This document shows positions 1 to 64,000 of a DNA stretch of 64,000 nucleotides, piece by piece (the first letter of the stretch is position 1; every line of letters begins with the position of its first letter). The stretch spans positions 43,152,001-43,216,000 of the forward strand of contig OY740796.1 in the NCBI GenBank assembly GCA_963514005.1. Reading direction: 5' to 3'. The stretch is from Raja brachyura (Eukaryota). The translations under genes and the position numbers were made by a program. The notes below the pieces were generated by a model that ran no database searches, was not told where the DNA came from, and saw only the letters and a program-made list of their open reading frames with translations.

Positions 1-204
1 TTAGGCAATTACTCAAAAAATAATAGTAATGGTAGATTCTCAATCTATCCTTGCATGAAACATCGTAACTTAATAGGAAGGCATAGGTCGAACATAGGCA
101 AAACATTGATATTTTGCTTGTCTAGGGAGCAAATTTTACTTGCGTCTGGGGCAAAACTGATCATGCAGTACGTTGGTAAAAGAAATGCCAGCTGTAATAA
201 GCAT

Positions 205-530
205 AGGAACATAGAAGATAGGTGCAGGAGTAGGCCATTCAGCCCTTCGAGCCAGCACTGCTATTCAATATGATCATGGCTGATCATCCAAAATCAGTAC
301 CCCGTTCCTGCTTTCTCACCATATCCCTTGATTCCGTTAGCCCTAAGAACTATATCTAACTCTCTCTTGAAAACATCCAGTGAATTGGCCTCCACTGTGT
401 TCTGTGGCAGAGAATTCCACAGATTCACAACTCTCTGGGTAAAAAAGTTTTTAATCATCTCAATCTGAAATGGCCTACCCCTTATTCTTTAACTGTGACC
501 CCTGGTTGTGGACTCCCCCAACATCGGGAC
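205..530 (-). mobile_element. CR1/HER1 LINE 3' fragment
   Basis: Reverse complement of the 40860-41188 tail. Confidence 0.85.
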
Positions 531-539
531 CAAAATGAG

Positions 540-950
540 ATGAGGATAGTTCAGGACCAGAGGGCACAGTCTCAGAATAAAAGGACGTACTTTTAGAATG
601 CAGATGAGGAGGAATTTATTTTGCCAGTGGGTGGTGAATCTGCGGAATTGATGGCCGCAGACAGCGGTGGCGGCCAAGTTATTGGGCATTTGTAAAGCGG
701 AGATTGATAGATTCTTGATTAGTAAGTGCGACAAAGGTCACGGGGAGAAGACAGGAGAATGAGGTTGAGAGGGAACAATAGATCAGCCATGATTAAATGG
801 CGAAGCAGGCTCAGTGAGTCAAATGGTCTAATTCTGCTGGGGTACATAAAATGCTGGAGAAACTCAGCGGGTGCAGCAGCATCTATGGAGCGAAAGAGAT
901 AGGTAACGTTTCGGCTTCAGACTGGCCTAATTCTGATCCTGTGTCTCATG
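540..950 (+). mobile_element. CR1 LINE 3' fragment interrupted by a Penelope-type insertion
   Basis: ACCAGAGGGCACAGTCTCAGAATAAAAGG...GATCAGCCATGATT...CTAATTCTG. Confidence 0.8.
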
Positions 951-2925
951 ATCAAAAGAGGAAACTCAGCAGGCCAGGCAGCATCTGCAGAGAGAGTTGG
1001 ACAGTTTTGTGTCCGAAGAAGGGTCCTGTCCTGAAAAGTTGTCTGTCCATTTTCCTGATCAGATAGAGTGAGGGGTGCTGAGCACTTGCGTTTTGTTTTG
1101 CATCTCATTGGTAATGTTGTTAAATAGGCCTCTTCCGGAATTAATTCATACAACCGTGTTCTAAACTGCAGAATAATATCATGTACTCTGTGAGATCTTT
1201 CCTATTGTACTCACTCGATCCCCTCAATATATAATATCAACCAGACTGTCCTGCAAAGAACATTTAATATCTTAGGTAATTTCCCCAGCAATCTTTGAAC
1301 AAGATAACCTTAGGATAATTTCTTGGGCATCTTACCTTTCATCTCCAACCATTAATAACTAACTTTTCTGGCTCATTTATATATTAATATAAATGAGCCA
1401 AATAACCCTTCACATGATTAATATAAATGTTGTTTCCTTAGGGTTGTGGTTCGAGTCAGGATTTGGTTTTGTTATTAATTTTGGCATAATTAATGTCACC
1501 TCCTCCTGCACCTATTTTCTGTGTTTCTATGGGTTATTGATTTGGGACGATCAGTCATGATCACAATAAATGGCGGTGCTGGCTCGAAGGGCTGCATGGC
1601 CTCCTCCTGCACCTATTTTATAATTCCCTTTTTGGCATTTTCAACCTGACTCTGCCAATGCTGCCCCATATATTTGCACTAAAATTGCTAAAGTGGTGCC
1701 TGGTTTGTTTATTAACAATACTTCATAGTGGCATTGCACCATATGTTCTGCTCAAGTTAAACGTCTGAATTAATGAATCCACTGGTAGCAAAAAAGTCAG
1801 TCTTAATGTAATCATTCCCCATCAGAGTGCAGTGCATAGGTTTACTAACCTGTATTGCCGTAAGCAACTTACAAAATACATTAATACATCACTCCACAGA
1901 GAAGCTGTCCATCAAGTATTTACACTAATATAATTAGACAAACATTTTAAATAGGACGATAATTTTGAACATTACTCTGGAGATCCTTGATAGGCCCAGA
2001 TGGTGGCTAGTTGTACCGTAAATTAGCAATTACATGAAATTGTATTGAGTATTATATAACTCATCTTGTTGTTGTTTAGAAAGGGCTTCTGCACCTCCAG
2101 ATGAAGAATTTGCAATCTGTGAAGGCAACTGGAATTAAAATTAAGCTGATTTCCAACATGTAGTGCACAGTGTTTTTATCTCACAAGGTTGAATTCTGTC
2201 TGCAGTGATCAATATTAATGCAAGATATAACTTCCCGAAGCCTTGTGCATTTTACACACAGCTCCAGTCCCTGGCTCAGACCAATAACTCCCTGTGGAAA
2301 ATGTTTTTCTTGCTGTACCACAATGAGAAAGTGTGTTAGAGTGAGTGAATTTGGGCTGCACTGATCATAAGTGACTTCAGTTCCCTGTGAAAATGAAGCT
2401 TTTGTCAAATGCAGATTTTAATTTGTTTTTTTTTCCCCATTGAGACAGCTTCTGAAATAAGGCTACTAATTCTGGTGCTATGCCCTTGTGCCAGATATAT
2501 TAGAAGAGGTTGACTGCTCTTGCTTACGGATCACTTTTGAGTGACCTGTTTAGAAAATTGCTAATAATTACTCCCTTGAATTATTACATTGACTGGTCGG
2601 TGAATAGCCATGTATTCTCAGCAAGGACATCTTTTGGCTTTCTTCGTACAGACAAAGGTCACATCTTGCCATATTTTAATTACTTAGTGTGGAAAATGGC
2701 ATGTTTTCATTAGTTCATTTTAAAGATTAGTTTTGAAATGATAATGCAAAGAATAGTTCAGACATTGAGGGATTTATTGGCAAGTTTCAATCTAAAAAGG
2801 TCGGAAAAGCGTTGATAAGAGGACGTGGCTGAATATCTCTTTTCAAATTGCACCTTGATGCCGTGACAGGAAAAATATTTAAAATGCTTATAATTTTTTT
2901 CTAACTTTTTTTTTTTTCACGACAG

Positions 2926-3015
2926 CAACAACTTCAGGAGTTTTATAAGAAACAGCAAGAACAGTTACATCTACAGCTTCTGCAGCAACAGCATGCAGGG
3001 AAACCTACAAAAGAG
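2926..3015 (+). CDS. FOXP1: FOXP1-like internal exon, Q-rich region ([30 protein letters not shown])
   Basis: Branch-like CTAAC at 2901, poly-T tract, CAG acceptor ending 2925, donor GAG|GTATGT; 90 nt, phase 0-0; the peptide is the [16 protein letters not shown] motif. Confidence 0.92.
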
Positions 3016-3082
3016 GTATGTGTGTCCATGTATTTATGTGTGTATTGCAAAATAATAAGACATAATTAAAAAAGGAAATGGC

Positions 3083-3103
3083 AGAGAGAGAGAGAGAGAG
3101 AGA
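3083..3103. repeat. (GA)n microsatellite
   Basis: About 10 GA units, ~70 nt downstream of the exon donor. Confidence 0.9.
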
Positions 3104-3968
3104 GGAGACATGTGATTGTGCGATACGCCTGTAATGAAGGCTTTCCAGCAGTCTCAGCTTTGTTTCATTTCTGTATTCTAATTCAGAGAGGCTCACTCAT
3201 CAGCTGTAGTTCAATGTGCATTAATGACTTGGGGATGCAGTCCTCATGATGGACAAAGGGATGATTCTTGCATAGTCTGAAGAAGTTCAAAGACAGTGAG
3301 TTTCAGTTTCTCCTTGGAGATGCGCATTTCCGAGCGTATAAATTAAGGCAAATATACGAAAACCCTACAGTCTGAGCGTAGTCTTCAAAGTCACAATACT
3401 CTAATTAATGAACTGTGGGCCTCACTTTGGACAAGTCGCAGTTTGATGCGCTCATAAATCACCGTGACAGGTCCACTCCTCTTGCCTCAGTGACACTTGT
3501 CACTGAGTCACGGTTGATGTAAACATGATCGAGACAAGAGAGATTGAAGGAGGTGAAATTGATCAACAGAATTGGTAGAAAACCAAATCTTGAAGCACAT
3601 TATGCATGATCACAGGATATGACTGTAACCTCATGAGATTTTCTCCTTCTGGTGATGTTTTTTTTTTTAAATAGAATTTCTAACAGCCATCAAAAGTGGA
3701 ATAGGAATTACTTAGCTTTGCTCCTGTGGTTTACAAGCTCCAGCCCCCCTGTTGTTGCTTTATGTAGCTTTCTTTTAAAGCCATCAAAGATTTTTTTTTT
3801 AATCCTTACCACCTTATTTGAAGCCTAACAATAAAAGATTGTCATTTTCGAATGTTAGGCATTGTGTTTTTTTTCTGATTGTGTCATATTGCGTTAACCT
3901 GTAATTTGATCTGCTAATTTTGTATCTTGGAGGTACAGCTATGCATTGTCGGAACGTGCTGGTGTGCA

Positions 3969-5439
3969 CAGTGGCAGACCGACATTTTTGGGGCCCTGAA
4001 GCTTGAACTGTTATGGGGGCCCCTTGGCAACCAGCAATGAGGTCTGGGTAACCCTTGTTATCTTCTTCAATGGGGTTGTTTCAAGACAGGCTGGCTAGTC
4101 CCCTGGTGGTTCAGGAGGCAACTGAAGCTCCTGCATTTTCAATGAATTGAAAGTGATTCTCAAGCTTTCTGCTGGTAGTTTACATAACAGAAGCTTGGAT
4201 TTTTTTCTAACACATAAGCAGTAAAATAGCCCCCAAAATATATATATTTCATGAAATAGACAATAGACACGATCATCTACGATCATCCACAATCAGTACC
4301 CCATTCCTGCCTTGTCCCCATACCCCTTGACTCTGCTATCTTTAAGAGATCTATCTATCTCTCTCTTGAAAGCCTCCAGAGAATTGGCTTTCCACTCTTG
4401 AAGATAGCTGAGTTGGGGGATATGGGGGAGAAGGCAGGAACGGGGTACTGATTGTGGATGATCAGCCATGATCACATTGAATGGCGGTACTGGCTTGAAG
4501 GGTCGAATTGCCTACTCCTGCACATATTGTCTATTGCCTATTCACAACTGTCTGTGCGAAAAAGTATTTCCTCATCTCCATTCTAAATGGCCTACCCCTT
4601 ATTCTTAAACAGTGGCCCCTGGTTCTGCCTCTCCCAGCATTGAAAACACTTTTCCTGTTTCGAGTGTGTCCAAACCCTTAATAATCTTATATGTTTCAAT
4701 AAATTGCCTCATACAGCTAAACAAATCTTTACAAAAAATGTTACCTGAAATGTCTCTTTGCCTAGCATTGAGATGAGAAAATACTTATTTACCCAGAGTT
4801 GTGAATTTGTGGTATTCTCTGCCACAGAAGGCAGTGGTCGTGTCTCCTTCAGCAGCACCTCGGTCTCCCTTCCCGAGCTCAGACACCCACTTCTCCTCAC
4901 CTCACCTACGCTCACTTGCCTTCACCTGCACACCTACACCTCAACTAATCCCCTCGCCTCGACGATACCTCACTACCAAACTTCTCCTCACACCTAAACC
5001 TCGCCTCGACTAAACCGTACCTCACTAAACCTCGCCCCTCAAATATACCTCACAGCTTAACCCCACCTCAATTTAACTAAACTTCCCACCTCACCACTAA
5101 ACGCCACCTCACACCTAATCCGTACCTCGACTAATCGGCGCCTCTCTCCCGTACCCGCTATTTATAGCTCCCCCTGTTGTTGGCGGCGCCTCACGTGGGC
5201 GAAATGGCTCCAACCAGAGGGGCGGGGCCAAGAGCGGCACAGGCGCATTGCCCGAGAGAGCTGGTTGGAGGGGAGGGGAAGGGGGTACATGCACTGACGT
5301 TGACATCAAGCTTGAGTCCTGCCCCTCCCGCCCGCGGATTCTGCGGGATTTAACTCGGAAGAATATGCTCCTGGGGCCCCTCTGGGATTAGGGGCCCTGA
5401 GGTTTAAGCTTCATTAGTTTCATAGGAGATCCGCCCCTG
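3969..5439. mobile_element. Non-autonomous hAT DNA transposon with nested CR1 fragments
   Basis: Perfect 8-bp TSD GGTGTGCA (3961-3968, 5440-5447); imperfect TIRs CAGTGGCAGACC / GATCCGCCCCTG; subterminal GGGGCCC repeats at both ends. Confidence 0.8.
4255..4836. mobile_element. Nested CR1 fragments in both orientations inside the hAT element
   Basis: Minus tail 4255-4395, plus tail 4400-4545, minus continuation 4540-4712, plus fragment 4770-4836. Confidence 0.75.
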
Positions 5440-7023
5440 GGTGTGCAACATTACATGGGGTGTGATCATCACTCATCGAAGCCGTCTAAGTGCTTAAAAT
5501 GAAGTGCTTGTGGATGCAAAGGGTTACTCTTGCAACTGCCATCCAGCAAATGCACATCTGACAATTTACAGAAGACGAATGGGGAGTAACCCAGGGAAGG
5601 AAAGTAGACCTTTGACAAGTATTTGAGGGAGGGAAGTGTGGTACAAGTTTATCTGGATATTTCAGGATTTCAACACTAATTATTGACCTGACAACAGAGC
5701 TGTACAGAGACCTTTTTTGTATGCATTGAATTGTAAGAAGTAAACAAGCTTGGTTGTATCCTGTGTTTGATAACTGGGTGGGGAGTGCACTTTGGCAGCA
5801 TATTTTGTACGTTTAAATTTTTTTTCTCTGACAATGGGCCTTGTACATTTTACATCCTGATTTTTCATTTCTTAAAATTCTCATTCTGGGTTTTCCTACA
5901 GACGAGTGTGTGTTAAATGGGAACAACATCCAACAGTGAATCCTGATAAATACTATAATGAAGTGAATGGTTTGGCTAATGGCACGTAATCTAAGATACA
6001 ATATCAGGGCAGAAAGATATTTAACCAGTGTGGCTAATAATTTAATTTCCATTCCCAAATTATTAGGCATGGTCTAGATAACATCGTCATGGTTTGTTAT
6101 GAATTATGGTAAATATCCGAACGTTAGATAATTTCCTTCCATTTATTGTAGTTACAGAACAGTATTATCTTTGTATCAATCAGGTAATTATTACAGGAAA
6201 TCTGTGTAAAGGTTTGTCTGTATAGTAGCCAACATTGTGCCATTATTCTTGGTCACTTTTCTGCTGCCGCTGCCCCTTCCCCCCTCCATCTCCCCCTCCC
6301 CTCCATCTCCCGCCCTCCCCTCCTCTCACTATCAGCAATTGTGGGGAGTGGGGAAGTGCAGTATTAGTGAATTTATAGAATATAATATTCCAGATAAAGA
6401 TTAGAGGAAAGGATTTATGCCATTATCTTATTTCCCTGCAGGCAGATATAATTGACGATATTATGTTATTTCCAACCAACCATTGCATTCTGCCTGGGTA
6501 GGACCTAGTTACACTTGAGGGCCTCGAAGGTTGACAGCAGTTGCATCAGGACACTCTCCAGTTCAAGCTTAACACATGCCTAGTTTAGGTGACAGCAAAA
6601 ATGGCAAAAGAAGTAGGATAGCGGCATTCATTTGAATGCATTGCAATACATTCCACACTTGTTCCCACATCCACTCTGTTAGCCAGTCAGGGTTACACAA
6701 AATCAGACAATTTTGAACAGGCCTCAGATAAGTCAGGAAGCATGGAGGGTTGTTTGAGACATTTAGTTTGATTTTGGGTCCAGTGGAGTAATTGGCCATT
6801 TTTAAAGTAACTCGAGTTTTAATCGGCAATTTCCAACCATCCCTTTATGAACCAAAGCTGGGGACTCGCACCAAGACTGTGGGGTTGGGATAAGGCGCTT
6901 CTCTTTTCCAAAACTAGAGCTTGGAGAAAAGCACTTCCACTGCTCAATCATGAATACATCTGTAAGATGTCAGGTGGACCAGCACCACGTATTGTGCTTG
7001 AGCAGCTTACTACGATTTCTCTA

Positions 7024-7198
7024 ATAGACAATAGGTGCAGGAGTAGGCCATTCGGCCCTTCGAGCCAGCACCCCCATTCAATGTGATCATGGCTGATCAT
7101 CCCCAATCAGTACCCCATTCCTGCCTTCTCCCCATATCCCCTGACACCGCTACCTTTAAGAGCCCTATCTAGCTCTCTCTTGAAAGTATCCAGAGAAC
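7024..7198 (-). mobile_element. CR1/HER1 3' tail
   Basis: ATAGACAATAGGTGCAGGAGTAGGCCATTCGG...CTCTCTCTTGAAAG. Confidence 0.85.
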
Positions 7199-7520
7199 TT
7201 CAAGTAACCCTTGTATGTCTTCTCTCTCTGTCCGTCCCCCACCCTAGTCGGCGTATTAGTTTTACTCTCATCCTGTTCAGTTCCGCTGTTTGTGTAACTC
7301 ATTATCACCCACCCCACAGACCACTCTGGGCTCCACATTTCCTTGATCATCGTTGCTTTCTGCGTATCCCCATTCATTCGTCCTAAGTACCGTCTATATC
7401 TCTAGTTTCCCTTTCCTTTGACTCTCAGTCTGAAGAAGGGTGTCGACCCGAAACATCACCAGTTTCTTTTCTCCAGCACTGCTGCCTGACCCGCTGAGTT
7501 ACTCCAGCTTTTTGTGTCTG
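7199..7520 (+). mobile_element. Penelope-like element 3' region ending in a hammerhead-bearing terminal repeat
   Basis: CTTCAAGTAACCC (similar to the ORF end at ~38520), pyrimidine-rich UTR, CTGAAGAAGGGTGTCGACCCGAAACATC at 7430, then the shared GCTGAGTTACTCCAGC..TTTGTGTC block. Confidence 0.7.
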
Positions 7521-10384
7521 TAAGATGTCAGTCTTGTATGCTGGTCTATAACAGTGCTATTTACTCATTGGCACTGTCTGAAAAGAGGCTTGAATCCAAT
7601 CTTTCTGAGATGGAGACAGAAATCCTACAACTGAACCAAGGGCGATTCACTCATCTGAAGGCATGCTCCTTGGTCTCAATCAGTGTTTGGAGACCGTGAC
7701 ATGGAAGAATCCAGTTTTTGTTCACTGATGCTACCAGAAAAGGTGGTAGAAATTTTCAACCAGTGTGGAACTCAAGTTAGTCTCCCATTAAATATAGAAT
7801 ATTACTTTAAGAAAAAGAATAATTCATTATATTTGACACAATTCCTTTAAAGGAAAAAAAAAGGAAACCTTGTCTTCGTTAATCAATAAACTTACTATCA
7901 TTAATGTTCTTTTAAAATTATGGAATGGCAATTAGCTGGTAATCAAACCATGTAGGACTTCCTTACGATTGTTCCGCTTATTCATGGGGAAATCCTGGCT
8001 CGTGCAGTGGCATTCAGTGATGTGCCATGTGTACCTGGTTGCCACTTCCATAATCTTCAACGTCACGTGCTTGATTGGCATTACCTACAGAAACAAGCCT
8101 TTGAACCAGCATAGCAGGAGGATTCCCTTTAAGTAATTATGTATGTGTATGTGCCTTGGGATAAACTTTATCGTGTACTATTGCAGTCATGAGCACCTCA
8201 AGGTCCGGACCGCTTGCAAGGAGATCCTTTCATAACAATATTCCACCTGCTTATCCCCTCCCACTCCTGACTCCAGATATTTTCCTAGACTCAACTCCTG
8301 ACGTCCTTGCAATGACCAATTATGTCTCTCAATCCCACAAACCTTGGTCTCCAACTGCTGATTAGGTCTCCCAATGAAACCAGGTCCACTCTACTAACCC
8401 CCCCCCACCCCCCCACCCACCCACCAAGTAGCAATAAACAGTGAGTTTGTGTAGCCCTATTTCATCTACCAGTTGCACACTTGACTTAGCTGCATTGACT
8501 GTTCTCTCCTATTCTTACAGCGAGGCCATACATCTGATCCTCAACACTTTCTTTCTTCCTCCTTTGCAATGGTAGCGATCTCAAAATCTTGACCGACCCC
8601 TTCTCCTCCTCCACCGCCTCCAGCACCATACTAACCTGCGCAAAAATATCGGAGGTCTCTTCCCTGCAAATCTAACCCAGTTTTACCCGCATTCTGTTAG
8701 AATTCATCATGGAAGCGCCTTTCTATAATACAAGGCCAATTTAGTGGCAAGGTCCCGCACTTTATTGAACCTAGTGATAGACCACAACCAAACCATCTTT
8801 TTAACTATCTTTCACATAAAACCTTGGAAATAGAAACACAAAATGCTGGATATACATAGCAGGTCAGGCAGGATCTGTGGAGAAAGAATCAGAGTTAACT
8901 TTACAGGTCATCAATGCTGCCTGCCCTACTGAGTTTTTCGAGTATTTTCTAATATTTTTATACATAGTTCCAGCATCAGCTTTTTGACTAATTCCCCCAT
9001 TCAGGTGTTAACATATTTCTAGCCAGAAATTTAAGAAAGTGGCCCGACCCAAAACGTCATCCATTCCTTCTCTCCAGATATGCTGCCTGTCCTGCTGAGT
9101 CACTCCAGCATTTTGTGCCTATCTTCGGTTTAAACCAGCAGCTGCAGTTCCTTCCTGCACCCTTTTTACTCAAATGGAAAGCAACTTAAATTTTAATTGG
9201 AAAAATAATCAAGTATTGTGCATAACAGCAAACTCGTAAACATATTTTCCACAGAAAATAAAGATGAGTGGGAGTTTTCGTGTGAAGTGCAAGCCTCAGG
9301 TTTTAGCAGTTTGCAGTTAACAACCGATGGGTAGGTGGTGTATCCAAACTCCTGTTAGATTCCCTCTTCAGAAATGTTTTGTTCAAAAATTAATATCAGG
9401 AACTAAATTCATTTAGAAACAATGCAAGTCAAGAACTGCCAATTTCCAAAGTTTAATGAGAGATTTTAAAGCAAATTTGTTTAAGATTATTATGTCCCTG
9501 AACAGTCACCAATTCAGTGGAGATAAAAATATAAGCAGCAGCTTTAAAGTCTTGCTTTTGAGTGTAGGAAGAAGGGAGTGTTGACGAATATAGTTATGTC
9601 TGATTCGTTTTCTTGCTTTGACTCAGTACCCCGAATTTTAGTTGGAGAATGTGGTCAAAGTGGTCAAAAAGATAAAAAGGCTCAGCAAATGTGCTACTAA
9701 TTGATCAGCATTTGACAATGGAATTTGCATGCGTTTATATTTAGCATCTGGTCATGCATCATATATACCACAAAATGTAATTATTGAGAAAACTATTTTT
9801 GGCCTGTGACATGAACATTGTTTTGTGGGTGTAATTTTCAGTAATCTTGATGTAACTAATAGATCAAACCAGATCTGTTCTTGTTAAGTTGTTTTATAAT
9901 TTCACTCTGTGGTCCAAAATGCCATCACATTCCATAAGTGATGAAATCGAGATGCGTGTATTTTTTCATACAATTTGATTTATCAGTTCTTAAAATTTGT
10001 CATCAGTGCAGTTTTATTTTTCTTAGTGGAATCGCAGAAACCTCAGGAACCATTCAAGTCCATTGTGCCCACATAGTCCAGCTAGCCAAGGAAGCAAATG
10101 ATTCTATGAAACTTTATCACCACATGTACCTAGGTACAGTGAAATGCTTTGTTTTACATACAGCCCGGTAAAAAACGTACAGCAGACCTCACTCAGGCAG
10201 TTCACGTGTCGCCATGTTTTGGCGCTGTCAATGTTACCAAAGTTCACCGAATAGTCCCATCTACTGTCTGCCACCACATGTGGCAGGTGCTCCCACCGAA
10301 GAAGAGTTATTTAGTCTATTCCCACCTCCCTGATCCCATAGCATCACCTTTAGGTTTTGACTTATCAAATGTTCATCTAAGAGC

Positions 10385-10594
10385 GTGTGAGAAGAAACCG
10401 CAGATGCTGGTATAAACCGAAGATAGACACCAAAATCTGGAGTAACTCAGCGGGACCGGCAGCATTTTTTGGAGAGAAGGAATGGGTGACGTTTCGGGTC
10501 GAGATTCTTCTTCAGAGTCTAAAACGTCACCCATTCCGTCTCTTCAGGGATGCTGCCTGTCCCGCTGAGTTGCTCCAGATTTTTGTGTTCATCT
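10385..10594. mobile_element. Palindromic Penelope-derived short element
   Basis: Inverted arms GGAGTAACTCAGCGGGAC..GAATGGGTGACGTTT / AAACGTCACCCATTC..GTCCCGCTGAGTTGCTCC; minus-strand CTGAAGA...GAAACGTC. Confidence 0.8.
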
Positions 10595-10756
10595 GAGCTT
10601 TAAATAAAAAGTGTTATAGGTATATACCTTCATGATAGTTTAATTCAGTGACTCCAGATGCCTGCATCCTTCCCCCGCCCAACTGTACGTGGTAATCTTA
10701 TTCATCAATTTCCCCTGAACCTTTCTACTACCTTAAATTAACACATTCAACTTGTT

Positions 10757-11395
10757 ATAGACAATAGATGCAGGAGTTGACCATTCGGCCCGTCGAGCCG
10801 GCACCGTCATTCAATGTGATCATGGCTGATCATCCACAATCAGTACCCCGTTTTTGCCTTCTCCCCATATCCCCTGATTCCTCTATCTTTAAGAGCCCAA
10901 TCTAGCTCTCTCTTGAAAGTATCCAGAGAACCGGCCACTCGGAGGCAGAGAATTTCACAGACTCATAACTCTCTGCGTGAAAAAGTGTCTCCTCATCTCC
11001 GCTCTGTTCAAGCAAAAGCGGTTGAGGGGAAACCTGGTAAAAGTATATAAAAGTATGAGAGGCATGGATAGGATAGGCAGAACCTTACTTCCCAGGGTGG
11101 AAATATCAAATATGAGAGTGCATAGTTTTCAGGTGATTAGACCAAAATTTAAAGGAGATGTGCGGGGCAGGTTTTTTTTCACAGCGGATGACGAGTGCAT
11201 GGATCGTGCTACCAGGGGTAGTGGTTGAGGCAGATATGATAGTGACATTTAAGAGTTTTTTGGATAGGCATGTGGATGTGCAGAAAATAGAGGGATATGG
11301 ATTATGTGCAGGCAGTTAAGAATTGGTCTTGGCATAAGTTTGGCATAAACACTGTGAGCTGTAAAGCCTGTTCCTGTGCTGTACTGTTCTATGTT
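10757..11395. mobile_element. Two CR1 fragments (minus 10757-11003, plus 11005-11395)
   Basis: HER1-type tail on the minus strand; RLRGNLVKVYKSMRGMDR CR1 motif on the plus strand. Confidence 0.8.
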
Positions 11396-12043
11396 CCAAA
11401 ACACAAAGTGTTGGAGTAACTCGGTGAGTCAGTCAGCATCAGTAGAGGAAATGGATATGAGGCGTTTTGGTTCTGCAGTCTTCTTCATTCTGATCTCTCA
11501 AAGTTAGATAGTCCATACCTATCAATAGTATTTTAGAATTTTCTGAAGTCCAGATTAGTACTGATTGTGGCTTTCACCGAGTATAATTTCTACACACCTT
11601 AACGACTGACAATTTGGTGAGCAGTGCAGAGACACACTGGTAATTAAAATACTAAATACATATAAGGTTAAATTAACATGGAAATAACAATTCATTAATC
11701 ATGAACAAAATCGAAGCTTAAACAGTGAAGCACGAGTTAAAAATCAGGATGGAGTAATTAGATCAGGGAAACAGACTTCTAATAAGCAGATCAAAAAAGG
11801 GGACAGGGAAGAAAGAAAATATGTCTTAGATGATGCCTGCAATTGCTGAGCTATATGGGATTTCAGCACCATTCCTGTCCTGGTGGACCATGTTTGAAGG
11901 TAGTGCCTCCAGTTGACCAGACTGAAGTTTTAGATTTCGAAGGATGAGAGAGGTCGAATGTTGCCTGGATTGTTGAGAGCAAAGGGTGGGCATTCAGTCA
12001 GCCCGAGTCAGTTAGGGAGTGCAAATGACGGGCCATTCGAAAG

Positions 12044-12484
12044 TTGTAAGAAGGAACTGCAGATGTTGATTTACACTGAAGATGGATGCAGAGCGCTGGA
12101 GTAACTCAGCGGGCCAGGCAGCATCTGGAACTCTCTGCCACAGAGGGTAGTTGAGGCCAGTTCATTGGCTATATTTAAGAGGGAGTTAGATGTGGCCCTT
12201 GTGGCTAAGGGGATCAGAGGGTATGGAGAGAAGGCAGGTGCGGGATACTGAGTTGGATGATCAGCCATGATCATATTGAATGGCGGTGCAGGCTCGAAGG
12301 GCCGAATGGCCTACTCCTGCACCTAATTTCTATGTTTCTATCTCTGGAGAAAAGGAATAGGTAACGTTTTGGGTCAAGGCCCGTCATCGGGTGGAAGGTC
12401 TCAACCCAAAATGTCACCTATTCCTTTACTTCAGAGATGCTGCCTGATCCCGCTGAGTTAATCCAGTACTTTGTGTTCATCTTT
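12044..12484. mobile_element. Palindromic Penelope-derived element with a nested CR1 tail (about 12125-12340, +)
   Basis: Left arm split at GCAGCATCT|...|CTGGAGAAAAGG; flanks GGCCATTCGAAAG (12031) / GGCCATCCAAAAG (12485). Confidence 0.8.
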
Positions 12485-12811
12485 GGCCATCCAAAAGGAC
12501 GGGGGAAAGCAGAGTCTTCAAGATGCGTGTCAGTCTCAAATCAATGTAATTTTTATTAGAGAGAAGTGGAGTCGACGGTTTCTTGAGGGAGTGCGGTCAT
12601 CAAGCTGGAATGTTGGGCCAAAGGGCAACAAAGCAGCGCTCAGCAAAATGTCAAGTTGCAGCTGTCACTGGGGTTTCACTGATGAGGAATCTCACAAATT
12701 GTCTGCACTGTATTTTTCCTTAAACTTAAACGGTGAAGCTAATTCAAAATAAAAGGTTAAATGAAAAAAAGACCTGGGTGAGTTAGTCCACAAGTATTCT
12801 CAGGGTGAATT

Positions 12812-13038
12812 AGAAACATAGAAACATAGAAAATAGGTGCAGGAGGAGGCCATTCGGTCCTTCGAGCCAGCACCGCCATTCATTGTGATCATGGCTGATC
12901 GTCCCCAATCAATAACCCGTGCCTGCCTTCTCCCCATATCCCTTGACTCTACTAGCCCCTGGAGCACTATCTAATTCTTTCTTAAATCCATCCAGTGACT
13001 TGGCCTCCACTGCCCTCTGTGGCAGGGAATTCCACAAA
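12812..13038 (-). mobile_element. CR1/HER1 3' tail
   Basis: (AGAAACAT)2 tail followed by AGGTGCAGGAGGAGGCCATTCGG. Confidence 0.85.
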
Positions 13039-13098
13039 TGGAACAAGCCAGAACTCTGCCAGATTGACAATCATCCATGTGTTAGAATGTCTGAATGT

Positions 13099-13138
13099 GT
13101 GGGTCTGAAGAAGGGTCTCGACCCGAAACGTCGCCCAT
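13099..13138 (+). ncRNA. Putative minimal type I hammerhead ribozyme in a Penelope-derived repeat
   Basis: GTGGGT-CTGAAGA-A-GGGT(CTCG)ACCC-GAAA-CG-TC-GCCCAT: helix I GUGGGU/GCCCAU, CUGANGA and GAAA core boxes, helix II, palindromic ACGU in place of helix III, GUC cleavage triplet. Confidence 0.7.
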
Positions 13139-13267
13139 CTCCTTCGCTCCTTAGATGCTGCTGCACCCGTTGAGTTTCTCCAGTGTTTTGTGTAACCATC
13201 CATGTGTTATTGTTCCTTGTGTATGGAGGACCTGCAATGAAAATTGTGGATGACCCAACTTATGTAA

Positions 13268-13530
13268 TAGAGTCATAGAGTGATACTGTGTGGAAACAGG
13301 CCCTTTGGCCCAACTTGCCCTCACCGCCCAACATGTCCCATCTGTACTTCTCCCACCTGTCTGTGTTTGGTCTATATCCCTCCAAATCTGCCCTATCCAT
13401 GTAGCTGTCCAAATTGGGATAGTCCCAGCCTCAACTACCTCCTCTGGCACCCACCAACCTTTGCATGAAAAAGTTACCCCTCAGGTTCCCATTAAATCTT
13501 TTCCCCTTCACCTTAAAATGATGTTTCCTA
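13268..13530 (-). mobile_element. CR1 3' fragment (tail type shared with the SINE)
   Basis: AGTCATAGAG..TGGAAACAGGCCCTTTGGCCC..CTCAGGTTCCCATTAAATCTTTTCCCC. Confidence 0.75.
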
Positions 13531-14417
13531 TTTCCAATTACCTCAGATTTTCCATTGAAATTTGATGGCAGAACACACAGTACACAAACTGTGCTGGAAA
13601 AAGTTTGTTTTATTTCGAGAGGTTCTTCCTCTTAGCTATTTATCCTTCTCCTTGAAAATGCTGTATTTGGAGCATCAACATCTCCACCATAGGCAGGTGA
13701 AAAGGACTCATTTGATACCCGGTTTCTTCGAGAAGATCTTTTTGGCCTGCAACAGGATCCACTCTTCTGCTGATTATCCTAATGCTATTAATGTGCATTG
13801 GAACATTTTCTCTCAACCTATCCTGTAGGAATGTTCCGACTTTGATTTGACTCCAGAACGTAGCATCACCTTTAAATATCAAATGTCACCTTTTAAAATT
13901 TGTACTAGACACGGCTTCATATCAGACAGATCTGAACGATTTATGTGCTGTGAGAAGCAATGTAATCTGCTCTGTACATCACAGCTGGGCTGCGCACATA
14001 CACACACACAACACTCAGAAATAGCTCAGTTACAGTTCTATAATATGAACATCATGATGCTTGACATGCTGAGCATTTTCTGCTGTTATTTCCTGGTGCC
14101 TTCAGAGTTGACCACAGTCAATTTTGTCTGATTCAGATTTGATTTCTTGTGCAAGACTGGAGCTCAGCCTAATGTCTGGCTTCATCATTTGTCACTCCAG
14201 TGCTCATTGTAATGTTATGGGTGTTCACTCGTTTCAAATACAGCATCTGACACATACTTGGACATAGTACTGGTCATGATTGTTACCGCGACTGAATATT
14301 TACACCTGTTGGAAGTGTCCAGAGTAGGCAAAAACCAAGAGTACTTTATTATCATATGTCCCGAAACAGAACAATGACATTCTTACTTTCAGCAGCCCAA
14401 TAGGTATGTAAACACTC

Positions 14418-14698
14418 AGCGGCACAGTGGTCAAGTTGCTGCCTTACAGCGCCAGAAACCCAGGTTCAATCCAGACTACAGCCGCTGTCTATACGTTCTC
14501 CCCGTGACCACGTGGGTTTTCCCCAGGTGCTCTGGTTTCCTCCCACACTCCAAAGATGTACAGGTTTGTAGGTTAATTGACTTCTGTAAATTGTCCCTAG
14601 TGCATAGGATAGTGCTAGTGTACCTGGTGATCGCTGGTCAGCGCGGACTCAGTGGGCCGAAGGGCCTGTTTCCACGCTGTATCTCTAAAGTCTAAAGT
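14418..14698 (+). mobile_element. HE1-like V-SINE inserted in a Rex1-type tail
   Basis: tRNA-like head (GGCACAGTGG, GGTTCAATCC), V-domain CGTGGGTTTTCCCCAGGTGCTCTGGTTTCCTCCCAC, LINE-like tail GGGCCGAAGGGCCTGTTTCC. Confidence 0.88.
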
Positions 14699-15529
14699 AA
14701 ATACCATAATAAACAACAAAAAGTTCAATAAGTTAAAAAACAAAACATAATGCAAAATCAAACACAAAGCCCAAGGTCCCTACTGTAATCAAGGCAGTTC
14801 GTGCTTCGGAGTTCAGTTGCAGTTCAAAGCGTTCAATAGCCTGACGGTCAATCAGCATGGAGTCAATCAGCTTGCAACATCAGTTGTTTCCAATTGTACT
14901 TCCAACCTACACTTAACTATGCCCAGCCAAACACGTGTCCTTTGATGAGAACAATCAACCCTCCTGTTCAATTTAAGGGGATTATTAATTACTTTTAATC
15001 AGTTGCTAATTGGTATGTTGTCTATATTTGGGGGTGGCTTAGTGCTTTTCAGAGCTCTTTAAAGTTGTAAACAGTGGTTATGAAAACTGCTGTAGGAATT
15101 TGGTGACAAAATTGGGCTATAATACACTTATTGGTTCATTTATCATGTTTTGGTTCATTTTAATTGCAGTGTGGACCAGCTAATATATAATTTGGACAGG
15201 GTTTTGAGTGCATTTTTTGTTTAACCCAAAATATGTGGTGTGTGTCTGGAATACACTGGTGTTGTGAAAGCAGAATTGGTGATAGCATTTAAGAAGTGAC
15301 CAGACGAACTATTAATAACTGAGGCATAGAAGGCAACAAGCCAATTACTGGAAAATGGGATTAATATGGATGGGCGCCTGCTGGTCATGGTAAACTGAGT
15401 GGAACAAATGGCCTGTTTCCATTTGTAATACTCCATGACTCAATTTGCCAGCCAGAACATGGATTACTGCAATAGTGCGGAGCTTTTTGCCCACCATTCT
15501 AAGGCCACACCAATAATTCACTATTTTAA

Positions 15530-15815
15530 TTTTAAGTTTTAGGGATACAGCGTGGAAACAGGCCCTTTGGCTCACTGAGTCCGCGCTGACCAGCGATCCC
15601 CCCGTACACTAGCACTATCCTACGCACACACACACTAGGGACACTACAGATACTGAAGCCAATTAACCTACAAACGTGTTCGTCTTTGGAGTGTGAGAGG
15701 AAAACGGAGCACCCGGAGGTCGCGGGGAGAACGTACAAACTCCGCACCCGTAGTCGGGACTGAACCCGGGTCTCCGGCACTGTAAGGCAGCAAATCTGCC
15801 GCTGTGCCATTGTGT
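15530..15815 (-). mobile_element. HE1-like V-SINE
   Basis: Reverse complement of the same consensus. Confidence 0.85.
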
Positions 15816-16026
15816 TGTCCTATTTTCTTTGAGGGATCTTTCCCATCACAAAACTACTTGTGGGACTAAGAACAGCTGAGGCATCTATTGCATAATTTGG
15901 GTTGCATGACATATAAATGTTTGCTTTTGTTACATTGGGAAATCACAACAAGTTGAACAGTTTAATTTCTCTTGATTTGGATTGGGATGAAGAGTAAAAC
16001 TACCTGAAGATGGAAACTGTATGTAT

Positions 16027-16455
16027 GATACGATAGAACTTTATTTATCCCAGGAGGGAAATTGATCTGCCAACAGTCATAAAAGCACAACATTCATGAA
16101 ACATGAAATTAAAGTAACGAGTGGAAAGGATTGGGGAGTGGGAGGGTGTGGGGGTTGGGTAGGGTGGGGTGGGGGGAGGGATGGAGTTGGTCTACCCCAT
16201 GACAGACGTGGGAGGAATTGTACAGTTTGATAGCCACAGGAAAGAAACATCTCCTGTGCTGCATCTTGGTGGAACCTGTCTGTTGCAGAATGTACTCCTC
16301 AGGTTGACTAGTGTTTCACAGAGGGGGTGAGCTATATTGTCCAAGATGCTCCGCAGTTTGAGGAGCATCCGCCCCTCCAAGCCCACCTGCCATGAATCCA
16401 GCTCCGCCCCCAGAGTCAGAGACAGCCTTCCTGATGAGTTTGTTAATCCTAACCC
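16027..16455 (-). mobile_element. Rex1/Babar- or L2-type LINE 3' fragment
   Basis: Minus ORF 16192-16470 (LRSILDNIAHPL...VPPRCST) resembles the RT C-terminus of this group; AATAAA-containing tail. Confidence 0.6.
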
Positions 16456-17257
16456 GTGTGCATACAGCATTAGGGGAAGATCTGACTGTTTTTGAGCAGC
16501 AAAGTAAAAGGAAATGCACTCCGTTGAGTCTATATTTCATGATTTCAAGCTTCTTGTCCATGGCAGCACTCGGAAGTGACCACCCCCTTTACCTGTAGCC
16601 TCCGTAATTGAGATCAACCTTTAAGTTGACATTGCCAGTGGTAGATTTCATTGTCTACGATGATTACTACGTGTCCTTGCAATTGGCACTGCAACATCTG
16701 GGCTCATTGCAAATAAAGTTACCCACTGGTGGATCCTTTAGCTTGAGGAACATTTAGCAGCAGTACTCATGCAGAAATAGTACAGAGAAGTTCACAGCAC
16801 ACAAGAGGGAAACTCAACTGCACAGCATGCAAGACACTTGACTGCCACAGCAGAATTCAATAAAATTAATTTAATAACGATAATACTTCCATTTTATATA
16901 AGCTTGTTGAGCTGCCTCAGTGCATCTCACATAATGGCCTACTTTTGCGATGCAGGGGAAACTTTTTTTTAACGCATTAACGTTTTAATCAATTTTGCAA
17001 TGTTTTTTGCGCTCGACATTTTATTGCATTTCCATGACTTAATCTGCTCTTCCTCCATGCGTATGATGCACTTTATAATTTTTAAGGGACAAGACAATTT
17101 GTTTTCTGCAATTGCTGGTCCCATTTTCAGAGGGGCAACTATACAGGGTTTCAATTATTTCCTCAATATAAGGTAGAACAGATGACTGTTGTCATTACCT
17201 TATGATAAAACATTTTAATGTCTAATGGGCCGTTAATCTAACTTTAATCTGATGCTA

Positions 17258-17406
17258 GACGCAAAATGTTGGAGTAACTCAGCGGGACAGGCAGCATCTC
17301 TGGCGAGAAGGAATGGGTGACGTTTCGAGATGCTGCGTGTCCCGCTGAGTTACCCCAGCATTTTGTGTCTATCTTCGATTTAAACCAGCATCTGCAGTTC
17401 TTATCC
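17258..17406. mobile_element. Palindromic Penelope-derived short element with deleted centre
   Basis: GGAGTAACTCAGCGGGACAGGCAGCATCTC / GAGATGCTGCGTGTCCCGCTGAGTTACCCC. Confidence 0.8.
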
Positions 17407-18046
17407 TGATTCTGTCTATTGTGTGTCGTGAGCTGACGAACCTTGCTGTTGGAGCACTGAAGTGTTCCTGTTATGAACATGGTGCGAGGAGGTTTAAATT
17501 CACCCCGACAATTACAGTTCAAAAAACGACGCATGTATTTTGGTAAAAAGCTGCTTGATTGGCACTATGAGATTCTCAGAAATCGGTAGATCGGCTCGCG
17601 GATGTGAATGCAAACATGGAAATATCGATGGGGGGGAGCGCAAAGTTCTCCTATAGTGCTGAAACGTTGCACAAATGTGACATCTATATACACAAGACAT
17701 GATACTTACAAACCTCTCAAAAGAAAAATAACCTACCAGATTATTTACATCAGCGAGTAATAGAAAAGTGAAATGCTTATGTTCCAGGTCTCTGGATCCC
17801 ACAGCTGTCAGTCAGTTTGCAGAGAGATCAGTTGGTAAATGTATATGTAAAATGTGTATTTCTTAATTCATTTTTATTCCAATGCTTTGTTAAACAAATT
17901 AACTATTCTCATTTCCCCCTAAGTGTATTAGACAGTGATAGTTTTCACCCATCATTTTGGTGTTGGATACATTATTATTTACTTTCAGAAAATAAATGTC
18001 TATGGAAAAATGTTTGATATCCAGTTATTTTTTAGTTTAAAATAGG

Positions 18047-18592
18047 ACAGCATAGTGGTGCAGTGGTAGAGCTGCTGCCTAATGCCCCTGTCCCACTTAG
18101 GAAACCTGAACGGAAACCTCTGGAGACTTTGCGCCCCAACCAAGGTTTCCATGGGGTTCCCGGAGGTTTTTTAAATTTTTTGAAATAATTGCCGGAACAT
18201 AGAAGAAGCGGAAACCACTTTCAACCATTAGGGAGACTGACAAAAACCTCCGGGAACCTCCGGGAACTGCATGGAAACCTTGGGTGGGGCTCAAAGTCTC
18301 CAGATGTTTCCGTTCAGGTTTCCTAAGTGAGACAGGGGCATTACAGCACCAGGGGCCCAGGTTCAATCCTGACTACAGGTGCACTTTCTCCCTGTGACAT
18401 GCATGGGTTTTCTCTGGGTGGTTCTGTTTCCTCCCAGACTCCAACGACATGCAAATTTGTTGGCTAATTGGCCTGGGTAAAATTGTAAATTATCTCTAGT
18501 GGGTAGGATAGTGTTAGTGTATGGGGTGACCGCTAGTCAGCGCACACTTGGTGGGCCGAAGAGCCTCTTTCTGCACTGTATCGACAAAGTCT
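18047..18592 (+). mobile_element. HE1-like V-SINE split by a Harbinger MITE
   Basis: Head at 18047-18080; body resumes at 18341. Confidence 0.8.
18083..18340. mobile_element. PIF/Harbinger-type palindromic MITE inserted in a V-SINE
   Basis: Long TIRs TGCCCCTGTCCCACTTAGGAAACCTGAACGGAAAC..., flanked by TAA and TTA; interrupts the SINE head GCTGCC|TTACAGC. Confidence 0.85.
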
Positions 18593-19344
18593 AAATCCAT
18601 CCAGGTTCAAAATAGTATTGTGGATGTTGAATATATAGAAATCCCAATGCTTTTGAATCGGGTCAATAAGTTTAATGTGCAGGGTCACTTCAATTTGACT
18701 TTTCTAAATAGAATATCTACCTTGCTATGAAATGATGTTCCCCTTTTCAGTGCAGAATCTTAATACTTCTAAAATGTATGCTTCGGTCTGTTCACTAAAG
18801 GCCTCTATATGTCTAGTTTCAGTTTTCCAAGCTACCTCAGAATAGTGTCTGCAGGTAATGTTGGTTGGAAGTGGACAATAGCATAGGAGGTCCAGCGTAC
18901 AAGATTTGCAATGGCAGCTAAACCTTGCTCCGGACATAGAAATGACCAGGTAGTCCATAAATAAACTGGTCCATCAAGCCTGCCCTGCGTTTTGATGGTT
19001 GGAGCAGTGTGACTAAACACTTCATTTTGTCCTGTCAGCACCACCTCATCCTCCACAGCCGTGAAAACGCCTTTGAGCAATGAGAAAAGGAAAAACCCAG
19101 GGCCAATAAAGAAAGTCTAGAAAATCTCGTTAGGAACCAAAACCAAGCCGTGGGAATTGTATATTTCATAAAGCTAGCTAATCTTGAATCCTTCTGACGT
19201 TGTAATGCAAGCATTAGCTAAAGTAAGAAGATCTAAATAAATAATCAAAGTAAAGAAATGTTATCACGTAATGTAATGTTTTTATACTACCTGATGGAAT
19301 TTATTTTTTTTAAATTGAAGGCTAAATTCAGTTGGATACTTTTG

Positions 19345-20570
19345 ATTGGATTAGTTTATTGTCATATACATCAAAGTGTTATGAAATTCCTTGTTCATAT
19401 GAAGCTCCCAGTAAACAGTATAGATACAGTAATGTTAAATATAACAATAAATAAAGTGAATGTAAAACAGCAGAATGATGCAAGATTGTAATGCAAGTTT
19501 TTTTTTACAATAGAATAACCCAATGAGGTAGAATTACAAGTAAACAAAGATGGCAGCACCTCTAGGAAAGGGATGTGAAAGTGGTGATTGGGTTGGAAGT
19601 CTGTTAGCAATGGGGATGAAGCATGGATGTCCAAGCTTAAGTCTGGACATCCAGGCCTTCAAGCTCCTGTATCTTTTCCCAGAAAGCGGAAGAAAGAAGA
19701 GGGTATGGCCAACGTGCCAGCTATCCTTGGTAATAATTCCATCCTACCAGATGCAGCGCATGGTGAAGATAGACTGGATGGAAGGAAGTAATAAGCTTAC
19801 GATGGACTGGACCTTGTTCACCACCCTCCGCAGCTTCAGGCAATCAAGAGCAAGGTAGTTGTCATACCAGGCAGAGATGCATCCCGTCAGAATACTATCT
19901 ATAGCGCATCTGTACAAGTTCAGGAGAATCCCCATGGACATGCCAAATCTTCGTAGATGCCTAATGCCCCTGTCCCACTTAGGAAACCTGAACGGAAACC
20001 TCTGGAGACTCTGCATCCCACCCAAGATTTACGTGCAGATCCGTGCGGTTCCCGGAGGTTTTTGTCAGTCTCTTAGCGATTTTTAAAACGGCAACCTATT
20101 TTTAGTCGCGGCCGGTTTTGAATTTTTTGAAATAATCGCTGGAACATAGAAGAAGCGGAAACCACTTTCGACCATTAGCGAGACTGACAAAAACCTCTGG
20201 GAACCGCACGGAAACCTTGAGTGGGGCGCAAAGTCTCCAGAGGTTTCCGTTCAGGTTTCCTAAGTGGGACAGGGGCATAAGAATGTAAATACACTAAAGT
20301 GCTTTCTTGATCAGTGCATCAGTGTGAAGGGACCAGATTAGGTTGCTGGTGATATGGATACCAAGATATTTTAAGCTATTGTCCATCTGTACAGCAGTTC
20401 TGTTGATAAGGGCAGTTTGTGTTCAATCCTTTGCTTCTATAGGTCAACAACCAACCTTTTCCTCTTTCTGATGTTGAGGGTAATGTTGTTGTGTTAACAT
20501 CATGGCACAAGGTTCTCAATCCCTTTCCAGTACATCGTCTTGTTATTGATCCAACCGACAACAATGATAT
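19345..20570 (-). mobile_element. Decayed Rex1/Babar-type LINE fragment split by a MITE
   Basis: Minus translation LLNLYRCAIDSILTGCISAWY...LRRVVNKVQSIV..LPSIQSIF is typical of the Rex1/Babar RT C-terminus. Confidence 0.75.
19965..20277. mobile_element. PIF/Harbinger-type palindromic MITE (second copy) inserted in a Rex1/Babar fragment
   Basis: Same TIRs as 18083-18340, with a perfect TAA TSD on both sides. Confidence 0.88.
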
Positions 20571-21920
20571 CACCTTGAGTCTAGATCTTCTGTTTATACG
20601 GCAGACATAGGAAAGCAGGTGGCTTGGCATGTGCAATAACAAGCATGCTAATTTTCATGATACTCCCTTGAAAATCTACCACTCATTTGAGGTCATTCAC
20701 AGCGTGGACCCTACCCAAAGACCAGGTTTTGACCAAATGATTTAGACCTGTTTTTATGCTAACCAAATAGCTGTCATTTCATTGACTGTCTCCAGGAAAC
20801 TTGAACTATTTGAGTTGTCCAACTTAGGTTTCCTAGTTATTCATCTCCCTAACTACCTCCCTGCCCCGGTTTTAATGCCCCTACCGCTTATCCGTGAGAG
20901 TCTCCCAGTAATCCCATCTGCCAACCTCCCCTACCCTCAGCATGGTCCCAGTTTCCACTTGGCCTGAAGAAGGGTCTTGACGTGAAACATCACCCATTCC
21001 TTCTCTGCAGTTCCTTCCTAACCAGTTCCTACTTCCTGTTTTCTGCAACTGACAGGAGATTGTAGAAGAATGGCCATATGTATCAATTTATTCAGGTAAG
21101 GCTATTCCACGGTGCAAAATACTCTCTTGATTCAAAGTTAATGAAAATATAGATCTGTACACTCTTTCCAACGCAGACGGATTGGAGAGATGAATTTAGA
21201 GCACCTTCCAATTGTTACTCTCATCCAATCTCCTTAAACTATATTTACTGCTCAAAGGGGCACGTTTTTTCGGCATCAATTGCCCACCTTCAAAATTAAA
21301 CATTATGAAGAGAATGAAAATTAATTATTTTGATGGCAATCAATGTTTACTTTTTCAATTTTATGTGTAAAGGCCAGCACATTTTGTAAAACACGGGTGA
21401 AGCTCGGTCAAAAAACAAGTGGAAAATAAGTCATTAAGAATTGAAGTTGAATCAAAGAGAGCCTCAAGATTTATTGGCCAAGCATCATTTGATCTTTTTT
21501 TTAAATACAATGCAGAACCTTGAATTTAAAAGTTTTAATCAGTCAACTATTTGGATGTTTCAAAATCCATAGGGGATCTCTGATAAAACCAGATGAGGCA
21601 TGCCATATGATTAATCTTAACCGATTTGTCTAGAGAATTTGTATAATCTCTCTGTTACAGCATCCAGTCTTTTTGAAATTTGTTTCAAGATTGCTGAATC
21701 ACAGCTTCACTCAGTCAATTTGACGTATTATTTGCTCCTTATGTGAAGACAACCTCATTGACATCTAGTCACTAGTTTGGATCTGGGTACATTCTTCCCC
21801 TTCTCGCATCCACAAGCTTGTAAACTCTAGATAAGGAAAATTACTCGATTAACAAATGTTTTTCGTACATAAATTGTACATAGTGTAGATTGTGCTAATG
21901 ATCATTTCTTGATAAAGTTA

Positions 21921-22195
21921 TAGTTTAGTTTAGTGCCGAAAAAGGCCCTTTGGCCCACCGAGTCCGCACCTACCAGCGATCCCTGCACACTAACGCTATC
22001 CTACACACACTAGGGACAATTTACATTTATACCAAGCCAATTAACCTACAAAACCTGTACATCTTTGGAGTGTGGAAGGAAACTGAAGATCTCGGAGAAA
22101 ACCCACGGTATACAGACAGCACCCGTAGTCAGGATCAAACTCTGGTCTCTGGCGTTATAAGGCAGTAGCTCTACCGCTATGCCACCATTCTGCCC
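21921..22195 (-). mobile_element. HE1-like V-SINE
   Basis: (AGTTT)n tail; GCCAATTAACCTACAAAACCTGTACATCTTTGGAGTGTGG. Confidence 0.85.
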
Positions 22196-22356
22196 TAAGT
22201 TACTCAGCGGGTCAGGCAGCATCTCTGGAGAAAAAGGATGGATGATGTTCCCTTCGTCTGACCTGAAGAGGGTTCCGCCCGAAACATCACCCATCCTTTT
22301 TCTCAGGAGATGCTGCCTGACCCGCTGAGTTACTCCAGCACTTTGTGTCTATCTTT
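22196..22356. mobile_element. Palindromic Penelope-derived element with plus-strand hammerhead-like core
   Basis: CTGAAGA-GGGTTCCGCCC-GAAACATC at 22263 between inverted arms. Confidence 0.75.
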
Positions 22357-23153
22357 TTGTATATGAAAGTGTCTGGGCCGTTCGATTAGAGGTATGACTT
22401 ATCCAGAAACGATCACTGGCACAATCTACCTTGGGTACAAAATGAATGATTCATGCACGAAAAATATTTGTTAATAGTTATTTCCTTATCAGAGTTTACA
22501 AGCTTGTAGACGCGAGAAATGAGGAAGAAGGCATACAGATCCAAATTAGTAACTCACAGTTTATGACTGATATCAATGAGGTTGTCTTCACATAGCAAGC
22601 AATTGATACATCAAATTGACTGAGTAATGCTGTGATTCTGAAATCTTGGAATAGTTTTCAAACTGACTGGATGTTGTAACGGAGAGATTATACGACTTCT
22701 CGAGACAAATCGGTTAAGATTAATCACGTAGCTTTCTTCATTTGCACCTTGCCAGTAGAAATGGAAGTTAGTCAGCAACCTACAACCTTGGTTGAAAACT
22801 CACAACCACGTGAAGCACAGTATAATTTAAAAAATACAAAGAATTAGACAAGGTGCTCAGCGGGCCAGAAGGCATCTCTGGAGCATATGGATAGGTAGCC
22901 TTTTGGGTGTTGGGTGAAATTTCAATAGATGTAATTTCAGACCGGACATAAAACTGCTTCCTGTAACAATTTCAGACACACGGCCAGGTTCCTATTAAAT
23001 TTTTCCCCTCCTCACCTTAAGTAGGTGTTGCCATTTTGCAAACACAAGACAAGTGGTTTCATCAGTGTGCGTGAATATCAGCAATCTTTCGATCGTCTCG
23101 ATCATGACATTTCTCCCAGATGCACACCAAGGGCCAGGCTTCTTATTCTAGAA

Positions 23154-23352
23154 TGTGCCGGAAAGAACTGCAGATGCTGGTTTAAACCGAAGATAGACAC
23201 AGAATGCTGGAGTAACTCAGCGGGACAGGCAGCATCTCTGGAGAGAAGGAATGGGTGACGTTTTGGGTCGAGACCGTTTTCGAAACGTCACCCATTCTTT
23301 CTCTCCAGAGATGCTGCCTGTTCCGCTGTGTTACTCCAGCATTTTGTACCTA
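23154..23352. mobile_element. Palindromic Penelope-derived short element
   Basis: ~70-bp inverted arms; flanks TTCTTATTCTAGAA (23140) / TTCTCTTTCTAGAA (23353). Confidence 0.82.
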
Positions 23353-23895
23353 TTCTCTTTCTAGAAGATTACTTTTGCCACCTGCTGCTGTGATCTTCGA
23401 ACAGCAGAGCACGTGTGTTTCCTGACCACCTCTCACCCATTCTTGCCCAGAATCTCCCTGTGGTTCGCTTTCTAGACGATTAAAATGTTAACACTCCCTG
23501 TCAAAAACTTAGTGCCATCTCCCTCTCCTTGGCAGCCTTCTCTCTCTCTTCCCTGGCAGCCGTAATGTGTGTTAGTGCTGTTTGGCTGCCACGGGGAGTG
23601 TTCCCTGAAGGTCTGGTGTGCATCAGGCAGTGTTCCATAGCAAAGCTGTGCTAAGTCGGACACACTCCTATCTGGAATTACACTGATCTTGTTTCAGCAT
23701 CAATAATTTTTGTAAATCGCCGTTGCACTGTGCCGAACATATTTATTTGCCCAATTCCACCAGCCTTTTTTGTGAGAGATCCAATTGGACACGTGTAACA
23801 CACCAAATAAAGGATGAATCCCGATTTTCAGGTTTGGTGGATCCGCATTGGCCCAGAGTTTGTGCTCAAAATACAGAACAGATAGTCCAGAAGTA

Positions 23896-24183
23896 CGGCA
23901 CGGTGCCGCAGCGGTAGAGTTGCTGCCTAACAGCACCAGAGACCTGGGTTCGATCCTGACTACGGGTGATGTCTGTACGGGTTTTGTACAATTTGCCCGT
24001 GACCGTGTGGGTTTTCCACGAGTGCTCTGGTTTCCTCCCACACTATGAAGGTGAGCCGGTTAAATGGCTTTGGTGAAGATTGTAAATTGTCCCTACTGTG
24101 CGGGATAATGCTGGTGTACGAGGGATCGCTGGTCGGCGTGGACTCGGTGGTCCAAAGAGCCTGCCTCCGTTAAACTAAACTAA
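23896..24183 (+). mobile_element. HE1-like V-SINE
   Basis: GGCACGGTG..GGTTCGATCC head, V-domain, TAAAC tail. Confidence 0.87.
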
Positions 24184-24429
24184 AAGTAATTGCGAACACA
24201 AAGATTAAACATAAAGAATGCTGGTGGAAGAATAGCAAATGCAAATAGATGACTGGACCTTTCTGACACTTAATTATGAGGATATGAGGATAGAGGCGTG
24301 AGGATAAAATATCAAAACCGAAGTAAACGTGCATAAGATGGAAGTTACAAAGATGTTTCTTCCATTTTTCATTTACACTTTAATAAAAAACGAAAATTAT
24401 TTATGCGTGTAACATTATAAATGTGTAAC

Positions 24430-24575
24430 GTCCAGGTTCAGGAACAGCTTCTTCCCTTCTTCCATTCGGCTATTAAACACTACAACCCTAAATAAGCTCT
24501 GAACTACAATAGACTATTTTAATTATTATTATTGCACTATTATTGTTAGTTTTTCGTGTGTATGTATGCGTGCAT

Positions 24576-24611
<36 letters not shown>

Positions 24612-24790
24612 TATATAAGTGTGTGTGTGATCTATATATGTGTGTATATACACACACTGAACTTTTGTTTTCCTCTCATTTCATATATTGTTTACAGTGA
24701 ACCGTGTATACATGGTCTGTTGTGCTGCTGCAAGTAAGAATTTCATTATTCTACCTGGGACATATGACAATAAAACACTCTTGACTTGAT
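24430..24790 (+). mobile_element. Rex1/Babar-type 3' fragment containing a TG/TA microsatellite
   Basis: AGGTTCAGGAACAGCTTCTTCCCT (RFRNSFFP..IRLLN); tail ACAATAAAACACTCTTGACTTGA. Confidence 0.7.
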
Positions 24791-24804
24791 TTCTGGCATT
24801 TAAT

Positions 24805-24935
24805 CTTCAGCTTCTTCTTCTTCTTGCGTATGGCGTGCACAGCCTGAAGTTGTAGGACAACTTGTTCTATTTGATTGTGCACGCCGGGTTGATTGCATTC
24901 GTCGAAACAGGGCGGACCACGTGAAGGTTGCAATC
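24805..24935 (-). mobile_element. Short non-autonomous retroposon with (GAA)n tail, possibly Ingi/Vingi-related
   Basis: Minus strand ends CCATACGCAAGAAGAAGAAGAAG; internal stems GGCGTGCACA/TGTGCACGCC and AAGTTGT/ACAACTT; HDV-like head. Family assignment is inferred. Confidence 0.5.
24891..24935 (-). ncRNA. HDV-like (CPEB3-type) ribozyme core lacking its 5' P1 strand
   Basis: Minus strand GATTGCA-ACC-TTCACGT-GGT-CCGCCCT-GT-TTCGA-CGAA-TGCAATC parses as P2-P3-L3-P3'-P1'-J1.1-short P4-J4/2-P2'. Confidence 0.65.
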
Positions 24936-26194
24936 AATTGACGTTGCCCATTTACTATAAATGTTGAGAAGTTTTGCAATAATTTTGCCAAAGCTCTTCT
25001 CAATCCATCCTTTTTTCATATTGTAGTCTCGTAAAATATTATTGAAATTAACAGGTGATGAAATATAATTCAACAAATTATAAGCAGTCCTCCATTGATT
25101 ATGTTGCACATATATTTAGACTTGCTAATATTACAAGCAAACTTGTTGCACGTGTCGACAGTTTACTGTAGATTTCCTAAACTGTGTACACATTTATAGT
25201 GTTTTGCTTTAATCAATTGCATAGTTAGAGCAATGAATGGTAGCAACAGTGAGAGAACTAGATTTCAAAAAGTAGAAATGATGAATGTAAAGAGAATATT
25301 ATGAGCTCAATCAATACAGGGTTTTTAAGCTGAGTGACGTATTGGGATACCAATATTCAAGTCCAATGCTGTTTGGTAAATTATAAATGTCTGTAATTAA
25401 AAAGCAGAGGCTGTTTCTATGAATGATTTAGTAAGTTATTTCATGTTTTGTCATGGCTGATTAACAACATTAAATTAACTTTTTCGTATTCCATTCTTTG
25501 ATTTTTTTTCCTCCCATTTAATGAGAAGGGCATCGTGCAAGCATTCTTGTCGATTAAACAGTTGCTAGTGTAGTGGGTCCCATCTATATGTGTCAACATA
25601 GGTGTGATAATAAATATTGGTGATTTTTTAAATATTAATCAAAAATAAATCATCAGTGTGGAAAATCCTCAGGTGGTCATTTTCACTCTCAGCTGAGAAA
25701 AACCCTTGCAGTAAAAATTCAAACAAAGAACAGGACAGCGCAGGAATAAGCCCTTCAGCCCACAATGTCTGTGCCGAACATGACGCCAGGTTAAACTATG
25801 CTCTTCTGTCTGCATACAATCAATATCGGAGCTTGGCAGAGTCTTGACTAGTACTGGTGTCAGGGATCGTGGGATGAAGGCAGCAGAATGAGGTTGAGAG
25901 GGAAAGATAGATCAGCCATGAGTGGATGGTCGAGTAAGCTTGATGGGCCGAAAGGCCTAATTCTGCTCCTCGAACTTATAAACATATGATATCCTCCGTT
26001 CCCTGCATATCTACGTGCCTGTCTTAAAGCCTTTTTAATGCCACTATTGTTCCTGCCTCCACCACCAGCCTTTCTAATGCATTCTACACACCAAACAATC
26101 TCTCACCCTGCAAATCTCCTTTGAAACTACACGTTTAACCTGCACAGATGTCCAGATATTCAACTGGAGCTACTCGGAATAACGTGCGGATTAG

Positions 26195-26627
26195 TAGTAG
26201 TAGTAGGCCCTCCTCAGTCATGACTGACCATGGGTGATGCATCCTAGTTTGTCGGATGCAAGCCTGGGCGATGTCATATGGAGGACAGGCTGTTGCCCAT
26301 GCAGCACGACCCCATCTCCACGTCGCTGATCAATCCAAAGTAACAGCAGGGCCGTTACACTTTGGCACCAGCGCCGTCGCAGGAGCTGCCAGAGCGAGGT
26401 TGTAGACAACGACGAACTGCCTTAGGGACTCTGGATTTTCTTGAGGTTTACTCCTGGAGCCTTTTCCATGACTGGATACGGCCACAAGGCAGTGGGGGTT
26501 TTAAATCAGAGTTTTCCGTCTCCTAGATGGACTGCATTCCCAGGCTGACAAGCCCCATCTGCCCGAGACTCGTGGGGACGGGAGCGTCTACCTTCCCGTG
26601 CAGGTCTATAGCACCTGCCCACTGCCT
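26195..26627 (-). mobile_element. RTE-like non-autonomous retroposon with (CTA)n tail
   Basis: 16-bp TSD ATAA(C/A)GTGCGGATTAG (26179-26194, 26628-26643); minus-strand 3' end GACTGAGGAGGGCCTACTACTACTACTA. Confidence 0.7.
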
Positions 26628-26849
26628 ATAAAGTGCGGATTAGATCAACTTTACAAGGAAGGTCATCTCAGTTTCCAGTATTAATTTATCCCAATTAGGT
26701 GCAATGGCTTTTTGGTACAAAAAGAAACAATTAGCAATAATATAACGATGATAGACACAAAATGCTGGAGTAACTCAGTGGGACAGGCAACATCCCTGGA
26801 GGGAAGGAATTGGTGACATTTTGGGTCGAGAACCTTCTTCTTACCAATA

Positions 26850-27165
26850 GTTTAGTTTAATTTAGATATACAGTGCAGAAACAGGCCCTTTGGCCCATCC
26901 AGTCCGCCCAGACCAGCGATCCCCACACGTTAACACTGCCCCCCACACACACACTATGGACAGTTTACATTCATACCAAGCCAATTAACCTACAAACCTG
27001 TACATCATTGGAGTATGGGAGGAAACCGAACATCTCGGAGCAAATTCACACGGTCACGGGGAGAACGTGCAAACTCCGTGCAGGCAGCACCCATAGTCGG
27101 GATCAAACCTGCGGCTCTGGCGCTGAAAGCGCTTTAAGGCAGCAACTCTGCCGCTGCGCCACTGT
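26850..27165 (-). mobile_element. HE1-like V-SINE ending ~80 nt upstream of a FOXP1 acceptor
   Basis: Full reverse-complement consensus. Confidence 0.87.
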
Positions 27166-27247
27166 GAGCGCCCACAACAAATGTGTAACGCGATGTTATA
27201 TTTGTCCTCTAATCTCGAGCCTACAAATTGTTTTTATTTCATTTTAG

Positions 27248-27404
27248 CAACAGCAACCACTGGCATCCCACCACTTAGCCCTTCAGCAGCAGCTTCTACA
27301 GGTGCAGCAGCTACAGCAACAGCATATCATGACAATGCAGCGACATGGCTTGCTTCCATTACAGTCTGGACAGCCGGCTCTCTCTCTGCAGACGTTGGCA
27401 CAAG
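27248..27404 (+). CDS. FOXP1: FOXP1-like exon (QQQPLASHHLALQQQLLQVQQLQQQHIMTMQRHGLLPLQSGQPALSLQTLAQ-G)
   Basis: TTTTAG acceptor, AAG|GTAAGT donor, 157 nt, phase 0-1; resembles FOXP1 [42 protein letters not shown]. Confidence 0.92.
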
Positions 27405-29387
27405 GTAAGTGTCAGGCCTGGAGACAGGCCCTTTTAAAACAGCCTTCCCGACTTGGGCTCTGCAAATGGGAGCCACAAAGCTGCAGCAGTTAAGTTGTTC
27501 AGGAGAGGGCAATTGAGCAGTGACAGGGTACACCAGCGTATAATATGAAAGCTATGAATGTGACGATGCGTGAAGTGTAATCTGTACAGCAACACATCAG
27601 GGACGCCCTTAGGTAATTCAACAGCCATGTCATTGATTGATTTGAATAGTTGTATGTTATAGCTAGCTGTTCCTGTGGTGTTTAAGGAGCATGTTTAAAG
27701 CCTAAGGGTGTCTATCTGCAAGCCATTGACCAAAGAACCCACAGAGAGTGGCTTCAGAGGTATAGTTCTAGTGGTGCAGTAAACTAATAGTAGTGACATT
27801 TGTCCCAGTGGAACGCAGGTTCTTTGGAAAGCAACTGAGAGTTTGGGCAGGCAGAAATACAAAGCAATTTTTTATCACTGTGATAATAGTCCAAAACTGA
27901 TGTCATTATGAACCTTAAATCAACTTTATGCTTGCTTGAACATAGCCACCTGGGTATAGAGGTACAAGGACGAAAAAGGTTGAGCAACTATGTTTGTCTT
28001 TCAGCCAGTACTACCTGGGATTGGGAAATTGAGTTCTATGAGCAGTAATCAATCATGTTTTTCAACAACATACATTTTTCAAAGTAGTGTCCATTTTTTT
28101 ATAATGAGGAACAGTAGGAAATGTGTTTAAAATTAAATGAATAAATCTAGGATAAAATCCATCACAGAGGATCCTTTCATGCTAATCTGATTAAAGATAA
28201 AGTGTGACAATCTACTTTCCTTTGACACAAAAGCATGTCATGAGTGAGCGGGCCTATTCACTTCTGTTTTAGCCATGCAAATAGTGGCGTTAAGGTCAAT
28301 TTTGCCTGTAATTGTTACCTCACTGGCAATCCTGTTCGGTGCATCTGCAAGAAATGAATATTTCTGGCACTATCATCTTTTGGAAATGAAAGCTCGGTGT
28401 GGAGAAGTAGGAACATCTGTGTTGTGACCTTCTTCCTGCTTGATTTCCTAGTTGTTACCGCTCAGCGAAAAACTGACAAGGTTGTTCTACTGTCCTGTTA
28501 TAATTTACTATTCTTTGATATGCAAACTATCTGCCCAGAACATGTAAAAATCCTATCAGTCTCATTTCACACTTCTTAACCACTTAGACTCTCTGGAGTC
28601 GATTGCCTTATTAGATCTACACTCTCCAATGTTACTGTAATTAAAATTTTTAGCAGTAGTTTAGTAAAGATATTTTGGCTGATCATTTTCAGATTATTAT
28701 CCAATCCTTGCACCTAAAATGGAAGTAATAAATTAGATTCTGACCGAGTATTCTCACTGATCTAAAGTGCTTGAATATTTAATTGTGATTTGTAATTAAA
28801 ATATAGTTAGAACCACAGGATTTTTGCTTTCCGCTTTCAACTTTCCACATTGGTTTTTGAATGAAATAAAATTTTAATGATAAAGACAGGTGATTAAAAA
28901 ATAATTACTGACATAATATTCTAATTTTGTGGCAAAATTATAAAAGGCCTTTGAATATGGCGCAAATGAACTGGTTACATTTACAGCACATTATTTTCAA
29001 TTATGCATTTTATATTTAAAATGAATGCATTTGCCATTAATGTATTTCAAAATATCTACAATGGTGAGTTTAAGTGCTCTGCTTTCAAAAGAAGGGTGAA
29101 TATGGAGAGCAGTTGTTATGTTGCAATCTGTGGTAAAATGAATAGATCAATTATTGCAAACATCTGAAGAATTTACTTTTAATTATCAATGCTAACCAAA
29201 CATCCAGTGGGTTGCACTCTGTCATGTTAGACGTATTGCAATGCCGAGGAATATAGTTAAGAATTGTCTAATTAACATTAGACCTTGTTTACATACACTT
29301 TGGTTTTTTAATTAGTATGTGCAGAAGGATCAGTCTACTGTTCATAGATCTAATTATGCAATACGGGGCCATTACTGTTTGACACAG

Positions 29388-29583
29388 GCATGACTCCAAC
29401 AGAACTGCAGCAGCTCTGGAAAGAAGTGACTGGAGCTCACACGATGGAAGAAAGTGTAACCAAAAATGGCAGTCTCGACCTTTCCACGAGCTCAATCTGT
29501 TCTCCTGCGGCACCACCTAAGACCTCACTACCAGCAACACTGATGAACGGACAGTCTACGGGTCACACTCCAAAAAGGGAATG
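29388..29583 (+). CDS. FOXP1: FOXP1-like exon ([23 protein letters not shown]...[12 protein letters not shown])
   Basis: CACAG acceptor, TG|GTAGGC donor, 196 nt, phase 1-2; resembles FOXP1 [15 protein letters not shown]...HTPKRE. Confidence 0.92.
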
Positions 29584-32500
29584 GTAGGCATTAATCGGAC
29601 ATTATTTAGCGTCCACCACTGATCCAACTAATTTGTTTTTATCTTATGTCCTTTTATAGCCCTCACTTGTCTGACTGGTGATATGGCCGGCCATTTATCA
29701 CAGCCTATTATGTGTAACGATGCCTGATTATCCTTCTAGCATTTCTTTTTTTTAAACATGAAAAATTGTGCTCTCTGAAGAATTGTGTGGGTAAGTAGCC
29801 ATGCAATGTTAATGGGATTCTGCACAACATAATGTTCGGGACAAAGAGTGCACGGTTTTGTTGCTATTCTGTTTTCTAGGAGAACGTTCCATCGCATTAA
29901 CATGGCTTCCACCACCACTGTGACTTTCACTGATATCATATTTTCAAGAATATACCTTGGGTTGGAAAATGTTTCACAGAGATTTAATGACAGATTTTTG
30001 AGCGCTTGAATAACTGCCCTAACAAAGATTCAAAATTCAGATAAGACAAATTGCAATATCTTCTTGCTCAGTAGGCTTTACATACTTTCAGTTGAAGAAC
30101 CCATGTTATAAACCTGCAAATAACTGATGTCTTAATACATCATCAGTTCCTTAGGATATCTCAAAGTGCATTGCAACTGGTGGATCCTCTTGGTTAAGTG
30201 GACGTGTCATATCGACAAACAAAGTTGCCAATTTGCTCATAGCAAAGTCCCACAAATTACTAATGAATAAATGATTAAATTAAACACATTGTTTGGTGGT
30301 GGATTTGAGAGAGTGTTGCCCAAGACAATGAAGAAAACTCACTACTTCACATCAAATAATGATAACAGATGTTTTATATCTGCCTTTGAAGATACGCAGT
30401 ATATCAGTTTCTTACTCAAGAGGATAAGAACTTGCAAATATTCTGCAGTCTGATGAAGGGAATTGATCCGTTCCTGAACATACCAAAACATCGCCAATCC
30501 ACAAAAGCTGCCTAACCCGCTGAGTTCCTCCAGCACTTTGTGTTTTGTTCAAGATTTCAGTAACTGAGGTTCCCTTTGTCTCCATACTGCAACCTCGCTC
30601 TTTTGGTGACTTAATGTTGAATTAGGTTAAAAAACAAATGGCCAGAATTTAAAAGTCACCTATTTTCCATGTTAGACACTAGGCTCACAACCAGCTAATG
30701 AACACACAATCACAAAGTTTAAGAAACATTTAGACAGGTGCATGGGTCGGACAGGTCTAATGAGATATGGGCCAAACGCAGGCAGGTGGGACTAATATGG
30801 GACATGTTAGTCGGTGTGGGTATGTTGGGCCGAAAGACCTGTTTCCATGCTCTATGACTCTATTCAGCTTAAGGAATCACTGTTAGAAGACCATGAGACC
30901 AAAATGCTACATGAGCCTTTTCACAACACAGGCCTTCCCTGTACACACTGTACCCTGCGGAATGCACGCAGAAACACATCTACCTATGGTGGGGCAGAGA
31001 GGAATTTTGGGGGAAAGATGTCTGGGTTTGGGATGGGAATCTAAAAGGGGTCATTGCCATACAATCAGTGCAGAGATCAGGGTGAAGTTGGCAGCCAGGG
31101 ACCACTTTAAACTGAGAAAATCAGGGTAAATAAGCACAACTTTCATTCAGATGGTGTGGACTGAAATACACCATCTGGTGAATCTCCTCTGTACCCTCTC
31201 CAGCACTAGCCTGTAGTGTCCTGGACTGCATGCAGTGCTCCAGCTGAGTTTTGGTAACCTCCTCGCTCTTGTATTCAATCCCCCAACTGATGAATACCTG
31301 TATCTCTTATGCCTTTTTAACCACAGGATCCACATGCACAAACTGGCCAGCAATCTCCTTTTTTAAATTTTATTTTGTCCATCTTGTGTAGTCATTGCAT
31401 TCACAACCTCTCAGTTTGCTGAATCAATCTACTTTCAGAAAAATAAAATGAGACTCAGCTCTCTAATTAGCTTTTATCTTTGCAATAAAGAAGTTCTGTG
31501 CTCACGAAGTTAGGTTCAAAAGAATCCCTTTCGTTGTCAAGAAGGGGTTAAATCGTGCAGAGATGAAGTGCAATGCTGGATGTGTTTTCCGTGCTCTTTG
31601 TACATAATCGGTGCATGTTCACCATTTGCTCGAGGTGATTAAATTACAGCCTTGTCCATAAGTGGTACACAAATATACCTGAGGAAGGGTGCCCACAGAT
31701 GCATTTAGGGCTTCAGTTGCAGTCTTTACAGGCGTGATGGTGCCTGACCAGATTTCACATGACACATGAAACTTTCCACATCCCGCTCATAGTGCTTCCT
31801 TCCATTATAAATGAAGATGATTCCATGGCCTAAAACGCCGTCAATGGGCAGACTGCTTTTTGCCACCACGATTGAGGGCAACTTTCTAAAGACTCTTAAA
31901 GATATCATTGACACATGATTTGAAGACATGTTGACGTAAAAAAAAAAAAAAAAAATCTGAATAGAAAGGGTGAACCTGTTCCATATTCCATCCAACATCC
32001 ATCAGCAGCAGCTCTGGGCTTTGGGATAATGGCAATCTGTTAAGGAGATAAATAATCTAATTTGGCACAACACTCCTACTCTCCCCTTTAATTTGTCTTG
32101 CACAAGGAAAAACCCTAATTAAATAATTTAGGGTAAAGCCCTTGAGAACTTGGAAGGAACAATACCAGTTTTGACGTACATTGCTGGTAAAGACCAAATA
32201 TCCGTATTGTGGTATGATGATATTTACCCACTAATTTTATTAAGCAACGAAAAACAGGGGGAGAAGGATTAGCATTTCTGCATCGTTTATGCAGTAAATG
32301 GTTGTTGTTCAATTCATTTACCTTTAAGAATGGGTAATTAAATGACTGGTTGATATTTTGTTTAAAGGCACCAGTGAAGCTGAAAACACATTACATTAAC
32401 ATTTTAGTTTTTGTTTCAAATATTGTGTACAACAGTTTTTATTATTATCATCATAGTTTTAGAGAAGAAACAACACGTTGAAGATATTCTGTCGAGCATA

Positions 32501-34940
32501 CCAGAATGGCACTGGTGGGTGATTTTACAGTATATTACTATTGACTGAACAAAGCTGCTGGATGATTAAAACAGCTGTTGAAATAAGAATAGTGAATAGA
32601 GAAATGTACACATGTTATATGACTAGTAGGAGCAGGGTAGGCAATAGCACAAGATAAAATGATGTAGAATTGAAATGGATCTTCGACATTTATTTCTCAA
32701 AGGTTCAATATCACCGTTCTACAATGCATATCTATCATTAGTGTTGGGGATGATTACAATTAGTGTAGCCCACCTTTATTGCTTTCCTAAAATTGTCACA
32801 TTTCAAAATTTTGCATGGTATCGGTAAATGTCCATGAAGCGTGTTTCATTTTTCCCCCCATTTTTGTCATTTTGATTGTTTTGCATATTTGATGTAAGTC
32901 ATTTTAAAAAATTGAATTGGAAATCATTTTAATAATCAAGGATTGATAAATATTCACCCCTTCTTGATCGTCCTATGAAAGAGGTTCTGTTTACTCCTCT
33001 CTTGCGCTTTTTGTGTGTGTCTGTAAATATTTTGTATACAAGCATCTCTCCAATACATCAAAGATCACTTCAAGAATGCTAAATGATTTTCCTATTTGTA
33101 CCATTTTTATTTGTTAGGCAAAATATCGCATAATAGCTGCCTGCTTGCAGATCTATTTACTAAATCATAATATGTGTTCTTAATGTATAATTGTCATTTT
33201 ATAAATGCTTCTTCTGAAAAAGTATGGTTGACTACTTTTGTGAATGCTTCAGCAGTTTTTGATTGCACTGCAGTTACAACTTGTTATGCAATATATCTAA
33301 AACTAATTATATATTTTGTAGAAAGGCTGCTACAACACCTTCAATTAAATACTACTGGTGCAGCTTTATCTGCATCCTGAATGTATTTTGTTTTGTCAGA
33401 ATAACGCAGTTTCAGTTGAAAAATCGAAATAAATGTTCCGTAGCTGGAGTCAGCCCAGTCTTTGTGTGCTTTTGACCTAGTTGAATTTGTGAAATATGTT
33501 CTTGAGACCATGATGGCCAGTTCAGTCTATCAAAGAGATTTGATAGCACAGGTGGTGCTAATATAGGACAGACCCCTAGGCACTTGTAGACCAAAGTTGT
33601 ACAGATTGTAAGCTGTCTGAGTCCATATGGCAGTCTGTCCCACTCTGTAAAGGGCACTGGATTTGTGCCTGCAGGTGGATTGGTCAGTGCATTAGATGCA
33701 CAATTATTAACCATTATCACCGTGTTCTGAATTAACAGTATTTATGTTTTGCAGTTTGCTTTACTTGATATTTATTTCCTTTTCCGTGTTTAGATCCAAT
33801 TTGTCTTTTGTTCATTTCTTGATACCCACAATTTTCTAACATCACAATTTTCTATATAAAGGCTCATTATTTTAATTTTCCAAGTAATGCAAGCTTCCAA
33901 ATTAAATCTGTTAATGCTCTTGTAAAATGTACACAGCCACTGAGGAAAAAATGATTTTTTTTCCCTTCTTTGTCTTTATTTATTTCAACCAAATTATAAT
34001 TTCAAATTGGCAAACATTCCATTTCCATTAGTTGAGAATTGATAAACATCTGCCGTCATTTGAATCTACAGAAACAAGTTATTTGGTCCAGTGGTTTCAA
34101 TCCAGTATTTCCCATTCATTCTTTATTTATATTTTACTATATTTTAAATCATACTGTCAGGTGAAAGTAAAGGTTACTGTACAATTATCTTTGTGCCTTT
34201 GTTATGATTGTCATTTCTGAGTAAATTAAACGAAGGGATTCAATGGCTAATAGACATTTTGAGGTGAATTTCACCCTGTCTCACAAGGTTGTTGGATGTT
34301 ATGGATCATGGAAGTGTAGCACTTTATTGCCGCAGAGCACTATGATGTCTTTTTCCGTTGATAGTTAATGCATCTCCTGTTACGGTTTCATTGTTTTTTT
34401 TATTTCTTATTCCCAGCATCTGTACAGTTGCAGTCTTTTTTTTTTCTTCCAATTTCACTCCTAAAGATATGTCTTGGACCTCTTTTTTCCCCCTCCATAT
34501 GTCTCTGCAAAAAGTAGTAATGGGGGTTCAAGGAGAAATTTCAGACCACTCAGCTGATGATTAAGCTTTCTGTCATCCTTTTATATCCCACGTTCACATT
34601 AACCCTTTCACTTTCTATTTCCATTGTGAAACACTTCTTGGCCTTTTAATGTTAAAGCTACTGCATATGTGTAAGTTAGTATTCTTGTCCTGCCATTATT
34701 TCTGCTGAGATGTTGCTAATTCTATGTTCTATGCCTTCTATGCTGTTGTTGCCTCTTCCCCTTACCAGCTGAGTCAGGGTAAACATTTCCATCTGCAATT
34801 ATGATGCAAGGGGCAGAGGTTTAATTAACCAATGGTGCAGAATAATTTGCAATGTACTTTGTTAGTCATCAAGGTTTCGCAGTGTTTGCATATTTTCAGA
34901 AAATGTGCTTGTTTTCCTTTAGTTTTGTATATGTGGTCTG

Positions 34941-35082
34941 GGCAGTGGGCAGGTGCTATAGGCCTGCACGGGAAGGTAGACGCTCACGCCCCCACGAGTC
35001 TCGGGCATTTGGGGCTCGTCAGCATGGGAAGGCGGTCTATCTAGGAGTGGGTCAGTCATAACTGAGGGGGGGGGGGGCTACT
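34941..35082 (+). mobile_element. Internally deleted ~140-bp copy of the 26195-26627 element
   Basis: Same 5' ~105 nt (GGCAGTGGGCAGGTGCTATAG...) fused to the same 3' end (GTCAGTCATAACTGAGG..CTACT); flanking repeat ATATGTGGT. Confidence 0.75.
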
Positions 35083-35484
35083 GGGATATGTGGTACAGTA
35101 GTAAAATCATTACTATATAGACCTGTCAATGTGCATTACTATAAACCACCCTGGTGAAGATCCCACCTCCAAACTGACCCAGAGAGTGCATCTGGTGACA
35201 GCGTCTGATGGTGGCTCTGAGTGTCAGATTGAGTGGCACATCTGTATGCCTTCACCTTCACCATGTTGTTGTTGCTTACTTGCTATCAGGGTGGGTCCCA
35301 CTATGTGGGCAGCTGAAAGGAGAAATACACAAAGGCAGGTTGAAGTGAGGGCGGAGAGGAAAGTAAAACGTACTATTTTACACCATTTGTAGACATGTCG
35401 GGGATTATTGTTATGTAGGTTTTCTTGTGTTTCATATTTCCCAATGACATAGAATTGAGTGACCAAATCACCCCCTTTGATTTC

Positions 35485-35783
35485 AGTTTAGAGTTTAGTT
35501 TAGAGATACAACCTGGAAACAGGCCCTTCAGCCCACCAGGTCCGCACTGACCAACGATCACCCGTATACTAGTTCTATCCTACACTCTAGGGACAATTTA
35601 CAGAAGCCAATTAACCTACAAAGCTGCACATCTTTGGAGTGTGGGAGGAAACCGGAGCATTCGGGGAAAAGCCACACGGTCACAGGGAGAATGTACAAAC
35701 TCTGTGCAGACAGCATCCGTAGTCAGGATCAAACCCGGATCCCGGGCGCTGTAAAGTAGCAAGTCTACCGCTGCGCCACTGTG
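35485..35783 (-). mobile_element. HE1-like V-SINE
   Basis: Full reverse-complement consensus. Confidence 0.87.
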
Positions 35784-35991
35784 ATACCTTCTGACTTAGA
35801 TCCTGACTTTTGGGGCAATACCATGCCCCCACTTATTTTCCCTCTGACCTCATCACCCACTCATTCCCACGTTAGAATCTTCTACCAGCCAGCTGAACTA
35901 AGGGTGGTTTACAGTGGCCAATTGTTGGTCAGTGTGGGCAAGATGGGCCGAAGGGCCTGCTTTCATGCTGTATGACACTGATTGTACACTG

Positions 35992-36163
35992 GGGTACACA
36001 AAAGGCTGGAGAAACTCAGCAGGTGCAGCAGCATCTAAGGAGCGAAGGAGATGGGCGTCGTTTCGGGTCGAGACCCTTCTTCAGATAGATGCTGCTGCAC
36101 CCGCTGAGTTTCTCCAGCCTTTTGTGTACCCTCGATTCTCCAGCATCTGCAGTTCCTTCTTTA
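35992..36163. mobile_element. Palindromic Penelope-derived element with perfect 17-bp TSD
   Basis: ACACTGATTGTACACTG at 35975-35991 and 36164-36180; minus-strand CTGAAGAAGGGTCTCGACCCGAAAC. Confidence 0.88.
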
Positions 36164-36347
36164 ACACTGATTGTACACTGTTTGGCTGAAGTGAATTAAT
36201 TCTTGTCATATGTGCTTGCTGCGCAATGGAATAGTGTACTTCTCTATTAAGAGGAGCCAGCTAACTTTAAGCAAGTTAGTGCACGCTAATTGGAAGGGTT
36301 GCCAGCCAGTCATGCTGAAGCAATCAATGTCACATATGCAGAGTACC

Positions 36348-36626
36348 AGTGTAGAGTTGCTGCCTTACAGTGCCAGAGACCCGGGTGGTGTCTGTGCGGA
36401 GTTTGTACGTTCTCCCCGTGACCGCGTGGATTTTTCCCGGGTGTTCCGGTTTCCTCCCACACTCCAAAGACATACAGGTTTGTAGAAATTGTGGCTTCGT
36501 GGCTTCGGTAAAAATTGTGAATTGCCCTTAGTGTGTAGGATAGTGTTAGTGTACGAGGTGATCGATGGTCAGTGCAAACGCGGTGGGCCGAGGGGCCTGT
36601 TTCCACGTTGTACCTCAAAACTAAAC
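36348..36626 (+). mobile_element. HE1-like V-SINE
   Basis: GTAGAGTTGCTGCCTTACAG head, V-domain, tail. Confidence 0.85.
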
Positions 36627-38394
36627 CTTAAAATGAACAAACTGTAGAGATTTTGTGTGCTGACCCCCTGTTAAATGGGCGCAGGTTAGTCACGTAATGT
36701 TTTAATTTAAGCTTTTTCCTCCTTTTGATAATAAACTAAACCAACTCCATCTGACCTATCAGCTATTGAACAATGAGCAAGAGAGCTCTCTGGATAGAGG
36801 TATCCCTCAACCTGTAACTTAATTCAATTGATCTTAGAAACGTCCAGCTGCCATAAAAATGGCAATATGAGCGGTGTATTTCTTTCAATTTATTTTTTCC
36901 CTACCACTGCTGAGGAACAATAGGTATTCCAAGAGAAAGATTCCAGTGGGCAGTTCCCCTTGGTGTTTCACTGGAGTTATGATGAAATAGAATCCCTGAG
37001 GAAATTAGGTGTCATAATTAATACTGGTTAGATGTTAAATTAAAATTATGACAGCAATTTTGAAATGTAAAATTGAATGAAAGTTGGATTGGCAATCGTT
37101 AGCAGTGGGACATGCCTCAAGTTATAATGCTGTCTTTGTTACTGTGGTGAATTCATTAAGAGCATTTAACATATGGTTTCATGCATGTCAGAAATACATG
37201 GATAAATGTATTTCTTGTTTGAATTGATGCGTGTTTGGATGAAACCTTTTGCCTGTGCGTGAACGACTAAATTATAAAAATACAGAACAAAATTGTATTT
37301 TGTTAGAGCTCATTCGTTGGGGAATTTTGGTGCTTGGCTTACATATTAGCAGCATCTGTATAGTTTCCTTAAAGTTAAGCTGTCCAGTCCCAAGCTGATG
37401 ACTGATAATGTTTAACATCTAACCTTGCATTGGACAAATGAACTTTAGTGGCTGCAAATCTAGGCACTCATAAATGATATATTTTGCAGTAGTTCAGCAC
37501 CAAACAAACTATATTTGTAAGCTGTTTATCAAAAGCCTTTTGCAGGTGAAACTCTTCCAACCTCAGATAAATGATTAAGTGTTCTTGGAAGAAAATAAAT
37601 AAACCCACAGACTACATGTTTCGGGTTTTGGAGAAGAGCCAAATAGTATGAAACTTCTAACTCTTCATTATGCTGTTAAATTCTCACCTCTGGAGCGGCT
37701 GTGATGTTGGTATTTATACCATGCCAGTTTGCAAAGGGTCCATTCTTCATCTTTGACCTATGATACATTTTCTATCATACAAATAATACATCATCTGTCT
37801 CGTACTACACCAGGGCCAGGTATCAGTATTGCAGTGCTGAGCTTATCACCAATTCTCCGCAGAGTAACTAGACGAATAAGTACTAATTTAAGTAAGCCCA
37901 ATGTTGCAATACTTTACGATAAAATGTACAGCACCGAATTGCAGTTTGAAGTAACAATCTCTGGCAAACATTTCTGTCATTCTCATTTTGTTTTTGAAGT
38001 TTGAGATGATACTCAAATCTATCTTGGCCACTTGAAAAATAAAATAACTTCACAAGAAGGATGTGCGTAAGTGAGCAAACTACGCGTTAAAGTAGAACAT
38101 GATCAGATTCTAGCCTAGGTGCCTTCCCAACCCCATCACTAACTGAGAGTCGAAGGGCAGTATTTTGATTGAACTGGCTGTAACACCATGTTAAGTTCAA
38201 ATGTTGCCCTTTAACACTTATATACTTAAACTGCAATCAGTTCAACATTTGTTTAACCATCGCACAGAAGTAAATCTTGACTAACCCTGCATTCTAAAGC
38301 TAATGTCGCCTAGAAATTAACCGGAGAGCTTGGATTTTTCCAATGCTATGCAATCTAATTTAGACTTTGCTACCTATCGATTTCTGGCTAAAAT

Positions 38395-38578
38395 TCAGCG
38401 AGGGTGGAGCCCATAATGGCCCATTGTTGGCTGGGGAAGGTATGATAACAAAGAGGGATCCAATAAAGTGGAACTGGCAGGGTGATTAGGGTGGGGAGGA
38501 GAGGAGGGAATGCTGGAGTTACTTCGAATTAGGGAAATCAACGTGAGTTGTAAGCTGCCCAAGCAAAATATGAGAGGC
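38395..38578 (-). mobile_element. Penelope-like element fragment: end of GIY-YIG ORF and 3' UTR
   Basis: Minus strand reads LIFCLGSLQ / VDFPNSK*, resembling the vertebrate PLE C-terminus LIFxLGxLxPxGxNxxF, followed by a pyrimidine-rich UTR like 7199-7330. Confidence 0.6.
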
Positions 38579-40440
38579 TTTCCTTTTTAAAATTTCTTCT
38601 AGCTTTTAAGTATGGCAGAAAGATTCCCTCTCTTACACATCCTATCATCCCCTCTTAACCGTTTAAAAGCTATGATCAGTTGTTTCCCTTCAAAATTCCA
38701 GCAATATAATCGTAGTTTGTGGAGGAATGTAATCCAGGGAATCTAGATATTGTTCTGGCAATTTTAAACTGCACACATGCCTGAGCTGTTGCATCCAGGA
38801 TTGCACCCCGTGTGTGGTCTAATTGGGACTATGTAAAGGTGTAGCACAATTTAAATTCCCTTTCATGTTGCCTTTCCTGGTTTTATTTATTTTTTGTTCT
38901 GCACCTCCTATTACATTTTCAATTGTGCAATGGTGCTTTATTGTCACACGTGCAAAACACAGTGAAATTATTTCTGAGCCGCCAGGTTTGGCACCTTTTC
39001 TAAAATCCGGTCCACGTGCTAGGTGTTATGGAGCGGCACCCAATCCAGGCAAGCCCCAGGCTGCAGCAGGGCCTCCAGCCATTGCCTTTGTCTGCATTGT
39101 TCCTCTCCTTGCCCAGACACCTAATAATCCATGATCTAATTAATAACCTAACTTCAAATAATCTATGAACTCTTATATCTTTTTGGCTCATTCAGTGTTT
39201 CTAACCTTTCTTTTAATACAAAATCCCATTTACTTTTAGATTTAAAACATCTTTGTTCCTTGGAAGTTTTAACACTTTAACATTTAAGCAACAGTTCAGA
39301 TTTAAACATTGCTAATTGAAGTGGTCAGATGCCTCTGTTCCTTAAACTTTCCTTTAATCATCGCACATAGAGTGCTGTTGGGTCAGTCCAGGAATACCAA
39401 CTTGTGTACGTCAATGTGAAATTCACAGCTGGTGAATTGCTACAAAGAGTGGATGTAATAGTATTGAAGCATGCTATTAAGCTAGCACTGAATTGAAACT
39501 GTGCTGTGCAGCATTGCAACAAATTGGTCATGGATTTTAAGAAATACCTTCAAATGCATTGAGTTCTCAATTTCAATCTTTCCTCTGCGAAAGAGTCAGG
39601 ATTGGCTAGGTTTATGTTCATAAAATAAATCAACAATCAGAGAGACAATTTTCATTGCCTCTGACAAAATTAACAGCAGATCATCAAGTGTCATTGGTTG
39701 GGGCTAGGGACAAATTCATGTACTTCACCAGAAGAAATACTCAGCATGTTGATACTCCATAAAAAGAAAGGCGAATAATAACCACTAAATTCTGCTATGA
39801 TTATCTGTGGACTGGAGTGATGTCGTTTCAGATGAAAGCTTGAATCTATCTTTGAAGGGGACCAGCTGAATGTAATGTTTGAATGTAAAAGTAACATTTT
39901 CGAGGACTTCTCTTTTTTCTTTAAGTTTTGCAGAATATGCTCTTTTAAACCAGAGCCTCTCTGCAAGGTGCTTCAAGTATAATTGTGAAGTATCTTAATA
40001 ATGAGAATCCTGATGACATTGTAATGCAGAACGGGGGACGCGGTTTATGACTCAGTTGTTCAGAGATAGCATCTGACTGTTCACCGCAGGACCTGGATCA
40101 ATTGTGCCTTGTGAAGTGCAGTCAAATCCTCCTTTCAGCCCAGTTATAACTAGAAGATGAGCAATATAGGTAAATGCACTTAATACTAAATCACAAACAG
40201 AAGTTTATTTTGGGAGTATTGCTAGCTTTTAGTTCCCACTGCTTTTCTCATGGTTTCACTTTGCTCCCCTCTGTCACGTTTCTTCGGCATGAAGACAAGA
40301 TGATAGATTTACGACTTCTTAATTGCTTTTCTTTAAGTTTACGTCCACTAAAAGATGTCTTAAGTTCTTCTGAACTTCCCCTCACATTTCCCATGTAGAG
40401 ATTAGGAGGCTAAGATCAGCCATGATTGAATGACGGAGTA

Positions 40441-41188
40441 GTAAATGGCGTCTAGTTGGGAGAAAGGGAAGTACAACGGGATCTGGGGGTCCTTGTTCAT
40501 CAGTCTATGAAAGTAAGCATGCAGGTACAGCAGGCAGTGAAGAAAGCGAATGCCACGTTGGCCTTTATAACAAGAGGAGTCGAATATAGGAGCAAAGAGA
40601 TCCTTCTGCAGTTGCACAGAGCCCTAGTGAGACCACACCTGGAGTATTGTGTGCACTTTGGGTCCCCTAATTTGAGGAAGGACATTCTTGCTATTGAGGG
40701 AGTGCAGCATAGGTTTACAAGGTTAATTCCTGGGATGGCGGGACTGTCATATGCTGAGAGAATGGAGCGGCTGGGCTGTACACTCTGGAGTTTAGAAGGA
40801 TGAGAGGATATCTCATTGAAACACATAAGATTGTTAAAGGTTTGGACACGCTAGAGGCAGGAAACATGTTCCTGATGTTGGGGGAGTCCAGAACCAGGGG
40901 CCACAGTTTAAGAATAAGGAGTAAGCCATTTAGAACGGAGACGAGGAAACACTTTTTCTCACAGAGAGTTGTGAGTCTGTGGAATTCTCTGCCTCAGAGG
41001 GCGGTGGAGGCAGGTTCTCCGGATGCTTTCAAGAGAGAGCTAGATAGGGCTCTTAAAAATAGCGGAGTCAGGGGATATGGGGAGAAGGCAGGACCGGGGT
41101 ACTGATTGGGGATGATCAGCCATGATCGCATTAAATGGCGGTGCTGGCTCGGAGGGCCGAATGGCCTACTCCTGCACCTATTGTCTAT
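40441..41188 (+). mobile_element. 5'-truncated CR1-clade (HER1-like) LINE: RT C-terminus and 3' UTR, frameshifted
   Basis: ORFs 40456-40803 (RDLGVLVH...LVRPHLEYC...QHRFTRLIPG) and 40800-41105 (SRTRGHSLRI...FFSQRVVSLWNSLP) are CR1 ORF2 C-terminal motifs; tail CCTATTGTCTAT; inserted into an older CR1 tail (40400-41240). Confidence 0.92.
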
Positions 41189-41361
41189 AGACTCGATGGG
41201 CCGAATGGCCTAATTCTACTCCTATAACTTGTGACCATTTCGCATGTAGGAATAGTTCAACCAGTGACCATTAAAGATGGACAACATTTCCCCAAATTGT
41301 AGTAGATTAGTAGGGTTGCTAATGTTTAGTAACATCTGAACAAGCAAAGACATGCTATCAG

Positions 41362-41656
41362 ATTTAAACTTTAGAGAAACAGGCCCCTCGGCTCACCAGG
41401 TCCACACCAACCAATGATTAGCCCATACACTCACACTATCTTACACACTGGAGACAATTTACAATTTTACTGAAGCCAATTACCCTACAAACCTGCACGC
41501 CTTTGGAGTGTGGGAGCAAACCGGAGCACCCGGAGAATCTCACGCAGTCACAGGGAGAACGTGTAAACTCCGTACAGATGGCATCTGTGGTCAGGATGGA
41601 ACCTGGGTCTCTGGTGCTGTAAGGCAGCAACTCCACCACTGCGCCACCGTGCCACC
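41362..41656 (-). mobile_element. HE1-like V-SINE
   Basis: Full reverse-complement consensus. Confidence 0.87.
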
Positions 41657-42187
41657 CGAGATCATAATTTATTCAGAACACATTGTCATTTGTTGTTGGA
41701 AAAAACAACAAACGTAAACGTTTAAGATATGGTAGCCATTCCCCAGGAACGCTAATTTGGCAATTAGTGTCCAGTTCTGTGTACTCTCAAATTAATTCTG
41801 TTGATGTCAGTGGAATGATCCTTGGAAGCAGAGCGCACTCATTTGCCACCATTGACCAGGGATGGATTTCTTGGCAATTGCATTTTTATTCCTTTCTGAA
41901 TTCAGAGTAATCCTAAATAGTGTGCAATCTTAGCTGTGTGTACGGTTAATTTTTAACAGTGAATATTTGTTTCCTGGTTTTATTGCCTTTACAGTAAATA
42001 TTACCACATACTAAAGAAATGACTGGTTTAACATTAACAATGAGCAAAAGGCTGCAGTGAAGCTTGATGGTTAACGATATGGATGTGTTTGCTTCATTAA
42101 GTACTTACCAACATTCAAAGTTTGTTTCTTCTAGACCATATCTATGTGAGGATTGTAATGTAATAACGATATTTTCTCCCTTTGCAA

Positions 42188-42285
42188 GTCGGATGAAGGG
42201 TTTCGGCCCGAAACGTTGCCTATTTCCTTCGCTCCATAGATGCTGCCACACCAGCTGAGTTTCCCCAGCACTTTTGTCTACCTCC
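42188..42285 (+). mobile_element. Penelope-derived single arm with hammerhead-like core
   Basis: CGGATGA-A-GGGT(TTCG)GCCC-GAAACGTT; the first core box carries a U-to-G change. Confidence 0.75.
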
Positions 42286-42679
42286 CTTTGCACTATTTGT
42301 AAATGTCAATGTTTTACATTTCTGATCTTATTGTACTGATTTAATAAGCATAATTTAAATTGCTGAGACTTGTCCACTTACTACTATTTTGTCTCTGAAA
42401 AACACTGCCACTGCACGTTGAACTATGCAATTGTTGTGATGCATGAACCCTTTTATAATGCTTTTCATTGTAAATATAACTGATCTGTGGGAATCTGTAT
42501 AAACATTTACCACACAGCTGCAGCAGGACCTTGGGTAGAACAAATGTTAACATCGTCTACTTTTTTTAATGCTCCTTTCCTACAATATTTATGGCTCACA
42601 TGTTATAGCCTTCCTTGGAGCCTTTATTTTTTATTGTATGCACTATTGTTGGTTATATATGTATATGTTTTATTTGCAG

Positions 42680-42784
42680 CCCATCCCATGAAGACCAAGG
42701 GTGCAACCATCCATTATTTGGCCACGGTGTGTGTAAATGGCCAGGGTGCGAGACAGTCTGTGATGAGTTTGGACAGTTTTTAAA
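42680..42784 (+). CDS. FOXP1: FOXP1-like exon, N-terminal half of C2H2 zinc finger ([36 protein letters not shown])
   Basis: TTTGCAG acceptor, AA|GTAAGT donor, 105 nt, phase 2-2; [11 protein letters not shown] is the FOXP zinc finger signature. Confidence 0.95.
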
Positions 42785-43169
42785 GTAAGTTTCTAAAGTT
42801 TTTTTTAATTCACATTAAACTGACTCTGGAATCAAGCGGATTCATACTTTTCTCAAGTCATCTATAATGTTTAAAATTGTTGTACACTGGCTTGTTAAAT
42901 GGCAAAATGGCTGTGTGGGATTTGTGATTAGACTTAGGCTAGTAACGGTAGTTTGGCAGCGTTGAGGCTAAGTTGGGGTGTGAGGTGTGAGAGAAACTAA
43001 ACTGATGTAAAGCTATGCTGTGCAGTTACTTTATGCATCTGAACTGATGTGCACCTACCTCAGTTACCAATCTGAACATGTCTACAATTGCATAATTGTT
43101 GGTAATGCTATCATAAGAGGAGAATGAAAAAAATCTCTCTGAACAGTGTGCATTTTTAAGGATGCCATA

Positions 43170-43455
43170 AGGGTGGCACAGTGGTAGAGTTGCTGCCTTA
43201 CAGCGCCAGAGACCCTGGTTCGATTCTGATTACCGGTGCTGTCTGTACGGAAATTGTACATGACCACGTGGGTTTTCTCCGGGTGCTCTGGTTTCCTCCC
43301 ACACCCCAAAGACATGCAGGTTTGCAGGTTCATTGGCTTCGGTAGAAAAATTGTAAATTGTCCCTACTGTGTAGGTTAGTGCTAGTGCATGGGGTGATAG
43401 CTGGTTGGCAGTGGACTCGGTGGGCCGAAGGGCCTGTTTCTGCGCTGCATCTCAG
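43170..43455 (+). mobile_element. HE1-like V-SINE
   Basis: GGTGGCACAGTGGTAGAG, GGTTCGATTC, V-domain, tail. Confidence 0.88.
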
Positions 43456-45474
43456 AAGATTGAGAGATTTTTAAAGTTAGCTGCAATACTAGTTCATAAA
43501 CCTCTGGTTATTAATTAACTGTCAAGCATAATTGGCCAACTGTTGTTCCAGTTAGTGTTAATCAATATAGTGGCAGTAGGTACTCGTATCCTGTGTGATA
43601 ATCAGCATTGTTTGCAAACCACTTCTTCATAGGAATTCAACTACGAACAGCAACAGATCAATTCGGAAGAAAAGCTTAATAGCGGTTCACATGTTAAATC
43701 AGTTTTTTAACGACATCACTGCGAGAGCATGTCATATAACCTAACTATTGAATGAGCACAACATTGCTGCTGTTTAAGCACTTTATATAATGGGCTTTGT
43801 CAGTGACAAAAAATGTTCAATGCAGTTAAATAATAAGGCTGCCTTGAGTTTAGTAATCGTGAGCCTGATTTAATAATTGTCACGTTATTGCACAAAAGAA
43901 AATCTACTAAAGTAATCAGACCACTGTCACATTTTGGAACTGAAAGTTTCAGTACTCGAATGGCTAAGAGATTAGGTAATTTTTTCAGACAGTGATACAA
44001 TCCCATCTGTTTTTAATACTGTAGTATACAAACAGCTTTAGAGAATGGAATGTAGCACTTAAAAACAAATTACTAACACTTGACTGTTGTATTTTAATAT
44101 CAGCTTCCTTTCATAAAATTTCACATAAAATAGCCCAAGCTATGATTAAACTTGTGTGGAAAATGAAAGAAAGACATATTATGAGTGCATTTTTTAAAAC
44201 TTGTTTTTATTAGCTCACCGTGGTGTCGTTCAGTTGTTTGTCTAGACTATTCAAATTTAGCAAAGCATTTAAGTAAACCTTGAATCACAAAGAAACTTTT
44301 ATTTAAAGTGGTCCATGGGTTTTGAGAATTCGCTGCATGTGCATGCAAAACATTTCCATGTAGATTTGCAATGTTGGTGCTTTGTAATTTTAAGAAGCAT
44401 GTATTAAACAACAGTGCACATGGCGAGACAAATCTGCAACAACTTAAGAACTTATTCATTGTGATTTCACATTCTTCAAAAAGTTTTGAAGGGACAGTTA
44501 TACAAATCTTATCTGCATTGAACCTTTTGATTTCTCCCGAAAGTTTGATCTTTGTGCATTAGCTGTCTGGTTGCTGCACGTCCATTGATATTAGTTGATA
44601 GTTTTATGTCGAGAACCAATTTTAGCATTTATTATTTTTGGTGATCCAGCTGGTTGTATTTAACACCTTGTTGTTCCTATTAAAACCTTTGATCAGGTGG
44701 TCTAAGAGGGTCAACGTGACCTCAATGCCACAGTGCCCTCTAGTGATACTAGATCTGGAACAATCATTAACTTACTTTTCCAATTGAGGAGCAACAATTC
44801 TTATTAATATTTTGATCATTCCCTTTGTTAAAAATAAATATGAATCTTAAAAGTTAAAAGAGGAAAAGGTTGATGTTGCATCTCTTTGGGGAAAATGGAA
44901 AATATTGATGGAAAATTAGCAAAATGGGCCCACAGTCTCCTCGTTGTCTATATTGGCATCCATGGTATTTTAAATGTTTTTACTTTTAATAAAAATAAAC
45001 TACCTGTAAACTATGCATTAATTTCAGATAATTAAATCATTTTAAAATTTTATTTCTTTAAATCCTATATTAAAAGTCTAATATTCAAAAGATCAGATAG
45101 GTACTTTCAACTGAAATTTTAAGAAATCAGTGAAACACAAGAATATGAAAGACAGAAGGAAGATATGTTCTCTTCTGAAGCAGACCCAGATTAAAAGATA
45201 AGATGAATTTGTTCTCATATTCCTTTCACTATATCCCAAAGTGCTTTATTGGATAAAAGTATTTCTGAAGTATAGTCATGTTGTATACTGTTGCATAGCA
45301 AGTCCCTACAAATGCAATGCAATGCAATAATGACCAGTAATGTTTATTGAAGAATAAATACTAGGCAGAAGACCAAGGAAAACGATCCTGCTCTTTCATT
45401 TAAGGCCATTAGATCTTTTACACTCAGCCAAGTGGGCAGACAAGCCTTTATTTTGACACCTGTCCAAATGAAAT

Positions 45475-45735
45475 TAAAACATACAGAATAGTGAAAGGCT
45501 TGGATAGAGTGGCATTCTTTGGCATTCTTTGCCACAGAAGGCTGTGGAGGCCGTCAGTGGATATTTTAAAAGCAGAGATAGATTTTTTGATTAGTTCAGG
45601 TGTCAGAGGTTATGGGGAGATGGCAGGAGAATGGGGTGAGGAGGGAGAGATAGATCAACCATGATTGAATGGTGGAATAGACTTGATGGGCCGAATGGCC
45701 TAATTCTACTCCTATCACTTATGACCTTATGACAT
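45475..45735 (+). mobile_element. CR1 3' fragment, internally deleted
   Basis: AAACATACAGAATAGTGAAAGGCTTGGATAGAG...GGGCCGAATGGCCTAATTC. Confidence 0.8.
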
Positions 45736-47917
45736 TCTTCACAGTGTTGCAGTCCCTCTGTATTGCCCCCTGGGATGGCAGTGTGGATTCTTGGACTTTG
45801 GTCTTTCCAACTTACAAACCTGTGTCTCAGAGGCAGGAGAGCTTACAAATCAAGTTAATACTAATATTGTAAACTCAACAGGTAACTTTTCATGCAGTCA
45901 TTTTGCCGTTAGCAGTATGGGATGTAGGTAAAAGTATTTTCATTTGAGGGTGTGTCACTTTTGTGGTCAGACGAGGGAATTAGAAAAATGTTGACAAATC
46001 GTTCCAGGGTAATGAGTCCACAAACTCAAACGAGCCAGGTTTCTTCAGGTTCACAGAAGTCTAAAGACATTTGGAAATTGCAACAAGTTGAAATCTCTGG
46101 TGGACATAGTCAGAAAATGATTTGAGTTGCAACCCGAATGTATATGGACTAAATTTGATTTTCAATACTAATTTTTGGTGTTCGTACCTGTAAGGAAAAT
46201 ATGTAGGTGAATTATTACACTTGTTATTTTACCAATAATTGATTCCTTTTTTATTTCTCTTTTCTTTATATTTTTTAGTATTTAATACCATTTAATGCAC
46301 TACAGTGCCTTTTCGGGTGCCTTTTTTTTAATCAGTACAATATTTTCAAAAGATGATTTTGTGGTAGATTTATTTAATATCAACATTATTAATCCGTTTA
46401 TAAGCATTTTACAAAGAACAAAGATTACAAAGCATCATAATTCCCTTGGTAATGGGTCTAGCATAGGGCAATTTCAGTCAAAGAAACATTTTCTTAAGGA
46501 AGGAGATCATAACTGCGGTAGACATAAGATTCTGCTGGGATTTTATCAACATAGTGTGTTTCATACTGAAATTGCAAAATGTGCCAATAATGTATATTTT
46601 GCATTTTCGGTACGAAACAAGTTAATGGTGAGTTATTGGTTTTGTTGTGTAGATTCTGAAATTTAACAGTCAAACCGACTGTATGTAAAAACTGGTCAGA
46701 AGCCTTCCCTCTTTACCACATTTGAGTCATATATAAAGTGCTTTAAATTACACAATGAACCTGCCACCTAGTTCTTCACAGCTACAATTTTGCATATCTA
46801 TCAGATGCATAGCTGGAATTTTTAAACTGGTTTTCTGAAGAACAGCAGATTTTAAAGTATCTAAAATTACCTGTCCAGTTAAAATGGAAGGTGGAATGTG
46901 AACAGAAGGGGTATAAAGGAACATACACAGTCAGTAGTTTAAAATTGGTAACATCGGAAAAATGCTTTCTGGCTTTTAATATCAACAATAAACATTATTT
47001 TACTGTGAATATTGATGTGGATAATCAACACTCTACGCCCAAATCTAATACATAGTCATTGAACCTGCATCTTATACATTTCACCCTCCATAAAATCACT
47101 TTTTACCCCGAAACACCTGCCTCAGTTTATATCAGTTTCCTTCCAAATTTTAATTGCAAATAGTCATGGACTACCTCTTACTTTGATACCAACAATGCCA
47201 TAAATGTTATTACTTATTTACAGATATTAGCTGATTAGGAAATATACGCTAACTGATGTGACTTCTAACGTGCTCCTTCTAGTCACTGGCCATGGAAAGA
47301 GAAAGCATTTTTCAATATTTGTTTGCATTTAACTCTGTTTTTGGTTGAAATGTGAGGAAATACTTGGAAGATAATGAAAAACTGGCTGTGTGTGTGTAAA
47401 ATAAAAAAAGTCCCTCTTTGTCCCAAAAAGGGGTCTTTATTTTTTTTTTGTGCAGCAATTTGCATTAACAACTGACATTTCACGAGAAAGCCTTTGCATA
47501 CACTTCATCCAAGGTCTAAAAAGTGACACATGCCAACATTCATAGTCTCTCTTTATGTCAATTCCACACTTTTATAGCCTTTTTATTTAAACCACATTTC
47601 ACTGAGTTGCATTAGAGCATATTTGAATATTTCATTTCCTATTAATTATGCACTGTGACCCACGCTGTCATTATGCGCTGAGAGTGACCCATCTATCGTA
47701 ACGTAGTCCACAAAAGGATTATTGAGCATTCTCGGTTATGGGAGTAAAACCCTGAACGGAACTGAACGATACTAAAACTGTGGCCAGGTGTGGTCTATCT
47801 ACTGCTGTGACGTGTTGTAAATGACAGAAATGAATTTCAGAAAACAAGCACGATCGACATTTTGCTAAACTGCCGAGCTGAGCATGAAGGCATGCTTAGT
47901 GATAGTGACCTACATGG

Positions 47918-48144
47918 NNNNNNNNNNNNNNNNNNNNNNNNNNNNNNNNNNNNNNNNNNNNNNNNNNNNNNNNNNNNNNNNNNNNNNNNNNNNNNNNNNN
48001 NNNNNNNNNNNNNNNNNNNNNNNNNNNNNNNNNNNNNNNNNNNNNNNNNNNNNNNNNNNNNNNNNNNNNNNNNNNNNNNNNNNNNNNNNNNNNNNNNNNN
48101 NNNNNNNNNNNNNNNNNNNNNNNNNNNNNNNNNNNNNNNNNNNN
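47918..48144. other. Assembly gap (227 N)
   Basis: Run of n. Confidence 1.
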
Positions 48145-48771
48145 CTAGACCATTTTATATAAATCATGAAATATGCTGTCTGCTGGCAAGGTACTTATTT
48201 AGATTAGTTATAAACGTGCAGAAAAAGGGAACATCTTTGCAGTATAAAATAATCATGCATAATTATATTCATAATTCAAGCTTGTGACAGATTCCATCTT
48301 TCTTATTCTTGTTGTCCCTTGCCTTCATTCTGGCTTCATTTGATTTTCTGTTATCTTGATGACATAATTAACTGTTAAAGCTCAGAAAATAAGGAGACCT
48401 TCGTGAAGAAAAAGGTTGGTTGCTTTTTAATGGCACCAAAAGCTTTATGTGCTATGCATATTCAGTCATACATTTCTGAAAGTAAAATCATTTCTTGTCA
48501 TTCTGGTGAATTACAAAAACAGTACTTTCACAGGAAGATGCGATTTTACCGTTTCACTTTAAAACGTTGATTTCATCTCATTTTTGTGTCAGGATTGAGG
48601 GGTTTTTTTTTGGAAACTGTAATGGACATTGTCACTACTTTTGAAATTTTGAATGTCATTTGAAATCTAAGTGTTAAATCTATGCATCTAGGTGTTGGTT
48701 TTAGAGGGGGGGGCCCAAACAATAATTGTTTTTTTTCAAAGAAATACATAATCTAAAGAATTCAGTTTTAA

Positions 48772-48984
<213 letters not shown>

Positions 48985-49519
48985 TAGATATTATTATTCT
49001 CTTCTTAATAATGTTTCTATAATCCTTCCATATTATAGAATTGCAAGACTTTAGTAATAATTACAAAGCCGAAGGGTTCCAACCTGAAACATCACCTGTC
49101 TATTCTCTCCCCAGATGTTGCTCTACCCGCTGAGTTCCTTCAGCACTTTGTGTTTAGCTAATGTGTTTGTTATTCCTTCTGTGTTTTTTCTGCACTTCTA
49201 TTATCTTCAATTTGTATGCTGCTTCCAAAATGTAGTTCCATTGGGACAGAATTTCAGAAGCAAGCTACAGCAAATAGACATGATCTATTGTGCATTTAGC
49301 AGGACTGGCCAGTATGTTTTGCTGCATTTTCTAAGGCATTACCCTTCCCAATGGACTTTTTAAGAGGAAGAAGAGGCTATATTTACACAGTCTTTATATT
49401 AGCACCATGTAGATTGAAGTGGTACTCCTTCATATTTGTGCTTCACCAGATGTTTGAAGCCAGACTAGGAATGTGCCACCACAGAGGGCAGAATGAAATA
49501 AATGAAATAAATTCCTTGC

Positions 49520-49755
49520 GAAAGGAGAGGAGGAGTTTCTTTAGTCAGAGGGTGGTGAATCTGTGGAGTTCATTGCCAAGTCATTGAGTATTTTTAAAGC
49601 AGAGATTGACAGGTTCTTGATTAGTAAGGGTATCAAAGGTTATGGGGAGAAGGCAGGACAATGGGGTTGAGAGGGAAAGATAGATCAGCCACGATTGAAT
49701 GGCGGATTAGACTCGATAGGTCGATTGGCCTAATTCTGCTTCTGTGACTTATGAA
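49520..49755 (+). mobile_element. CR1 3' fragment
   Basis: TTTAGTCAGAGGGTGGTGAATCTGTGG...GATCAGCCACGATTGAATGG. Confidence 0.8.
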
Positions 49756-50794
49756 GTTAAGAGAGATTTGGGTTGCAGAGATTTGGTTGTGCAAGTCTTG
49801 GGGATTTCTGAATTTAAATCCCATCACATCAGGCAAGAACATCATATAATGCCCTGCTGACTTTGAGAGGTGCATATGAACTTCTTGGGAACATGGAAAG
49901 TATAGACTGTTTATTCTCTTAACATTGATTAATCCATAGTTAGAAAGGTCATGACTGTTTGGTTACCTCACTCCAGCACCTGCTTTGCTCCATATCCCTT
50001 GACAACTTTTGTTATCGAAAGTCCAAGAATCTCAGATTAAAATTTGACGACTGACCTAATGTTAATTGCCATTCATGAAGAAAGTTCCTGATTTCTGCTG
50101 CTCTGTTCTCAGCTTCATACCCAACACAAATACTTCTGTGTTACTTCTTTTTAATACCGTAAAAAGTTAATTCAAATCAGCCCTTAACCTAAATACGCAT
50201 TATTATGCCTTTCTTAACTATATTACTAGAATGTAATTTGATGCTTGTGGTCAATCATTAGAAATAAATGATTCTGAAAGGCAAATGATCTCGAAATGTC
50301 AGAGCAGAATGTCAAAACCTGTCATTCCATTTCATCCCATCCCACAGCATGCTGTCAGATTCATTAGGAATTTGTTTTGTAAGATTAGCTTGTAAAATCA
50401 GATTTTTAAAAATAGATTTTAAAGTCGAAGAATCGTGAGCCTTTCCCTTACTGATAAATAAATGGATATCTTGCATCCATATCGTCATAGGGAAGATGTT
50501 ACAGAACTATGTTCCTCTTGGTCGTGATTCATGAGCATGTAATTTTATCTGTGGTATTAATAATAATTTAGAACCAACTTGGAATAATCAATTAATTTTT
50601 ACCGACTGGAACTATGGGTGACTATTTTCACATTCGATGCAATGTGTACAAAATTGTGTACAAAAGTACATTTACTTTCACTATGTGTTTCATCTCCAAG
50701 GTTCCAGTTAAACTCATTTGCCTAACAATAAAACAATGTGCTGACCTCTACAGCTCCAACATTTGTGGACACAATTGTACAGCATATTGCAAAG

Positions 50795-51182
50795 AGGGGA
50801 AACCTCATTGAAACATACAGAATAGTGAAAGGCTTGGATAGAGTGGATGTGGAGAGGATGTTTCCACTAGTGGGAGAGTCTAGGACTAGAGGTCATAGCC
50901 TCAGAATTAAAGGACGTTCTTTTAGAAAGGAGACAAGGAGGAATTTCTTTAATCAGAGGATCGTGAATCTGTGGAATTCTTTGCCACAGAAGGCTGCGGA
51001 GGCAAAGTCATTGGATGTATATAAAGCAGAGACAGATAGATTCTTGAATAGTATGGGTATCGGAGGATATGGGGAAAAGGCAGGAGAATGGAGTTGGGAG
51101 GGCAAGATCGACCAACATTGATTGTTGGCGGAGTAGGCATGACGGGCTGAATGGCCTAATTCTACTCCTATCACTTATGATA
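50795..51182 (+). mobile_element. CR1 3' fragment
   Basis: RGNLIETYRIVKGLDRVD...SRTRGHSLRI...VNLWNSLP. Confidence 0.88.
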
Positions 51183-52308
51183 TTGGAATACAGGCAGCCC
51201 CTATGTTGCAGCCATTTCCGTTGCAGCCAACGGAAATTTCTCCTTACAGATTTCACAAGTCACTACACCAAAAATGTTGTGATACAGAATAAAATTGACC
51301 TTCAAGGATTTCATGTTTAAACAAATGAGTAAATGACTCAATACAACTTTTATTTTTGCTCAGTCATGTTCCAGGACACATGCAAATAGTATGGCTTAAT
51401 GTTGTGAAAAATCCTAATGTGCATAGTTTTCAAGTTTTATAACTTCCCTGTAAGGTGGGGATCAGCATGTATAATCGTTTAAAAACATAGTTTAGGTTAA
51501 AAAATATTAATTGCTATATATGTGTTCCAAATTAGTACATGGAATGAATTATACATAAACCATAAATGTATTACAATTATAAATTGTAAAATTTGTATAA
51601 TTATTATACAAAAATTGTTTTTTTTTTAATGCAATCTGGGATTAATTCAATTTTTAAATGCCATTTGAAAAGATTTCTGCAGATTAATTGTAAGTTATTT
51701 TGTTGTGTATTGGTCATCTTCTAGGCAAGTTAAAATATATATTGCAAACCTTTTAAACGCCCATTAGTGTCCTTGAACCCATAAGAAGCCGCTTAATTTT
51801 AAGAGTCTCCTTGAAGGCCTGTAAATGGACCAATTAGTGGGAGCCCTTGGTGTTAACTAATTCCACCTGGGGTCAGGGTCAACTTTTCATATGATGTTTA
51901 TAAAACTAGCACATATGGTACATTGGGTCTTTGTATCCACAAAATATATTTGCATTTGTTTGCACGGGTTTGGCTGCATTTTAGCTCCTAGTCCAAAACC
52001 TAGCCCTGCAAGTGATCATTTTTGGAGCGTGAAGGGAATGGCTTTTGGACAATATGTTTGATTATCGGCGAGAGAAAGCTAATTTTTGTGATGAGGTCCT
52101 GCAAGCGTCAGGAGAACATGAATGGAATAGCGCAGATGTTTTTTGATGGAGGCCAGCCAAGTAGCGTGAAAAGGAAACAAGAACAACGCCAACGCATGTT
52201 GGAAACAGTCTGCAACACCTCTGTCACTAGGTGGGTCTGCAGGAGAAACTAAGAATGCAATGGCAAGCAGTTACTGTGATGCTGAAGCTGCAGTCGCTGA
52301 AATGATAT

Positions 52309-52733
52309 CGGCATGGTGCAGCTGGGAGAGCTGCTGCCTCACAGTGCCAGAGACCCAGGTTCTATCCTGATCTCAGATGCTATCTATGTGGAGTTTGCAT
52401 GTTCTCCCTGTGGCTGCTTGGGTTTCCTTCGACATCCACAGAGGGCTGTGGAGGCAAAGTCAGTGGATATTTTTTAAGGCAGAGATGGACAAATTATGAT
52501 CCCAAAAGCATGCAGGTTTGTAGGTTAATCGGCCTCTCTAAATTGTGTTGGGAGTGGATGCAAAAGTGAGATAACATAGAACTACTGTGAAAATAGACAC
52601 AAAGTGCTGGAGTAACTCAGCGGGTCAGGCAGCATCTCCGGAGACTCTTCATCAGACTGTGCGCAGACACAGTAGGACTCAGTGAACTGAGAACTACTGT
52701 GAACGGGTGATCAATGGCCAGTGTGGACTCTGT
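52309..52733 (+). mobile_element. V-SINE with a nested CR1 scrap and a nested Penelope-type insertion (52592-52689)
   Basis: SINE head and V-domain; 14-bp TSD AGAACTACTGTGAA at 52578 and 52690. Confidence 0.75.
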
Positions 52734-52835
52734 TTAATCAATTCAACCTAAGGATGATTAATAAGTGTGCACGCTGTTGTTTTTGATTGTTGTGGTTTTA
52801 CTGGGGAATCTTAACATGTATTTTCTTTTCTGCAG

Positions 52836-52919
52836 CTTGCAAAAGACAAAGAACGCTTGCAAGCTATGATGATACACCTCCATGTGAAATCAACTGAACC
52901 AAAACCAACTCCTCAGCCT
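52836..52919 (+). CDS. FOXP1: FOXP1-like exon, end of leucine zipper ([28 protein letters not shown])
   Basis: TTTTCTGCAG acceptor, CCT|GTAAGT donor, 84 nt, phase 0-0; [18 protein letters not shown] is FOXP1-type (FOXP2 reads LSKERERL..HLHMRPSEPK). Confidence 0.94.
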
Positions 52920-54681
52920 GTAAGTAGTGATCTTGTGGGAGATGGAGATAATTGCGTGAAATGATCACTTTGTTACATACATCCGACTTTGTATCTCTTT
53001 GCCTTTGAAGGGTTTTTATATTCACCTTTTCTTAATGTAAAAGTATTACAATACTTTTAATGTCATCGTTTAATGTATCTTGTCATGAAGACATGGGTAT
53101 CAGAAAATTCACAAGTGTGCCGATTTTGATAACAAAACTTCCAGCCCACTGATGACTGTGCCATTTAAGTTGTGGATTAATATACTTATCAACAAAAAAG
53201 TAAGAAATATTAGAAGTGCTCGAGTGACGGGAGTTTTAATATTAAACGATCTGCACTACAAATTCCATGTTAAATTCCCCTCAACCGCACATAACCTATC
53301 CAATGAAGGACAATATTTTACGTCAGTTCCTGCCTTTCTTCCTGTGTGGTACAGTAGGCATATACGTCACCTGGCACTCAGGATATCAGATTCAGAGTAT
53401 TTGCACATCTTTGCTATAAATGTAAGAGTGCTAAATCCAAGCTGTTGTAGGATAGCAGCCTAAACGGGTAACCCACAAAAAGTGGAGAAACTGGTTTAAA
53501 AACATTTTTCAATTTGAACCACATGTGAAAAAGTTACCTTCGTATTTTTGGAATCTGCCCGCAGAGCTTGCGGCTCATATATTATTGCTGTGTTGACCCC
53601 TTTGAACAGATCTCAAAGGCATAATCCATGGTGGCCATTAAACGACAGGATCAAAGATGAGAGGACAATGGTGGGGAATGGCTGACATGGTACCTTCTGT
53701 GTGTTTGGGCATTTGTCTCACTATTTACTGGACAAAGTCCTCACCCCCGCCATGTGGCGCAAACCACTGTGAGATTTAGACTCATCGAGAGGATAGTTAT
53801 CACAAGAGCAAGTGGCAAAACCAGAGTGATGCTGCAATCTCGGTCAGTGATACACGCAGACTAAAACGGAGCACGTAGAAACGGTTCTGGTGGAGGCTGT
53901 GGGGAAAACATTGATGTTGCGGTGGGGTTTCTTTACTTAATGTCACTTTGACGTGTGTGTAGAATTTGTTTCCCCGTGAGTGAAATATGGGGCCATAGAT
54001 CACATCTTTAACGGCAACGCAGAGGTGGCCACTGTGCATCAGAAAGCATGATTAGATGCGCATTAGATACATTAAGGTGAATCTGTCTTAGAATTGCCGA
54101 GACCAATTTTCCAACGGTCACTAATCAACTTGGAAAAGATCACTAACACCATTTAACCTGCGGGTAATGGCTCTTAAGTGCAAATCTTGCATAAAAACTG
54201 CACAAATGTGTCCAATTTCTAGGCACCGCTCAACCGGTAGAGAGAGTATTTCCATTACTGCATCGTAGAGAAATGTAAATAGCACTCACGGAAAAGGCCG
54301 TTTGACCCTCTTTGTCAGAAGAAGACAACATATTTTTGAAATATTCCTGCAGTAGAAGGGAAAAGAAAATCGTCTTTTATAAATGGGAAAAAAAAGTGAA
54401 AATACAATTTTTAATTTTTTTTTCTAAGATTTTTCTGATGCCTAAAATCAAGGAGCTGTGCTTGGCCATTCCAAAGAATAAGGTAAATAAATAATTTGTA
54501 ACGTTACAGCTAAAATGTAATACATTAGTGCACGTGGAACCACTTGCATATAGATAGTATTATTGACCCCTAAAATGCAGTTAGCAGGATTATGATGGGC
54601 CCTATCTTTGCCTCATTTAACTGCACCTTCTAACACTACTCATGACTCCCATTATCACAGAATCTTCTTCTGTCTTCACAT

Positions 54682-55080
54682 TTAGTTTAGTTTGGAGATA
54701 CAGCATGGAAATAGGTCCTTCAGCCCACCGGGTCCGCACCAACCCTCAATCACTGGGTCTCGACCCGAAACGTCACCCATTCCTTCTATCCAGAGATGCT
54801 GCCTATCCGGCTGAGTTACTCCAGCTTTTTGTGTCTATCTTCGGTTTAAACCAGCAACTGCAGTTCCTGCAGCAACTGCCTTAACTACACAAAGGGCAAT
54901 TTGCAGGGGGCGAGATAACCTACAATCCCCATGCCTTTGGGGTGTGGGGGGAAACCGGAGCACCCGGAGGAACCCACATGGTCACAGGGATAATGTGCGA
55001 ACTTCACGCAGACAGGGCCCGAGATCAGGATCAGACCCAGGGCTCCTGGTGCAGCGAGGCAGCAGCTCTACCTGTGCCGC
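54682..55080 (-). mobile_element. V-SINE with nested Penelope-type arm (about 54755-54870, +)
   Basis: SINE tail and head separated by GGGTCTCGACCCGAAACGTCACCCATTCC... Confidence 0.75.
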
Positions 55081-55769
55081 CCAGAATGAGAATTAATTCG
55101 GTCACATTTGGGCTGGGGTCCTTATTGTCATGGTCATGATGCAAAGTAGAATGGTCCACATATGACAATAAGCTTAGGCAATGGATGTTGAGACAGTGAC
55201 CTTCTGATATTTTTAAACCAGATCAAGTAGATATCAATAATTTAAAAAAAATTAAAAACTAATGGAATTACTAAATGTATTAAAATTAAAAAAATAAAGA
55301 CTGAAGCATCTACTTTATCTTACCTTTCCTACCAAGTTCTGCAATCCCATTCAAATTCTGTCCTCATTTGAAATATTCAAGATCCTTAATGTGTTTGACA
55401 GAGTAGATGCTGAGCTGATGTTTTCTAGGGTTGGGGCATCTAGAACCAGAGATCACAGTCTCAAAGCAAGGGGGCAGTATCCAGGAAGCTGAGGAGATTT
55501 TTTTTTCTCTCTCTGTGAGAGAAAGCAGTCAATCTGTGGAGATGACTTCCAGGGGGGTGAGGGCTGCAGAAGCCAAGGCATTGAGCACATGCAAGTCAGA
55601 GGTCCATAGAGTTCTAGCTATTATAGAAATCATCGTTTGTAAGGTTTGTGCAAAGAAATTGGCACTGGGCAGAAGATCAGCCGCAATCTTATTGAAGCAG
55701 ATGTGAAGAGCCAAATAACCTCAATTTGCTTCCCTTTCTTATTTTTAGCTGTTTTGTTTTGGGATACAT

Positions 55770-56045
55770 TGTAGAAACAGCCGCTTGGGCCTACAAAATG
55801 CACACCGACCCGCGATCCCCAAACACTAGCACCATCCTACACACCAGGGACAACTTACAATCTTTACTGAAGCCAATTAACCTACAAACCCACACGTCTT
55901 TGGAGTGTGGGAGGAAACCGGAGCACCCGGAGAATACCCACACAGGTCACGGGGAGAACTCTGTACAGACAGCACCCGTAGTCAGGATCGAATCCGGATG
56001 TCTGGCGCTGTAAAGCAGCAAATCTACTGCTGCGCCACCATGCTG
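55770..56045 (-). mobile_element. HE1-like V-SINE
   Basis: Reverse-complement consensus. Confidence 0.83.
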
Positions 56046-56245
56046 CTCTTTACCTATGGGTAGGATTGACTGGGTAACATAGAAAATAGGTGCAGGAGGA
56101 GGCCATTCGGCCCTTCGATTAGGGTGTTGTCAGGTTGACTGGCCAGACACAAAGTGTATCCAGCCCTTCAGCTCCGCTACTAGATTTTGAGCTGGCATCT
56201 GACCTTAAGTAGATTGCAGAGGTCAGGAGGTCATACTATTATGTG

Positions 56246-56599
56246 TATGGGTGGAAATCTTGGGGAGGATGTGGGGGGGGGGGGACTGTTCCCTCCCCCC
56301 CCCCCCCCCGCATGTTTTGATAGGTGGGGGACAATCCCCCCCCCGTGTTTTGTGACCTTGGCACTACAGCCAGTCCCAGGTCGGCCTGCCTGCCCCGGGA
56401 CTGGCTGTAGCCCAGGTTGCCTGCATGCCCCGGAACTGGTTGCAGTTCCCAGGTCGCGAAAACGAATTGAAAAAAAACGCCTGCGGGCTGGATGATTTCA
56501 GGTAGGCTGTAGGTTGCCGACCCCTGTCGTAGATGTCAGGCCTCATTGTGTTCCCCCCCCCCCCCCCCCCCAATGTTTTAAAAGCGATTTCCGCCCATG
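56246..56599. mobile_element. hAT-type MITE with long G and C runs
   Basis: TIRs TATGGGTGGAAATC / GATTTCCGCCCATG; degenerate 8-bp flanks ATTATGTG / GTTAGGTG. Confidence 0.65.
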
Positions 56600-57719
56600 G
56601 TTAGGTGGCACTTCCATCTGAAATTACCTGGTGAAGAGGGGTAGGAACTGGGCCGGTGCAAAGGAGTGAATCACTTTGGGGCTTGGAGCGGAAGGAAAAG
56701 CAAAAGGCAGCAAGACAGAATGGGGATTTACTGTGGAGTTCAATAAACTTCTCATAGTGTTCATGCGAAAGGTCATTCCACTTAATGTTAACAGGTGGCA
56801 GATTACATCATGATCATTATTCTGCTACACTCCTGTAATTCTGTAAATGAACGAATCAATTATGGTGGAAAGATCACCTTATTTCTTGCTTGAAACACGT
56901 ATTATGCAGTCTCTGAAGGTATCCAGCCAGCAGCAGTATCATTCAACATCAATATATGAGAATTAATTGAGCATGACTGGGCCTTTAGTTGCCACTTGCA
57001 ACTTCAGTCAATATGTGTTGATGCTGGATAATGACAAGGTAGTGGCTCATAGTAGGACAGAGTGAAAGATGCACACTGTGTCTCGGTAATAGTCATAATT
57101 AGGGAAAATATTTTTTGTATAATCTATGCCAACAATCATTGATTTAATAATAACGTTAAATATTGCAGTAAAAGATGTAATCCATTAAATTTGATTCCGA
57201 GTGTAAATATGATGCCTCGAAGGGAATATTTCATTATTAATCTTACAAGTGTTGATAAATAGTCAGAGTTAAATTAATGAATAATGAAGGTTTTTACATT
57301 TAATTTCTTTAATTGTTTTATAATCCATCTAGTTTATTAAAATGATATGTTTGAACATTAAGGAGAAACATAAAATTACTTCAAAATAAAACATTCAGAT
57401 AGGCAATGCTACAAGTAACATGAGCCATGTGCTGAAATTATAGAACCAACCTATAACATTGCTTGTTATGCCTATCCTTTGTCATTCTTTGCTACGACAA
57501 TACAGTTTAGGTTTATCCCACACTGTTTCAGGGAATTTGTAGGTTAAGTTTTCTTATGATTAAATAAGTTATTGAATGCAATTTTAAGGAAAGTTGCAGA
57601 AATGTAATGCCTTTCCTCATGTGAGAATAATTCATTGTTACTTTCTTTTACAAGTCTTTCAGTAACCCTTTCCATTTTTCTTTGTATCTTGATGTGTTTG
57701 TTAGTGAGCTTTACTTTGA

Positions 57720-58150
57720 GTTTTACAAGGTTAATTCCCGGGATGGCGGGACTGTCATATGCTGAGAGAATGAAGCAGCTGGGCTTGTACACTCTGGAGT
57801 TTAAAAAGAGAGAGGGGATCTTATTGAAACATATGAGATTATTAAGGGTTTGGACACACTAGAGGCAGGAAAAATGTTCCCGATGTTGGGGACTCCAGAA
57901 CAAGCGGCAACAGTTTAAGAATAAGGGGTTGGCCATTTAGAACGGAGATGAGGAAACACTTTTTCTCACAGAGAGTTGTGAGTCTGTGGAATTCTCTGCC
58001 TCAGAGGGCGGTGGAGGCAGGTTCTCTCGATGCTTTCAAGAGAGAGCTAGATAGGCTCTTAAAGATAGCGGAGTTAGGGGATAAGGCAGGAATGGGGTAA
58101 CTGATTGGGGATGATCAGCCATGATCACACTGAATGGCGGTGCTGGCTCT
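57720..58150 (+). mobile_element. CR1/HER1 3' fragment, same subfamily as 40441-41188
   Basis: FTRLIPGMAGLSYAERM; closely colinear with 40715-41150. Confidence 0.9.
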
Positions 58151-59039
58151 TTCCATTATCCTAACCAAATACAGCTTGGAATCTCCTGTAATATTTAATA
58201 GCATTTATGTTACATTTAACTATATGAGAAAAGAATATTAAATGCAATCTCCAGCAAAATCTTAAATGTAACCATTTATTTATTTCATATATCTCCATTA
58301 AAGAAATAGGTTTTTAAATTATAACACATTATTAATTCTTCAAAATATCCCAAATTACTTTTGGCTTGTAGTTTAGTTATGTTAACAGATCTCTGAGTGT
58401 GAACTTGGAGAGTTTGTGGCTTGGATCTCGAAATTCTGCTGTGGCGCAAAGGGGTTCTTTCAGATTAAAGTTGTCATTCTCAGAGCAGCAAACTTAATAA
58501 AGATTGTTCACTATGTTGTGACCTGACGGATAGGTCATCCAAATTGTAAATGCTTCTGCAAGAAGGGCTTTTATCTACCGTCATTAGAAGTGCTTTATTT
58601 GTAAAGACTGTCGATATAAAATAATGCCGTCTAACCGATAGGGACAAAATCGCACTCTGAAATTCTGAGAATGACGATGCCTGTTCGTTGTCCATGATGT
58701 AAATCAAGTATGACCAAACTGCTTATCTGCACTTTATCGACATTATTGACTTGCCTATTACATATTTTGGTGGTAATCTGTAGATGCAGAGACTATGAAC
58801 CGAACAAGAGTGTTGGGTCACCATTATAGATAAGAGGTCCAGGGGATATCTGATCAGTATTTTGTGTTAGACATCTGCCTCTAGCTGAACATGCAGAGGG
58901 CCACAGATTCGCACACTGTCATTTAACATGGTTTGGTCCATTAACTCGCCAAAGTCTAGCTTCTTTCACCAGAGGTAGGTTTTTCAAGCATGTAATGAGA
59001 CATAATCCCCTTTGCCGTGATTATGACCAGAACCATCTG

Positions 59040-59302
59040 TGCAGCATGGTGGCGTGGCGGTAGAGTTGCTACCTTACGGTGCCAGGGACCCGGGTTCGAT
59101 CCCGACTACGGGTGCTTGTTTGTACAGAGTTTGTACATTTTCCCCGTGACCTTGCGTGGGTTTTCTCAGAGATTGTTGGTTTCCTCCCACACTCAAAAGG
59201 CGTACAGGTTAATTGGCTGGTTGGTATAAATGTAAATTGTCCCTAGTGTGGCTGGTTGGTGCGCACTTGGTGGGCCGAAGGGCCTGTTTCTCTAAACTAA
59301 AC
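59040..59302 (+). mobile_element. HE1-like V-SINE
   Basis: GGTTCGATCC B-box, V-domain, TAAAC tail. Confidence 0.83.
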
Positions 59303-59341
59303 AATCAAAGAATCTTAAAGTGCAATTGCAGTTTGTCGTTT

Positions 59342-59535
59342 TCATAGAAACATAGAAAATAGGTGCAGGAGGAGGCCATTAAATAGGTGCAGGAGGAGGC
59401 CATTTGGCCCTTCGAGCCAGCACCACCATTCATTGTGATCATGGCTGAACATCCACAATCAGTAACCCGTGCCTGCCTTCTCCTCATATCCCTTGATTCC
59501 GCTAGCCCCTCGAGCTCTATCTAGCTCTCTTTTAA
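59342..59535 (-). mobile_element. CR1/HER1 3' tail with internal ~24-bp duplication
   Basis: AAATAGGTGCAGGAGGAGGCCATT occurs twice. Confidence 0.82.
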
Positions 59536-60614
59536 ATTCGAATTTGAAGTGGAAGTCGGACTTAGATGTGAGCATAATAAATAGGAGCAGTAGACCACAA
59601 TGCCCTTTGGGAAGATGATGTGAGTGTAATTATGGATGAAGTCAGTAGGTATCAGTTGATAATCCAGATATCATTTTTAAACTGCAATTTTTTTGCTTTG
59701 AATGAGATTAAAATCACAGCAATTGGGAAGTGCCAAGGCATTTAAAGTAAACAGCTATCCCCTTTTAACAAATTATTAAACAAAGGATCTCTGTCCTTCC
59801 TCCTGTAAATGTATCACTATTTTGATGTGGGGGAGGCTAAAATGCTTGGTAGGTCAATAAATCAGGATTTGTATTTTGCACGTAGAATTGTTTTAAAGAA
59901 TGTGAAAAAATGTGTTTTCTCAAGAATGGATGTTTGAAGAATGGAATGTTTTCTCACATTGGAATATAACCTAAACATTACTTCCCAAATGGCAAATAGA
60001 CATCATGTTTCACTAAAATTTACCAATTGCCTTGTTGTACTAGATTTTGAATACCAATGTCGGTGTGTAATGTAGATTTTAAGTAAGATCATTTACCAGA
60101 GTACTGAGTGTAATTGCCCTGTATAATTTTCAGACGTGTATATTTACGTTTTCCCTGTAAGATGTAATGCACCTTTTTTAATCTTGAGCATTAGTAAAGG
60201 AAAGTTGGATTTTTCTTGATTTTAATTATAAGCTCCCACACCTACAATTCCCATTCAGTGACGTGCTTTTTCTATTCAGAAACATTTTTATATTGCCATT
60301 TTCACTGGGGATTTGTTTTAATTGTGGGGGGAGGAGAGTGGTTTGATCAACACGAGCTGGTTTGCTAAATGGGCATGTTTGAGGGAGCACAGTACAAAGC
60401 TCTGTTTCTAAGTAGAAAGCAACGGAAATTATAAGTAGAACAAATAAACGATTTTAGCTGGGAGAACACCAGTAAAGTGAAATATGCGGAATTTAGGGTA
60501 GCTACTCAACTAACCCAACTGGTGGCTGCTATGGTCATAGTAGGTGGTCCTATCATAATCACTTTTGCACATTTAATATTGTTTTATGCTGTACTAATTT
60601 TTAATAATTTATTT

Positions 60615-60900
60615 TAGTTTAGTTTAGAGCTACAGCGCAGAAACAGGCTATTTGGCTCACCAAGCCCACAGCGACCAGCGATCCCCGCACATTAACACTG
60701 GGGACAATTTAGGTTCATACCAAAGCTAATTAACCTACAAACTGGATAACTATGGAGGGTGGGAGGAAACTGACGAATTCAGAGAAAACCCACACAGGTC
60801 ATGGGGAGTACGCCCAATCTCCATACAGACAACACCCATAGTCAGGGTTGAACCCGGGTCTCTGGCGCTGTAAGACAGCAACTCTACCGCTGTGCCACCG
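60615..60900 (-). mobile_element. HE1-like V-SINE
   Basis: Reverse-complement consensus. Confidence 0.83.
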
Positions 60901-61329
60901 CATCCAGTTGAAACAGAACAAGTTAATTGTGGCGCTGAGATTTGAATACCCAGGGTAAAATATCAGGAGCCCTCATGTGATATTTCAAACTGCCAATTCT
61001 GTACATTGTCAAAAAGATATAAGGGGGAGAAATTAAAATAATTTCATTAATGAGTTACGCTTTTTGACAACTGAATCCACATTTACTGCATCTCAATGTG
61101 CGATTATATTTAAATTGCAGACCATTTGGAATTAACTGGGTTTGATATGAATGAACTTTGCATAAATGATTAAAGACTTTGAAAATATATTTCACTTGAA
61201 CTGGCCTCTATTAACTCCAGCCGGAAAATCGAGTTTTGAGAGTAGTTTCTTCACCTGGATTGCAACTGCTTCACCATAAGCAACCAAAATGATTGGATGT
61301 GGTGTGGAAAATATACGAGGGTTCAGGTT

Positions 61330-61800
61330 GGAGGCTTGGATAGTGGACGTGGAGATGATGCTTTGACCAGAGGTCAATAGACAATAGGTGCAGGAGTAGG
61401 CCATTCGGCCCTTCAAGCCAGCACTGCCATTCAATGTGATCATGGCTGATCATCCCCAATCAGTACCCCGTTCCTGCCTTCTCCCCATAACCCCTGACTC
61501 CGCTATCTTTAACGTCATAACCTCAGAAATAAAGGATGTTCTTTTAGGAAGGAGATGAGGAGGAATTTCTTTAGTCAGAGGATGGTGAATCTGTGGAATT
61601 CATCGTCTCAGAGGGCTGTTGAGGCCAAGTCAATGGATATTTTCTAACGCAGAGATAGACAGATTCGTGATTAGTACGGATGTCAGGGATTATGGGGAGA
61701 AGGGGGTTGAGAGGGAGAGATAGATCAGCAATGATTTAATGGTGCAGTAGACTTGATGGGTCAAATTGTATAATTCCGCCCCAATCACATGGACTTGTGT
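61330..61800 (+). mobile_element. CR1 fragment with nested opposite-strand CR1 tail (61376-61512)
   Basis: ACCAGAGGTCA|insert|GTCATAACCTCAGAAATAAAGG. Confidence 0.78.
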
Positions 61801-63394
61801 CCCCATAATTTCCCCAACCCCTTTCCATGAAAAAAAAGACCTGTTACATTTTCTACTGGGTTGGCTGGGAGATATTGTTAGCTCATCCAATCAAGCGAAG
61901 CAAATTTGAGTAACAGACAGTTTCAAGGTTGAGAACTGTGAGCTCTGCTTAGGAATAGTGCAGCCTCTTGAGTGACAGCTTTTCAATGGCATTTGACATG
62001 AGCGTTGGAAAAAGTAGTTTCAGTAGAAGTAATGGAGAGCAAGTCATACACCACTGGAAATAAAGCAAATGCACGCAGTATAATGTTGCACAGCTTAGAT
62101 TGTATTCAAAGAATGGATTTTTATGTCGAGCAACAACAGCCACTCAACCTAGCTTTTCTCTTGTCAAAAGCACGGTTTTGTACTCACATGTATGAAAGTG
62201 ATTTATTGTTCAATATATTCATTCTTGGGTGTCCCCCCCCCTCCAACCCCCCTTTTAATTAAGCATTATGTTTAAAATCACAAGTACCTCAACATCATAT
62301 CAAAAATATGCCGGGATTTCAAAGCTGTTTTGCATCGAAAGTCTGTAATGTCTTTCTAAGTCGTGGTCCAGATCACTTTCTAACATAAGTGGAGCATTAA
62401 TATTGTAATCTTTTGTCTCATGAAACTTGAAATTTATGTGCTGATTTCAGCTGGCGTGCTGAGAAAAAATGGAAGTACCAATAGTTAACCTGCATTTCAC
62501 AATCAGTGAATGCGAGCTTGCATGCTTGGTAACTTAGTAATTATTTTCCGATGACAAACAGAATAACCCATGCAATTGCTAAATATTAATATTGTCTTAT
62601 TACCGAGGAGAAGAGGGCTCTGATAATTAATCATTGTGCTGGGTAACAGATGTCAGAATGTGAGCGTACTGTTTATTAGTAGAATTATGCATCATTAATT
62701 GCTATCTTTTAAGCAAGCTGAGAATACCAATTTTTGTTGTTAAGAGATTCCAGTTTGCAAATTACTGCTTTATTTAATCTGGCACTTTAAAGACAAACCA
62801 AAATTAACATTGCACATTGTAAGGTGTTGCCATTAGATGTGGTGCTGCTGTTATTTGTTTCTCATTTCAAAGGTATTCCTGATGGGTAAAAAAAAAAATG
62901 CTTGTTTGTGATTTATGATCAGTTATAAACCTGTTCAACGGACTCTAGAAAATGATCAAGCTAAAAATAAGGCTGGTGGAAAAGTTGCAGCTGAAGGAGG
63001 CGATGTGCAGTGTTTTAACATAAAGGCTAATTCATTTCTAGATAAGTTTGCTGAATATTTTCGAAATGATTTCAGTGTGGTGTACCTGAGTCTTGATGAA
63101 ATGTGTATTTATGATGGAAAGTGCTATCAAGGCAATACCCAAACTGCACAGCTTTCAACAGAAGTGAACCCAAGAAACACCCAAAGTGAACGGATTATGT
63201 TTTAGCTTTAGAAAAAAATTATTGCATTTTAAAAATTAGGAAGGAAATTTCAACATATAAAACGTATTACTGTCAGACTGATCAACAACAAAATATGCTA
63301 CAAATTGATCTGGACATGGCACATTGTGGTGACAAATATGTTGCACCGTACATCTTAAAACTAAACTTTGACGACAGATCGCAATGTCCTTTTT

Positions 63395-63542
63395 CAGTTT
63401 CGAGATGCAGCGCGGAAACGTGCCATTCGGCCCACTGGGTCCACGCCGACCAGCGATCCCTGCACATTAACACTATCCCACTAGGGACAATTGTTTTTTA
63501 CATTTACAAAGCCAATTAACCTACAAATCTGTACGTCTTTGT
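63395..63542 (-). mobile_element. V-SINE 3' half
   Basis: GACCAGCGATCCCTGCAC..GCCAATTAACCTACAAA. Confidence 0.78.
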
Positions 63543-64000
63543 ATTTCCTAACGCAATATACAATCCTAACCAGGGATGAATATATACAGTATATAACATT
63601 TTTAAAAAGGTATTTTTTCTCTGTCAGTTTTCAAAGTAGCAAGAGGATTTTTCGGTTGCCTCAATGGACCTGGATCAAAATTTTGACATTTAACCAGAAA
63701 CTATTTTTGAAAGATTGGATCGTGTTTTTAGATATTCAGTTTCCAGCATTTTGGACATCTGAGGTTCTGGTTGGGTGAGGGAAGGTTTTAGTGCATTCAC
63801 ATGTTTCCAGCAGCTTTTTACATGACGCATATTAAAATATTCTAAGAACAAATCAATGAACTTAACATCATATCGTATTAGCATGTATTACATACACTTT
63901 GCTGGGGAATGCATCTATGGTGCAATCATCACAGCCTTTGCTAGTTAAATATGCATTGGATTTTTTTTAAAGGCGTGTTATACAGATTATTTGTGTTTGT

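What the first reader, a model, noticed from the sequence alone, without database searches (positions are those of the whole stretch)
841..54870. Dense family of short palindromic hammerhead-bearing elements (about 18 copies in 64 kb)
Seen: related ~100-200 bp units at about 841, 960, 7430, 8833, 9043, 10385, 11398, 12044, 13099, 17258, 20964, 22196, 23154, 26751, 30450, 35992, 42188, 49070, 52592 and 54755. Many are two inverted arms meeting at or near the CTGAWGAAGGG..CCCGAAACRT motif. Helix II varies while staying pairable (GGGT-CTCG-ACCC, GGGT-TTCG-GCCC, GGG-TTCCG-CCC). Copies at 7199 and about 20820 retain a pyrimidine-rich UTR, and a similar UTR follows the GIY-YIG-like ORF end at 38520-38578. 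Inference: a non-autonomous Penelope-mobilised family with at least two subfamilies (GGAGTAACTCAG and GGAGAAACTCAG). It could be misread as a DNA MITE because of its hairpin shape.
Basis: partly seen in the sequence, partly recalled or inferred. Interest (0 to 1): 0.78.

Follow-up and report, generated by a model that had tools for sequence, protein, structure and literature searches.

The report
Head-to-head Penelope retroelement stubs
The short hairpin-shaped repeats are real and very abundant, but they are the cut-short ends of a Penelope-like retrotransposon, a known kind of jumping gene, often landed as mirror-image pairs, and most have lost a working ribozyme.

Summary
The family is real: 30 arms at 21 loci, none in 3 control sequences, all 20 listed positions plus one more. 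Each arm is the 3' end of a Penelope-like element (PLE): a minimal type I hammerhead motif, about 60 nt, and an optional ~35-nt tail. Eight of 21 loci are head-to-head pairs; all 8 centres differ. All 6 pairs with both ends intact carry the tail on one arm only. Target-site duplications vary from 11 to 17 bp, so this is not a MITE. One 15-bp duplication encloses a putative ORF end, a UTR, the hammerhead and the arm as one insertion (6974-7516). So the stubs look like 5'-truncated PLE insertions built anew at each landing, not a fixed palindromic unit. Inverted 5'-truncated copies, one-sided tails and minimal hammerheads are all published. Only 3 of 30 arms pass a hammerhead descriptor; helix II shows no covariation. 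No full-length parent was found, and the endonuclease match is by eye only. The added value is modest: the tail pattern favours two separate priming events over fold-back.

The parts
837..922 (-). Single arm, subfamily B, untailed, helix II region deleted; 13-bp duplication (824-836 / 923-935, one mismatch)
   Evidence: (p=0.013)
960..1055 (.). Decayed head-to-head pair of an older subfamily (960-1012 minus, 1008-1055 plus); outer ends lost
6974..7516 (+). Long 5'-truncated copy bounded by a perfect 15-bp duplication (6959-6973 / 7517-7531): putative ORF end (6974-7025 and 7199-7207), pyrimidine-rich UTR (7208-7429), hammerhead motif (C3 at 7430), untailed arm
   Evidence: (p=0.010)
7026..7198 (+). 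Later insertion of another high-copy repeat (16 BLAST hits in the window, self included; 'CR1-like LINE end' is a recalled label) splitting the putative ORF end
8832..8980 (.). Head-to-head pair, older subfamily; left arm untailed and longer, right arm short and tailed; possible 11-bp duplication set 28 nt off the left end
   Evidence: (p=0.03)
9034..9159 (+). Single tailed arm, subfamily A; no duplication found
10382..10585 (.). Head-to-head pair, subfamily A; left arm tailed and starting at the core, right arm untailed; 12-bp duplication (10370-10381 / 10586-10597, one mismatch)
   Evidence: (p=0.007)
11395..11491 (-). Old single untailed arm
12045..12486 (.). Head-to-head pair, subfamily A; tailed left arm split by a later repeat insertion (about 12127-12339); 13-bp duplication with two mismatches read by eye (12031-12043 / 12485-12497)
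13085..13196 (+). Single untailed arm, subfamily B, best-preserved hammerhead (C3 at 13105, 6-bp helix I, 4-bp helix II, ACGU palindrome); perfect 13-bp duplication (13072-13084 / 13197-13209)
   Evidence: (p=0.003)
17243..17403 (.). Head-to-head pair, subfamily A; left arm untailed and longer, right arm short and tailed; no duplication found
20805..21035 (+). Long decayed copy: possible ORF-end remnant, UTR, broken hammerhead at 20964, then a deletion that jumps from the arm into the tail
   Evidence: boundaries by eye
22198..22355 (.). Head-to-head pair, subfamily A; left outer end lost; sister arms share four non-consensus letters
22833..22908 (-).
   Evidence: E=1.2e-07
23154..23358 (.). 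Head-to-head pair, subfamily A; left arm tailed; perfect 8-bp repeat flush with both ends (23146-23153 / 23359-23366)
   Evidence: (p=0.07)
26741..26844 (-). Single untailed arm, subfamily A
30447..30577 (+). Old single tailed arm, starts just before the core
35992..36163 (.). Head-to-head pair, subfamily B; left arm untailed and starting at the core, right arm short and tailed; perfect 17-bp duplication (35975-35991 / 36164-36180)
   Evidence: (p=0.003)
38400..38586 (-). Putative endonuclease-gene end (about 38520-38586, frameshifted) followed by a pyrimidine-rich UTR; no hammerhead or arm left
   Evidence: no Pfam or Atlas match; lower boundary by eye
42187..42281 (+). Single untailed arm, subfamily B, starts 3 nt before the core; perfect 11-bp duplication (42176-42186 / 42282-42292)
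   Evidence: (p=0.010)
49067..49166 (+). Old single untailed arm
52592..52689 (-). Single untailed arm with an internal deletion and a 31-nt 5' filler that partly mirrors the target; perfect 14-bp duplication (52578-52591 / 52690-52703)
   Evidence: (p=0.010)
54755..54872 (+). Single tailed arm, subfamily A, starts in helix II; no duplication found

Best explanation
These are extremely 5'-truncated insertions of an endonuclease-bearing Penelope-like retroelement, probably Neptune-type, made by target-primed reverse transcription. The element's endonuclease makes staggered nicks 8-17 bp apart (inferred from the duplications). Reverse transcription starts inside the RNA at one of two sites about 35 nt apart, which gives untailed or tailed 3' ends (two end classes shown; the mechanism is inferred from the in vitro work on the anole element). 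Copying usually stops after 50-130 nt, in or just before the hammerhead (start points shown; cause unknown). If only one nick is extended, a single arm results. If both nicks are extended, one from each start site, the two short cDNAs are joined head-to-head by end-joining, giving a palindrome with one tail and a centre unique to that event (anatomy shown; joining inferred). The hammerhead is a passenger inherited from the parent's terminal repeat, of the dimer-type minimal kind; most genomic copies are broken.
For: Flanking duplications at p<=0.05 in 9 of 21 loci, about 1 expected by chance; those flush with or close to the element ends are 11-17 bp, plus an 8-mer at p=0.07. Copy 6974-7516 joins putative ORF end, UTR, hammerhead and arm inside one perfect 15-bp duplication. 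Its ORF end and the one at 38520-38586 resemble by eye the Neptune endonuclease C-terminus in Fig. S2 of PMC8557442. Two 3'-end classes: 9 tailed and 15 untailed of 24 arms with an intact 3' end. Six of 6 intact pairs have exactly one tail, p about 0.011-0.016 if tails were dealt at random. Eight of 8 centres differ. In 3 of 6 pairs the tailed arm is the one shorter at its 5' end, so it cannot be a fold-back copy of a target-primed untailed arm. In four public runs of four coded organisms, summed contig word depth rises steeply across the 7000 copy; in X1 from about 600-800 (ORF end) to 700-18,700 (UTR), 2.4-2.5 million (hammerhead) and 8.6-9.5 million (arm). Literature: inverted 5'-truncated copy and one-sided 30-40 bp tail (PMC8557442; PMC3846280); both strands cut and extended from two internal start sites (PMC11167929); minimal hammerhead with an extra base after A9 and palindromic 15.2-16.2 (PMC4209133).
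Against: No full-length parent was retrieved: no genome is held and collection scans were empty. The ORF-end match has no statistical support (Pfam 0; Atlas none), so the endonuclease and clade labels are by eye. Twelve of 21 loci show no significant duplication. Sister arms share non-consensus letters in all 7 pairs tested (1-5 letters) and are mutual best matches in 2 of 7, which also fits one template copied twice, fold-back or later gene conversion. Depth is no copy number and is biased against the diverged UTR of the reference copy. The tail count rests on 6 pairs, with arm starts read partly by eye.
Confidence: 0.75

Rival explanations
1. A SINE-like non-autonomous family: a short RNA of about 100-130 nt that begins just before the hammerhead core is transcribed from stub copies and mobilised in trans by the PLE protein. 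The palindromes are still made anew, but the template is the short RNA rather than full-length mRNA.
For: At least 7 of 30 arms begin within about 3 nt of the core (841, 1008, 10393, 30450, 35992, 42188, 52592, by eye). Depth steps up more than 100-fold between 7380 and 7430, and head-to-tail joints land at 7422-7428 in 3-34 contigs per position (X1). Trans-mobilisation by the terminal repeat alone is reported (PMC3846280), as are non-autonomous PLE derivatives (PMC8557442; bioRxiv 10.64898/2026.07.22.740005).
Against: Other arms start in helix II, at GAAAC or 30 nt further on, and three copies reach into the UTR or ORF end. No tRNA-derived head. A reverse-transcriptase barrier at the pyrimidine tract would give the same step.
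Confidence: 0.15
2. Same PLE origin, but the second arm is made by fold-back self-priming (on the cDNA or on an antisense RNA) and the hairpin is then trimmed asymmetrically by the endonuclease, as proposed for rotifer elements.
For: Sister arms are always of the same subfamily (7 of 7) and share rare letters in three pairs (10393, 22198, 35992). The centre of 23165 holds a small extra inversion. Proposed in PMC3846280; 'EN-mediated resolution' is named in PMC8557442.
Against: In 3 of 6 pairs the 5'-shorter arm holds tail sequence that the longer arm lacks, which needs an added trimming step. Two-site, two-strand initiation is shown in vitro.
Confidence: 0.07
3. A DNA-transposon MITE whose terminal inverted repeats make the hairpin.
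For: Arms are 85-98% complementary in the young pairs.
Against: Duplications vary in length, outer ends differ by a ~35-nt tail, centres differ, 13 of 21 loci are single arms, and one copy is continuous with a UTR and putative ORF end.
Confidence: 0.01
4. Non-LTR retrozyme: tandem hammerhead units that amplify through circular RNA.
For: Type I hammerhead motif; head-to-tail joints in public contigs.
Against: No tandem array of the unit in the window; arrangement is inverted or single; 27 of 30 arms fail the descriptor; arms do not start at the cleavage site.
Confidence: 0.02

Closest known systems
EN+ Penelope-like element insertions with an inverted 5'-truncated copy and one-sided tail (PMC8557442 Fig. 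2, passages read; PMC3846280, passages read)
   Same: Head-to-head inverted copy, 30-40 nt tail at one end only, strong 5' truncation, variable duplications of about 8-10 bp or none, solo terminal repeats.
   Different: Here both copies are cut down to 50-130 nt, so the whole insertion is a 160-210 bp hairpin with no ORF, at about one locus per 3 kb in this window.
Poseidon from Anolis carolinensis, PAc (PMC11167929, main text parts 1-2 read)
   Same: Hammerhead followed by a ~100-nt region with two 3' end points separated by the tail; both target strands cut and extended.
   Different: The ORF end here looks Neptune-like rather than Poseidon-like (by eye). In PAc the ORF starts inside the hammerhead; no such conserved frame was established here.
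Minimal type I hammerheads of metazoan PLE terminal repeats (PMC4209133, parts 1-2 read)
   Same: CUGANGA core, extra base before helix II, G10.1-C11.1 pair, palindromic 15.2-16.2, short helix I; mostly dispersed singles; pairs 100-700 bp apart on opposite strands were noted in Schistosoma.
   Different: Helix II is 4 bp rather than 7-8. Subfamily A has only a 2-bp helix I after a pyrimidine tract and CAG, as in the Drosophila virilis variant; copy 13105 has a 6-bp helix I.
Non-LTR retrozymes (bioRxiv 10.64898/2026.07.22.740005; introduction, methods start, discussion and passages read)
   Same: Short, non-coding, PLE-derived, type I hammerhead; reported in the one chondrichthyan genome sampled.
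   Different: Defined as tandem arrays with intact hammerheads; these loci are inverted or single and mostly broken.

Membership tests
Penelope-like elements (EN+) | Parent element with RT and C-terminal GIY-YIG endonuclease upstream of the same terminal repeat | tested here: inconclusive
   ORF-end remnants at 6974-7207 and 38520-38586 resemble the Neptune C-terminus by eye; no Pfam or Atlas match; no full-length element retrieved.
Penelope-like elements (EN+) | Hammerhead motif in the terminal repeat, downstream of the ORF end and UTR | tested here: met
   Copy 6974-7516 passes the descriptor at 7430; 13105 folds with helices I and II and an open core (z 0.03).
Penelope-like elements (EN+) | 30-40 nt tail present at one end only | tested here: met
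   6 of 6 intact pairs.
Penelope-like elements (EN+) | 5' truncation with an adjacent inverted copy, head-to-head | tested here: met
   8 of 21 loci.
Penelope-like elements (EN+) | Variable-length target-site duplication | tested here: met
   9 of 21 loci at p<=0.05, lengths 10-17 bp.
Neptune clade | RT phylogeny and zinc-finger linker | not testable with these tools
   No RT sequence of the parent was available; only a by-eye match of about 10 C-terminal residues.
Minimal (dimer-type) hammerhead ribozyme | Conserved core, helix II, palindromic helix III | tested here: met
   Met in 13105; partly in 7430 and 22263; 27 of 30 arms fail.
Minimal (dimer-type) hammerhead ribozyme | Covariation in helices | tested here: not met
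   0 of 4 helix II pairs with a change on both sides; 188/500 shuffles reach the covariation score (15 decayed arms, low power).
Minimal (dimer-type) hammerhead ribozyme | Self-cleavage as a dimer | not testable with these tools
   Needs an in vitro assay; a co-fold of two 13105 copies paired through loop II rather than ACGU.
MITE (DNA transposon) | Fixed-length duplication, symmetric ends, shared internal sequence | tested here: not met
Non-LTR retrozyme | Tandem array with two or more intact hammerheads | tested here: not met
   No array in the window; genome-wide not testable.
Non-autonomous PLE derivative propagating as a unit | Shared fixed 5' end or centre across loci | tested here: inconclusive
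   Not met for palindromes (8 of 8 centres differ); single arms show a start cluster just before the core.

The most novel reading that the evidence does not exclude
Each palindrome is the footprint of a dimeric PLE particle that holds two RNAs, perhaps paired through the hammerheads' self-complementary ACGU much as retroviral genomes dimerise. One protomer primes at the near site and the other at the tail site on opposite target strands, and both stall at the paired hammerheads. A short RNA starting at the core could then feed this machine in trans and account for one of the most abundant repeats of these genomes. The hammerhead would act as a packaging and stop signal rather than as a cutter, and a very large set of genomic junctions would make the unsolved PLE integration step directly testable.
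Probability: 0.2. Interest if true: 0.65.

Novelty: new member of a known kind. Interest (0 to 1): 0.3.

Why it matters
The parts are published, so a PLE specialist would not be surprised by the kind. Two points have some value. First, annotation: hairpins like these are easily filed as MITEs or microRNA precursors (Rfam gave sub-threshold microRNA hits on them), and they fill about 5% of this stretch of a FOXP gene's introns, with near-perfect double-stranded RNA potential in either direction. Second, mechanism: how PLEs make inverted repeats and tails is called unresolved in PMC8557442. Such short, complete insertions show both ends, the centre and the duplication in 200 bp, so a genome-wide count could separate two-primer from fold-back models.

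Tried and rejected
Whole-genome search: no genome held. Exact-pattern scans of metagenome contigs and viral contigs: 0 hits, so no related loci or full-length parent. Rfam at E<=1: no hammerhead family; only sub-threshold hairpin matches. Pfam on the 26-residue ORF end and the ESM Atlas on residues 1-30 of that frame: nothing. A large protein search with that piece was not run, because about 11 informative residues cannot reach significance. A six-frame Pfam scan of the window was not completed, so larger PLE coding remnants are not formally excluded. Covariation of the hammerhead and of the downstream stems (1 of 12 pairs with a double change) gave no support; single arms fold no better than shuffles (z between -0.87 and 0.08). 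Sister-arm ranking was mixed: mutual best in 2 of 7 pairs, best one way in a third; the pair at 960 was not tested. Duplications at 5 of 8 untailed against 0 of 4 tailed single arms: p=0.07, not significant (the decayed arm at 22833 was left out). One weak profile hit at 29402-29433 (E=0.089, inside a host exon) was dropped. Expression: the one run laid as possible RNA (X17) was flagged probably DNA and all four were contigs, so nothing is shown about RNA, cleavage or circles. The idea that arms start at the ribozyme cleavage site was rejected: starts lie upstream of it or about 20 nt downstream. Literature searches for this family in cartilaginous fish found no description: (search listings only; open-access library only; Repbase and Dfam were not available). 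The dimer-cleavage paper by Lunse and colleagues was not held and is cited only through the review PMC6765202 (passages). The GenBank-format supplement of PMC11167929 could not be read and may bear on the comparison with PAc.


Full report
Setting. The window is vertebrate intronic DNA, 40% GC. Five exons of a FOXP gene lie on the plus strand near 2950, 29400, 42750, 48800 and 52870 (found with recalled motifs); the 48781-48870 exon matches Pfam FOXP-CC at E=2.5e-12. That the host is a cartilaginous fish, probably a skate or ray, is my recalled impression of the repeats and was not tested. No whole genome is held.

Observation. BLAST with four window copies and a profile built from 29 arms give 30 arms at 21 loci: all 20 positions listed, and one more at 22833. 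The reversed window and two shuffles gave no hit. In sense orientation an arm reads: hammerhead core CUGAWGA, one extra A, a 4-bp helix II, GAAA, a palindromic ACGU, the cleavage triplet, about 60 nt with a small GCUG/CAGC hairpin, and an optional tail of about 35 nt. Eight of 21 loci are two arms head-to-head with their 3' ends pointing outward; 13 are single arms.

The hammerhead. The motif fits the minimal type I hammerhead of metazoan PLEs, including the extra base after A9 and the palindromic 15.2-16.2 positions (PMC4209133, parts 1-2 read). It is mostly dead in this window: 3 of 30 arms pass a strict descriptor against 0.1 hits per shuffle, and only 13105 keeps both the palindrome and a 6-bp helix I. 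That copy's minimum-energy fold is the hammerhead fold, though no more stable than shuffles. Rfam found no hammerhead. The ribozyme call therefore rests on motif identity and context; cleavage is untested.

Ends and duplications. A search for direct repeats around each locus, against random flanks, gave p<=0.05 at 9 of 21 loci. Seven lie flush with or close to the element ends: 13, 15, 12, 13, 17, 11 and 14 bp. An 8-bp perfect repeat flush with both ends of 23165 has p=0.07. The hit at 8836 is offset by 28 nt, and at 12052 the script's 10-mer differs from the 13-mer with two mismatches that I read by eye. Variable lengths of this size point to target-primed reverse transcription, not to a transposase. 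Of 24 arms with an intact 3' end, 9 run through the tail and 15 stop before it. In all 6 pairs with both outer ends intact exactly one arm has the tail (p about 0.011-0.016). The 8 centres share at most 68% over 31 nt, although they are made of the same family sequence. The palindrome is therefore not copied as a unit.

Link to a coding parent. One perfect 15-bp duplication (6959-6973 / 7517-7531) encloses a 543-bp insertion. It starts with about 17 codons' worth of decayed coding-like sequence, split by a later repeat insertion at 7026-7198, ends that frame with a stop at 7205-7207, and runs through a 220-nt pyrimidine-rich UTR into the hammerhead and arm. A second remnant at 38520-38586 on the minus strand reads LIFCLGSLQ and, after a frameshift, DFPNSK-stop; the two remnants match at E=0.024 over 24 nt. 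In Fig. S2 of PMC8557442 the Neptune endonucleases end in WIFRLRTEHPQ-GLNE or LIARAGTLEPG-GLNR, while the Poseidon rows look different (one part of the supplement read). The resemblance is by eye; Pfam and the Atlas returned nothing. No full-length element could be fetched. Membership of the PLE class is thus well supported by anatomy, while the RT-endonuclease parent and the clade remain unproven.

Abundance elsewhere. I laid 4 of the 21 listed public runs (four coded organisms, all contigs) on 6960-7540 at 80% likeness. In X1 the summed word depth is about 600-800 on the ORF end, 700-18,700 on the UTR, 200,000 in the last 20 nt before 7420, 2.4-2.5 million on the hammerhead and 8.6-9.5 million on the arm, against 3.5-17 million on the inserted repeat. 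X2, X8 and X17 show the same shape. This depth is no copy number, and the diverged reference under-counts the UTR, but the step at the hammerhead's 5' edge is large and shared. Head-to-tail joints land at 7422-7428, and opposite-strand joints at 7427 occur in 17, 5, 5 and 3 contigs. The stretch just before the core is a pyrimidine tract ending in CAG, which recalls the intron end at helix I of the Drosophila virilis element; splicing here is untested.

Mechanism. Shown: two classes of 3' end, one tail per pair, unique centres, variable duplications, starts clustered in or before the hammerhead, and deletions that skip helix II (841, 10522, 22198, 52592) or the downstream stem region (20961) (by eye). 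Inferred: staggered nicking, internal initiation at two sites as shown in vitro for the anole element, which cuts and extends both strands (PMC11167929), early termination, and end-joining of two cDNAs. One argument separates this from simple fold-back. In 3 of 6 pairs (8836, 17243, 35992) the arm that is shorter at its 5' end is the tailed one (start positions entered by hand). A fold-back copy of a target-primed cDNA cannot contain tail sequence that its template lacks. Against this, sisters are always of one subfamily and share rare letters in three pairs, which fits one source template, fold-back with trimming (PMC3846280), or gene conversion. Six pairs cannot settle this.

Comparison and novelty. 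Inverted 5'-truncated copies, one-sided 30-40 bp tails, solo terminal repeats and dispersed minimal hammerheads, including opposite-strand pairs, are all in print. Retrozymes are tandem and are not what is seen here. Five literature searches found no description of this family in cartilaginous fish, but Repbase and Dfam could not be checked. Two earlier notes of this scan from other genomes reach the same reading; they are unchecked AI notes and add no independent support.

Verdict. The Penelope reading is right and the MITE reading wrong; a fixed non-autonomous palindromic family is not supported. New member of a known kind, interest 0.3. The boldest reading not excluded is a two-RNA dimer paired and stalled at the hammerheads (probability 0.2, interest 0.65).

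Noticed in passing
window 2950, 29400, 42750, 48781-48870, 52870 (+): Exons of a FOXP-family gene (FOXP1-like by recalled motifs; FOXP-CC confirmed). All the stubs from 7000 to 52689 lie in its introns; single arms are 8 plus and 5 minus, no clear bias.
   Followed up: partly
window 7381-7429: Pyrimidine tract ending in CAG one base before the hammerhead's helix I; looks like a 3' splice site and coincides with the depth step and with joints at 7422-7428.
   Followed up: partly
window 13085-13104: Twenty bases between the duplication and the core extend helix I to 6 bp plus a distal stem; could be subfamily B's own upstream sequence or repair filler.
   Followed up: partly
window 8915, 17327, 36086: The three 5'-short tailed arms all start at the AGATG that can pair with CAGCATCT in the tail; the deletion at about 21005 skips the same stem. 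It may be a stop point for reverse transcription (n=3).
   Followed up: partly
window 18080-18343 and 19961-20281: A second, unrelated family of inverted repeats with 89-90 nt arms, related to each other; possibly a true MITE.
   Followed up: no
window 218-384, 7026-7198, 10759-10931, 12828-12998, 41014-41186 and others: A high-copy LINE-type 3' end (16 hits) that has inserted into two of the Penelope copies (7026, about 12127); inverted pairs of such repeats at 4271-4473, 15380-15594 and 35506-35973.
   Followed up: no
window 52661-52689: A 31-nt filler at the 5' junction contains an inverted copy of part of the target duplication, suggesting templated end-joining.
   Followed up: no
window 47918-48144: Assembly gap of 227 N.
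   Followed up: no

Follow-up and report, generated by a model that had tools for sequence, protein, structure and literature searches.

A minimal hammerhead motif in a FOXP1 intron of Raja brachyura lies within a short copy of a Penelope-like element

The presence of a complete hammerhead motif on the sense strand of a FOXP1 intron in the skate Raja brachyura raises the question of whether it may cut the pre-mRNA of its host gene or should be regarded as the remnant of a retroelement. An earlier note, made from the letters of a 64,000-nt stretch of contig OY740796.1 (the window), had described a minimal type I hammerhead of the type known from Penelope-like elements (PLEs) at positions 13099-13138, and had proposed that, if paired with a second copy, it could cut the 24-kb intron. 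The coordinates and letters given there all agree with the sequence. We are rather confident that the motif is part of a short PLE leader copy flanked by a target-site duplication (TSD), that its helix I has been lengthened by filler, and that it likely does no meaningful cutting of FOXP1 RNA. Regulation of FOXP1 by a ribozyme would matter if true, but the evidence favours an ordinary retroelement remnant.

The hammerhead motif and its parent element

The intron containing the hammerhead (3016-27247, 24,232 nt) is bordered by a Q-rich coding exon matching the FOXP1 protein (2926-3015, + strand) and by a further FOXP1 coding exon identified by protein matches (27248-27404, + strand), while FOXP-CC exons follow further downstream at about 42.7 and 48.8 kb in the window. 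All 68 protein matches of the exon at 27248 carry PF16159, the named ones being FOXP1, and the best matches (85-94%) are to cartilaginous fishes. This exon mapping places FOXP1 on the + strand and bears out the sense orientation claimed for the motif.

The core of the motif (13105-13132, + strand like all its parts) is composed of the CUGAAGA box (13105-13111), an extra, bulged A (13112), a helix II of 4 bp with a 4-nt loop (13113-13124), the GAAA box (13125-13128) and the letters CG-UC (13129-13132), with cleavage predicted after C13132. The place of helix III is indeed taken by the palindrome ACGU (13128-13131), which represents the palindromic positions 15.1-16.1 and 15.2-16.2, and G13113 and C13124 form the G10.1-C11.1 pair. 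Helix I consists of 6 bp including two GU pairs, formed by a 5' arm (13099-13104), of which only 13103-13104 derive from the element and 13099-13102 are junction filler, and an element-derived 3' arm (13133-13138), in which C13136 is a minority variant of a position occupied by T in the family; both letters pair. With its CUGANGA and GAAA boxes and a UH cleavage triplet, the motif is a PLE minimal hammerhead by every sequence feature, its helix I lying within the range of about 4-6 bp but reaching it through filler. For the isolated 40-mer, a structure with helices I and II is predicted (-12.8 kcal/mol), which is not more stable than those of shuffled sequences (z -1.14; 32 of 200 shuffles equally good), and a Rfam scan of the 64-kb window with E values up to 5 matched no hammerhead family.

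The 28-nt core is found in 52,217 exact copies in the 2.7-Gb genome, compared to 0 for a reversed control, which rules out a chance motif, and a 30-mer from the 3' part of the leader recurs in 72,424 exact matches. About 20 related leader pieces are present in the window on both strands, and the copy in the FOXP1 intron is the only one among them with a complete core, as expected from its earlier description as the best one. Long copies extend upstream into the end of a reading frame for RT and GIY-YIG domains, and a protein search retrieved near-identical copies with frames of up to 1,226 codons as well as a tandem array. Full-length frames of 1,203-1,204 codons are intact at three loci (L152, L153 and L154), whereas the array (C18:46.36-46.38 Mb, L149-L151) contains five cores in units of 3,965 bp, which share a frameshift (325 + 1,033 codons). 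The core, which is identical in these full-length elements, is located about 230 nt past the stop codon and about 163 nt ahead of the ATG. The Pfam matches of the frame lie below the curated cut-offs (RVT_1, E 2e-4; GIY-YIG, E 2e-3), and the protein contains a Cys-X4-Cys-X2-Cys linker ahead of the nuclease domain. Two end points, separated by about 35 nt, are seen among the copies and delimit the PLE tail: the distal one, at +126 to +139, is found in 28 of 142 copies, and the majority of the remainder stop near +85 to +99. An arrangement in tandem, partial copies in inverted orientation and a tail of 30-40 nt are hallmarks of insertion by endonuclease-bearing PLEs, and the parent is, by its Cys linker, such an element of the Neptune type. 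As judged from the sequences, the family looks young and recently active. No description of it in cartilaginous fishes was found in the literature covered, and the family may already be catalogued.

PLE hammerheads as a class are covered, as far as the accessible parts of these sources go, in a review (PMC6765202) and a recent preprint (bioRxiv 10.64898/2026.07.22.740005). The skate motif shares with the minimal hammerheads of metazoan PLEs, as described in the accessible part of Cervera and De la Pena (2014; PMC4209133), the conserved boxes, the extra nucleotide after position 9 and before position 10.1, the G10.1-C11.1 pair, the palindrome instead of helix III, the location in the pLTR of an element with RT and GIY-YIG domains, and the occurrence as mostly solitary dispersed copies with some close opposite-strand pairs. 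It differs in its helix II (4 bp versus 7-8 in Schistosoma families), its native helix I (2 bp versus typically 4-5, with 2 in D. virilis) and its copy number, which exceeds the 4,000-9,000 copies reported for coelacanth and Xenopus; cartilaginous fishes were not found among the hosts named in that part of the paper. According to the consulted sections of Craig et al. (2021; PMC8557442), elements of the Neptune clade likewise have a single RT ORF with the Cys-X4-Cys-X2-Cys linker and a GIY-YIG domain at the C terminus, in which two cysteines lie between its GIY- and YIG-like motifs; they also leave partial copies, both tandem and inverted, and possess a tail. The skate element departs from them by a long Pro-rich N-terminal insert, and its assignment to the clade, made by the linker, is provisional, a Cys-rich linker between RT and EN being common to Neptune and Nematis (PMC8557442). 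It also resembles Poseidon of Anolis carolinensis, as far as portrayed in the parts of Frangieh et al. (2024; PMC11167929) at hand, whose units are likewise arranged in tandem, carry a hammerhead in the pLTR close to where the ORF starts and have two 3' ends separated by 30-40 nt, corresponding to the tail, and whose RNA is inserted from an uncleaved template. Poseidon differs in having the start codon inside the hammerhead, and the skate element has the Cys linker of the Neptune/Nematis type. Finally, the copy resembles the non-LTR retrozymes as outlined in the preprint (bioRxiv 10.64898/2026.07.22.740005) in that a type I hammerhead is carried by a non-coding sequence derived from a PLE, but those form tandem arrays with a ribozyme in each unit, whereas the FOXP1 copy is a solitary sequence of 95 nt with a TSD.

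As a side observation, the native leader of one array unit (L150, -3 to +131) is predicted to pair its tail with the purine run of the core and with about +49 to +57; such a fold, a single-sequence prediction, would hold the ribozyme off until protein binds.

Origin of the short copy and of its helix I

Alignment to the full-length unit delimits the leader copy to 13103-13197 (95 nt, + strand), starting 2 nt before the core and ending at the first of the two 3' end points of the family. It is identical to the full-length element at 91 of 95 bases, the differences being at 13136, 13170, 13184 and 13185. Sequence comparison reveals a TSD of 13 bp on either side (13072-13084 and 13197-13209, both read on the + strand), the first base of the right one being shared with the end of the element. 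Between the left duplication and the element lies an 18-nt junction filler (13085-13102, + strand), a patchwork in which the first 7 nt of the element and a 6-nt piece of the target duplication recur, and whose last base, G13102, is possibly cap-derived. The family boundary at 13103 is also marked by loose ends of the sequences from four public runs. A contig from a public run (X19) covers 13171-13289, but has fewer than 31 bases on the element side, and no empty-site joint was listed among the matches to the public runs.

These boundaries determine how helix I should be regarded. The native helix I has 2 bp in all 19 cores with native upstream sequence, and among the 17 intact cores in a contiguous stretch of 464 kb around FOXP1 it measures at most 2 bp in 16, the FOXP1-intron copy being the only one with 6 bp. 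Genome-wide, 245 exact cores are preceded by an arm capable of 6 bp, and 30 of 30 inspected copies of this class indeed pair 6 bp or more. This number indicates no genome-wide enrichment of helix-forming arms, as about 307 would be expected by chance, a rough value derived from 4,140 copies starting with G which include inversion junctions and A-to-G mutants. Because the native helix is only 2 bp long, the arm consists of filler and the arm class occurs at chance frequency, the 6-bp helix has to be seen as an insertion accident, neither preserved nor enriched. Of the earlier claim of a preserved helix I, the 6 bp are thus present, but the preservation is not, since four of the six bases of the 5' arm are filler. 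Against our reading, the 6-bp helix makes the copy structurally better than the native ribozyme.

Other sources of a longer helix I were considered. An older relative whose native helix is longer was looked for, and a single degenerate candidate turned up; none of six splice donors scanned in the unit would assemble a helix of more than 2 bp. Within the 3,965-nt unit, the 3' arm also has 6-bp complements at four internal sites, none of which adjoins the core.

How such short copies arise may be read from their ends. The 464-kb stretch gave 215 BLAST hits, 184 of them spanning a 3' anchor, whose 5' ends were mapped with gapped alignments. Starts at -9 to +2 of the core were found in 101 of the 184, 20 start further upstream and 62 further in, many of these at inversion junctions. 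Starts at the cleavage site, considered as a possible fossil of in vivo cutting, had to be dismissed, with one copy in 184 starting within 3 nt of it and one in 142 in a second count, the latter an inversion junction. This near absence indicates that the reverse-transcribed template was uncleaved. Genome-wide, where the upstream sequence is non-native, the base ahead of copies starting at -3 is G 2,356 times out of 4,464 (53%, compared to 26% from local composition), and ahead of those starting at -2 it is G 4,140 times out of 7,212 (57%, compared to 29% expected), although the latter count is inflated by A-to-G transitions. The excess of G together with the sharp starts suggests run-off cDNA of a capped RNA beginning at the hammerhead, while untemplated addition of C by the RT would give the same excess. 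The start context of the leader, we assume, resembles the initiator consensus. An extra G marks full-length L1 insertions made from capped RNA (PMC11702581, in the part available), and transcription of Penelope begins inside the pLTR (PMC2377424, likewise in part). The evidence from the extra G for a start site at the core comes from the skate element and was not found in the accessible part of PMC11167929.

We thus propose that a capped element RNA would start about 2-4 nt upstream of the core, and that the RT would prime internally about 95 or 130 nt downstream, at the two 3' ends of the tail. It would then copy the uncleaved leader up to the 5' end of the RNA, often adding a base that templates G, and the short cDNA would be joined to the target through patchwork filler. 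In about 0.5% of the core-intact copies, including that in the FOXP1 intron, the filler pairs by chance with the 3' arm. Any catalytic role of the hammerhead would be confined to tandem full-length element RNA, probably with the assistance of protein, rather than to the scattered copies.

The sharp 5' boundary of the short copies might also be due to splicing at an acceptor just upstream of the core, or to stalling of the RT, a reading which concerns the origin of the family alone and which we consider unlikely. The upstream pLTR does contain a long pyrimidine tract with a CAG ending one base ahead of the core, and in Penelope of D. virilis helix I is bordered on its 5' side by the end of an intron (PMC4209133, in the part covered). 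However, the short copies share no common upstream exon, their boundaries are scattered over -5 to +2 instead of forming a single junction, the excess of G is seen at two different start positions, and the result for the six donors reported above speaks against splicing as well. The insertion junctions, in their tens of thousands, record an uncleaved template RNA with a probable start at the hammerhead. This record bears on the open question of the purpose of PLE hammerheads and takes the in vitro result from Anolis to a genomic scale.

Prospects for cleavage of FOXP1 RNA

According to the accessible part of PMC4209133, monomers of PLE minimal hammerheads are not cleaved and dimers are cleaved at a low level. 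The hammerhead of the Anolis element was cleaved only together with its own protein and was dispensable for insertion, and RNA-seq ends were absent at its site (PMC11167929, in the part consulted). In the FOXP1 intron and the rest of the 64-kb window, no second intact sense copy with core and ACGU was found: among the eight further anchored sense copies of the intron, not one has retained the two together, and neither has a copy at 20964. The nearest upstream intact sense core lies 67 kb away in another intron, beyond the exon at 2926, and has a helix I of 2 bp. Within the sequence covered, which extends downstream to position 64000, no intact partner thus lies close enough on the same RNA for the dimer formation that activity at this locus would require. 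Moreover, the predicted pairing probability of helices I and II drops to 0.01-0.02 in a context of 141-451 nt, because the purine-rich core would pair with the pyrimidine tract of the copy itself; this is an equilibrium model, which ignores co-transcriptional folding.

Two further comparisons address selection. Copies in the coding span of FOXP1 are almost evenly distributed between the strands (49 sense and 45 antisense, the intact ones four each), in a test which is small, with 94 copies of which eight are intact, and blind to an effect limited to the rare 6-bp class. The earlier note would have been refuted by a core no better conserved than its flanks, but the comparison shows the core to be modestly more conserved. 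Its non-CpG sites diverge by 5.3%, compared to 7.7-11.7% for the 3' flank depending on the treatment (109 core-spanning copies, p 0.016 or lower); with polymorphic flank sites left out, the counts are 40/760 versus 360/4,664 (p 0.016), and in the 23 copies with the least alignment bias 6/160 (3.7%) versus 58/934 (6.2%; p 0.28). The majority lines of the subfamilies have the core in common and differ in the downstream sequence. The lower divergence, a point against our reading, implies some constraint on the core, which probably reflects selection on the source elements, for catalysis or for an overlapping promoter, and to which some selection on the copies may contribute.

The proposal that the motif pairs with a second copy and so cuts the intron is therefore unsupported, with no intact sense partner in the intron, a fold lost in context and no depletion on the sense strand. 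An exapted cis-acting ribozyme, which dimerises with a second copy, cuts the 24-kb intron and regulates FOXP1, seems to us the least probable of all readings. It would fit with the sense orientation, with the sole 6-bp helix among the 17 intact cores and with the conservation of the core above the flanks at the family level, but it conflicts with the loss of core or palindrome in the other sense copies of the intron, with the distant location of the nearest intact sense core upstream, with the youth of the copy (96% identity to an active element), with an arm class at chance frequency and with the 50:50 orientation of copies in FOXP1. Occasional cleavage of FOXP1 pre-mRNA as a by-product of no selected function, aided by element protein or by leader RNA acting in trans as a chaperone or ACGU partner, is a somewhat better but still improbable option. 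Introns cut internally can still be spliced, and this would mostly apply to the FOXP1 intron as well. The complete core with its 6-bp helix I and the tens of thousands of potential trans partners argue for it, as does the protein-assisted cutting reported in the available part of PMC11167929. On the other hand, a helix III formed in trans would be limited to 4 bp (the 6-mer duplex reaching about -3.1 kcal/mol), pairing with the pyrimidine tract is predicted to occupy the core, and the copy contains no tail, which is part of the protein-bound region in Anolis (PMC11167929, same part); even tethered dimers are cut poorly (PMC4209133, in the part covered). Very improbable, though slightly less so than exaptation, is a broader scheme in which the element RNA, starting 2-4 nt before the hammerhead, lacks helix I, insertion junctions complete some 245 ribozymes, and the FOXP1 copy, activated by protein or trans leader RNA, cuts nascent FOXP1 RNA wherever the element is expressed. 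The reading as a leader copy with an accidentally extended helix I thus remains the preferred one, and the approximately 245 junction-completed copies provide a test set for the cutting of host pre-mRNAs by such motifs.

Further repeats and a second, telomere-arrayed family

The window also contains head-to-head inverted pairs of PLE leaders at 10413-10622, 17245-17402, 22198-22382, 23183-23383 and 35989-36135, which form long, perfect-looking hairpins. They account for miRNA-like Rfam hits in the window and could serve as substrates for dsRNA formation or editing. The 3' fragments of a LINE, which we take to be CR1/L2-like from its motif, and several SINE-like families occupy much of the FOXP1 introns, with such sequences at 40456-41188, 50732-51121 and 57544-57858.

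The search for GIY-YIG domains also returned a second PLE, unrelated to the hammerhead PLE at the DNA level. It contains two ORFs, an ORF1 of about 600 codons with a weak GDSL/SGNH match (E 0.0017, below the cut-off) and a frame of 760 codons for RT and GIY-YIG domains. It has many relatives at 46-55% identity, and those that carry a name come from bony fishes. The element is present in low copy number, with 118 exact 3' ends genome-wide, 57 of which are directly followed by perfect telomeric repeat. Among 30 inspected 3' ends, telomeric repeats follow in 19 and the next unit in 11, in every case after a brief telomere-like segment belonging to the element, which is reverse-complement telomeric. 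Units of the element are polarised and arrayed in tandem, embedded in (TTAGGG)n tracts that lie for the most part at the ends of chromosomes, with arrays inside terminal repeats at C17:13000-36000 (L163-L165), C19:1-10000 (L168) and C21:1-20000 (L166-L167), and others near the far ends at C8:89.33-89.40 Mb (L083-L095, L213-L222), C14:67.98 Mb (L226) and on C21. The polarity of the arrays reverses between the two chromosome ends, and interstitial copies occur on C1 (0.5 Mb and 151 Mb) and on C13, 1.6 Mb from the end. By analogy, this looks like a telomere attachment in the style of Athena and Coprina, but those elements are endonuclease-less as described in the sources at hand, whereas the skate element combines a nuclease domain with a vertebrate host. 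No description of a telomere-arrayed, endonuclease-bearing PLE was found in the literature searched, the nearest hint being degraded GIY-YIG PLEs of sturgeon bounded by telomere-like repeats (PMC12031113, in its accessible part).

Just upstream of ORF1 of this second family, two copies (L168 and L163) show a hammerhead-like arrangement of CUGAUGA, an extra A, a 4-bp stem and GAAA; its helix I may reach 5 bp, its cleavage triplet departs from the standard, and what follows is probably a short intron. Directly after the array on C17, a GC-rich sequence extends over C17:36000-40000 (L165), whose translations, in our estimation, resemble antisense rRNA frames, so that an rDNA cluster is possibly located at that chromosome end.
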